Position numbers and translations under genes: made by a program | IMG/VR virus record: IMGVR_UViG_3300030090_003678 | Location: 56,945-76,944 of that record | Direction: 5' to 3' (one strand) | DNA length: 20,000 nucleotides | DNA from: an uncultured virus (IMG/VR IMGVR_UViG_3300030090_003678) | Lineage: Duplodnaviria > Heunggongvirae > Uroviricota > Caudoviricetes | Shown here: positions 1-20,000 of the stretch, one piece after another | Position numbering within the stretch: position 1 is the stretch's first letter | Layout: the number at the start of each line of letters is the position of its first letter | Notes under the pieces: model-generated | What the model was told of the DNA's origin: nothing | The model's input: only the letters and a program-made list of their open reading frames with translations | The model's database searches: none

Positions 1-407
1 TCTCCCATAAAGTATTCATTTTTATTGGGAAATACCCTCTCGCCTTCAGCATTAAAAAAAGTGGTTCCTTCTTGTTCTGTTTGAGTAACATTAATTTTTC
101 CCTTTTCAACCATGACCCTATTAAGAGGATCTTGCATTGGGCCATCTCCTTCTTCCCACATATCAAAATAACTTTGTCTTGTTTGACATAGTCGATGTAG
201 AGACCTGCTTTTTATACATTGATGTCTATCGCAAAATATTCCAGTTTGTGAGCCGCTAAACTTGCACTCGCATGGAGTTGTTACTGGAGGCTCGCTACCT
301 GCATATTCTTCTTCTGTTTTATTAATTGTAAAGACCTCTCTTCGCCCTCTCTTTTTAGGATATTTGGCTAAAGGGTTCTCGTCTTCACTCTTGAAAAAAC
401 CTGACAT
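1..407 (-). CDS. Hypothetical Cys/His-rich phage protein, partial (runs off the left edge of the window)
   Basis: Translated by hand; absent from the ORF track because its stop lies outside the window. ATG at 407-405, 10 nt after the TAG of the giant gene, with AGGA 8 nt upstream. Open for 135 codons: MSGFFKSEDENPLAKYPKKRGRREVFTINKTEEEYAGSEPPVTTPCECKFSGSQTGIFCDRHQCIKSRSLHRLCQTRQSYFDMWEEGDGPMQDPLNRVMVEKG...NEYFMG. Confidence 0.85.
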   Translation of the reverse strand, partial: MSGFFKSEDENPLAKYPKKRGRREVFTINKTEEEYAGSEPPVTTPCECKFSGSQTGIFCDRHQCIKSRSLHRLCQTRQSYFDMWEEGDGPMQDPLNRVMVEKGKINVTQTEQEGTTFFNAEGERVFPNKNEYFMG

Positions 408-415
408 TTTTTTAA

Positions 416-419
416 TCCT
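416..419 (-). promoter_or_regulatory. Shine-Dalgarno-like AGGA overlapping the TAG stop of the giant gene
   Basis: The minus strand reads TAGGATTAAAAAAATG; AGGA is 8 nt upstream of the ATG at 407. Confidence 0.55.
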
Positions 420-3400
420 ATTCGTGTATGTTTACATGCATTATTGAATCGCCATGTGTTCCGTACCTAAGTTCCATATCTTCAAAGTGTGGTCCTAGAT
501 AATGGGTCCAGCATTTTTCTTCGCATTGATGAAAGTTTAATGGACCTCTCTCATTGCAACATATCTGATCGAAACCTAAATAGAAATCCATATTTACTGG
601 TTTATTGCTATTGCCTTGTCTGCAATTATTTACCGGAGGTGGATATCCAATAATAATATCAAATGCTCCTCCATGCCTACTCCAAACTGCTCTCCAGTGA
701 GGATCTGCATATTCATTAAACTTTTCATTTTCTGCTTGTGGAGCATAAATAACTCCTTTAAAGTTTCTAGGAGCTAAACCTATTCCGACTTCGTGACCCA
801 TTAACATAGCTTCTGGAGACGATAATTCTAAGAACTTTTCTTTTTGAGTTATCAAGTTTAATTTTCTATCGTCAGCTGAATTTGCTACAGGTTTTCCAAG
901 ATACTTCACAGTACCCTTTACAATCTTAGTACATTCAGCAGGAGTCCTTACGTTCAAGGTGTTTCCACTACTATCAATACAAACAAATTCATTTATTATT
1001 TGTGTATCAATGGATGCTCCAAGAGTTAATCCTGCTTCTCCACATTCTTTCTTTGTTTTTTGTATAACTGGCCCAATAAACACTCCTGTTGGGCCGCACT
1101 CAGATGCTGTAACGCTTTCGGTTACTTCATTGCCATCAACTAAGTATATACATGTTCCAGCTTGGTCGTCACTAACATCTCTACATTCTTTGTATGGTCG
1201 GATTGATTCACATGAATCGCTCATATCACAAAGCCTAGCCATCTCCAAACTTTCCTGAGAGTCGTCAGGAACATAACTATCATCAGCAGGGAAATAAAAT
1301 GGGAACTGTTGATCCAACGTATTCAAGTCAACACACGTATCAAACACACTTGAATACGTAACATCTCTAACAGAACCGCATGTGTTTATCCACACGCCTT
1401 TTACCCAATCATAACCTCTTGATGTACAGGCAGTTTCGTTATCAATTTCGTAAAGGGTGCAGAAGTGTTGCTCGCAACCAGCTTTCGTGTCTACTTCTGA
1501 TGGAGGATCAGTAACTTCACCATTTGTATCTTCCCATTTAGTACCTTGTGGGAATTCACAACTTCCTAATCTGCTAGCTAGACCTCCTTCAGTTATCTTC
1601 TCTCCTTCTCCAAAGAATCCAGCATCTTTAGTAACCGTCTTTAATTTTTGTGATGGGTCATATTCCCAATCGCTTGCTTTTCCAAATCTAGGAGCTGGTT
1701 TATTTGCTTCAAGATTGCTTCTTAATTGAGATGCGTCATGAACAACCAACTCTAATTCATCATGAAGCGCAAACCTCGTCGCTGCTGTTACTGGCTCCCA
1801 CCAATGCCAGCCATTTTCTTTGCAGTCTTCCTTGTTGTCATATTTTGCATTTTGACAACCACGCTTTCTTACAACATAACTACCATCAGCTGGACCTCTA
1901 GGACATCTCATTTCCCTCTGTTCGTTGCCTGAGTCATCTTCATATTTTATTTCTACGCACTCAAAACATTGTCCTAGAGGGTTAGTTTTACTAGGAGGTT
2001 GACATGGATCTTGCAAATAGAACCCATTAATTTGACAGCCGACAGGACATCCTTCTACAAAGAAATCTTTTGCGTCTCCAGTTTTTTGTCCACCACTAAT
2101 TTCTAATGGTTTTAGATTTAATGGATCTTTGTATTTATACCCATCTTTTTCATCGTTTCGTCTTCCAATTACCCAATCGCCACCAAATATTCTTTCGCAT
2201 AAGAATTTGTCTCCATCCATTCCTAATGGACTTTCTGGGTCTCCAGTGTCTTCATATAATTGAACCCATTCTCCATTAGTTTGAAATTCAGCTAATCCTC
2301 CGGGAGTTACAGGGTTTGGTATTCCTCCAAATCCAACTCTATCACATTCATTTTTATCAGTAATAGGATCGCCATTAGAGTCTGTTATTCCTGTGTTTGT
2401 TGCTACATCTACACAAGCTCCTTCAGAACACTCATTTATGTCCATTCTGCTTACGTTCATGCCATAACGGTCATCAACACAGTATCCCATTCTTGTACCT
2501 TTGCAGGTGGCGGGATAAACTACGCTACCACTAATAACAACTTTTTCTGCATCAGCTAGGTCGTGGTCGTAGTGTGTAGCCACTTCTGTGTGCGAAAAAT
2601 GTGGTATCCAGAGATGTCCATTTCCAACACATGTTGAGTTATTTTTGTATGTATTATTTGTACAGAAGTAATCTTCATCTGAATAGATATTTTCAAATGC
2701 ATTAATCATGACTGGCTCAACTGGCAGTATCTCTGGAATTGGAGTGGTCATTCCTCCACCAGTATCTACCTCTTTGTACCTAAACATTCTATTCAGATTA
2801 TCAACGGTTGGTTTCGGACCAATTCTTCCCGGCTGTGTTATAGAACCAGTTGGATCTGTCCTTAAACTTTCAACATTAGATGGTCCCATAGGAACACCCT
2901 TTGGCCACATTGACATGTGTCTGCTAAGAGAAGAATGTGTCTGGTGATCGACCGGCCATGGATTCAAACCATATGGTTGGGGAAGCTCTAAATTCTGCTT
3001 CATGTTCATATAGTCAAAAGTAGTAGCCGATACTGGATTGCCGTTTTGGGTTCTTGTCCTATCGTAAATTCTAAGATGTCTATTTTTTCTAGGATTTTTT
3101 GTGATTAGCTTCGATACATCAGCAACCCTAATTTCCATATACTGACCGCTTCCACGACCCGCATCTCCATCTTTGTCTGGAATATTATCCCCTCTTGGGA
3201 TATCTGTATAGAGTATAGTTCCTCCAGCAGGTAAATATGGATTCCTTGATTTATTACTTCTGGAATAACTGCCAAATGTATCCGTTTCTGCTTGTTGTAA
3301 TTCTGCTAATCCAATACCAATCGGTGTGCCTTTTTCATAAGCGCAATGTCTGCCCCCAAACGTAGGTGGATAAGCAGGTATAACTAAAGTAGCCTCTCCT

Positions 3401-6400
3401 GTTTCTGGATCAACATCTTTAACATACCGAACGGTAAATTGCTCTGCTGGCTTGTTTGGAATTGGGTCAAATCCATACGATTGACATCTGTGACTTATAT
3501 CGCCACCAGTAGAACAAGCAACACCGCCGCTCCACAAAGGAGCGCGAATTGGTGGACTTCCTCCGCCTGTTCTGAAGGGGTAGTCTATTCCAGTGTATGT
3601 ACAACATTCCGTATCAACACATGCCCCACTTGGGCCACAATCATTTTTGGATATACATCTTCCAGCAAAAGTATATCTTCTTTCTAACGCACTAGGCTTT
3701 CCTGTTTTTCTCCAAGAGTCTCCGGTAATCAACCGTTTTGGTAAACATCCAATTAACCCTCCAGTATCGCAAGGTGGCACTCCCGTTACGCCATCAGTTA
3801 CGTTGTCAACCCTTAGACTCTCAGACCCCAAAAAAGATGTAAATGTACAATTTGTTATTTCTGCCCAAATTTCTAAACCATTTTGTCTATAGTTGTCTCC
3901 TCCATTAGGTCCAAACCCACCATCAACTATATCACCACTGTTATAAGCCGCCATTGAAGGTATAGAATTTCCACAGCCCATTACTAATCTAATAAAGTGA
4001 CCATCTTGTGGCAGACTAGGAGGTCTTGCATTTCTGAATACTAGGTCTGAACTTAGGCCATCTACTCGCACTCCGCCATTCATTCCTCCATATTGAGGCA
4101 TATCACAAGCGTTGCAGTCGGCATTTATTGCTACTAACTCATCTCCTGCTTTGAATGACGTATAGGGGCTAAAGTCTAAATTTGGTCCAGTTGGTTGGCA
4201 AGCTGAAGGCCATTTGAATCTATGCAAGCCTAAATCACATTGATGTGTACCAACTGTGTTCATTAAAGTCCACTCAGATCTCCAAACAACGCCATCATAT
4301 TCCATAGGGACATCTAAAGACTGTAATCCCGGACAAGTTTCATCTACAGGTTCATGGCTATTTGTATGGTCAACACAAGTTTCATCTGCCTCTGTTTGTA
4401 TATGGAGACCATAACATCCTGTATATGCATCATTATCATATCCTTCATCTCCATTTCCATTAACGTGACAAGTACCATCTCCAATGTCTTCAACGACTTC
4501 GGGTTCATATTTCATCTCAACAAAATTTGGATAACAAGAGCAAGGATCAAATGCCCAAATATATGCAGACTCAGGTGCATCTGAAACTTTAGTACATGTC
4601 GCTGTCAATGCTGAAGTGATCTGAACTACTTCCCCTACATTTTGGTCACCACAATTTTTCTCTTCTATCCCTGAACATGATTTTGCTTCTTTACATGGCA
4701 AATATGGATGTGAACAATTTCCTATAATATCGTTGTTATTGTCAGACACTAACGCTTCACAATAGGCATCTGCACAACAATCAGTTTCTTTGCCGTCTTT
4801 GTCTACTCCTATGTATTGTACTTGTGTGTTTCCTGTTTGACTAACAGTCTTCGTTTTGGATCGAGAGGTATAAACTGATGAACATTTTCTACAATTAGTT
4901 CCCCCACCCATGGTAGGTCTTTTTCTTAAAAACATATTACACTCAGAAACACCACCAGAGTGCGTTAAAGGAGTAAACGTTTCATCTTTACCATCACAAC
5001 CCTTTTTCCTCCATTTGAGGGTTTTAATCCGTCCACCATCTTCTGTGCATGTTCCAAATGTAATGTCAACATTATTTGGGTCTGCTATATGTCTTCTGAA
5101 CTCATCTTCGCATTCTGGCAAATCTCTAAGATCGCAAGGATGAAAAGTATCAGAACAACAATAACCTTCATTTTTTAATGCTTTTGCCGCATTGAAACTT
5201 TGGCTATCATCAGCAGTAGGAGCTTCACATTCATCCATGCCGCAGCCAATATAGTCTAATATCTCGCTAGATTGGCCAGTAACAGTTGCAACTAACTTGT
5301 TTGGCATAAAGTGGTCACAGCAAACAGGACATATTCCTTTTTGTTCTATTTGAACATAGTAATCATTTGCTCTTTCTTCCCATTTATATCCCGGACCGCC
5401 GAAACCAAATCTATATAGACTATCTATTTCATCATCTTCGTAATGTCCAATATACCCACCTTCAACACCAATATCTTCGTGATGTCCCCAATAATCAAAC
5501 TCTCCGGTGAATGGACATGTTTTATAAACACCAACACTCGGTTTTCCTTTACCTGAAGTAAGTTCACTACCAAGATCCAGTATGCCTAAATCGCCATACC
5601 AAGCTTGCGACCAACATGTCTTGAAAGGATCGTCATTATTTAAATCAACACAATCTGCATATCTTCCTTCAATAAACGTAGCGCCTTTAAACTCAAATCC
5701 ACTTTCTTCACAATCGGATTTGTTGTTTATTCCACCAACTACATCGCCATCGTAGTCATAACATTTTCCTTTACTTTCACATGCCTCTTTTTGTTCTTCT
5801 GTAGTTCCAGAATGAAGATCTTTGTCATTTAAAAGTTTTGCGTCAGCATCTTGACATCTATTAACATAAAGCTGGTTTTTGTGGTCTACATCAACGCTAG
5901 GGTCGTACATGGTATATACTTGCGCGAGTGCATCACAATCTTCTTTTTTCATAAATGCATTGGCGTTTGACTCGTATCCTAGCACTACAGTACAAGTACC
6001 ATATAAAGCACAATTTATTTCTGCTTCATTATCTGCGGTCTTTTCGTCATCTTCAAAAGTGTCATAGTTTCTCCAAGAAGTCGTCCATCTCTCAGCAAAG
6101 TCCGTACAGTCTGCTTTACTTTTTGGATTTCCGTTTTCGTCTAATGCACCAGTTTTATCTATGGTGTTAAAACATATACCAAGAGCATCACAATCTGCTT
6201 CCGCACAAGCCTTTCCTCCATCAGATTGCGTTTTATAACAAGTATGTTCTTCGTCTATTGGAGCGCCTGAAGCTTCACTATTTGTTATGGTATCGCCTGT
6301 TGGAATATGAGTAGACTTTCCATTATTTTGGAATGAGAGCTTGCCGGTATATGTATCTAAACAACGAAATTGTGCAGGTTCTTGAGATGGTATTCCCTTA

Positions 6401-9400
6401 TTTTCTGCCAGCTTTTTAGTGATCCAATTGACTTGTTCAGGCGCTTCTGCTGCACCCATACCAAGTCGATAGTTCATAATACAACCTTCTTCAACTTCCT
6501 CTACACATTCAGTTGTATCAATATTTGCTTTGTTTATTATCCTTCCATCTACTGGATACTTGTCGCATGTATATAAGTCGAATGTGTCTAATGTTACATT
6601 TTTAATAACAAAGAAGTCAGCTGGTGGAGGAATTTCACCATTAATTATTTCACCGGAACAAGCGTAGTATTTACTATCGCAACTGAGTTCCCATGTACCT
6701 CCGCCGCCTTCCCATACTCCACCACATCCCGGAGGGCCATCTGCATCATCTTTTACACAACCACACTCTTCTCCCGGAGCTTTATCTTGATCAACAGTAA
6801 ATCCTGAAGGACAGTTCCCATCATCATCCTGCATCTTGCATATATCGGCATCAGCTTCGCAATCAGTCTTTCTGTCACATACTGTTCCATCTTCTCTTTT
6901 CTTTGAACATTTTCCATACTCACACTCTAACTTACTTCCTGCATCAGTTGATGCGTCCCATTTATAAACAGGTCCAAGACAGTCCTTTTTCTCTAGATCA
7001 ACTTCTGAGTCGTCAGACAGTCTAATACATTTGCCTTGAGAATCGTCTAGGCAAGCAGACGTATACGGACATATAGAATCTGGCCATACTAAGTTTTCAC
7101 AATTTGGTCCGTCGCACGGGCTGTAAAGTTTATCTTCCCATTGCATCTCTTGCCAATCCTTCTGGTACATAACATTGGCAGCAAAATTGCCCATGACATT
7201 GTAGGTATGTACCAAGTCTCCATCTTTTAGCAAATGGTTCCTTGAAGTAATTTTGATTGGTTTTTCGTTGCTGGCATATTGGATTCGTTTGTGTTGCTTG
7301 ATTCCTAAGCAGTGGTCATTGACATAGCTAGCCATTTCTCCCTTTGGGAATAGACCAGTATCGTGCCAGTAACTCATTGAGTTGCCGATATCGTTTCCTT
7401 CTGATCCAAGAATTCTTCTTGAATATCCTCCTCCTACTTTGTCACTAAAACCTTTCTTTATACTACTTGTATCAACAAGTCCACTTGTTGAAGGTCCAGA
7501 AGGTCTGGCTTTAATGATTCCTTCCAGCTCTCTTAGCGGATAGCTTGAATCAGAACCTCCAACGCTAGCACCAGTCCAAGTATTATCCCCATCTCTACCG
7601 TTACAAGCTTCTTCTGTCTCATAATCTTGGATTAATGTACCGTCTTCTAGCAGACATTGACCTAGCTTTTTCCCTAATACGATATCTACGAAAGCTTCAG
7701 GTACTGGTTGAACTTGAGGACATTCTTGGTTTTCTGCAAGAGCAATGCCTGCTGGAGAACATCCGTCATTCCAATTTCCTTCAGCCCCTCCTTCATCCAT
7801 AGGCTTTACGCACTCTGCTTCGGTTTTTGCCTCTTCCCATATGGGAGTAGCTTGTTTTTCTACAACATCTTTGAAGTTTACTAGCTTTCTGCGATCACAT
7901 CCTTCAAACCATTCACAACAAATGTTGAAGTCTCCTCCTGAAGCTGCGCAATCTTCTGGCGTAGCGTGTTCAAAACTTCCATCAGCTGCAACACAAGAGC
8001 CTGTTTTTCCACAACTTGCTTTAGTTTGCTCTTCACATTCAGGGCAAGAAAGGTTATTCGTCCAGCCATCGAATGGAACCCAACCAACCCACATAGCACC
8101 ATTACCATAGCCGCAATCACCTCTTCTCAAGAAACCCACATGATCATCAACATATTTTTTAGCTTTTGTGGCTACTTCATTACAAAAGCCATCATATTTT
8201 TTTACTGCGATAGGACCCGGACCTGTAGTCATTTCATCCCATGCCATGAAATCATAATACATGAAATAATCTGGACCATAATTCCAGAACCAAGTACCAC
8301 CACCAGCCATATGCCCTAATACATAAGCAGTACATGCTTGCCAATATTTATGATGTGCAGCAGCTTGATCAGGGCCTTTAGCTCTATTTTGTTTTTCTTC
8401 CGTCGCTTTGAATGGTTGAGGTTGTATGTTGAACCCATAGAATGCATCAGCTCCTTTGGCATTCATCAACTCGCCAAAGTATTCTCCTTTGTTACTATTG
8501 TAGTAATGATACGCTTGACATTGATCCTTACCACCATCCGCAATACCATCATAGTTTGCATCAGGATAGGCGCACCAATGCTGATGTTGTATGCCTTCTA
8601 TAGCATCTCCCGGAAAATATCCTATTGGGCCTTTCATCGCAAGCGGAGGAGCAGATCCACCAGCGCCTTTTTGAAAAAGCTCATTTACTGGGTTGCCCAT
8701 TTGGTCTCCCATTTTAGGGTCCCACAAAGGCTGAGATTCTGGCCAACCAGAACGAAGCTGAGATTCTTTTCCGAGAGTTAGATTAAAGTTAGAACAATTC
8801 ATAAACTGATCTACAGGCAAAAAGAGCATCACCTCTTCTCCACATGTAGTATCAAAATAATTGTCTTGTTGTCCCTTTATATCGTATGGGTCTGGTCTAG
8901 GAACACCTTTTTCTAAGCAAGCACCCCAAAAGTTACAGGGACGTATTGTAAGAGTCCAATAGCTTTCACCATCTAAATGGAATAGAACTCTATCATTTTG
9001 GTTTCCTACTGATGTGCAAGTACCTTCTGCGCCAGTTTGCGGAGCGTTGCTTCCAGTAATAGTAGAAGGCGAAAGAATCACCTCTGAATAAGGAGTTATA
9101 CAAACAGTATTTTTTCTTGTGTTTGCTGCTCCACCAGATATTTGCGGAGTGTGAAAAGGATGATCTTCATCTAATAAAGTTTGTCCACAACAAGACTGGC
9201 GTTCATATTCCCAATCAACAAAATCGTAAGGAATGAAAACATTTGGATGCTTCCAAATCCTTTCGTCGATTTCAAGACATTCTTCTTCTGTAGCAACATC
9301 TCCTTCCCAAACATCGCCAAACGCACCACTATAACAACCAGCGTATACTTCTTCCCCAGAATAAAGAACACAATTTTCTTGAGTTTCATAATGCCAATCA

Positions 9401-10692
9401 TGAGTGTGGTGAAATCTAACTTCACAATCATATTGATTTAATGCGGGAAACTTTGTAGGAGTCCCATTGCTTGTTGTTGGTCTCTTAAGACATGCTGGTT
9501 CTATGAGCTGATCTCTAACTGTAGGCTCACCATCTTTAGGAGAATAACAAAGACCTCTTAAGGTACATTCTTCTTTATCATCAAGAAGCCAAGTTGCACC
9601 AGAACTTTCACAAGTAGATTCATCTTTATCAGGGTTAGTACAAAAGGCTTCAACTTCAGTAGCATCAAATGGATGTCTACACCAAGGCTCTTTCTTTAAA
9701 GGTACAGCCCCATCTTCAAAGCAAGCGCTTTCTTTATTTGCTCCAGATCCATGGACTGCATTGTAAGAGCTATGAGCATAATACCCTTCAGGAGTAACGA
9801 ATATTCTACGTTCTCTTGCTTTTATATTTATTAGTGCGTCAGCTTTATTTTCAGAGAAGTGTGTTTTTTGTAGGTTTGTCCCTTTTAGGTCTACTAATCT
9901 TTGTCCAGCTCTGTCTTCTACATTGTTATTTGTGACATTTGGATCATTCTCACTCCAAAGACCATTTATATCTATACAGTCGTCTTCTGTAGTTATCCCA
10001 TAATTAGGGACTCCATTTACATCCCAGCAAATAGGTCTTTCTCCATCTCTGACGGATGAATTCAGCATGTCTGTTCCGCCACCGGGAAGCATTACGCCAT
10101 AGACTTCTGGTATCATCCAAGCATCAGCACCTCTTCTAGGCCAGTTATCTCCTTGTAGCGCTTTGTCGTAATCGAAATCATCTCTTACTTGAAATCCATC
10201 TCCTACTTGTTTATCAGAATCAAGTGTCACATATTTATTGTTTGCGTAATGGCACTCAGAAGGTTTGCCATTAGGAAGAGTAGTTACCTTACATGGATCA
10301 CAAGCATAACTTAATGTATCAGTCGCTGTTTGACTACAACATCTGCTACCTCTCCAAGCGCCATTAGAATATTTAAGATGGTAGGTTTCTCCTGCTCCAC
10401 CTTCTATTCCTGCACGAGCTTGATATCTTCCATCAGGAGTTCTAATAATAGTAACAGCTATTTCTGGAGGTAGCTGACATTTTGCTCCAGCTAGGTTGTC
10501 GCAATAAGTGTCTATACAGCCACAGCCCTCAGTGCAAAAACGACCGCCTCTCCTATCTTTCAAAGATAGAGGGTCGTCCTGAGCTGTATCATCAGAAGCG
10601 TCTGGCCACCAAGATTTCTTGCCAGTTCTTTGATTTCTTAGGTTTGGATAATAGGGATTATAGGAGGAATCCCAAGGATCACCAATTGCCAT
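418..10692 (-). CDS. Giant (3424 aa) cysteine-rich, acidic putative virion appendage/tail-fibre-like protein with two interrupted E1-FCCH-like domains and many nested two-Cys modules
   Basis: 10.3-kb uninterrupted ORF. The ATG overlaps the upstream TAA (TAATG, 10690-10694), with AGGA 5 nt upstream; TAG stop at 418-420. No signal peptide or obvious TM segment. Lies downstream of the hub-like gene. The ORF is secure; the product is inferred. Confidence 0.9.
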   Translation of the reverse strand: MAIGDPWDSSYNPYYPNLRNQRTGKKSWWPDASDDTAQDDPLSLKDRRGGRFCTEGCGCIDTYCDNLAGAKCQLPPEIAVTIIRTPDGRYQARAGIEGGAGETYHLKYSNGAWRGSRCCSQTATDTLSYACDPCKVTTLPNGKPSECHYANNKYVTLDSDKQVGDGFQVRDDFDYDKALQGDNWPRRGADAWMIPEVYGVMLPGGGTDMLNSSVRDGERPICWDVNGVPNYGITTEDDCIDINGLWSENDPNVTNNNVEDRAGQRLVDLKGTNLQKTHFSENKADALINIKARERRIFVTPEGYYAHSSYNAVHGSGANKESACFEDGAVPLKKEPWCRHPFDATEVEAFCTNPDKDESTCESSGATWLLDDKEECTLRGLCYSPKDGEPTVRDQLIEPACLKRPTTSNGTPTKFPALNQYDCEVRFHHTHDWHYETQENCVLYSGEEVYAGCYSGAFGDVWEGDVATEEECLEIDERIWKHPNVFIPYDFVDWEYERQSCCGQTLLDEDHPFHTPQISGGAANTRKNTVCITPYSEVILSPSTITGSNAPQTGAEGTCTSVGNQNDRVLFHLDGESYWTLTIRPCNFWGACLEKGVPRPDPYDIKGQQDNYFDTTCGEEVMLFLPVDQFMNCSNFNLTLGKESQLRSGWPESQPLWDPKMGDQMGNPVNELFQKGAGGSAPPLAMKGPIGYFPGDAIEGIQHQHWCAYPDANYDGIADGGKDQCQAYHYYNSNKGEYFGELMNAKGADAFYGFNIQPQPFKATEEKQNRAKGPDQAAAHHKYWQACTAYVLGHMAGGGTWFWNYGPDYFMYYDFMAWDEMTTGPGPIAVKKYDGFCNEVATKAKKYVDDHVGFLRRGDCGYGNGAMWVGWVPFDGWTNNLSCPECEEQTKASCGKTGSCVAADGSFEHATPEDCAASGGDFNICCEWFEGCDRRKLVNFKDVVEKQATPIWEEAKTEAECVKPMDEGGAEGNWNDGCSPAGIALAENQECPQVQPVPEAFVDIVLGKKLGQCLLEDGTLIQDYETEEACNGRDGDNTWTGASVGGSDSSYPLRELEGIIKARPSGPSTSGLVDTSSIKKGFSDKVGGGYSRRILGSEGNDIGNSMSYWHDTGLFPKGEMASYVNDHCLGIKQHKRIQYASNEKPIKITSRNHLLKDGDLVHTYNVMGNFAANVMYQKDWQEMQWEDKLYSPCDGPNCENLVWPDSICPYTSACLDDSQGKCIRLSDDSEVDLEKKDCLGPVYKWDASTDAGSKLECEYGKCSKKREDGTVCDRKTDCEADADICKMQDDDGNCPSGFTVDQDKAPGEECGCVKDDADGPPGCGGVWEGGGGTWELSCDSKYYACSGEIINGEIPPPADFFVIKNVTLDTFDLYTCDKYPVDGRIINKANIDTTECVEEVEEGCIMNYRLGMGAAEAPEQVNWITKKLAENKGIPSQEPAQFRCLDTYTGKLSFQNNGKSTHIPTGDTITNSEASGAPIDEEHTCYKTQSDGGKACAEADCDALGICFNTIDKTGALDENGNPKSKADCTDFAERWTTSWRNYDTFEDDEKTADNEAEINCALYGTCTVVLGYESNANAFMKKEDCDALAQVYTMYDPSVDVDHKNQLYVNRCQDADAKLLNDKDLHSGTTEEQKEACESKGKCYDYDGDVVGGINNKSDCEESGFEFKGATFIEGRYADCVDLNNDDPFKTCWSQAWYGDLGILDLGSELTSGKGKPSVGVYKTCPFTGEFDYWGHHEDIGVEGGYIGHYEDDEIDSLYRFGFGGPGYKWEERANDYYVQIEQKGICPVCCDHFMPNKLVATVTGQSSEILDYIGCGMDECEAPTADDSQSFNAAKALKNEGYCCSDTFHPCDLRDLPECEDEFRRHIADPNNVDITFGTCTEDGGRIKTLKWRKKGCDGKDETFTPLTHSGGVSECNMFLRKRPTMGGGTNCRKCSSVYTSRSKTKTVSQTGNTQVQYIGVDKDGKETDCCADAYCEALVSDNNNDIIGNCSHPYLPCKEAKSCSGIEEKNCGDQNVGEVVQITSALTATCTKVSDAPESAYIWAFDPCSCYPNFVEMKYEPEVVEDIGDGTCHVNGNGDEGYDNDAYTGCYGLHIQTEADETCVDHTNSHEPVDETCPGLQSLDVPMEYDGVVWRSEWTLMNTVGTHQCDLGLHRFKWPSACQPTGPNLDFSPYTSFKAGDELVAINADCNACDMPQYGGMNGGVRVDGLSSDLVFRNARPPSLPQDGHFIRLVMGCGNSIPSMAAYNSGDIVDGGFGPNGGDNYRQNGLEIWAEITNCTFTSFLGSESLRVDNVTDGVTGVPPCDTGGLIGCLPKRLITGDSWRKTGKPSALERRYTFAGRCISKNDCGPSGACVDTECCTYTGIDYPFRTGGGSPPIRAPLWSGGVACSTGGDISHRCQSYGFDPIPNKPAEQFTVRYVKDVDPETGEATLVIPAYPPTFGGRHCAYEKGTPIGIGLAELQQAETDTFGSYSRSNKSRNPYLPAGGTILYTDIPRGDNIPDKDGDAGRGSGQYMEIRVADVSKLITKNPRKNRHLRIYDRTRTQNGNPVSATTFDYMNMKQNLELPQPYGLNPWPVDHQTHSSLSRHMSMWPKGVPMGPSNVESLRTDPTGSITQPGRIGPKPTVDNLNRMFRYKEVDTGGGMTTPIPEILPVEPVMINAFENIYSDEDYFCTNNTYKNNSTCVGNGHLWIPHFSHTEVATHYDHDLADAEKVVISGSVVYPATCKGTRMGYCVDDRYGMNVSRMDINECSEGACVDVATNTGITDSNGDPITDKNECDRVGFGGIPNPVTPGGLAEFQTNGEWVQLYEDTGDPESPLGMDGDKFLCERIFGGDWVIGRRNDEKDGYKYKDPLNLKPLEISGGQKTGDAKDFFVEGCPVGCQINGFYLQDPCQPPSKTNPLGQCFECVEIKYEDDSGNEQREMRCPRGPADGSYVVRKRGCQNAKYDNKEDCKENGWHWWEPVTAATRFALHDELELVVHDASQLRSNLEANKPAPRFGKASDWEYDPSQKLKTVTKDAGFFGEGEKITEGGLASRLGSCEFPQGTKWEDTNGEVTDPPSEVDTKAGCEQHFCTLYEIDNETACTSRGYDWVKGVWINTCGSVRDVTYSSVFDTCVDLNTLDQQFPFYFPADDSYVPDDSQESLEMARLCDMSDSCESIRPYKECRDVSDDQAGTCIYLVDGNEVTESVTASECGPTGVFIGPVIQKTKKECGEAGLTLGASIDTQIINEFVCIDSSGNTLNVRTPAECTKIVKGTVKYLGKPVANSADDRKLNLITQKEKFLELSSPEAMLMGHEVGIGLAPRNFKGVIYAPQAENEKFNEYADPHWRAVWSRHGGAFDIIIGYPPPVNNCRQGNSNKPVNMDFYLGFDQICCNERGPLNFHQCEEKCWTHYLGPHFEDMELRYGTHGDSIMHVNIHE
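1765..2706 (-). other. E1-FCCH-like beta domain 2, split by three Cys-rich insertions
   Basis: The segments INAFEN / HTEVATHYDHDLADAEKVVISGS / ADGSYVVRK / VTAATRFAL occur in canonical order, separated by inserts at 2667-2608, about 2514-1897 and 1860-1801. Confidence 0.55.
6571..7284 (-). other. E1-FCCH-like beta domain 1, split by a 185-aa Cys-rich insertion
   Basis: The N-half IQYASNEKPIKITSRNHLLKDGDLVHTYNVMGNFAAN (7284-7174) and C-half DFFVIKNVTLDTFDLY (6618-6571) join into the familiar I..ASN..PI.IT...HGL..GD.V.I..V.GN..ANG.F.I..VT.DTF.L pattern of FCCH-like domains (Pfam E1_FCCH-like) in phage proteins. Confidence 0.7.
6958..7035 (-). repeat. 26-codon module, copy A (GKCIRLSDDSEVDLEKKDCLGPVYKW) in the 3424-aa gene
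   Basis: Ungapped 18/26 aa and 54/78 nt identity (hand count) to 15857-15934. Confidence 0.85.
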
Positions 10693-10701
10693 TATATTCC
10701 T
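10690..10701 (-). promoter_or_regulatory. TAATG stop/start overlap with upstream AGGA (translational coupling)
   Basis: The minus strand reads CAGGAATATAATG: AGGA at 10701-10698, TAA at 10694-10692, ATG at 10692-10690. Confidence 0.65.
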
Positions 10702-12506
10702 GCCGTCTCTGGATAATCATCATCTGGGCCACAATCTTCAGCAGTAGCAAATCCTTGAGCAAAGAATTTTTTACTGCAAGCAGCCATTTCCCCTCTATCA
10801 CAACCAGCATGTGTAATAATTTCCATACCGTAAAATTCACCCTGTAGTATCACATGAACGGGTATAGTTTCTTTTACTTTAATTTTAGTACCAGCTGTTT
10901 GTCCACATCCCGGATCTTTCATTCTCTCATATTCGTATGTTATTCTTCTACCAGTATCATAACTAAAAAACGCATCTCCTACCATCAAACCTTGACCTAA
11001 AGGATTCTCAATGAATATCTTTTCATACATTAGGTTTTTAGCTTGCTGACTCCATTCTTTATCTATAGCAATCTTTTCATTAATAAACTCATCTTCTCCA
11101 AAGTAGCTTGAACCCCATCCATGACATGGATTTCCAGCTCTTCTAGCTCCGGGCGCTCCACCCTGAACCTTTCTGAATTTGTCTGTACATTCAGTTAGTT
11201 GATTTGGTTTACCAACAATCTCATCTACTGGACGCAATATAATTGCATCATAAAATGGAGAACAACCATCTTTAAAATCTGCACAAGCAGTCAGATGTCC
11301 TAAAGTTCTACATCTACCACACCAATTATGATCTTCTGGGTCATATATTTCTATATCAGGATAATAGATACTAGTTGGAAAGTATGAAGTATATGTACAA
11401 TCATGAGTTGGACATGGGTTTCTATATAGTCTTCCCGGTGCATTTACATTTCCGCCTACACCAAAGTTGAATGAATTATTCCCATCTATACCAGCTTTTG
11501 GCAATATACATTTTGCAGCTTTTGATAAATAAATACCATTGTGTTTACCACCCACCCAAACTTTTCTATTTGGATCCCATCTTAGGTCTACTGGTCCAAC
11601 CTTCCATCTATCACTTCTTCGCATATGATGAGGAAGAAAATGTTTGTGGTCTCTTCTTGCACCAGACTCTGACTTCGCTTGCAAAGCTGGAGGATAGTAC
11701 CTTGTTCTTCCGTAGTTTGCAGAGTTCTCATCGTTGTATTTATAGTCCGCATCATCTCTTAGGTTAGGAACAGGTTTTCCATAAATGTCATAACCCCATC
11801 CGCCCATGACTAACGGGCCTCTTAGTCCAACTGGTCTAGCTGTCTCGACAGATTTTTCTGGAGCCGAAGTTAGCCTTGGTGCATCTTTAGAATAACCTCC
11901 TCCTTGAGCGATTTGAACTGGATCATTTATCTCTAGGTTTTTATTAAGTACATTAACATTGTGGCCAGAAGCAAATGGATTAAGAGAAACAGAAGTAATA
12001 AAAGGAGGAGCTGGAGCATTTGCTCCTAAAAGAGTTTCATTTCCAGCACCTTCCCATTCAACAGAATGCTCAACGATCCTATCACCAGATGCGTCTTCTC
12101 CTTTTGCTGTCGCATAAGGTCTTTCAAATGTAGGCATGGCTATGCCGTCATTCGGTCTGTTAGCTCCGGTCTCATGACCTCCATCGCTTTGAATTACAAA
12201 GTTGGTAGCGTAGGGGATAAACAAGCCATCCATTGACATTCCTGATGTCTTCTTGAATGTTTCATGGCTTTGGTTTTGGTTTTTTATAGCATACGCAGGC
12301 CCAGACACAGTCATTGCAGGGTTATCTATCATCCTCATATGGGTTTTCCCATAATCTGGATGATTATCCCAGCTCAAGACATTATTATTACCGTCTCTTA
12401 CTTCAAGAGGATTTGGCGCCCATGCAGAAGTAAGCATTAAGTGACTATAATTTTTTGTCTCTTCTTTCTTCTTTTCTTTATCGCTAACGTATTCTCTAAA
12501 TGCCAT
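10692..12506 (-). CDS. Hypothetical phage structural protein (604 aa), probable tail-tip/baseplate component with Cys-rich C-terminal third
   Basis: Long ORF in the operon. ATG 11 nt after the upstream TAA, with AGGT 6 nt upstream. It has a conserved-looking Gly/Trp/Pro core (RPVGLRGPLVMGGWGYDIYGKPVPN...WKVGPVDLRWDPNRKVW). All Cys residues lie C-terminal to this core. Confidence 0.88.
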   Translation of the reverse strand: MAFREYVSDKEKKKEETKNYSHLMLTSAWAPNPLEVRDGNNNVLSWDNHPDYGKTHMRMIDNPAMTVSGPAYAIKNQNQSHETFKKTSGMSMDGLFIPYATNFVIQSDGGHETGANRPNDGIAMPTFERPYATAKGEDASGDRIVEHSVEWEGAGNETLLGANAPAPPFITSVSLNPFASGHNVNVLNKNLEINDPVQIAQGGGYSKDAPRLTSAPEKSVETARPVGLRGPLVMGGWGYDIYGKPVPNLRDDADYKYNDENSANYGRTRYYPPALQAKSESGARRDHKHFLPHHMRRSDRWKVGPVDLRWDPNRKVWVGGKHNGIYLSKAAKCILPKAGIDGNNSFNFGVGGNVNAPGRLYRNPCPTHDCTYTSYFPTSIYYPDIEIYDPEDHNWCGRCRTLGHLTACADFKDGCSPFYDAIILRPVDEIVGKPNQLTECTDKFRKVQGGAPGARRAGNPCHGWGSSYFGEDEFINEKIAIDKEWSQQAKNLMYEKIFIENPLGQGLMVGDAFFSYDTGRRITYEYERMKDPGCGQTAGTKIKVKETIPVHVILQGEFYGMEIITHAGCDRGEMAACSKKFFAQGFATAEDCGPDDDYPETAGI

Positions 12507-12517
12507 TTTTCTACCTA
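12507..12517 (-). promoter_or_regulatory. 11-nt intergenic spacer with second stop codon and SD-like AGGT
   Basis: The minus strand reads TAATAGGTAGAAAAATG; AGGT is 6 nt upstream of the ATG at 12506. Confidence 0.5.
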
Positions 12518-15500
12518 TTAATCTTTCTGGTATTGACCTATTCCTCTTTTGACTCTTTCCATTTGCTCTTCTGCTCTAGAAAGTCTTTGCATTATGTCTG
12601 ACTGTGACTTTCTTATTCTGTCTTCATAAAGCTTTCCTAAGTCTCCGAACTTTCTTTGGGTAGAGAAGCTATAGCTAGTTGTCAATCCGTTACTTCCAAC
12701 TCTCAAACTCACATCAGTAATATAAGGACCTTTAATTTCCTCTCCACTACTGTCGAAATAAGTCAGTTGTGTTCCAAATGCATAAGCTGGTATTCCAACT
12801 AGTTCAATAGAACCTGTTTCTATAACTCTATTTTCGCTTTGGCCAATAACTGTTTCTATTCTAGACATTGCCACATCTCCCATTTGAGTTTCTCCACCAA
12901 ATGCGGCTGGGTGTAATCCATCGTCAGTAGAAAATTCAGTTTTTCCATATGCTTCAAGTCCAGCAGCCCAAGGACCCCATCTATAGTGTTTGCTTTGTTG
13001 TGGTATAGCAGCGTGCCAAGGTTTATATGCAGCAGCAACAAAAGAGCCTTTTCCCATATCAGGGCCTAAGTTAGGCGCATACTTGCTTCTAGCTTGCATA
13101 GCTATCAGTTGTTGTGCTGTAACTCCTTGAGGTAATAAACCATTCAACCAAGCCCCTAATAAGAAGTTTGAGTTTCCTCCTTTAGTAAGAGGAAGACACA
13201 TTTCATTTTTATTACCTCCGCAAGAATTCATTAATGGATGAGCCATATCAATATCTGGATAAAATGCTCGATTTGCTAGAGTCACTAGTGCATAAGGTTT
13301 ATATGCAGCAAATTCATTGGTCTGCTCACTACCTGTGTTATCTATCTCGTTTTCTCTGATATATACAGGACGCGTTTTTAATTCTGTTTGTGTACCATCA
13401 ATTTCACTGCCTATTTTTAAATACTCTTCGGATGCGGCATGGTCGATGCTACTTCCATCTACCTTAGCGTCATCTCCACATCTATAACGGAAATATTGCT
13501 CTTCATGATGAATCTCCCAGTCTGGTCTTTCTTTTAGCCAGTGTGTTTTTGCATCAACTTCAGCAGCCACAAATACCTTTTTTCCCCAATTATCATCAGG
13601 GCCAACTTTGCTTACAGGTTCTACATGCATGGTTTCTGCATCAAAATCTCTGAAGTCTAATATCTTAGAGTCTTGTGTTGCTCGCCTATAATCTTTTTCT
13701 GGGAATATAACAAAGGACTTTAGATTTCCTTCTTCCGTCCAGAAATTCATATTCTGAGGATATCCAGTATTGGCATTTTTAGAGTCTGGTGTACCAAAGT
13801 TAAACTCAATATCTCCACCGGGCCAAGCTCCATTAGTTGCTATTTCCCATCTGTTAATTTCCTGTATTGGTTCGATCCATTTTTCTCTAGCAATTATTTC
13901 GCATGTGTATTTGTCTGGACTCACTCCATCAGTACAGCGACCAATGCCTTGTTTAGCAAACCATTCACTTAATAAACCATGGACACCCCAATCGAATCCA
14001 GCATCTTCACATTGAGTTTGATCCTCGTATTTGGGATTTGTGCAATGTACTGTAGAAGGTGGATTAAAAGGTAAAGGCACTAGATACTTCTTGCCATAGA
14101 AGTTGTCTGCAACATCTTTTATCTTTTTATAAACCATCTCAATTTCCATTGACGTTGCTTGGAACAATGTCAAAGAAGTTGTTCTTGGCTTATCTCCACA
14201 AACAAAACCAGAAATGCTTTGCGCCTCTTCAGTGTCGGCATTGCTTTCGTCAGTAATACCAGTAGAAGCCATCGGTGGAGGACTTGAGTTACCCCAAGCA
14301 ACTAATACTTTTGCTGCTTCAAGAGTTGTTTGACTTTTACCTCCATGAATTACTACTTCATCTTTAGCTGGACATAAGTCACCCCAAGCATTTGATGGCT
14401 CAGGTGTTTTTTCATAAAACCAACAAGGCATGTATGGCTGTAGGGTTTTTACAAAAATCTTCCAAGAATCTATACTCTGAGCTGCATGTCTGAGTTCAGT
14501 CACAGTTGCATAATAAAACTCATCATATCTTTTTGCAGGGTCATTTATAGAAGATTTAGGGCCTCCTTTATATGGAGTATTCCCTAAATCAATAGGTATA
14601 GTTGACGTTCTACATACAAGAGGAAGGCCAATACCAGTATTCAAATCGACTGGCTTGTAATGCACTTCGTTTTGGCTACCGCCATTATCTTGATCGTAAC
14701 AGTCTCTTTCTGTTTCTATGTCCTCATTGTTTGGTGGATCTTTTGGGTCTTGTTTTTCTCCATCACTATCACGAACTTGCCTACACACACCCTTTAGCCT
14801 AATTCTAGGTTGTGTATATCCGGGAGCTGGATTGTCTTTTGACTCAATTACCCTACCAGTAAAGTCATCAGTAAACTGAGGGCCATAATCAAAAGTGCTA
14901 ACAAGCGTCCACTCTGCTTTTCCGGGATATTTTGTTTTGCAATCTCTTGGTGTAGCAGCATCAGTCCAATCGCCTTTATGAAATAAAACCTTTCCTTTAT
15001 CGTTTTCTATGTCTTCAGTGGCTTCACACCTACTATCAAATGGATTTCTATATGATACCGCTTTACATCCGGGACTATATAAACTTCCTCCACTTTCAAA
15101 TTGGTTCATATCTGCTGGATCAAATCCAGAAGGAAGAGCATCTCCATTAGCATCTATTTCAAAGGAAGATCTAGCTTCAGGAGTTGCAAGAAGATTTCCA
15201 CTGTCTGTACAGTCTGCTGGACTTCCAACGAACTTAATAAACCCACTTTCAGTGTTAACTTCCCATTTAGGATCATTGAATGTAGCAGCTTCTCCAGCTT
15301 TCTTTTCAAACCCTCCTTCTTTGAAGTCTTTCGCATAGTAGGCTACTATAGCACTTCCTTGAGGGTCTCCGTTTCCGTCTTCTGCAAAACAAGCGTGTTG
15401 ACAAGCCCATGCATTTTCACCAACATTATTTTCAGGACCAACAATATCTTCATGCATCTTAGAAGATATATCTACATTGTTCTTATCTCTACACGCACCC

Positions 15501-18397
15501 CAATTGATACACCAAGGTCGCCATTTATATTGTTTCAGATCCCCAGCTTTCTTTACGGCGCAGTCGGAGTCTGGTGGATTTACTTCTGGTCTAGGATCAC
15601 ATTCGCAAATAAACTTTAAGTTTTCATAATCTTCATTAGCTTGTCCTGTAGCTAATTCCTCACAGATTCCTAAAGACGGATTAAAAAACTCAATCCCACT
15701 AAAAATACCTTCAGTAGGGTGAAAGTCTCTATAAGGATCATCATCATTGAAAAATCCCTTGATTGGATTTCCTCTAACGCTTAGATCAACAATGTCGTTA
15801 TAAACATTGTCTGCTGCAATTGACTGAGGATCTGCTGGAGTCCAACTCCCTACAACCCATTTGTAAGTAGGACCAAGACAACTGTCTTTTTCTACGTCTA
15901 CTACTGAGTCATCGGCAGTCTTGATACATTTTCCATTTTCTTCTTTTTCACATTCCTCTTGTGTCTTAAGACCTCCCTCAGAACATGAACCTTGTGCAAC
16001 AGCACCACCTTTAACAAGCTCTATGGTTTCATATCCCCAGCATGGATATAGATCTAGATAGCCTGAGTCTGTGGAGTGTTTTTTTGTCCAAATTCCAGAT
16101 GCGTCAAGGCATAGTTTCTCAGTATCAGGATACTCCCAATTACCTCCTTTATCTGCGCATTCTGTAGCATTAGTTGGTCCAGCTACAACTTCTGGATCTT
16201 TTTTTGGAGGGCTAATTTTTAAACATGCTTTTACATCACAATCACCTGCATTAAGCTGATGCTTTGAGTTGAGTCTATTTAACTGATAGGGATTAAATCC
16301 ACCATCTTGTTTGAAATCTTGTGGCCAATACCAAGGCAAATAATTATCATTGCTTACAGGAGGCAAATTTCTTTCAAAGTCTGGGTAGTCTAGCGTCTCT
16401 TTGTCCGAGTATATTCCTTGTTTTCCATAAGGATTCCATCTCAACTTATTACTGTCTGAAGGAAACTCATCTTTAGGGAATTCTTGATTTATAAGAGTAA
16501 CGCCATCATCTTCAACGTGTGGCAAGAACTCTGTTAAAATCGAGTCTACTCCTTCTGTTGGTGCTGGATCTTCATCAGTTACATCTTCAGTTGTCCAGAC
16601 ATGATTTGCTTGAGCTTCGCAATCAGCTTTATTTGTATAGGAAGGAGCCTTATCTCCATTACCATCTACACAATAAGATTCAGTGTTTGTTTTATCAAAA
16701 TACTTTCCAGTAGTTTGATTGTAGAAAGTATCTTTTCTTACATTGACATCTCCTAAAGGTGTAACACCAATGACTCTTGTTCTAGGCGCACCAAGGACCA
16801 TCTTGCCTTCAATAGGATCTGTAAATTCATAACCTAAGTTGGCACTTACTAAAGTTGGGTTATTTTGATTATCTACAAAAGGCCCTTCTGGAGGTGTCTT
16901 TTGTGACAGATCAACTGCATCCCCAATAGAACCACGAGTGATTGTTGTCGTTCTTGGGATAGGAACAACTTTTATGATTCCAGAATAATTTTTAACATCC
17001 GGCCATTCTTCAGGTTCAATAAACCCATCTTTGATTAGATTTTTGGTTATAGGGCTTAATGTTACATAAAAATCAGCTCCTACAACCGCGCAAGCTTCTT
17101 CTATTAAAGATAAAAGGCTTGCTGTATCTCCAGAGATTCTCCAATCATTTGGTATCAAACCTTCTTCGTCTCCTGAAGACGAAGATGAACTAGAACTTGC
17201 TATATCTGAAGACTTAGAACTGAACTTAAAAAAATCAGTTAGGTCAACTAGATATCTATGTATATGCCAGCTTTCTGGATTGCCATCTTCATCTAATTTT
17301 ACTGCGCCTGCTTCGTCTTTTATAGATGCGGAGTTTAATATGCTTTGAGATGGATTTACATTTCTAGTGTCTCTGCTGTAGTGTAAGGGTCCGCCAAATG
17401 GTTCAAATTCTTCAATGTAATTCGTGTCTTTGCCACTTAACATATTTGCAAGTGCGCCCAAAATACCAAAAGCATGTTTTCTTTTTGGTGCTTGCTTATC
17501 TTCGTCAAGACTTGGGTTGTAATCTCCAAACTTGTTAATGAATTGTTTATTTGGATTATTCCAAATCATTCCGGCTTCTGTAATATCAGATTTGTTAAAC
17601 CCGTGATATTCGTAGTACCCAAACACATTTATTATGTTGTAATACCCATTCCATCCTTTTTCGTATTCTCTTCCTGAATCTTCGATTCTATACGCATCAG
17701 CAGGAGATGTTCTTGCAGCAAATTTGTTAAGTACAACGATTGTATTTTCGAGTATTGATCTTGGGTCTGCAATTTCTACCGTGTAGGTTTCTCCAGCAGT
17801 TGAAAACTTTTTATCGTACTTTGTTAAAATTCCCGGAAAAGAGAACACAGTGTTACAAGTAAGAGCGCCATCTTTTAAGACTCCATCATCATCATAATCT
17901 CTTTTTACGCAGTCTTGTATTAAGTCTCTTCCGCTGTAGTAATTAAAAAAGACAGGAGATCCCGGATCAGGAATAAAAGGAATGTCTCCATGAGTGGAGT
18001 AGAGTTTTCCCATTCCTTTATCTGGATCTGATGGGTTGTCTTCGTTCTCTAGATTGTGCAATCTTAAAAGATCAATAGGAAACGCATTAGGATCATTAGG
18101 GTGATAACCTTCAGAAACGGCATCTCTAGTACCAGAGGGAGTTAAGTAAGTTTCAAAATTAACTTCGTCTCTTACTAAATTAACGCTAAGACTAGAACTG
18201 TTACTACCCAAGCCTAAATTTGCAGAAAAATCCATAATCGACAAACCTAAGAAAGTTTGCTGAAAGATTTCTGGATTATTAACATAGTCAGTTATTGCTG
18301 AGGCGTATTTGTCCCAAGACCCACCATTAGCTGTACAATCAGCCTCATTTTTATACTGAGGTTTGCTACATTTATTTACATCTTTATTAGGAGCCAT
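12518..18397 (-). CDS. Large (1959 aa) putative baseplate hub / tail-tip protein expanded by Cys-module insertions
   Basis: Long ORF, TAATG-coupled to the upstream gene, ending in a double stop TAA TAG. The N-terminal beta pattern (SIMDFSANLGLGSNSSSLSVNLV...FPGILTKYDKKFSTAGETYTVEIADPRSIL), the helical SLLSLIEEACAVVGADFYV and the C-terminal TGSIELVGIPAYAFGTQL...YITDVSLRVGSNGLTTSYSF resemble the layout of gp27/GpD/Tal-type hub proteins. It ends in a coiled-coil-like tail. The family call is by-eye pattern recognition. Confidence 0.85.
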   Translation of the reverse strand: MAPNKDVNKCSKPQYKNEADCTANGGSWDKYASAITDYVNNPEIFQQTFLGLSIMDFSANLGLGSNSSSLSVNLVRDEVNFETYLTPSGTRDAVSEGYHPNDPNAFPIDLLRLHNLENEDNPSDPDKGMGKLYSTHGDIPFIPDPGSPVFFNYYSGRDLIQDCVKRDYDDDGVLKDGALTCNTVFSFPGILTKYDKKFSTAGETYTVEIADPRSILENTIVVLNKFAARTSPADAYRIEDSGREYEKGWNGYYNIINVFGYYEYHGFNKSDITEAGMIWNNPNKQFINKFGDYNPSLDEDKQAPKRKHAFGILGALANMLSGKDTNYIEEFEPFGGPLHYSRDTRNVNPSQSILNSASIKDEAGAVKLDEDGNPESWHIHRYLVDLTDFFKFSSKSSDIASSSSSSSSGDEEGLIPNDWRISGDTASLLSLIEEACAVVGADFYVTLSPITKNLIKDGFIEPEEWPDVKNYSGIIKVVPIPRTTTITRGSIGDAVDLSQKTPPEGPFVDNQNNPTLVSANLGYEFTDPIEGKMVLGAPRTRVIGVTPLGDVNVRKDTFYNQTTGKYFDKTNTESYCVDGNGDKAPSYTNKADCEAQANHVWTTEDVTDEDPAPTEGVDSILTEFLPHVEDDGVTLINQEFPKDEFPSDSNKLRWNPYGKQGIYSDKETLDYPDFERNLPPVSNDNYLPWYWPQDFKQDGGFNPYQLNRLNSKHQLNAGDCDVKACLKISPPKKDPEVVAGPTNATECADKGGNWEYPDTEKLCLDASGIWTKKHSTDSGYLDLYPCWGYETIELVKGGAVAQGSCSEGGLKTQEECEKEENGKCIKTADDSVVDVEKDSCLGPTYKWVVGSWTPADPQSIAADNVYNDIVDLSVRGNPIKGFFNDDDPYRDFHPTEGIFSGIEFFNPSLGICEELATGQANEDYENLKFICECDPRPEVNPPDSDCAVKKAGDLKQYKWRPWCINWGACRDKNNVDISSKMHEDIVGPENNVGENAWACQHACFAEDGNGDPQGSAIVAYYAKDFKEGGFEKKAGEAATFNDPKWEVNTESGFIKFVGSPADCTDSGNLLATPEARSSFEIDANGDALPSGFDPADMNQFESGGSLYSPGCKAVSYRNPFDSRCEATEDIENDKGKVLFHKGDWTDAATPRDCKTKYPGKAEWTLVSTFDYGPQFTDDFTGRVIESKDNPAPGYTQPRIRLKGVCRQVRDSDGEKQDPKDPPNNEDIETERDCYDQDNGGSQNEVHYKPVDLNTGIGLPLVCRTSTIPIDLGNTPYKGGPKSSINDPAKRYDEFYYATVTELRHAAQSIDSWKIFVKTLQPYMPCWFYEKTPEPSNAWGDLCPAKDEVVIHGGKSQTTLEAAKVLVAWGNSSPPPMASTGITDESNADTEEAQSISGFVCGDKPRTTSLTLFQATSMEIEMVYKKIKDVADNFYGKKYLVPLPFNPPSTVHCTNPKYEDQTQCEDAGFDWGVHGLLSEWFAKQGIGRCTDGVSPDKYTCEIIAREKWIEPIQEINRWEIATNGAWPGGDIEFNFGTPDSKNANTGYPQNMNFWTEEGNLKSFVIFPEKDYRRATQDSKILDFRDFDAETMHVEPVSKVGPDDNWGKKVFVAAEVDAKTHWLKERPDWEIHHEEQYFRYRCGDDAKVDGSSIDHAASEEYLKIGSEIDGTQTELKTRPVYIRENEIDNTGSEQTNEFAAYKPYALVTLANRAFYPDIDMAHPLMNSCGGNKNEMCLPLTKGGNSNFLLGAWLNGLLPQGVTAQQLIAMQARSKYAPNLGPDMGKGSFVAAAYKPWHAAIPQQSKHYRWGPWAAGLEAYGKTEFSTDDGLHPAAFGGETQMGDVAMSRIETVIGQSENRVIETGSIELVGIPAYAFGTQLTYFDSSGEEIKGPYITDVSLRVGSNGLTTSYSFSTQRKFGDLGKLYEDRIRKSQSDIMQRLSRAEEQMERVKRGIGQYQKD
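15857..15934 (-). repeat. 26-codon module, copy B (GKCIKTADDSVVDVEKDSCLGPTYKW) in the 1959-aa gene
   Basis: Ungapped 18/26 aa and 54/78 nt identity (hand count) to 6958-7035. Confidence 0.85.
17174..17197 (-). repeat. Poly-serine (S8) low-complexity tract in the 1959-aa protein
   Basis: ...SSKSSDIASSSSSSSSGDEEG..., encoded by mixed AGT/TCT/TCA/TCG codons. Confidence 0.8.
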
Positions 18398-18399
18398 TA
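18395..18399 (-). promoter_or_regulatory. TAATG stop/start overlap (translational coupling)
   Basis: TAA at 18399-18397 shares one base with the ATG at 18397-18395. Confidence 0.65.
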
Positions 18400-20000
18400 C
18401 ATTTCTTGTCCCGAATAAGGTTGGTCTTTCTTATCGTCTTGATCTGGATTAACTACGCCATTGACTTTATCTACATAATCATCAGTAGGAAATGCCCACG
18501 GGTCATTAATTTCATAAATCCAACTTAAATTATATGACCAAGTACCAGTAACTGGATTCCAACTTTCACTAGGAGGATTTAAAAATCTTTTTCTTACCCT
18601 CTTAGGAGGAGTATTTCCAGTAAGAGTGTATTTACTATGGTCTATAGTTGTTAAATAGCTTGCAGGATCAAAAGAATCAATCAGCTTCTTAATAGCATTT
18701 GCTTGGATTAACCTAGTGTCTTTTTTAAGTAATCCACCAAGTGGATTGCCGGTCGTAGTAGAAATAATGTCATTTCCCGGTTTAGCAAGAATAAGCTCAT
18801 GAGTAAAATCATCATTACCAAGAGCAACTGCTATGTCAGCAAAGTTAGGGTTTTCTATCCACGATGCTGCCACTCCAAATTCATCCACAGTTGCATTACA
18901 AGTAGCTTTGTCTTTTGGTGCTGCCAAGTATTGATTATTACTATCAACACATATTTCATAATGTCCAGTATCAAATGTTGCGCTTATGCTTAGGTCTCTT
19001 TGCCATTGTGTTTGTGTATTTATTCCTTGTAGTACAGGACCTAACCTTCTCCCTAATACAACATGGGAAGCAACTACTTGTCCCGGATAAGTGTCGTTTA
19101 CTGACCAGTCTTCTGACTTGCAATAAGGAATCCAATGATACTCAGCAACTCTGCCTTCGTAAGATAAGTTGAAAGTTATCGTTCCATTTGCCGGTTGGCT
19201 TGTTACGCTCTTATTAGCTAATGTAGGAGATATTGTATAAGCGGCATATTCTGGAAGCTCCTTAACTATCATCGCTGCTGAACGATGCATAAATGGCATT
19301 ATTTTGCTGTAATGACTTAACGCTCTTCCGTATTTAGTATTTGAATTAGCTTGGTCTCTGTCGTAATTTTCTTTTACATTTAAAACATCGTCAGGATCTC
19401 TGTCTTGATTATCTTTATCACCCACGCCAGCATCATCTGCATTATCGACAAGCCCTTCAATTGATCCGTTTATACTAACGGTAACTTTGCCTTCACTATC
19501 TTCAGAAACTTGTACATCTAATGTTTCAGTAGCTTCGATTTCTCCATCGGCAGGATCAATATAAGGAGCTAATATCCAAGTTTCGACAACGCTAAATTGT
19601 CCTGATCTAATATCTACATTTTGTATTCTTTTGTAGTTATAAGCTTTATAGTTATCATAAGCACCGACAGCATTATTTCCGGGAACAGGAAGATTCATAC
19701 CAAAGAGATGCACATCATCATCATCTGCGGCAAGAGCTACAAGATTGTTATGTATTCCTCCCGTGTACTCAGTGTCGTCAGCTCCTCCAGCGTTTGCGCT
19801 AACTTGGTTATTAAATCCGTCATAACCAAACAAGAACCTGTTACCATACTTGATAATGTCGTAAACAAATCCCCTAGCTTGCTGCCAAGCCTTGCCTCCA
19901 TTTTTATAATTCGTGCTGTATAGATCAGCTTTATATCCTCCAACAGAAGTTGAACTATTAAATTCACTTTTTCCTGTAGCGCTAATATTTCTTGTTAGCA
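18397..20000 (-). CDS. Hypothetical phage tail/baseplate protein, partial (5' end outside the window; >534 aa)
   Basis: The ORF track starts it at a TTG at 19833, but the frame has no stop up to the window edge (...LTRNISATGKSEFNSSTSVGGYKADLYSTNYKNGGKAWQQARGFVYDIIKYGNRF-LFGYDG...), so the true start is upstream. It is rich in alternating beta-strand patterns (GKVTVSINGSIEG, GTITFNLSYE, GTWSYNLSWIYE) and has one two-Cys module at 18859-18954. Confidence 0.85.
   Translation of the reverse strand, partial: LTRNISATGKSEFNSSTSVGGYKADLYSTNYKNGGKAWQQARGFVYDIIKYGNRFLFGYDGFNNQVSANAGGADDTEYTGGIHNNLVALAADDDDVHLFGMNLPVPGNNAVGAYDNYKAYNYKRIQNVDIRSGQFSVVETWILAPYIDPADGEIEATETLDVQVSEDSEGKVTVSINGSIEGLVDNADDAGVGDKDNQDRDPDDVLNVKENYDRDQANSNTKYGRALSHYSKIMPFMHRSAAMIVKELPEYAAYTISPTLANKSVTSQPANGTITFNLSYEGRVAEYHWIPYCKSEDWSVNDTYPGQVVASHVVLGRRLGPVLQGINTQTQWQRDLSISATFDTGHYEICVDSNNQYLAAPKDKATCNATVDEFGVAASWIENPNFADIAVALGNDDFTHELILAKPGNDIISTTTGNPLGGLLKKDTRLIQANAIKKLIDSFDPASYLTTIDHSKYTLTGNTPPKRVRKRFLNPPSESWNPVTGTWSYNLSWIYEINDPWAFPTDDYVDKVNGVVNPDQDDKKDQPYSGQEM

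Follow-up and report, generated by a model that had tools for sequence, protein, structure and literature searches.

Probable nesting of a two-cysteine module within its own loops in putative tail-tip proteins of an uncultured phage

The window analyzed here is a stretch of 20,000 nucleotides from an uncultured phage, whose genome would be roughly 150 kb. In its giant genes, two-cysteine modules appear to lie inside one another. Are these copies of one real module, are whole copies enclosed in other copies, and what could have produced such an arrangement?

The two-cysteine module and its relatives

The module has the motif G-x-C...[N/D/T]-x-x-[D/E]-C-x3-G-G-x-W, with W or F as the closing residue. 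This motif is shared by 56 compact copies in the family, on which an HMM was trained, and matches were counted at 5 bits or more. P1 has six such matches and P3 has four; shuffled sequences average 0.005 and 0. A regular expression for compact copies finds seven in P1 and three in P3 (shuffle means 0.79 and 0.13; 200 shuffles per protein). Positions that the expression left free are also biased: G two before Cys1 (0.32), N/D/T four before Cys2 (0.79 together), E/K three before Cys2 (0.58), and a second G after Cys2 (0.38). The two-cysteine module is real and exceeds chance. Its conserved residues are confined to the framework. An HMM of the C-terminal half, tried as an extra detector, recovered already known copies only and was rejected.

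The single module is seen in 225 protein clusters of the database, including pilin-like, PKD and Listeria-Bacteroides-repeat surface proteins. It is covered by no Pfam, NCBIfam or PHROG model. In 41 database proteins scanned, no profile of EGF-like, Kazal or DUF4215/Myxococcus cysteine-rich repeats lies over the module. EGF-like domains, Kazal domains and laminin-type EGF domains with an inserted domain are disulfide-rich extracellular mini-domains. They resemble the module in being small, framed by Cys, repeated extracellularly and able to take an insertion within a disulfide loop. They have six to eight Cys, whereas the module has two, and their motif is another one.

In a profile search of PDB (177,635 sequences), the best match is residues 138–163 of T4 gp8, which is borderline (E = 0.011, 19.1 bits), and the alignment matches every framework residue of the module. 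The second match is the baseplate wedge protein 9F4A (E = 0.11). Among the database proteins with a module, one (P0055) matches the Phage-Gp8 family PF09215 at positions 139–176 with 26.8 bits, where the cut-off is 25. For T4 gp10, the profile search of PDB lists no chain at E up to 10, and matches to Pfam Gp10_D3 in three database proteins are below threshold. T4 gp8 (PDB 1N7Z and related; PF09215) contains G-x-C, T-D-K-D-E-C, three residues and G-G-x-W-T, and it is a tail or baseplate protein, as P1 and P3 probably are. Unlike them, it has one copy within a larger fold, no repeats and no nesting, and neither P1 nor P3 is homologous to it. Gp8 is not among the Foldseek and VIA matches of the whole nested models. 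In the passages of a T4 tail review (PMC3004832) that a word search matched, the gp8 segment is not treated. The searched literature yielded no paper on the module or on self-nesting cysteine units. In the earlier note the architecture was not recognized as one already described. This stands for the nesting, which neither a family model nor a paper covers; the single module occurs in the solved structure of T4 gp8 and in the 225 clusters.

Nested copies, excision and variation among homologues

Five peptides were quoted at the outset as examples of nests, at 1390–1566, 1021–1191, 5674–5859, 6691–7056 and 7909–8046. All are found letter for letter on the minus strand, in the frame of ORF 418–10692. 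The copies are isolated or nested and no head-to-tail array is seen in the window, in agreement with the description of the repeat as mostly not tandem. Whole copies do lie within copies, either in the stretch from Cys1 to Cys2 or in that from Cys2 to the closing G-x-W. These two positions are called site A, the turn of the first hairpin, and site B, the turn from the helix to the last strand, two to five residues past Cys2. The features are collected in Table 1. Most modules and nests of the window are in P1.

Table 1. Genes, nests and compact modules in the window (residue numbers refer to the protein named; bits are HMM scores)
Feature	Position	Strand	Residues	Details
P1	418..10692	minus	3424 aa	ORF and translation; probable giant tail-tip protein; 165 Cys
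P2	10692..12506	minus	604 aa	conserved; between giants P1 and P3
P3	12518..18397	minus	1959 aa	probable tail protein; 41 Cys; modules and two nests
P4	18397..19998	minus		open at window end
Compact divergent module	901..981	minus	P1 3238–3264	from alignments and AlphaFold2
Nest	1021..1185	minus	P1 3170–3224	outer C3170...C3217; all eight Cys of the region invariant across 12 sequences
Inner module of 1021..1185			P1 3179–3205	first hairpin turn, site A
Nest	1390..1566	minus	P1 3043–3101	outer C3045...C3073, closing V-K-G-V-W after inner; excision gives junction match of 7.6 bits
Inner module of 1390..1566			P1 3076–3096	two residues past C3073, site B; 16.4 bits
Compact module	1801..1863	minus	P1 2944–2964	15.7 bits
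Compact module	2608..2670	minus	P1 2675–2695	15.9 bits
Nest	5674..5856	minus	P1 1613–1673	outer C1613...C1638, closing K-G-A-T-F after inner; excision gives junction match of 6.0 bits
Inner module of 5674..5856			P1 1642–1668	complete; three residues past C1638, site B
Double nest	6691..7056	minus	P1 1213–1334	outer C1214...C1257, closing E-G-G-G-G-T-W
Site-A module of 6691..7056, lineage-specific insertion	6958..7035	minus	P1 1220–1245	26 aa; C-L-G-P-x-Y-K-W subtype
Site-B unit of 6691..7056			P1 C1262–W1327	G-x-C start at 1260; 8 Cys; closing C-G-G-V-W
Enclosed module	7897..8046	minus	P1 883–932	module 898–922, 12.7 bits; six more Cys around it (883, 886, 894; 925, 926, 932), not module-like; excision gives 0.6 bits only
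Compact module, empty site	9589..9648	minus	P1 349–368	9.8 bits
Compact module	13988..14050	minus	P3 1450–1470	21.6 bits
Apparent nest, by eye only	15842..15985	minus	P3 805–852	outer C805...C816 around module 822–847; outer unit closes V-V-G-S-W, 0.7 bits
Nest	16088..16240	minus	P3 720–770	outer C720...C763; inner 723–754, site A, 14.7 bits; excision gives 8.2-bit match over model positions 1–27
Compact module, P3 N-terminus	18314..18376	minus	P3 8–28	22.0 bits

The nests of the window have two levels, at five to seven places. With this depth, and with HMM-detectable modules making up 3.9% of residues in the P1 family, the words "recursively branched" and "dendritic", used at first for these proteins, are overstated.

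If an inner unit is a true insertion, its excision should restore the outer unit, as the earlier note proposed, and this holds in part. Removal of three of nine modules in the window leaves a module match of at least 5 bits spanning the junction. In the whole family this is seen for 11 of 51 excisions (21.6%), against 30 of 1530 excisions (2%) at random positions (p = 3.8e-9). A control with swapped flanks gives 317 of 2550 (12.4%; p = 0.046) by the simple criterion. When the joined match must exceed each flank alone by 4 bits, 9 of 51 excisions succeed against 139 of 2550 swapped flanks (5%; p = 0.0016). Nesting is thus above chance, yet by a smaller margin than the random-site control implies. 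Two of the three junction matches in the window are limited to the C-terminal half of the model (positions 13–27 and 10–27), because the outer units have long loops. The part of the proposal that failed is iterative parsing: when full-length matches are required, no second-round match is found in the window, since the HMM of compact copies penalizes the long loops of outer units. A control with shifted excisions was discarded, because a displaced cut retains one half of the real module next to the junction, so that up to 45 of 48 matches are trivial.

Among 149 unrelated module-bearing proteins, 19 of 336 excisions give a junction match, against 3.9% of 1670 controls. This is no clear excess, and some of these matches stem from head-to-tail copies sharing a residue. 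It is therefore this family, and not the module as such, that shows frequent nesting.

Among the homologues of P1 (14 proteins of 3079–3897 aa), one and the same locus can be empty, hold a single module or be filled to a depth of up to four. In a count of 65 module matches in 14 non-redundant homologues, 19 are cleanly missing from one or more of the homologues; they occupy 12 sites. At three of these sites, the empty homologue bears a module of at least 5 bits spanning the site (p = 0.0097, set against 3.9% of residues within module matches), and a fourth is nested by eye. The compact modules of empty-site homologues score up to 23.8 bits. The expected precise presence and absence of inner modules is indeed seen, as exact whole-unit differences.

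Several loci show such states side by side. The counterpart of P1 1642–1668 holds zero, one or two further modules across homologues, with one extra module in its inner loop in P0012 and two in P0013, where the maximum depth of four levels is reached. The counterpart of P1 1214–1334 is compact, singly filled or doubly filled. It is a plain compact module of 8.3 bits in G005, and most homologues have the site-B unit alone. The site-A module there is present only in the P1 of the window, in G001 and in P0005, and is missing from all other P1 homologues. The loop of the 3238–3264 counterpart carries one or two extra modules in G005, P0014 and P0016. At P1 349–368, a whole extra module lies two residues past the second Cys in G002, G005, P0014 and P0016. 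The whole nest at 1390..1566 is seen only in the window P1 and its 88–95% identical relatives.

In P3, the N-terminal module is present in G002 and G003 and absent from G004–G006, and the module at 1450–1470 is kept in all six P3 homologues. At P3 805–852, G002 and G003 have the counterpart of the inner module alone, and G004–G006 have neither unit. The existence of relatives with the inner but without the outer unit means that insertion into a pre-existing outer unit is no explanation for this apparent nest. At the DNA level, repeats within the window are short, chance-size matches only, so there is no repeated DNA element in it.

Insertion of a domain into a domain of the same fold has other examples. 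SBHM domains within the SI3 insertion of RNA polymerase are a rare case of self-insertion in which inner and outer domains share their fold. The split PH domain of myosin X reportedly has the order PH1N-PH2-PH1C, again with an inner and an outer domain of the same fold. What these cases share with the nests is an outer domain split by an unbroken inner domain that occupies one of its loops. In each of them, however, large domains underwent one fixed insertion. The unit described here has about 25 residues, has been nested again and again, differs among close relatives and enters either of two loops.

Predicted structure and tail context

AlphaFold2 models were made for two nests, with P1 1606–1686 and P1 3152–3268 as the segments. 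The model of the 5674..5856 nest (pLDDT 82.3) has an outer strand at 7–9 and an outer helix at 26–34 (model numbering). These are followed by the inner strand 37–40, helix 53–58 and strand 62–65, and then by the outer strand 67–69. The model of the 1021..1185 nest has pLDDT 87.7 and pTM 0.77, and pLDDT is above 90 across most of P1 3172–3211. Here the inner strands 27–34 and 37–44, helix 45–48 and strand 53–55 lie between the outer strand 16–21 and the outer helix 63–73. The module at 3238–3264 is predicted as strand 85–88, helix 100–106 and strand 110–113. In both models, the inner units are complete strand-helix-strand blocks flanked by outer elements. The predicted secondary structure places sites A and B in loops of a strand-strand-helix-strand unit. 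Together with the high pLDDT, it is compatible with inner and outer units that would each fold by themselves, the insertion lying in a surface loop. Fold searches gave nothing significant (Foldseek against PDB and VIA wide with both models; Foldseek against viral structures with the second). The best Z is 3.6 (KP6 toxin) for the first model, no chain reaches a Z of 2 for the second, and Kazal-type rows of Foldseek are weak and non-significant.

The location of P1–P4 is best seen in the relative G005. P4 is homologous to a 759-aa protein of G005 (BLASTP E = 2e-100, 37% identity), which is encoded two genes downstream of the tape-measure gene. The gene order there is the tape-measure gene (2522 aa; phrog_4211 and phrog_28), a 960-aa protein, the P4 homologue, P3, P2 and P1; this adjacency is read in G005, as the contig of the window stops within P4. 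Since these genes come after the tape-measure gene in G005, P1–P4 can be considered tail-tip proteins, and the position is consistent with a location on the virion surface. The nearest named Atlas clusters of P3 are tail families (score 0.88), which is a lead only. P4 of relatives has modules as well. P2 has 13 Cys in all homologues and lacks the canonical module.

Profile searches add little. Pfam (E up to 0.1) gives no family for P1, P2 and P3, and PHROG gives no match for P1; Pfam PF01551 is present in P0018, which is a distant homologue of P1. At the thresholds used, no Pfam, PHROG or NCBIfam profile of a Dit, Tal, fibre or carbohydrate-binding family matches P1–P4. A tblastn search with P2 and P3 against 50,697 phage records has no match, an Atlas search with P2 gave nothing usable, and the cluster of the homologue P0008 consists of members without names.

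The "evolved" Dit and Tal of lactococcal and related phages are siphophage tail-tip proteins with inserted binding modules. Like P1–P4, they are encoded by tail-tip genes downstream of the tape-measure gene, and their loop insertions differ among related phages. What they have taken up, in a single insertion, is a carbohydrate-binding domain of at least about 100 residues.

Possible origin and meaning of the nests

P4–P1 are probably tail-tip genes, and in P1 and P3 a mini-domain has probably been recurrently inserted into its own loops, forming nests. The module would be a mini-domain of 21–35 residues, scattered over P1 and P3, which would be very large Cys-rich virion proteins. In the predicted strand-strand-helix-strand unit, Cys1 would lie in the first strand after G-x and Cys2 in the helix after [N/D/T]-x-x-[D/E]. 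The G-G turn would lead to the last strand, ending in Trp or Phe. Such a unit may tolerate insertion at the two loop sites. In this phage lineage, copies of the unit and some other Cys-rich pieces would have been inserted in frame into sites A and B, and copies may also have settled between modules and in non-module sequence. The whole-unit differences seen at these loci between related phages would be the outcome. Each unit would be closed by its own Cys1–Cys2 disulfide once the particle meets oxidizing water, and the nests would then be stapled fingers projecting from the tail tip. Turnover of units may serve host contact or particle stability. Receptor binding, shielding and mimicry, the roles suggested in the earlier note, are candidates.

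The nests could be real and have a mechanical role, as cross-braces that stiffen and protect a very large tail-tip complex in oxidizing water, with turnover being neutral tolerance of insertions in permissive loops. This is a serious possibility, although it falls short of being probable. Modules are a small part of the residues (3.9%), the T4 counterpart sits in a structural wedge protein, and there is no conserved module surface beyond the framework. Moreover, conservation is highest at Cys all along the protein, beyond the modules too: it averages 0.96 for Cys in P1 homologues, against 0.48 for all residues, and reaches 80% or more in 147 of the 155 Cys columns assessed. What argues against a purely mechanical role is that presence and absence of units varies among phages with scaffolds 43–58% identical, a pattern typical of host-contact parts, and that pilin-like, PKD and Listeria-Bacteroides-repeat surface proteins carry the module as well.

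A more tentative and rather doubtful idea is that the module is a mobile cassette at the protein level, of which in-frame copies pass from one tail gene to another and enter the loops of copies already present. It is based on the close kinship between the P3 copy at 15857–15934 and the lineage-specific P1 copy at 6958–7035. Their residues are identical at 17 of 26 positions (counted by hand), and their DNA is clearly similar within the module and not in the flanks. If this is true, the stapled fingers of the tail tip would grow and be remodelled combinatorially, in a manner like exon shuffling, and host contact would change with them. Recursive growth would then have a natural scaffold in a small domain whose termini are adjacent and whose two loops are permissive.

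The order of the units may be nested while their Cys are not paired outer to outer and inner to inner. The pairs could be sequential, or the Cys metal-bound or reduced, and the module a plain folding motif; this seems unlikely. AlphaFold2 speaks of secondary structure alone here, and C3170 in an outer strand and C3181 in an inner strand are neighbours in sequence, so that sequential pairing is compatible with the predicted secondary structure. T4 gp8, which is assembled in the cytoplasm, bears the same motif. Phage tails are assembled in the reducing cytoplasm, a point against stapled nests. The Cys number is odd in most P1 homologues, which means that some Cys are outside intrachain pairs. 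The C-x-x-C spacing of residues 883–886 is part of a C-P-E-C ... C-C-x5-C set near residues 883–932 that is a candidate for metal binding. On the other hand, C886 and C926 covary perfectly across the inner module 898–922, which they enclose, both being replaced in P0009 and P0011. In small database proteins with at least two copies (e.g. P0097 and P0036), Cys are seen within modules alone, so pairing within the unit is the simplest reading there. Under a sequential model, insertion of a unit into a formerly compact unit would also force re-pairing. A Cys1–Cys2 disulfide, with outer-outer and inner-inner pairing and adjacent termini, is plausible because of the enclosing C886/C926 pair and the 96% conservation of Cys.

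That there is no true nesting, and that isolated and degenerate half-modules in Cys-rich proteins merely look like parentheses from their many Cys and G-x-W, is very improbable: swapped flanks alone do yield 12.4% junction matches, outer units match weakly and in part, iterative parsing gains nothing in the window and unrelated proteins show no excess, but compact modules of up to 23.8 bits lie precisely at loci filled in other homologues, single loci show graded 0/1/2 series, the gain over flanks is significant (p = 0.0016), and the modelled inner units are intact between outer elements, most of 3172–3211 exceeding a pLDDT of 90.

Recurrent insertion of the mini-domain into its own loops is the preferred reading. 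Domain insertion is known, and a unit of about 25 residues repeatedly inserted into its own copies was not found in the family databases or literature searched. Intermediate states of self-insertion are preserved among related phages. The profile built here covers a widespread unannotated module of 225 protein clusters, including pilin-like and other bacterial surface proteins. The phage group concerned is abundant, uncultured and of marine type. If the Cys are paired as proposed, a very small disulfide-closed unit would act as a recursive scaffold, of interest for protein evolution and for the engineering of mini-domains that can be grafted into loops. It would also mark the variable, probably host-facing parts of the giant tail-tip proteins.

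Nested copies and the excision test

The nested modules are spread over two very long minus-strand ORFs, P1 and P3. The five peptides quoted in the earlier note are letter-perfect translations, in frame, at their reported coordinates. A loose pattern recovered 62 compact copies of the two-Cys module from the window and its relatives, and removal of look-alikes in P2 and one misaligned row left 56. Their consensus is G-x-C, a loop of 7–22 residues and [N/D/T]-[E/K]-x-[D/E]-C-x3-G-G-x-W; several of these preferences arose without being forced by the search pattern. The HMM built from the 56 copies has six matches of at least 5 bits in P1 and four in P3, while the means in 200 shuffles of each protein were 0.005 and 0. 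The observation that module copies lie inside other copies is confirmed.

Modules and ORFs in the window (ORFs in window nucleotides, other features in protein residues)
Feature	Position	Strand	Description
P1	418–10692	minus	ORF, 3424 aa, 165 Cys
P2	10692–12506	minus	ORF, 604 aa, between P1 and P3
P3	12518–18397	minus	ORF, 1959 aa, 41 Cys
P4		minus	ORF, truncated by window end
Compact module	P1 349–368		Whole extra module two residues past second Cys in G002, G005 (related contigs), P0014 and P0016 (homologues)
Three-state locus	P1 1213–1334		Three states among homologues
Two-level nest	P1 1613–1673		Present in all lineages
Excised module	P1 1642–1668		Junction match 6.0 bits
Excised module	P1 3076–3096		Junction match 7.6 bits
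Excised module	P3 723–754		Junction match 8.2 bits

If modules are nested, excision of an inner copy should restore the outer one, as the earlier note proposed. In the window, a module match spanning the junction appeared after three of nine cuts. In twelve P1 and P3 proteins from six lineages, counted without the near-identical contig G001, it appeared in 11 of 51 cases, against 30 of 1530 cuts at random positions (p = 3.8e-9). When left and right flanks from different modules were joined, 317 of 2550 joins still matched (12.4%, p = 0.046); a single flank often holds most of a module. When the joined match had to exceed either flank alone by at least 4 bits, the counts were 9/51 and 139/2550 (p = 0.0016). 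A control with shifted cuts was invalid. Two of the three outer units in the window have loops so long that the model matches them in its C-terminal half only, and a strict full-length iterative parse of the window, from which the earlier note expected new hits at each round, gained nothing further. The swapped-flank result, the half-model matches and the empty parse therefore make the statistical support from excision real but moderate. In unrelated module-bearing proteins, junction matches were found in 19 of 336 cases versus 3.9% in controls. Nesting occurs there, rarely and with no clear excess over control.

Gain and loss of whole modules

Comparison among homologues supports nesting more strongly than the excision statistics do. 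The set comprises 14 non-redundant P1 homologues; loci supplied four of them and a protein search ten, after near-duplicates had been dropped. Nineteen of 65 module matches, at 12 sites, are cleanly missing in at least one homologue. At three of these sites, a compact module of at least 5 bits (maximum 23.8) spans the insertion point in a homologue whose site is empty (p = 0.0097, given that HMM-detectable modules cover about 4% (3.9%) of P1-family residues). A fourth site shows the same pattern by eye.

At the counterpart of P1 1613–1673, the inner loop contains one further module in the homologue P0012 and two in P0013, which makes four levels. Inside the outer unit of P0013, three opening Cys are followed by three closing C-x3-G-x-x-W units. 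The counterpart of P1 1213–1334 is a plain compact module in G005. In most homologues, an eight-Cys unit of 66–75 residues is inserted after Cys2. Only the window phage and its 88–95% identical relatives also carry a module of 26 residues in the first loop. The closest relative of this module is a P3 module (17/26 residues identical, manual count), and the DNA of the two is alike across the module and unlike in the flanks.

The eight-Cys unit (window 6712–6909, P1 residues 1262–1327) is module-like at both ends, and its six further loop Cys cannot be parsed as modules. C1285 and C1310 covary (0.83). The unit is wholly missing in G005, yet present in its close relative P0015.

Module gain and loss is also seen in P3 and P4. 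At P3 805–852, some relatives have the inner unit without the outer unit, which is a misfit with simple insertion. The P4 homologue of G005 (L026:11260–13539) carries at residues ~295–345 a module-like insert ending in T-S-G-T-C-A-E-A-G-G-I-W, opposite a gap in the P4 of the window; gain and loss thus extends to a fourth tail gene.

Predicted structure and cysteine pairing

Two nests were modeled with AlphaFold2 and read as secondary structure, P1 1606–1686 from a 13-sequence alignment (pLDDT 82.3) and P1 3152–3268 from a 12-sequence alignment (pLDDT 87.7, pTM 0.77). The first model runs from an outer strand through an outer helix with C1638 and a whole inner strand-helix-strand block to the last outer strand. 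In the second, an outer strand with C3170 leads into a whole inner strand-strand-helix-strand block; then come a short strand, the C3217-bearing outer helix and a compact third module. From the placement of the inner blocks, the two insertion sites are predicted to be the two turns of a strand-strand-helix-strand unit.

We infer outer-outer and inner-inner disulfide pairing in the nests. Cys is the best conserved residue in P1 homologues (0.96 versus 0.48 overall), and conservation reaches at least 80% in 147 of the 155 Cys columns assessed. C886 and C926, which flank module 898–922 on both sides, are jointly lost in two homologues. These facts would favor the predicted pairing indirectly. Against a simple all-paired picture, the Cys number over the whole length is odd in 12 of 18 listed P1 homologues; each such chain must then have one or more Cys that stay unpaired, bind metal or bond to another chain.

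Around a module at window 7897–8046 (P1 residues 883–932), the Cys are arranged as C-P-E-C ... C-C-x5-C, and the C-x-x-C spacing could make a metal site instead of disulfides. An outer-unit loop at window 5818–5856 (P1 residues 1613–1625) has C-x-D-x-D-G-N-x-D-N-S, conserved in homologues, which presumably resembles calcium-binding loops.

Tail genes and relatives of the module

The viral contig is 76.9 kb long with a completeness rating of 51%, and the window is its terminal 20 kb. P1–P4 have no family match in Pfam, PHROG or NCBIfam, and no match among deposited phage genomes. The gene order in G005 is tape-measure protein (TMP, 2522 aa), a 960-aa protein, and homologues of P4, P3, P2 and P1. 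P0018, a distant P1 homologue, contains a peptidase M23 domain (PF01551), which suggests cell-wall degradation by some P1-family members. Among the Atlas neighbors of P3, those with a family name belong to tail families; this is no more than a lead. From these three lines, P1–P4 are read as tail-tip proteins. Tape-measure size usually sets tail length; if this is valid, the protein of G005 (L026:800–8368) implies a very long tail.

The remaining contig, on the opposite strand, encodes ribonucleotide reductase, helicase, primase, a split DNA polymerase, recombinase, PhoH, Clp protease, a sigma factor and two thioredoxin-fold proteins, besides many glycosyltransferases and sugar epimerases. The thioredoxin-fold genes adjoin at 16394–16690 and 16694–16993 (98 and 99 aa; PF00085, E = 1e-12 and 1e-10), and may act with ribonucleotide reductase or in the redox state of the Cys-rich tail proteins. 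Glycosyltransferases, nucleotide-sugar epimerases and O-methyltransferases lie at ~5.4–7.7, 17–19.7, 40.5–48.2 and 50.9–55.9 kb, a set unusually large for a phage; glycosylation of the virion or host surface is possible. DUF1501, membrane dipeptidase (M19) and SET-domain genes, uncommon in phages, are at 2774–4030, 13927–15186 and 23663–24010.

Among solved structures, the module profile matches best at residues 138–163 of gp8, a baseplate wedge protein of T4 (E = 0.011), and all framework residues align there. Among 1.84 billion representative proteins, 225 match at E <= 0.001 and 17 at E <= 1e-10. In 41 of these scanned with Pfam, no family covers the module; companion domains include the prepilin N-terminal motif (5 proteins), PKD (3), Listeria-Bacteroides repeats (2) and, in one protein each, a phage tail-tip domain and Phage-Gp8. 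No account of the module or of self-nesting cysteine units was found in the literature searched.

Sequence, comparative and predicted-structure evidence supports the nesting interpretation of the earlier note. We infer likewise any function of the nested modules. The nests make up a minor share of the protein, growing out locally from a scaffold that is large and conserved. Domain insertion is known from other systems, and so, rarely, is self-insertion. The nests of P1 and P3 are a variety of this known kind, made from an unannotated module.

Follow-up and report, generated by a model that had tools for sequence, protein, structure and literature searches.

The Giant Gene and Its Homologs

The window, by which we refer to the whole stretch of 20,000 nucleotides that was analyzed, was taken from a viral record of 76.9 kb of an uncultured phage and contains 2 adjacent giant genes:

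418..10692, minus strand: gene for the giant, Cys-rich protein P0001 of 3,424 amino acids, which holds the nest described below (ORF list and translation)
12518..18397, minus strand: neighboring ORF of 1,959 amino acids, which contains the mini-module described below (2 profile matches of 21.7 and 21.1 bits)

P0001 has a Cys content of 4.8% and a Trp content of 2.0%. We identified 16 giant homologs with 38% to 98% identity over residues 2560 to 3000, and an exhaustive HMMER search with these residues retrieved only 15 proteins at E ≤ 0.001, which suggests that the giant-protein family is small. None of the 5 ORFs in the window matched Pfam (E ≤ 0.1) or PHROGs (E ≤ 0.01), NCBIfam returned only noise for P0001, and the ESM Atlas gave no usable match. 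Searched by tblastn with 2,999 amino acids of the giant protein, 50,697 records of cultured phages gave zero matches, and the relatives of the DnaE-like fragment in cultured phages were at most 35% identical in sequence. The literature search listings contained nothing on the giant-protein family or on self-nesting Cys modules, and the only related arrangement that they turned up was the nested insertion of integrin domains discussed below.

A Peptidase_M23 domain was identified in the homologs P0012 (E = 7e-10), P0014 (E = 1e-9), and P0022 (E = 1.2e-5, with a score of 25.9 bits that is below the Pfam cutoff of 28.7 bits). The C-terminal half of this domain, with its HxH motif, was absent from P0001, and no Pfam match was obtained there; P0001 could be aligned to the Peptidase_M23 proteins only as far as ...PVDGRIINKANID (residue 1392), and the part that follows is missing.

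Thioredoxin genes were also considered as candidate helpers in disulfide formation but were dropped, since they adjoin ribonucleotide reductase genes and their products may more simply be the reductants of that enzyme.

A Dispersed Cys-Trp Mini-module

The giant protein contains a short unit of the form C-x10-C-x6-W, which we refer to as the canonical mini-module and which is both real and dispersed. Copies in P0001 include:

2608..2664, minus strand: canonical mini-module C2677-x10-C2688-x6-W2695, just upstream of the nest (strict regular expression; 32.2 bits)
1801..1857, minus strand: canonical mini-module C2946-x10-C2957-x6-W2964 (strict regular expression; 30.1 bits)
1405..1461, minus strand: canonical mini-module C3078-x10-C3089-x6-W3096 (strict regular expression; 23.0 bits)

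In total, 31 strict copies were found in 15 of 17 proteins, and loose matches numbered 170 in 21 giant proteins, compared to 29.4 ± 5.3 in shuffled sequences. The module profile was defined from 24 copies located outside the nest segment, and it matched the neighboring ORF although it was built from the giant-protein family only.

The Six-Cys Segment of P0001

A preliminary description of this DNA, made from the sequence alone, had noted a peptide of 113 amino acids in which 3 openers are matched by 3 closers in last-in-first-out order, and had placed it in a loop of a putative "FCCH-like domain 2", a label of its own. Translation of the minus strand confirmed the peptide, which corresponds to positions 2173 to 2511 of the window and residues 2728 to 2840 of P0001, as well as the order of the closers (F2803, W2809, and W2840). 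The segment starts 35 residues past the Trp of the canonical mini-module just upstream, in a conserved strand-rich stretch, and contains 6 Cys residues at positions 2730, 2738, 2755, 2760, 2783, and 2832. The putative layers are arranged as follows:

2488..2511, minus strand: outer layer, opening; residues 2728 to 2735 (ATCKGTRM) with C2730
2422..2487, minus strand: middle layer, opening; residues 2736 to 2757 (GYC...DINECSE) with C2738 and C2755
2284..2421, minus strand: inner layer; residues 2758 to 2803 (GACVD...GLAEF) with C2760, C2783, and the closing F2803
2266..2283, minus strand: middle layer, closing; residues 2804 to 2809 (QTNGEW) with W2809
2173..2265, minus strand: outer layer, closing; residues 2810 to 2840 (VQLYED...GDKFLCERIFGGDW) with C2832 and W2840

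In an alignment of the homologs (A1), the first Cys of the outer layer is invariant (C91) and the closing Trp of the middle layer nearly so (W170). The pairwise identity drops inward, from 0.55 to 0.56 in the core and 0.57 in the outer layer to 0.51 in the middle layer and 0.35 in the inner layer, which is the lowest value of any layer.

Taken alone, the pattern of xC openers and aromatic closers is loose, and it is the homologs that give it weight. A sequence rich in Cys and Trp could produce such a pattern by chance and without any modular meaning, given that the openers and closers had been defined very loosely and that the whole nest segment scored only -3.9 bits against the module profile. 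However, the 6 Cys and 2 Trp residues are conserved across the family, the homologs differ by layer-sized indels at the predicted joints that are also seen in the raw sequences and so are not an alignment artifact, and nests occur far more often than in shuffled sequences (see below), so that we give chance hardly any credence.

Predicted Structure

Two structure predictions were made with AlphaFold2, one for 281 amino acids with 21 sequences (pLDDT 73.8, pTM 0.63) and one for the isolated segment (128 amino acids, pLDDT 70.8), for which we used a thin alignment of 10 rows of other origin in place of the 40-odd available sequences. In the first run, pLDDT values averaged over 10-residue blocks with nest elements were 85 to 91. 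Both runs gave the same order of elements, namely strand(C)-strand(C)-helix(C)-strand(C)-helix(C)-strand(F)-strand(W)-helix(C)-strand(W). The prediction for the isolated segment, which the preliminary description had proposed as a check, shows every layer as a strand with the first Cys, a helix with the second Cys, and a strand with the Trp or Phe, closed in last-in-first-out order.

In the 281-residue model, the outer layer is predicted to open with strand E89-92 around C2730 (E9-16 in the model of the isolated segment) and to close with C193 in helix H190-196 and W201 in strand E200-203. The middle layer opens with C99 in strand E97-100 and C116 in helix H113-117 and closes with strand E169-172, while the inner layer consists of strand E119-123, helix H141-148, and strand E162-166. 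The upstream canonical unit (C2677, C2688, and W2695) was modeled as E24-38, H46-51, and E56-67, and the predicted strand-helix-strand plan is thus shared by this unit and all 3 layers.

The segment could instead have corresponded to a known single Cys-rich domain, but none was matched in Pfam, among PDB sequences or by fold searches. A Pfam hmmscan of the 131- and 281-amino-acid stretches gave 0 families at E ≤ 10, and the best profile match to PDB sequences had an E value of 0.21. For the 2 models, the best Foldseek E values against the PDB were 2.2 and 1.5 and the best Z scores in a wide VIA-align search were 2.7 and 2.5.

Layer Number across the Homologs

The number of Cys residues at the nest site was compared among 41 complete distinct versions, in which it was 2 (2 versions), 4 (8 versions), 6 (23 versions), 7 (2 versions), or 8 (6 versions), and changed in even steps of 2, 4, 6, and 8 in 39 of the 41. 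The 2-Cys forms (P0031 and P0032) contained only the outer pair and lacked the middle unit as well. The 4-Cys forms were P0021, P0022, P0025, P0028, L014 to L016, L041, and L042, which represent 8 distinct versions since L016 is identical to P0028 at the nest site and was counted with it. P0001 and the majority of the other versions contained 6 Cys residues, and the 8-Cys forms included P0018 and the P0008/P0009 group.

In all 8 distinct 4-Cys homologs, the inner unit is missing at the very joint that the preliminary description had placed, as in P0025, P0028, and L016, which read NINECTE/QNGKW where P0001 reads NECSE/GAC...AEF/QTNGEW. The flanks thereby fuse to NECTEQNGKW, which restores the canonical C-x6-W spacing. 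Module-sized indels between homologs had been proposed as a second check, and whole layers are indeed missing exactly at the predicted joints.

These counts also bear on the role of the Cys residues. Instead of stapling units by disulfides, they could be metal ligands, with the segment as a group of zinc-knuckle-like sites. Phage proteins are made in the reducing cytoplasm, and the best Foldseek matches of the isolated segment were to tandem C2H2 zinc fingers, although at a non-significant E value of 1.5. On the other hand, the Cys residues are spaced 10 to 100 residues apart without CxxC knuckles, there are zero conserved His residues in the segment, and Cys residues were gained in twos rather than in fours. 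The minimal homologs have just 2 Cys residues at the site, which would seem to suit a single disulfide in each layer more readily than a 4-ligand metal site, and we consider metal binding very improbable.

Further insertions at the nest locus represent clear gains. Only P0018 contains an additional canonical C-x10-C-x6-W unit within the inner layer, which scored 24.7 bits against the module profile; this protein is nested inside the P0015/P0017 clade (support 97/99), and its sisters P0015 and P0017 lack the unit. Extra Cys pairs are located in the middle loop in the P0008/P0009 group, and extra units at the nest locus were found in P0024. For the inner layer itself, the tree suggests that loss is as parsimonious as gain, since the 6-Cys forms constitute a polytomy with the 4-Cys clade among them, so that a gain and a loss would require one event each.

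The proposal of at least 3 successive insertions was thus upheld in part: both the middle and the inner layer can be separated from the rest and further gains have occurred, but the outer layer was present in 41 of 41 complete versions and its insertion is not supported. For the same reason, the idea that the locus itself lies within an insertion was not borne out.

The layers were also compared to the canonical mini-module, and none of the 3 layers reached a significant score against the whole-module profile, in contrast to the P0018 insert with its 24.7 bits. The layers of P0001 excised in silico, as well as the inner layer in place, scored at most 0.7 bits, the middles of natural 2-layer versions 3.8 to 6.5 bits, and the outer layer of P0032 0.5 bits. 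With the module closer defined as C-x6-W with Gly at +4 or +5, the outer closer scored 7.7 bits in P0025 and 4.4 bits in P0018, against a baseline of 0.01 matches of at least 4 bits per shuffle of P0001, whereas the outer closer of P0001 itself (C-x7-W) scored below 4 bits. A contiguous C-x6-W is present in the middle layer of the 4-Cys homologs only, and in the inner layer the closing residue is a Phe that follows a linker of varying length. The middle and inner layers thus appear to be only loosely like the canonical module.

Such weak scores would be expected if no pre-formed module had ever been inserted and the segment were a single, old Cys-rich domain whose plastic loops were grown or trimmed in place and acquired Cys pairs, and with a convergent or superficial likeness to C-x10-C-x6-W. 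The variable linker in the inner closing loop, the Cys-free expansions of 7 to 8 amino acids at the nest site in P0022, L014, L041, and L042, and the additions in the P0008/P0009 group, which are C-x6-C or C-x8-C rather than full modules, are all in line with gradual growth, as is a tree on which the inner layer could equally well have been gained or lost. However, gradual growth does not sit well with joints that regain the canonical closer when a layer is missing, with the strand-helix-strand plan predicted for all layers and the upstream unit, or with the insertion of bona fide canonical units both at the nest locus (P0018) and in the adjoining module (P0012/L010). In view also of the excess of nests at other positions over shuffled sequences, we find such in-place remodeling rather unlikely.

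Nesting at Other Positions

Module-in-module arrangements were counted in the 21 giant homologs and compared to 200 shuffles. Type A nests numbered 18, compared to a mean of 0.12 (maximum 1) in the shuffles, and type B nests 5, compared to a mean of 0.21 (maximum 2), although both counts are inflated by orthologous positions. Nests elsewhere in the family include examples in P0006, P0011, and P0018, and additional units were nested in the upstream module C2677-C2688-W2695 in P0012/L010, P0031, and P0032. Between the unit in P0012/L010 and one that P0016 contains at a non-homologous position, 18 of 25 residues are identical, which corresponds to 72% identity between the copies, compared to 40% for the proteins overall. 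Furthermore, a long-type unit, CT[VI]GNPDTQ...C...GGxW, was found at no fewer than 6 non-homologous positions.

At the DNA level, no module-length direct repeat, palindrome, or target duplication was identified in the gene, and the repeats seen were short matches of about 70% to 80% that reflect the ...EEC motif. A degenerate DNA pattern for CT[VI]GNPDTQ identified a single stretch in IMG/VR, in a record that is a fragment with one match to the inserted unit. So far, the unit has been seen to spread in the giant-protein family and the neighboring gene only.

Discussion

We interpret the six-Cys segment as a 3-layer nest that projects from the strand-rich core of a giant phage protein, with a probability of roughly 0.7. 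The nest as such we regard as real, and its insertion history as partly supported. Each layer would follow one plan, with the first Cys in a strand, the second in a short helix, and a Trp, or a Phe in the inner layer, as the first residue of a return strand. The middle layer would be placed in the loop between the 2 Cys residues of the outer layer, and the inner layer in the loop between the second Cys and the Trp of the middle layer. Since the Cys counts step through 2, 4, 6, and 8, one disulfide per layer may be expected, giving the concentric pairs C2730-C2832, C2738-C2755, and C2760-C2783. The 2 ends of a unit would lie side by side, so that it could be placed in-frame in a loop and leave the host undisturbed. 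We suggest that the nest arose through a series of in-frame insertions of this kind, which would continue in the relatives to reach a depth of at least 4 layers. The role of the nest is likely to be structural, as a rigid projection stabilized by oxidation, in which the innermost layer at the tip would be free to vary.

A broader hypothesis, which we put forward only tentatively, is that the C...C-x6-W unit represents a self-nesting, copy-and-insert cassette that builds projections in giant virion genes in the manner of Russian dolls. Such a cassette would be a disulfide-stapled strand-helix-strand piece of 20 to 27 residues that spreads in-frame within and between giant virion genes, with a preference for the loops of earlier copies, and to at least 4 layers. 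Variability would then be highest at the newest, innermost tips, which could take part in host recognition, and proteins would grow and diversify by means of a mini-domain that recursively inserts into itself.

To our knowledge, the known cases of nested domain insertion are rare, and they combine unrelated domains in a fixed arrangement. In the giant protein, by contrast, a single and very small unit appears to be nested in itself. Intermediates with a depth of 1, 2, 3, and 4 layers in related phages would make growth by recursive insertion readable step by step. The analysis also defines a previously unannotated module, which is present in the 2 adjacent giant genes as well as in some 40 related sequences. 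If the disulfides are concentric and the layers fold alone, the unit could provide a natural scaffold for mini-protein design that tolerates insertion in 2 loops, and the family would become a test case for the build-up of giant phage proteins that lack recognizable domains.

Comparison with Known Systems

Calcium-binding EGF-like domains open with the motif D-x-D/N-E-C, which the nearly invariant [DN]-I-N-E-C of the middle layer (N114 and C116 in A1) resembles. However, the number and spacing of the Cys residues differ from EGF_CA, no match to EGF or EGF_CA was obtained in Pfam for the 131- or 281-amino-acid stretch at E ≤ 10, and, since the motif starts helix H113-117 in the models, its Asn may be no more than a helix cap. 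The Rickettsia palindromic elements are short, mobile insertions in coding genes that are kept in-frame. Our unit resembles them as a short in-frame cassette found at many non-homologous positions in proteins, but differs at the DNA level, where no repeats, palindromes, or target duplications were seen.

Mini-proteins of the EEHE or EHEE type, whether natural or designed, resemble the layers in their size of about 20 to 45 residues, their strands with one helix, and an apparent disulfide. The designed mini-protein 5ji4 was the sole structural row to touch the inner layer alone, with 37 aligned residues and an rmsd of 2.9, but a match at Z 2.0 is not to be taken as evidence for a relationship. 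Mini-proteins usually stand alone with 2 to 4 disulfides, whereas the nest unit contains a single Cys pair along with a conserved Trp and forms part of a chain of 3,424 amino acids.

In overall layout, the nest resembles the integrin beta subunits, in which a beta-I domain is inserted in a hybrid domain that is itself inserted in a PSI domain (PMC10137042). There too, 3 levels of domain within domain are each located in a loop of the host. However, the integrin domains represent 3 unrelated folds of 50 to 240 residues in a fixed arrangement, whereas the nest consists of units of 20 to 50 residues with one repeated plan, the depth of which ranges from 1 to at least 4 among the homologs, and which also nest at other positions in the giant proteins.

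Versions of the Nest in Homologous Proteins

The three-layer nest proposed in the preliminary description, made from the sequence alone, is real: homologues differ by whole layers at the joint that it had drawn, in module-sized steps of 2, 4, 6, and 8 cysteines. The features concerned were as follows.

418..10692, minus strand: gene for the giant protein P0001, coding 3424 residues
2173-2511, minus strand: nest segment, a 113-aa peptide, residues 2728-2840 of P0001
12518-18397, minus strand: neighboring 1959-aa ORF, no family match, with at least 2 C-x10-C-x6-W units (21.7 and 21.1 bits with the module profile)

The nest site was gathered from 62 sources (proteins and loci), which gave 43 distinct sequences, 41 of them complete. 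Cysteines were counted from the first one.

Distinct versions of the nest site by number of cysteines
2 cysteines: 2 versions
4 cysteines: 8 versions
6 cysteines: 23 versions
7 cysteines: 2 versions
8 cysteines: 6 versions

The outer layer was present in every homologue, and its cysteine pair stood alone in the two-cysteine proteins P0032 (GSC-x19-C-EDVYGGTW) and P0031 (ATC-x37-C-EESLGGKW). The middle layer was added in the four-cysteine forms of P0025, P0028/L016, and P0021/L015, which read ATCKGSRMG[YC...NINECTEQNGKW]VQV...DKTLCEAFGGKW; here, the closer of the middle layer was uninterrupted and had the canonical C-x6-W spacing, and its join lay exactly at the boundary drawn beforehand (NECSE / GAC...AEF / QTNGEW in P0001). 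The expanded four-cysteine forms in P0022, L014, L041, and L042 had a cysteine-free expansion of 7 to 8 residues at the joint of the inner unit, which was itself added in the six-cysteine forms, represented by P0001 and 22 other distinct versions. Among the eight-cysteine forms, P0018 contained a canonical unit, CNKPAYNTKVTCEDNGGRW, within the inner layer (24.7 bits with the module profile), and in the P0008/P0009 group the middle loop contained an extra C-x6-C or C-x8-C. More units were present in the inner closing loop of P0024, which is truncated, and the canonical module just upstream of the nest likewise hosted nested units in P0012/L010, P0031, and P0032. Of the 41 complete versions, all had an even count except the seven-cysteine forms (P0011, L029, L033), in which an extra cysteine was located 6 residues ahead of the outer closing cysteine (DEDCDGDETLC).

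Predicted Structure and Cysteine Pairing

Two AlphaFold2 models were made, the first of residues 2640-2920 with 21 aligned sequences (pLDDT 73.8, pTM 0.63) and the second of the 128-residue segment by itself, from a separate and sparser 10-row alignment (pLDDT 70.8, pTM 0.48).

Elements predicted in the first model (strand, helix, return strand; model positions)
Canonical upstream unit: E24-38 (C38), H46-51 (C49), E56-67 (W56)
Outer layer: E89-92 (C91), H190-196 (C193), E200-203 (W201)
Middle layer: E97-100 (C99), H113-117 (C116), E169-172 (W170)
Inner layer: E119-123 (C121), H141-148 (C144), E162-166 (F164)

As modeled, all three layers share the plan of the canonical upstream unit, namely a strand with the first cysteine, a helix with the second, and a return strand. 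The mean pLDDT of the first model was 85 to 91 in the 10-residue blocks with layer elements and 61 to 71 in the linkers, and the isolated segment gave the same order of elements. Comparison of the sequence versions suggests a concentric disulfide plan for the six nest cysteines: C1-C6, since the two-cysteine forms have no other pairing; C2-C3, which is left over once the four-cysteine forms are added; and C4-C5, which is left over in the six-cysteine forms.

The preliminary description had allowed that the segment might be a known single cysteine-rich domain. No known domain matched either model with Foldseek and VIA-align, although the absence of a match is not proof of a new fold, and none was found for the segment by a PDB-sequence profile search, in Pfam at E-values up to 10, or in the ESM Atlas. 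The middle-layer DINEC (residues 2751-2755, window 2428-2442, minus strand) was nearly invariant in the family as [DN]-I-N-E-C. This we take to resemble the motif with which calcium-binding EGF domains open, but no EGF profile in Pfam matched there, and the motif begins a helix in the nest models.

The Repeated Unit and Its Insertion History

The strict unit, C-x10-C-x6-W (consensus roughly C-[QTS]-x3-Y-x-[NT]-K-x-D-C-E-x2-G-x2-W), occurred 31 times in a set of 17 proteins, of which 15 had at least one copy; 3 of the copies were in P0001. The looser form C-x8..18-C-x6..7-W gave 170 matches in 21 giant homologues versus 29.4 ± 5.3 in 200 shuffles (maximum 46). The module profile was built from 24 copies, all from outside the segment region. 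Since the 1959-aa ORF, an independent gene, also holds such units, the unit is common to 2 adjacent giant genes. A long-type unit, CT[VI]GNPDTQxxITDxxxCxxxGGxW, was identified at no fewer than 6 non-homologous positions in different lineages, such as P0012 residue 3510 and P0016 residue 2322; these 2 copies were identical at 18 of 25 residues (72%), whereas the whole proteins were 40% identical. A degenerate DNA pattern for this unit matched a single stretch in IMG/VR.

A full-length alignment of 18 giants contained 156 lineage-specific inserted peptides of at least 12 amino acids, 22 of which held a complete C..C..W unit. Units were nested inside the Cys1-Cys2 loop 18 times (0.12 in shuffles) and inside the Cys2-Trp loop 5 times (0.21 in shuffles), counts that orthologous copies inflate. 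The inserted whole units, the excess of nests over shuffles, and the similar long-type units at non-homologous positions favor the view that preformed units are actively inserted in this family. A unit with its 2 strands paired would have its ends side by side and so fit into a loop of another unit, and both loops of each unit would take guests. Against every layer being a copied unit are the weak scores of the middle and inner layers with the module profile, the outer closer of P0001 (C-x7-W, less than 4 bits), the cysteine-free expansions, which fit gradual loop growth, and the lack of any module-length DNA repeat in our search.

In a midpoint-rooted tree inferred from 181 columns, all outside the nest, the two-cysteine pair grouped as a single clade (100/99); its branch was long, and the root fell there. 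The four-cysteine forms were a single clade (99/96) and the six-cysteine forms a polytomy. P0018 was placed inside the P0015/P0017 clade (97/99), and its extra unit is therefore a gain. The claim of at least 3 successive insertions at one locus holds in part: 2 of the 3 layers are separable and more insertions occurred at the same locus, but the outer layer is found in all homologues, and the inner layer could equally represent one gain or one loss.

Setting and Possible Role of the Giant Protein

Identity among the six-cysteine forms was 0.55-0.57 for the core and outer layer, 0.51 for the middle layer, and 0.35 for the inner layer, an inward drop that fits a projection with the youngest or least constrained part at its tip. 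The nest may serve structurally as a stapled projection, presumably exposed on the virion, with which the giant protein is probably associated. P0012, P0014, and P0022 contained half of a Peptidase_M23 domain in mid-protein, namely its C-terminal part with the HLHF motif, after ...TCDKxPVDGRI..., a feature that hints at a cell-wall-facing role. P0001 residues 1288-1392 (window about 6517-6831, minus strand) aligned up to residue 1392 only, without the Peptidase_M23 part, a domain-sized difference within the family.

Cysteine and tryptophan made up 4.8% and 2.0% of P0001, and none of the 5 window ORFs had a match in Pfam, PHROGs, or NCBIfam. The window is the final 20 kb of a 76,944-base record (CheckV completeness estimate 51%), which elsewhere codes for ribonucleotide reductase, dUTPase, PhoH, a RecA-like protein, a DnaB-like helicase, primase, SSB, a DnaE-type polymerase, a sigma-70-like factor, 2 thioredoxins, ClpP, and many glycosyltransferases. 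The source is a large bacteriophage without a close cultured relative. The polymerase was split over 2 ORFs, one for the PHP and NTPase domain and one for the finger domain (L003:15498-17408 and L004:25-1611, record positions 34498-36408 and 38025-39611), with genes for an RNase T-like exonuclease and a TylF-like methyltransferase between them. The thioredoxin-like genes adjoin each other (L002:16394-16993, record positions 16394-16993) and lie some 3 kb upstream of those for ribonucleotide reductase. Their products are probably the reductants of that enzyme, although they could conceivably act in handling the cysteine-rich giant proteins. Record positions 5421-7653 and 40498-48201 (L002 to L004) held an unusually big set of glycosyltransferase and sugar-nucleotide epimerase/dehydratase genes, as well as a SET-domain gene, ClpP, PAP2 phosphatase, DUF1501, and M19 dipeptidase.

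Comparison With Known Systems

A full-text literature search gave no account of one mini-unit nesting within itself with surviving intermediates of several depths. The nearest known phenomenon is nested domain insertion, as in the integrin beta subunits, where the beta-I domain lies in the hybrid and the hybrid in the PSI domain (PMC10137042). The integrin domains are unrelated and fixed, whereas in the phage giant proteins one mini-unit appears to nest within itself and several depths survive.

Follow-up and report, generated by a model that had tools for sequence, protein, structure and literature searches.

Two-cysteine units probably inserted into one another in a giant, putative tail-tip protein of an uncultured phage

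The giant protein and its two-cysteine units

The window, meaning the whole 20,000-nt stretch of phage DNA analyzed here, carries on its minus strand an ORF (418..10692) whose translation is a giant protein of 3,424 aa (P0001) with 165 cysteines (4.8%). Its placement at the tail tip comes from synteny in a relative, G001; homologues of the protein are 3,004–4,202 aa long. The conservation profile shows a variable stretch (residues ~200–500) flanked by conserved scaffold segments (1–200 and 500–900), and within it residues 337–494, encoded by 9211..9684 on the minus strand, hold 10 cysteines in 158 aa (6.3%). The plus-strand frame at these positions is stop-rich. A preliminary description of this DNA had read the region as a nest of five modules; the 158-residue segment it gave, WCRHPF...IPYDFVDW, is exactly the minus-strand translation of 9211..9684, and the unit boundaries it drew translate as written.

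In G001, the homologue of the giant is encoded in the same direction as the tape-measure gene and downstream of it; the contig of the window ends within the cluster. The gene order there is the tape measure (PF10145, E 2e-28; PHROG, E 3.7e-27), a 960-aa protein (Laminin_G_3), proteins of 759, 1,819, and 596 aa, and then the giant; the last three before the giant share 37%, 37%, and 64% identity with the products of the three upstream genes of the window. No sheath family was detected in the records of five relatives, all of which are partial. Three homologues (P0011, P0012, and P0019) contain a Peptidase_M23 domain (PF01551) in mid-protein, with E values of 7e-10, 1e-9, and 1.2e-5. P0001 has no Pfam match, neither to this domain with its catalytic His-x-His part nor to any other, and aligns only with the stretch just ahead of the domain (residues 1288–1392, 53% identity).

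The repeated unit has a first Cys, often preceded by G-x. After 8–24 residues comes the second Cys, which a polar or acidic stretch precedes ([T/D/K]-x-[E/D]-x-C), and a Trp follows 5–7 residues later. The pattern C-x8-24-C-x5-7-W was found 9 times in P0001 compared with 2.66 ± 1.56 in shuffled sequence (0/500 shuffles reached 9), and 7 times in the neighboring 1,959-aa tail protein (P0003; 12518..18397, minus strand) compared with 0.53 (again 0/500 shuffles). A stricter pattern gave 5 and 4 matches in the two giants and none in the remaining ORFs of the 76.9-kb contig, which total 18,858 residues. P0003 has one nested unit, which reads GSC...EEC EKEEN [GKC...YKW] VVGSW. By eye, residues 2730–2840 of P0001 resemble another nest, with up to three levels. 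Scans for DNA tandem repeats, promoters, terminators, and tRNAs gave nothing relevant.

Along the nest, with all parts on the minus strand, the head of unit 1, PWCRHPFDATEVE (9649..9687), is marked by the conserved PWCR and carries C338 in a modeled strand. It is followed by unit 2, AFCTNPDKDESTCESSGATW (9589..9648), a short form with C351, C361, and W368 that interrupts the loop between the two cysteines of unit 1, and by the second half of unit 1, LLDDKEECTLR (9556..9588), with C376 in a modeled helix. The head of unit 3, GLCYSPKDGEPTVRDQLIE (9499..9555), has C382 in a modeled strand, and its inter-Cys loop holds unit 4, PACLKRP...YDCEVRFHHTHDW (9394..9498; C401, C423, and W433). In the second half of unit 3, HYETQENCVLYSGEEVY (9343..9393), the model puts C441 in a helix and Y444 and Y450 in short strands. 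Unit 5, AGCYSGAFG...TEEECLEIDERIW (9253..9342; C453, C472, and W480), is the canonical long form. Its nearest paralogue, recognized from protein alignment and from DNA repeat families D1/D2, is an un-nested unit at residues 219–253 (9934..10038); their alignment score of 42 was reached by 4/2,000 shuffles, and the next best unit scored 27. The trailing segments KHPNVF (F486) and IPYDF (F491), at 9220..9252, are strands in the model and putative closers of units 3 and 1, respectively. Invariant scaffold cysteines stand on both sides of the nest: C324 (9721..9723; 14/14 alignment rows) immediately ahead, and C501 and C502 (9187–9192) with C531 (9100–9102) past it, within 9100..9192.

When weight matrices were derived from simple units that lie outside the nest, each of the 10 cysteines received the type that nesting demands (in order: head, head, tail, tail, head, head, tail, tail, head, tail). 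An AlphaFold2 model, built on only 14 sequences, agreed: the head-typed cysteines (C338, C351, C382, C401, and C453) were in strands in 5/5 cases and the tail-typed ones (C361, C376, C423, C441, and C472) in helices in 5/5. Ten-residue block means of pLDDT were 65–90 over residues 336–495 (pTM 0.64; overall mean pLDDT 70.5), and pLDDT was <50 around C501, C502, and C531. W368, W433, W480, F486, and F491 were all in strands. Units 2, 4, and 5 have their Trp (W368, W433, and W480) in the strand 5–7 residues past the second Cys; the candidate closing aromatic is the far-downstream F491 for unit 1, and F486 or else Y444/Y450 for unit 3. The claim of five modules is supported. Identical typing of the homologues gave a balanced bracket string in only 5/15 (chance ~1–12% per string), which shows a rate above chance, yet frequent mis-typing. 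Bracket typing of the whole protein was unbalanced and unreliable beyond the nest region, and a unit HMM that allowed loops of varying length proved too diffuse.

The proposed mini-domain would run from a β strand that bears the first Cys, through a hairpin that may be absent, to a short helix bearing the second Cys; a turn would then lead into a strand with Trp or another aromatic. A single disulfide from the strand Cys to the helix Cys very probably staples it.

Relatives and the gain and loss of cassettes

The relatives are mostly uncultured metagenome sequences. Residues 300–530 gave only 9 matches among 1.84 billion representative proteins, and further protein searches added solely the P0014 clade. 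Searching for related loci via the upstream gene gave none, and via A3 gave six, all in lineages already sampled. No match to a cultured phage was found by tblastn of residues 1–997 against 50,697 phage records. Pfam, PHROGs, and NCBIfam gave zero matches for the giant and its neighbors, and single units searched against Pfam gave just a weak match to PF22670 and Trefoil at E 1.1. P0001, P0003, and P0004 were without a match in a PDB sequence search, as were the neighbor profiles A5 and A6 in a PDB profile search; the unit profiles A1 and A2 hit a filovirus glycoprotein at chance level (E 0.23–0.28) and otherwise nothing. Fold searches of the model reached at best E 1.9 in the PDB (Foldseek) and E 0.29 in BFVD, and the ESM Atlas held no usable match for the nest region or for P0004. 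The literature searches returned no account of this unit, nor of any phage tail with nested cysteine units.

The nest spot was delimited by two anchors, PWCR and WEYER..CC, and 19 proteins carry both, with PWCR itself in 18 of them and PHCK in its place in P0019. Between the anchors, the length ranges from 71 to 340 residues and the Cys count is even in 19/19 (4 in one protein, 8 in two, 10 in five, 12 in nine, and 22 and 26 in one each), and the number of units per protein ranges from 2 to 13. The preliminary description had asked for a comparison with homologues lacking the inner units, and in P0020, P0010, and P0015 whole two-Cys blocks are missing. In P0020, WCR...DKSEC is continuous (C-x16-C), joining the head and the second half of unit 1; therefore, unit 2 is absent there. 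This protein lacks C351 + C361 and C382 + C401 + C423 + C441 and retains C338, C376, C453, and C472. Unit 3 is continuous in P0010 and P0015, where only C401 and C423 are missing, both at once, so unit 4 is absent; the joint absence of these two cysteines was seen in 3/14 aligned rows (P0010, P0015, and P0020). Units 2 and 4, as well as units 3 and 4 together, are thus present or absent as whole cassettes among the homologues, with extra units elsewhere. These uninterrupted forms agree with the nesting originally proposed, and insertion into the inter-Cys loop, of unit 2 in unit 1 and of unit 4 in unit 3, is well supported.

Additional complete units occur at both loops of unit 2 in other relatives. 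P0012 and P0013 have them in its first loop (C351–C361), and P0014, P0017, P0018, P0007, and P0019 have them between C361 and W368; those of P0012/13 and P0014/17/18 are canonical, and relatives with a whole unit in the latter position retain the W-LYGD continuation. These alignments show that insertion into the post-Cys loop does occur in the family. A second W at +4 to +6 was found in 13/63 units with a nearby preceding Cys versus 3/103 (Fisher p = 2.7e-4).

Parity was compared along the whole protein in 23 anchored intervals whose Cys counts vary. The parity was the same in all 14 homologues for 9/23 (count ranges of, e.g., 2–26, 5–17, and 6–18) and not uniform for 14/23. Among homologue pairs with unequal counts, the difference was even in 695 and odd in 373. 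Gap-based indel parity from an automatic alignment was the same as in the control. The interval 155–332 has an odd Cys count in every homologue, and, judging from parity, C324 may pair with C501, C502, or C531 across the whole nest. The gain and loss of cysteines in pairs gives indirect support for one disulfide per unit.

Pairing, depth of nesting, and meaning

We consider it probable that residues 337–494 are five self-inserted, probably disulfide-stapled mini-domains forming a variable tail-tip decoration that is gained and lost by cassette. The relatives show that copies sit in the loops of other copies, unit 2 within unit 1 and unit 4 within unit 3; units 3 and 5 perhaps also lie within the helix-to-closing-strand turn of units 1 and 3. 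The nest occupies the variable stretch of the giant, with conserved scaffold on either side, and in G001 the homologous gene follows the tape-measure gene of a long-tailed phage. Gain and loss of whole two-cysteine cassettes gives the 2 to 13 units seen among relatives. The product may be a rigid, oxidation-hardened, branched decoration of the tail-tip surface, whose size and surface would differ among related phages and which may contact the host envelope.

One rival has no nesting at all: neighboring cysteines would pair (324–338, 351–361, 376–382, 401–423, 441–453, and 472–501) as plain tandem small disulfide loops. Such pairing is compatible with the Cys parity, even in P0020, and a loose greedy pattern parser does take 324–338 and 441–453 as "units", although the same parser returns as much from reversed or shuffled sequence. 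It requires C338, C382, and C453 to be second cysteines and C376, C441, and C472 to be first cysteines, and the typing contradicts it at all 6/6 of these discriminating positions, as does their strand or helix placement in the model. Moreover, AGC...TEEEC...IW is a canonical unit as it stands, and the complete units inserted in P0012/13 and P0014/17/18 would re-pair all downstream cysteines. We regard this arrangement as highly improbable. In another, the nest would be a full three-level binary tree: the post-Cys loop of unit 1 would hold unit 3 together with the units 4 and 5 that it encloses, unit 5 would occupy the corresponding loop of unit 3, and the closing aromatics would be F486 for unit 3 and F491 for unit 1. 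A third level of this kind is plausible. There is no aromatic between C376 and the head of the next unit, the model has strands at the trailing VFIP and DFV, and post-Cys insertion is documented in unit 2 of relatives. The W480-F486-F491 spacing (6 and 5 residues), preserved in relatives, fits the "W-x4-W" ladder that recurs behind nested units elsewhere, and F486 is replaced by Ser in P0020, which is without unit 3. However, P0013 has Pro at this position despite having unit 3, which could be closed instead by Y444, retained by most relatives as Y or F at +3/+4, or by Y450; both tyrosines are in short strands. The element KHPNV/W..PNV, common to unit 5 and its un-nested paralogue at 219–253, favors a tandem arrangement. 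F491 to W494 fall in an invariant scaffold motif, so the comparison cannot assign them to unit 1, and none of the relatives compared has unit 3 without unit 5. Unit 5 is either in tandem behind unit 3 or within its post-Cys loop, and we would give the complete tree a little less than an even chance.

A different doubt concerns the bonds themselves. The cysteines could be unbonded in the virion, as free thiols or metal ligands, with the aromatic core alone holding the units; the same may hold in phage T4, where gp8 and gp10, each with a single copy of the motif, are synthesized in a reducing cytoplasm. According to a review of T4 (PMC3004832), Cys555 is the sole cysteine of gp10 conserved across T4-like phages, so the Cys pair of the T4 copy would be dispensable. 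A search for the Erv1 thiol oxidase was without a match; its control matched nowhere either. On the other side, the cysteines come and go pairwise, and two per unit are insufficient for a zinc site. P0001 has 4.8% Cys, a share that in the Milano study is 2.1% for the structural proteins of disulfide-rich Agrobacterium phage Milano and 0.9% for the proteins of T4 taken together (PMC10811340). The particles are also likely to reside in oxic sea water, judging from the gene content of the contig. We therefore hold unbonded cysteines to be unlikely and retain the reading of self-inserted units with probable disulfides.

A broader proposal, which we put forward as tentative and rather doubtful, is that marine phage tails make general use of the unit as a "disulfide staple" that inserts into itself. 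Here it would form a tree of at least three levels with C324-(C501/C502/C531) as a fourth bracket, and cassette change would resize and resurface the host-facing tip with the scaffold fold undisturbed. If true, this would be a mode without a published description in the literature searched. Should nesting and disulfides both hold, the unit would be the smallest recursively self-inserted one known to us and a natural case of a protein surface enlarged by discrete, covalently stapled steps. It would partly explain why uncultured marine phages have tail proteins of giant size and very high Cys content, give annotators a unit missing from Pfam, PHROGs, and NCBIfam, and point to variable spots that possibly bear on host recognition. 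Protein designers would then also gain a useful scaffold, an insertable staple of 20 residues in which two loops are permissive.

Comparison with known systems

Agrobacterium phage Milano, whose tail and baseplate are described as containing many intra- and inter-chain disulfides, is a precedent for cysteine-rich, disulfide-stabilized phage tail proteins (PMC10811340). Its cysteines (1.4% overall and 2.1% in structural proteins) are scattered over ordinary tail folds, with no repeated insertable unit (PMC10811340).

Self-insertion is described for Si3 of the cyanobacterial RNA polymerase β' subunit, where sandwich-barrel hybrid motifs are inserted into one another at up to six levels (PMC13114784, PMC10895346). 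The likeness lies in a small domain with adjacent ends that is inserted into the loops of its own copies, giving branching trees of the form A1-B1-C-B2-A2, and in a copy number that varies by lineage, as it does here (PMC13114784). No sequence or fold relation to Si3 was found. The units of Si3 are far larger β-sandwich domains that are not known to contain disulfides and belong to a cytoplasmic enzyme, whereas the unit here has 20–35 residues, probably one disulfide, and is part of a virion protein. In integrin β, the β-I domain is inserted in the hybrid domain and the latter in the PSI domain, making three levels of extracellular domains, and a long-range disulfide spans the interrupted outer domain. 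Those are three unrelated domain types of a eukaryotic receptor without sequence relation to the giant, in contrast to the single self-inserted unit here.

The closest known counterparts are in T4, where the baseplate wedge proteins gp8 (139–162) and gp10 (328–351) each contain a single C-x10-C-x3-GG-x-W segment. Its Cys-Cys-Trp spacing equals that of the short form here (unit 2 and others), and both are distal-tail proteins. The T4 copies are un-nested, one per protein, and lie within a larger domain, whereas the copies here are several and nested. The strict pattern matched only gp8 and gp10 among 1,413 six-frame ORFs of T4 (121,755 aa), and 0/300 shuffles gave any match; hhalign with seven units of the window picked exactly the two segments (P 0.014 and 0.0033), and the unit HMM ranked gp8 second (E 3.8). 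Searched against the PDB, the profiles A1 and A2 did not recover gp8, and all sequence statistics for the likeness are weak. The gp10 copy lies within Pfam PF22670 (Gp10_D3), of which one of eight simple units matched positions 64–84 of 122 (13.6 bits, E 0.081; cut-off 27 bits), with no match to PF22670 in the whole contig; by this comparison, the resemblance is that of one sub-element and not of the whole domain. Because the T4 copies have already been solved as parts of full-length chains (1N7Z and others for gp8; 5HX2, 5IV5, and others for gp10), the fold of the unit could be checked quickly.

The repeated Cys-Cys-Trp unit

The giant ORF P0001 (window 418..10692, minus strand) encodes 3,424 residues with 165 cysteines, and translation of this ORF places five Cys-Cys-Trp units, which we refer to as the nest, at residues 337-494 (window 9211-9684, minus strand). 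The pattern C-x8-24-C-x5-7-W matched nine times in P0001 and seven times in P0003, the neighbouring 1,959-residue protein, and shuffled sequences gave means of 2.66 and 0.53, with 0/500 shuffles reaching the observed count for either protein. All nine matches to a stricter pattern fell within the two giants; the remaining ORFs of the contig, 18,858 residues in total, had none. The repeated unit is real and falls into two length classes: long forms, and a short one with the spacing C-x10-C-x6-W and the consensus CT...YkNk.DCe.aGh.W.

At the DNA level, unit 5 (C453/C472-W480) is linked to an un-nested unit at residues 219-253 by two short repeat families lying side by side, whose copies at window 9239-9293 (residues 466-486) and 9935-9992 (residues 233-253) have matching spacings of 696 and 699 nt. 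That unit is also the best protein match of unit 5 (score 42, next best 27; reached by 4 of 2,000 shuffles), and the similarity extends through 'W..PNV', which suggests a within-gene duplication or conversion. The 759-residue homologue, in a relative (L013:6259-8538), of the gene at window 18397-19998 contains a two-Cys unit (ACYDRV...TCAEAGGIW) at a position where the window's protein has none; the unit is mobile among other tail proteins as well. Units of P0003 (window 12518-18397), such as residues 576-601 and a nested pair near 805-852, are missing from its 37%-identical homologue (L013:8538-13997).

Nesting and cysteine pairing

The preliminary description had proposed that the units at 337-494 are inserted into one another; what it observed was confirmed, and its interpretation is partly supported. 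Homologues collected by database searches (3,004-4,202 residues, plus some fragments) share the anchors P-W-C-R and W-E-Y-E-R-x-S-C-C on either side of the nest, and 71 to 340 residues separate these anchors. Cysteine counts in between are even in 19/19 proteins: 4 in one, 8 in two, 10 in five, 12 in nine, and 22 and 26 in one each. In the relative P0020, WCRNPIYGTRVKIQDKSEC forms a single unbroken stretch, corresponding to unit 1 (C338/C376) without unit 2 (C351/C361-W368); units 3 and 4 are absent, and a unit-5-like copy is retained. C401 and C423 of unit 4 are jointly missing in P0010 and P0015, leaving unit 3 (C382/C441) uninterrupted. An additional complete unit lies in the first loop of unit 2 in P0012 and P0013, and between C361 and W368 in P0014, P0017, P0018, P0007 and P0019, where the W-L-Y-G-D continuation is retained. 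These deletions and insertions show that the inner units are cassettes, and both insertion positions named at the outset, inter-Cys and post-Cys, are used within the family.

Weight matrices for first-Cys ('head') and second-Cys ('tail') contexts were trained on 125 simple units outside the nest and outside P0001. They typed the ten nest cysteines as head, head, tail, tail, head, head, tail, tail, head, tail, a bracket string that gives exactly 351-361 within 338-376, 401-423 within 382-441, plus 453-472. Pairing of neighbouring cysteines was contradicted by this typing at all six discriminating cysteines. The same typing was noisier among relatives, giving a balanced string in 5/15. An AlphaFold2 model of residues 316-534 from 14 sequences (mean pLDDT 70.5, pTM 0.64) had ten-residue block means of 65-90 over 336-495 and below 50 in the flanks. 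All five heads were predicted in strands and all five tails in helices, and W368, W433, W480, F486 and F491 were modelled as strand residues. We infer that these pairs form disulfides.

Nesting to two levels is well supported by the relatives, the matrix typing and the model, and disulfide brackets alone give a depth of two. The third level of the original parse places units 3 and 5 in the post-Cys loops of units 1 and 3, and it depends on F486 as the closing residue of unit 3 and on F491 as that of unit 1. No aromatic residue occurs from C376 to the next head, and the two trailing segments are predicted strands, but Y444 and Y450 are likewise modelled in short strands. The 5-6-residue spacing of the trailing segments fits a recurrent Trp ladder after units: a second Trp at +4 to +6 was found in 13/63 units with a Cys within the 11 preceding residues versus 3/103 (p = 2.7e-4; several cases are homologous positions). 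However, the 'W..PNV' likeness to unit 5 is carried by its closest paralogue, which is un-nested. The F486 position is Ser in P0020, which is without unit 3, but Pro in P0013, which retains unit 3, and no relative lacking unit 5 still has unit 3. The full three-level tree is therefore possible but somewhat doubtful.

A possible second three-level nest was seen by eye at window 2173-2505 (residues 2730-2840), with C2730...C2832-ERIFGGDW around C2738...C2755, whose post-Cys stretch contains C2760...C2783. The nest at 337-494, described as the deepest, may not be unique in its depth.

Cysteine parity and tail context

For parity over the whole protein, 14 full-length homologues were aligned and cut at 72 conserved anchor runs. 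Of 23 intervals with variable Cys counts, nine had a parity common to all 14 homologues despite wide ranges, as in residues 155-332 (1, 3 or 5, odd), 337-490 (4-26, even), 811-868 (2-26, even), 1189-1359 (5-17, odd), 1379-1759 (6-18, even) and 1798-1920 (9-17, odd). Among homologue pairs with unequal counts, the difference was even in 695 cases and odd in 373, although the rows are related and the trials not independent. A cruder test on alignment gaps gave no signal. Judged from the alignment, cysteines clearly tend to be gained or lost in pairs. C324, C501, C502 and C531 around the nest (window 9721-9723; 9100-9192) are invariant, and the interval preceding the nest always has an odd count. 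Pairing confined to these four cysteines would require C324 to span the entire nest, and the parity of the neighbouring intervals suggests such a disulfide as a possible outer bracket.

Conservation is low around the nest (residues ~200-500) and high in the segments on either side. Upstream of P0001 on the same strand are a 604-residue ORF, the 1,959-residue P0003 with the same units, and a gene truncated by the contig end; neither the giant nor the upstream proteins matched Pfam, PHROGs, NCBIfam or PDB sequences. In a relative's genome (G001), the tape-measure gene (PF10145, E 2e-28; PHROG tape measure, E 3.7e-27) is followed by one for a 960-residue Laminin_G_3 protein, by three genes homologous to those upstream of P0001 in the window (37%, 37% and 64% identity) and then by the giant, with a tail fibre carrying an S74 chaperone domain further upstream. 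No sheath family was found in the records of five relatives, all partial. From the gene order and the variable stretch between conserved segments, we read the nest as a putative decoration on the surface of a tail-tip protein, rigid and variable, which may contact the host. Three homologues carry Peptidase_M23 mid-protein. P0001 has no M23 match and retains only the stretch preceding it (window 6517-6831, residues 1288-1392; 53% identity to the segment just before Peptidase_M23 of P0012), so the lytic domain seems to have been lost or replaced.

The window is the final 20 kb of a 76.9-kb IMG/VR virus contig (completeness rating 51%), the remainder of which encodes a split DNA polymerase III alpha, ribonucleotide reductase, PhoH, RecA-like and DnaB-like proteins and many sugar-modifying enzymes. 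The two polymerase ORFs (L003:14498-16408 and L003:18025-19611; a PHP + NTPase part and a finger part) flank RNase T-like exonuclease and methyltransferase genes. The sugar-modifying genes, unusually many (L002 and L004; about 5-9 kb and 40-53 kb), comprise at least seven ORFs with glycosyltransferase-family matches (several GT1, one GT2), four NAD-dependent epimerases/dehydratases and one cytidylyltransferase, and might serve virion or DNA glycosylation. The same regions encode a DUF1501 protein and an M19 dipeptidase. Window 10174-10209, inside the N-terminal coding portion of the P0001 gene, is a short tandem repeat with a period of 18, 2.1 copies and 89% matches.

Comparison with known systems

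Among 1,413 six-frame ORFs of T4, strict C-x10-C-x3-GG-x-W occurred only in gp8 and gp10, both of solved structure, and 0/300 shuffles had any match. The same segments were selected by hhalign (P 0.014 and 0.0033), and one window unit matched PF22670 at E 0.081; stronger tests of a T4-like relation failed. The passages of a T4 tail review that matched our search do not mention the element (PMC3004832), and no description of the unit was found in the literature searched. Phage Milano is a described case of disulfide-rich phage tails (PMC10811340). The unit is uncatalogued, and the feature is built on an already known architectural principle: recursive self-insertion of hybrid-motif domains is described for Si3 of cyanobacterial RNA polymerase (PMC13114784; PMC10895346), and this principle of recursive self-insertion is what the nest shares with Si3.

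What the first reader, a model, noticed from the sequence alone, without database searches (positions are those of the whole stretch)
6958..15934. One module copied between two different genes, each time as an inner insert
GKCIRLSDDSEVDLEKKDCLGPVYKW (7035-6958, aa 1220-1245 of the giant protein) and GKCIKTADDSVVDVEKDSCLGPTYKW (15934-15857, aa 822-847 of the hub-like protein) align ungapped at 18/26 aa and 54/78 nt. Similarity stops at the module boundaries. Copy A sits between the two Cys of its host module; copy B sits after the second Cys of its host (GSCSEGGLKTQEECEKEEN[...]VVGSW). This indicates that the module is the unit of movement and can land in either loop of a host about 9 kb away. 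No terminal repeats or target-site duplications are visible, so the mechanism is unknown (possibly microhomology recombination at the GxC / GxW codons).
Basis: seen in the sequence. Interest (0 to 1): 0.72.

Follow-up and report, generated by a model that had tools for sequence, protein, structure and literature searches.

The report
Mobile mini-domain in phage giant proteins
A 26-amino-acid, two-cysteine mini-domain has been inserted whole into loops of several giant virion proteins of an uncultured marine phage, and it shows proteins evolving by gain and loss of an exactly bounded small cassette.

Summary
The two 26-aa segments match at 18/26 aa and 54/78 nt. This is the only A×B window pair above 10/26, and similarity stops at the edges.

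Orthologues show both copies are inserts. Copy A is in 2 of 31 A-type proteins, between two conserved host cysteines. Copy B is in 3 of 25 B-type proteins, before a host G-x-W closure.

A and B are not a recent copy pair. Among identical residues, 9 of 17 codons match against 8.4 expected.

The recent partner of A is a third gene, T, found only in metagenomes. T carries the same module at 72-77/78 nt. The flanks are unalignable and the identity breaks within one base of the module edges. One seawater run holds T with and without the module, and A-gene contigs branch off at the module edges.

The module is therefore a real unit of gain, loss and exchange. It belongs to a conserved 'CLGPVYxW' subfamily that sits at many positions in these proteins. 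The mechanism is only inferred: near-homology-free recombination plus selection, then short-tract conversion. No reverse transcriptase, template copy, terminal repeats or hairpin were found in the half-complete genome.

The parts
6958..7035 (-). Module copy A: 26 codons (GKC...CLGPVYKW), aa 1220-1245 of giant protein A. The stretch shared with gene T at nucleotide level is 6957-7036.
   Evidence: It is present in only 2 of 31 orthologues. It matches the T-gene module at 72-77/78 nt. Loose ends of A-gene contigs map to 6927-6956 and 7037-7066.
6922..7053 (-). Host loop of copy A, from Cys1214 to Cys1257 of protein A. The module with about 5 linker residues lies between these two host cysteines.
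   Evidence: MAFFT alignments of 31 and of 6 orthologous stretches. P0031 lacks 31 aa at this site.
15857..15934 (-). Module copy B: 26 codons (GKC...CLGPTYKW), aa 822-847 of protein B. It is an older member of the same subfamily.
   Evidence: It is present in P0004, P0006 and, diverged, P0007, out of 25 B-type proteins. It matches any A or T copy at 54-56/78 nt. Its codon test is at the chance level.
15842..15991 (-). Host module of copy B (aa 803-852): G-S-C...KTQEEC-EKEEN, then the insert, then the closure VVGSW.
   Evidence: P0008-P0011 have one uninterrupted module at this site and 18 others have none; the same composite (GSC..KTQEDC..C..CLGPIYSW-KKGVWTP) sits in an A-type protein of locus L006.
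418..10692 (-). Gene A: a 3424-aa protein with 4.8% Cys and no family hit. Some relatives carry a Peptidase_M23 domain.
12518..18397 (-). Gene B: a 1959-aa protein with 2.1% Cys and no family hit.
10692..12506 (-). Gene C: a 604-aa conserved protein between B and A. I used it to fetch the syntenic loci L004-L009.

Best explanation
The 26 codons encode a small self-folding unit with two cysteines and one tryptophan. It is predicted as strand-strand-short helix-strand. It belongs to a conserved subfamily (G-x-C-[IV]-x-T...V...[DE]-C-L-G-P-V-Y-x-W) of the Cys/Trp mini-domains that stud the giant, probably tail-region, virion proteins of an uncultured marine phage lineage. CheckV puts this contig at about half of the genome.

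Shown:
- The 78-80-bp coding cassette is gained and lost whole and in frame. It sits inside cysteine-bounded loops or just before the G-x-W closure of a host module.
- Copy A is a lineage-specific insertion.
- Copy A's nearest relative is a near-identical copy in an unrelated gene T, not copy B.
- T occurs in the wild with and without the module.
- Copy B is an older member of the same subfamily.

Inferred mechanism:
- Rare recombination or template switching without flanking homology (at most 1-2 bases shared at each junction) moves module-coding DNA between genes. This happens within one genome or between co-infecting relatives.
- Selection keeps only inserts whose ends coincide with the fold, because such a unit can sit in a surface loop without disturbing its host.
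- Once two copies exist, short-tract gene conversion can keep exchanging them within the 78 bp of homology, which would explain the razor-sharp edges. The phage encodes a RecA/UvsX-like recombinase, SSB and a PD-(D/E)XK nuclease.

The likely role is a variable surface knob on host-contacting proteins. That is a guess from context and is not tested.
For: Insert status:
- Copy A is in 2 of 31 A-type proteins. 17 others keep the surrounding Cys block without it and 12 lack the whole block.
- Copy B is in 3 of 25 B-type proteins. 4 have a single module at the site and 18 have none.
- P0003 and P0031 share 61% identity over 3216 positions. All 5 indels of 12 aa or more are Cys-module sequence. Four of them are confined to P0003/P0030 among the 7 proteins aligned.

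Recent DNA-level sharing:
- The T gene (L103, L116) has the module at 26/26 aa to the A-type L064/L131, and at 72-77/78 nt to all A copies.
- Flanks are 39-51% identical, which is unalignable.
- Identity starts at GGC and ends at TGG, plus or minus 1 nt.
- The same codon is used in 19-24 of 22-25 identical residues, against about 10-12 expected (P from 6e-8 to 4e-5). For A-B the figures are 9 of 17 against 8.4 (P = 0.48).

Wild populations:
- In run X4 a 173-nt contig at depth 44 joins L116 position 257 to 393. It skips 135 nt, 45 codons in frame.
- Module-bearing T pieces (depth 2-4.7) lie in the same run.
- In X3 and X4, loose ends at both module edges are the A-gene flanks of this window.

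Cross-gene haplotypes: module sites 9 and 16 group A_L064, A_L131 and T_L116 against A_win, A_L021, A_L077 and T_L103.

Subfamily spread: members sit at 8 or more non-homologous positions in A- and B-type proteins of other phages.

Fold: AlphaFold2 on the 12-sequence module alignment gives pLDDT 89.9, with E4-7, strand residues 13-14, H18-21 and E26-29.

Recombination genes: RecA-like, SSB and PD-(D/E)XK proteins are present in the contig.
Against: - No step of the mechanism is observed directly.
- Junction microhomology is at most 1-2 nt, which is also what chance gives.
- The same cassette edges recur in three gene contexts. Random breakpoints filtered only by selection should sometimes carry ragged donor flanks. 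The only such hint is in T, where the module-less allele also lacks linker residues and the TEKLV stretch. That fits a deletion as well as an insertion.
- I do not know whether T lies in the same genome as A. T has no homologue in this contig, in five relatives' records, in IMG/VR, in the species genomes or in GenBank phages. In run X1, T sits on an unbroken 3436-nt contig with no A piece laid.
- The cross-gene haplotype signal rests on two synonymous transitions.
- The joint comes from one short Logan contig laid at 85% likeness.
- The nested reading of the B site has a rival alignment in which the single module of P0009/P0010 pairs with the inner module.
- The longer structure model, A aa 1101-1400, was unusable at pLDDT 36.
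Confidence: 0.6

Rival explanations
1. Direct intragenomic copy between B and A. The module of gene B was copied into gene A (or the reverse) within this phage lineage, and B is the ultimate source of the A/T cassette.
For: - In the 12-sequence module alignment, which holds no T copy, the B modules of the same lineage are the nearest to A (18/26, against 15/26 for the next).
- B has the module in a deeper clade: P0004, P0006 and the 57%-identical P0007. A has it only in the shallow P0003/P0030 clade. That fits a B-first order.
- In run X4 a B-type variant shares the 3' 33-35 nt of the module with T/A at 85% or more.
Against: - Synonymous sites between A and B are saturated: 9 of 17 codons the same against 8.4 expected.
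- Modules of far more distant phages at other positions reach 15-17/26. P0028 against P0040 gives 17 and P0028 against P0006 gives 17. So 18/26 hardly exceeds subfamily conservation.
- T is far closer to A (72-77/78 nt) than B is (54/78).
- I could not check that P0007 and P0031 come from one lineage.
Confidence: 0.2
2. A dedicated mechanism moves or rewrites the cassette. Candidates are a retroelement or template-directed system (DGR-like), a small selfish repeat that inserts in frame (RPE/MITE-like), or programmed conversion from silent cassettes.
For: - The cassette has the same edges, to within one base, in three unrelated contexts.
- Presence/absence polymorphism occurs within one sample.
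- Half of the genome is unseen: CheckV completeness is 51%.
Against: - There is no RVT_1 and no RecT match in the contig.
- There is no third or non-coding copy.
- The seven variable sites among A and T copies are ordinary transitions and transversions, not adenine-specific changes.
- There is no hairpin: the DNA fold z-score is +0.63.
- There are no terminal inverted repeats and no target duplication.
Confidence: 0.1
3. Nothing moved. A and B carry ancient paralogous repeats of one domain family, and their likeness is only purifying selection or convergence on a small fold.
For: - The subfamily is strongly conserved across phages whose scaffolds share only 25-40% identity.
- A-B synonymous sites carry no signal.
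Against: - The module is absent from 29 of 31 A-type and 22 of 25 B-type orthologues at those sites, while the flanking residues align.
- A and T are near-identical in DNA with unalignable flanks.
- A module-less T allele exists.
Confidence: 0.05
4. Artefact: the shared module in T and A comes from chimeric metagenome assembly across a short repeat.
For: All T evidence comes from metagenome contigs. Logan contigs break at the module in X3 and X4.
Against: - T flanks lie on both sides of the module in two assemblies with different haplotypes and linkers (L103, L116), and in an unbroken 3436-nt contig of run X1.
- A flanks lie on both sides of the module in five assemblies.
- A chimera would show one flank of each gene.
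- The reading frame stays open through 624 nt in both T loci.
Confidence: 0.02

Closest known systems
Ongoing shuffling of protein fragments between unrelated phage proteins (Smug et al. 2023, PMC10684548; abstract and found passages read)
   Same: Otherwise unrelated phage proteins share a fragment at 70-90% aa identity or more ('recently emerged mosaicism'). The sharing concentrates in host-interaction proteins and is attributed to recombination.
   Different: - The unit here is only 26 aa (78 nt), far smaller than the ECOD domains treated there.
- It is inserted inside loops of other modules, whereas that paper treats swaps between whole domains.
- Its edges are defined to the base.
- Presence and absence are seen within one natural sample.
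Rickettsia palindromic elements and other MITEs that insert in frame into protein-coding genes (review PMC10969869; found passages read)
   Same: Short DNA units are found in frame in unrelated ORFs. They add a peptide that the host protein tolerates.
   Different: RPEs are about 150 bp, palindromic and multi-copy. This cassette has no hairpin, no terminal inverted repeats and no target duplication. The contig holds only two copies, both coding. The cassette also encodes a conserved folded domain, which speaks against a mere tolerated peptide.
Self-nesting Cys/Trp mini-domains of giant phage tail-tip proteins, with a single copy in T4 baseplate protein gp8
   Same: - Both are 20-30-residue modules with two Cys and one Trp.
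- Modules sit inside modules.
- There is a W-x-x-G-x-W closure: here YKW-VVGSW in B and YSW-KKGVW in L006.
- The proteins are giant and come from uncultured marine phages.
   Different: As far as the excerpts show, those notes describe architecture. This report adds DNA-level evidence that one subfamily was exchanged recently between genes and is polymorphic in the wild. The link to T4 gp8 was not reproduced here beyond a sub-threshold Pfam hit.
Diversity-generating retroelements (recalled knowledge)
   Same: They diversify phage tail-tip proteins in a targeted way using a second copy of a short sequence.
   Different: There is no reverse transcriptase in the held half of the genome, no template repeat and no adenine-specific mutation pattern. 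A whole unit is inserted or deleted; the differences are not rewritten positions.
Ig-like domains scattered over phage structural proteins (Fraser et al. 2006; recalled, not read here)
   Same: Small accessory domains are added promiscuously to virion proteins and are probably surface-exposed.
   Different: - There is no Ig or any other Pfam hit.
- The unit is about a quarter of the size of an Ig domain and is disulfide-stapled.
- It is inserted internally and nested.

Membership tests
Phage protein-fragment mosaicism (Smug et al. 2023) | Two otherwise unrelated proteins share a fragment at 70% aa identity or more (high confidence) or 90% or more (very high confidence). | tested here: met
   A and T modules are 23-26/26 aa and 72-77/78 nt identical. 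Flanks are 39-51% nt identical, which is unalignable. T has no other similarity to P0003-P0059.
Phage protein-fragment mosaicism (Smug et al. 2023) | The shared fragment corresponds to a structural domain. | tested here: inconclusive
   AlphaFold2 predicts a compact strand-strand-helix-strand unit at pLDDT 89.9 from a 12-sequence alignment. No solved fold matches it: Foldseek best E is 9.9 and VIA best Z is 2.1. The model in its host context failed.
Diversity-generating retroelement | A reverse transcriptase gene nearby. | tested here: not met
   There is no RVT_1 hit among 67 ORFs of 100 aa or more, nor in a six-frame search of the contig. Only about 51% of the genome is held.
Diversity-generating retroelement | A template repeat and a variable repeat that differ at adenines of the template. 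| tested here: not met
   The contig has no third or non-coding copy. Variable sites among A/T copies are C/T, A/G and T/C changes. A-B differences are spread over all codon positions.
RPE/MITE-like in-frame selfish repeats | Palindromic or terminal-inverted-repeat structure and target-site duplication. | tested here: not met
   The DNA fold of module plus flanks gives z = +0.63. Only short chance-size repeats are found. Nothing is duplicated at the junctions.
RPE/MITE-like in-frame selfish repeats | Many copies, including intergenic ones. | tested here: not met
   The 76.9-kb contig holds two copies, both coding.
RPE/MITE-like in-frame selfish repeats | In-frame insertion into unrelated ORFs. 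| tested here: met
   Genes A, B and T all carry the unit in frame.
Self-nesting Cys/Trp mini-domain of giant phage tail proteins (earlier scan notes); T4 gp8 segment | The pattern C-x(about 10)-C-x(2-3)-G-G-x-W, repeated in giant proteins. | tested here: met
   Six such stretches of A and B align with invariant C, C, G and W. A crude regular expression finds 7 in B against a shuffle mean of 1.4 (maximum 6), and 12 in A against 6.6 (maximum 14). The count for A alone is therefore not significant.
Self-nesting Cys/Trp mini-domain of giant phage tail proteins (earlier scan notes); T4 gp8 segment | Modules nested in modules, with a W-x-x-G-x-W closure. | tested here: met
   B has ...YKW-VVGSW after an interrupted host module, and 4 orthologues have the host uninterrupted. 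The L006 A-type protein has ...YSW-KKGVW. A rival tandem alignment exists.
Self-nesting Cys/Trp mini-domain of giant phage tail proteins (earlier scan notes); T4 gp8 segment | Sequence relation to T4 gp8 residues of about 140-170. | tested here: inconclusive
   PF09215 Phage-Gp8 hits profile positions 138-170 in a neighbouring gene of L006 at 17 bits, against a cut-off of 25. phrog_977 gives E = 0.0028. A profile of 7 generic modules did not list gp8 in the PDB at E of 10 or less.
Silent-cassette gene conversion systems (pilS, vls; recalled) | An array of silent donor cassettes and flanking homology at the expression site. | tested here: not met
   The contig has no further copies and there is no flank homology between contexts. 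Half of the genome is unseen.

The most novel reading that the evidence does not exclude
The cassette is moved or rewritten by an active, end-specific process. Examples are a phage-encoded recombination system that swaps or inserts module cassettes among tail-tip genes, or a donor locus in the unseen half of the genome. That would be a targeted way of diversifying host-contact proteins by whole mini-domain insertion, distinct from DGRs.
Probability: 0.12. Interest if true: 0.9.

Novelty: new variant of a known kind. Interest (0 to 1): 0.66.

Why it matters
Domain insertion is a major route of protein evolution, but events are almost always seen long after the fact. Here a very small unit (26 aa, 78 nt) is caught at three stages in one phage lineage:
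- an old copy (B);
- a lineage-specific insertion (A);
- a copy (T) that shares near-identical DNA with A, with base-sharp edges, and is still present or absent within a single seawater sample.

This makes a concrete question testable with existing viromes and long reads: how does a coding cassette enter an unrelated gene in frame without flanking homology, and how much of the precision is mechanism and how much is selection? It also shows that the giant cysteine-rich virion proteins of abundant uncultured marine phages vary by module content. That variation may bear on host recognition.

Tried and rejected
Family and structure look-ups that gave nothing:
- Pfam and PHROGs on the five window proteins.
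- PDB sequence searches with A, B, a neighbour protein, a 40-aa piece of B and a generic-module profile.
- GenBank phage tblastn with P0005, P0025 and T. P0033 was too long for that tool.
- ESM Atlas: busy on the first try, no usable hit for T on the second.

Wider searches for the module:
- The profile of 12 module sequences against 1.84 billion representatives gave 11 hits at E of 0.001 or less. Only P0027 belongs to this family. The rest are repeat proteins or partial motif matches.
- The third word-index search, on A aa 1212-1253, gave 4 candidates and returned only P0030. It says nothing about closer donors.
- The IMG/VR pattern scan for CLGPVY.W gave 13 loci, 2 of them true and both already known.
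- In the metagenome scan, 13 of 119 loci passed an in-frame Cys filter. Seven were true by eye: L032, L064, L077, L103, L116, L131 and L138.

Attempts to find the rest of gene T all failed:
- the records behind L103, L116 and L131 are not held;
- IMG/VR searched by protein, by alignment and by a second peptide pattern;
- the species genomes searched by exact module DNA and by alignment;
- five relatives' whole records, which matched the module only;
- six-frame BLAST against all fetched loci;
- earlier scan notes searched by sequence.

Structure and literature:
- The model of A aa 1101-1400 from 6 sequences had pLDDT 36 and was unusable.
- Fold searches with the 32-aa model gave no meaningful match.
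- The preprint on cysteine-rich repeats and HGT describes a different six-cysteine repeat and is not relevant (outline and sections 9 and 11 read).
- Full-text searches for a description of such modules in phages found none. This is no proof that none is in print.

Read-laying observation I did not use as evidence: run X1 showed no A-gene piece. Contigs show presence, not absence.
Full report
CONTEXT

The window is the last 20 kb of a single 76,944-bp virus record. Its GC content is 38%. CheckV puts completeness at 51% and the record is linear. The rest of the contig encodes these functions:
- ribonucleotide reductase;
- a DNA polymerase III alpha in two ORFs;
- PhoH;
- a RecA-like recombinase, SSB and a PD-(D/E)XK nuclease;
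- DnaB and primase;
- a sigma factor;
- many glycosyltransferases.

It is therefore a large phage.

All window genes lie on the minus strand:
- A: 418..10692, 3424 aa, 4.8% Cys.
- C: 10692..12506, 604 aa.
- B: 12518..18397, 1959 aa.
- An ORF that runs off the end of the window.

None of them hits Pfam, PHROGs or the PDB. GenBank phages hold no relative of C or of a B-type protein. In syntenic relatives the neighbours include a ConA-like lectin-domain protein and a protein with a sub-threshold match to T4 baseplate gp8. Some A-type proteins carry a Peptidase_M23 domain. A tail or baseplate role is therefore likely but not shown. 'Hub-like' for B is unsupported.

THE OBSERVATION

BLASTP gives 49.3 bits against 34.7 bits for the next A-B hit. 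In an exhaustive scan of 26-residue windows, only this diagonal exceeds 10/26 in A×B. Nothing exceeds 10/26 in A×A or B×B apart from a poly-Ser run. Nucleotide identity is 16-21/30 inside the module and 6-11/30 outside. The contig holds no further copy. Inside this genome it is neither chance nor general convergence of modules.

ARE THE COPIES INSERTS?

A-type proteins. I aligned the query and 30 database relatives around the site, 31 in all:
- The module occurs only in P0003 and its 96%-identical relative P0030.
- 17 others (P0031-P0047) keep the surrounding cysteine-rich block, with the two flanking cysteines a short loop apart.
- 12 lack the whole block.
- DNA loci give the same picture. 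L004 has the module. L005, L006, L007 and L009 do not. L008 lacks the block.

B-type proteins, 25 in all:
- 18 have no module at the site.
- 4 have one uninterrupted module ending in ...A-C-E-A-L-G-x-D-x-x-W.
- 3 (P0004, P0006 and the diverged P0007) have a second module set between the host's second Cys plus 5 residues and the host's G-x-W.

This supports the nested reading. However, tblastn offers a rival alignment in which the single module of P0009/P0010 pairs with the inner one. The whole composite also recurs in an A-type protein of another phage: L006 has GSC..KTQEDC..SC..CLGPIYSW-KKGVWTP. The composite may therefore itself have moved as a unit.

More generally, module content is the main length variable. 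P0003 and P0031 share 61% identity over 3216 aligned positions. All five indels of 12 aa or more are Cys-module sequence present in P0003. Four of them are confined to P0003/P0030 among the seven proteins aligned. The fifth is a loss in P0031.

A AND B ARE NOT A RECENT PAIR

Among the 17 identical non-Trp residues, 9 use the same codon. Codon usage alone predicts 8.4 ± 2.0, and P = 0.48. The 54/78 nt match is therefore just what the protein identity implies.

The two modules belong to a conserved subfamily with invariant C, C, P and W and a consensus ...E-D-C-L-G-P-V-Y-x-W. The subfamily sits at 8 or more non-homologous positions in A- and B-type proteins of other phages. One of these positions is a second site in the same Cys block, in L009.

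Non-orthologous members from very distant phages reach 15-17/26. The 18/26 of A-B barely exceeds subfamily conservation. B may be the ultimate source of A's copy, but this is not shown.

THE RECENT PARTNER IS A THIRD GENE

I ran a back-translated motif scan over metagenome contigs. 13 passed an in-frame filter and 7 were true. The true hits include:
- three more A-type copies (L064, L077, L131);
- two loci, L103 and L116, in which the same module lies in an unrelated open reading frame. I call this gene T.

T has no similarity to anything else in the contig, in proteins P0003-P0059 or in the fetched loci. Its GC is 38-39% and it has 9 Cys in 208 aa, like the window's genes.

The T module compares with the A and B copies as follows:
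- It is 26/26 aa identical to that of L064/L131 and 72-77/78 nt identical to every A copy. B is 54-56/78 to all of them.
- The flanks are 39-51% identical, which is unalignable.
- In the alignment, identity starts at the first G of GGC and ends at TGG, give or take one base.
- Codons are the same in 19-24 of 22-25 identical residues (P from 6e-8 to 4e-5).
- A-T divergence (1-6 nt) is in the range of strain variation within gene A (0-5 nt) and within T (4 nt).
- Sites 9 and 16 group A_L064, A_L131 and T_L116 against A_win, A_L021, A_L077 and T_L103. This hints at repeated exchange between the genes, but it rests on two synonymous transitions.

WILD POPULATIONS

Runs holding T are marine: 20 runs from 12 studies. 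I laid Logan contigs of four runs on L116. The module lies at 301-378 on the plus strand of L116. The results were these:
- In X4, a 173-nt contig at depth 44 joins position 257 to 393 and skips 135 nt. This is 45 codons, in frame. It leaves the two host cysteines seven residues apart.
- Module-bearing T pieces (depth 2-4.7) lie in the same run.
- In X3 and X4, loose ends at positions 300 and 379 are the A-gene flanks of this window. They map to 6927-6956 with one mismatch and to 7037-7066 exactly. A-gene contigs therefore branch from T at the module edges.
- In X4, a B-type variant shares only the 3' 33-35 nt of the module. Its loose flank maps beside copy B at 15828-15854.
- In X1, T lies on an unbroken 3436-nt contig.

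In T, too, the module with its linkers lies between two host cysteines. The two T orthologues carry different linkers around it.

WHAT THE UNIT IS

AlphaFold2 on the 12-sequence module alignment gives a confident small fold. Mean pLDDT is 89.9, with strand 4-7, strand residues 13-14, helix 18-21 and strand 26-29. It has no solved counterpart. The model in its host context failed.

Earlier notes of this scan describe self-nesting Cys/Trp mini-domains with a W-x-x-G-x-W closure in giant tail proteins of other uncultured phages, and they link them to a segment of T4 gp8. The closure is seen here too. I could not reproduce the gp8 link beyond a sub-threshold hit.

MECHANISM

Shown: the unit is gained, lost and shared between unrelated genes as a whole, in-frame, base-sharp cassette.

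Not found (only half of the genome is held):
- a reverse transcriptase or RecT;
- a template or silent copy;
- a hairpin;
- terminal repeats or target duplication.

Inferred:
- Rare recombination or template switching, with at most 1-2 nt of junction homology, moves the cassette.
- Selection filters for inserts that match the fold boundaries.
- Short-tract conversion between copies then acts on the 78 bp of homology.

The recurrence of identical edges in three contexts keeps an end-specific mechanism alive as a minority reading.

COMPARISON AND VERDICT

The closest published frame is recent fragment shuffling between phage proteins (PMC10684548, passages read). In-frame selfish repeats such as RPEs (PMC10969869, passages read) work similarly, but their defining features are not met here. 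My full-text searches found no description of this module or of its movement.

The finding is real. The specific A-B copy event is not supported as recent.

Noticed in passing
L006:13540-13785 (A-type gene of a related phage): The whole composite seen at the B site also sits in an A-type protein of another phage. The composite is a host two-Cys module with KTQE[ED]C, an inner CLGP.Y.W module and a KKGVW-TP closure. It is alignable to B aa ~798-870 over 85 columns at 38%. Composites as well as single modules seem to move.
   Followed up: partly
L009:12186-13058 (A-type gene of a related phage): A further member of the same subfamily (GKCINAFSGETVDLEE..C.AP.F.W) is inserted in the same cysteine-rich block, about 90 residues downstream of where copy A sits. 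This looks like an independent insertion in another lineage.
   Followed up: partly
window 1393-1590, 6076-6144 (gene A aa 3036-3101 and 1517-1539): Three further Cys-module stretches of protein A are confined to P0003/P0030 among seven aligned orthologues. They look like other lineage-specific module gains. I found no paralogue above 10/26 in the window.
   Followed up: partly
proteins P0035 aa 1619-1664 and P0036 aa 1994-2040 (A-type relatives): A Peptidase_M23 domain lies just downstream of the cysteine-rich block in some A-type relatives and is not detected in this window's protein A. This suggests a cell-wall-degrading function that comes and goes in this protein family.
   Followed up: no
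genome G000:C1 34498-39611 (L002:15498-17408 and L003:25-1611): DNA polymerase III alpha is encoded in two ORFs: PHP plus NTPase domains, then the finger domain. An RNase_T-type exonuclease gene and a TylF-like methyltransferase gene lie between them.
   Followed up: no
proteins P0061 and P0067 (hits of the module profile; unrelated 620-640-aa proteins): The C-terminal repeats 'KVK(I/V)KKAEC(L/V)PPRY.W.VG.GCF' resemble the second half of the module (C-L-x-P-x-Y-x-W). Their origin is unknown.
   Followed up: no
proteins P0062 and P0063 (hits of the module profile; 165-230-aa proteins with a signal/lipoprotein-like start): They carry tandem repeats of 'G-x-C-[IVY]-x-T-S-x-G-x-x-V-x-x-x-x-C'. These resemble the first, hairpin half of the module. 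They may be distant relatives or convergent.
   Followed up: no
window 17167-17230 (protein B, aa ~390-410): A poly-serine run (SSSSSSSS) lies in protein B. It is the only internal self-similarity above 10/26 in B.
   Followed up: no
L116 plus-strand positions 277 and 297 (T gene linker): Runs X4 and X7 show a 3-nt insertion and a 3-nt deletion in the linker beside the module. The linkers around the module vary in length between strains.
   Followed up: no
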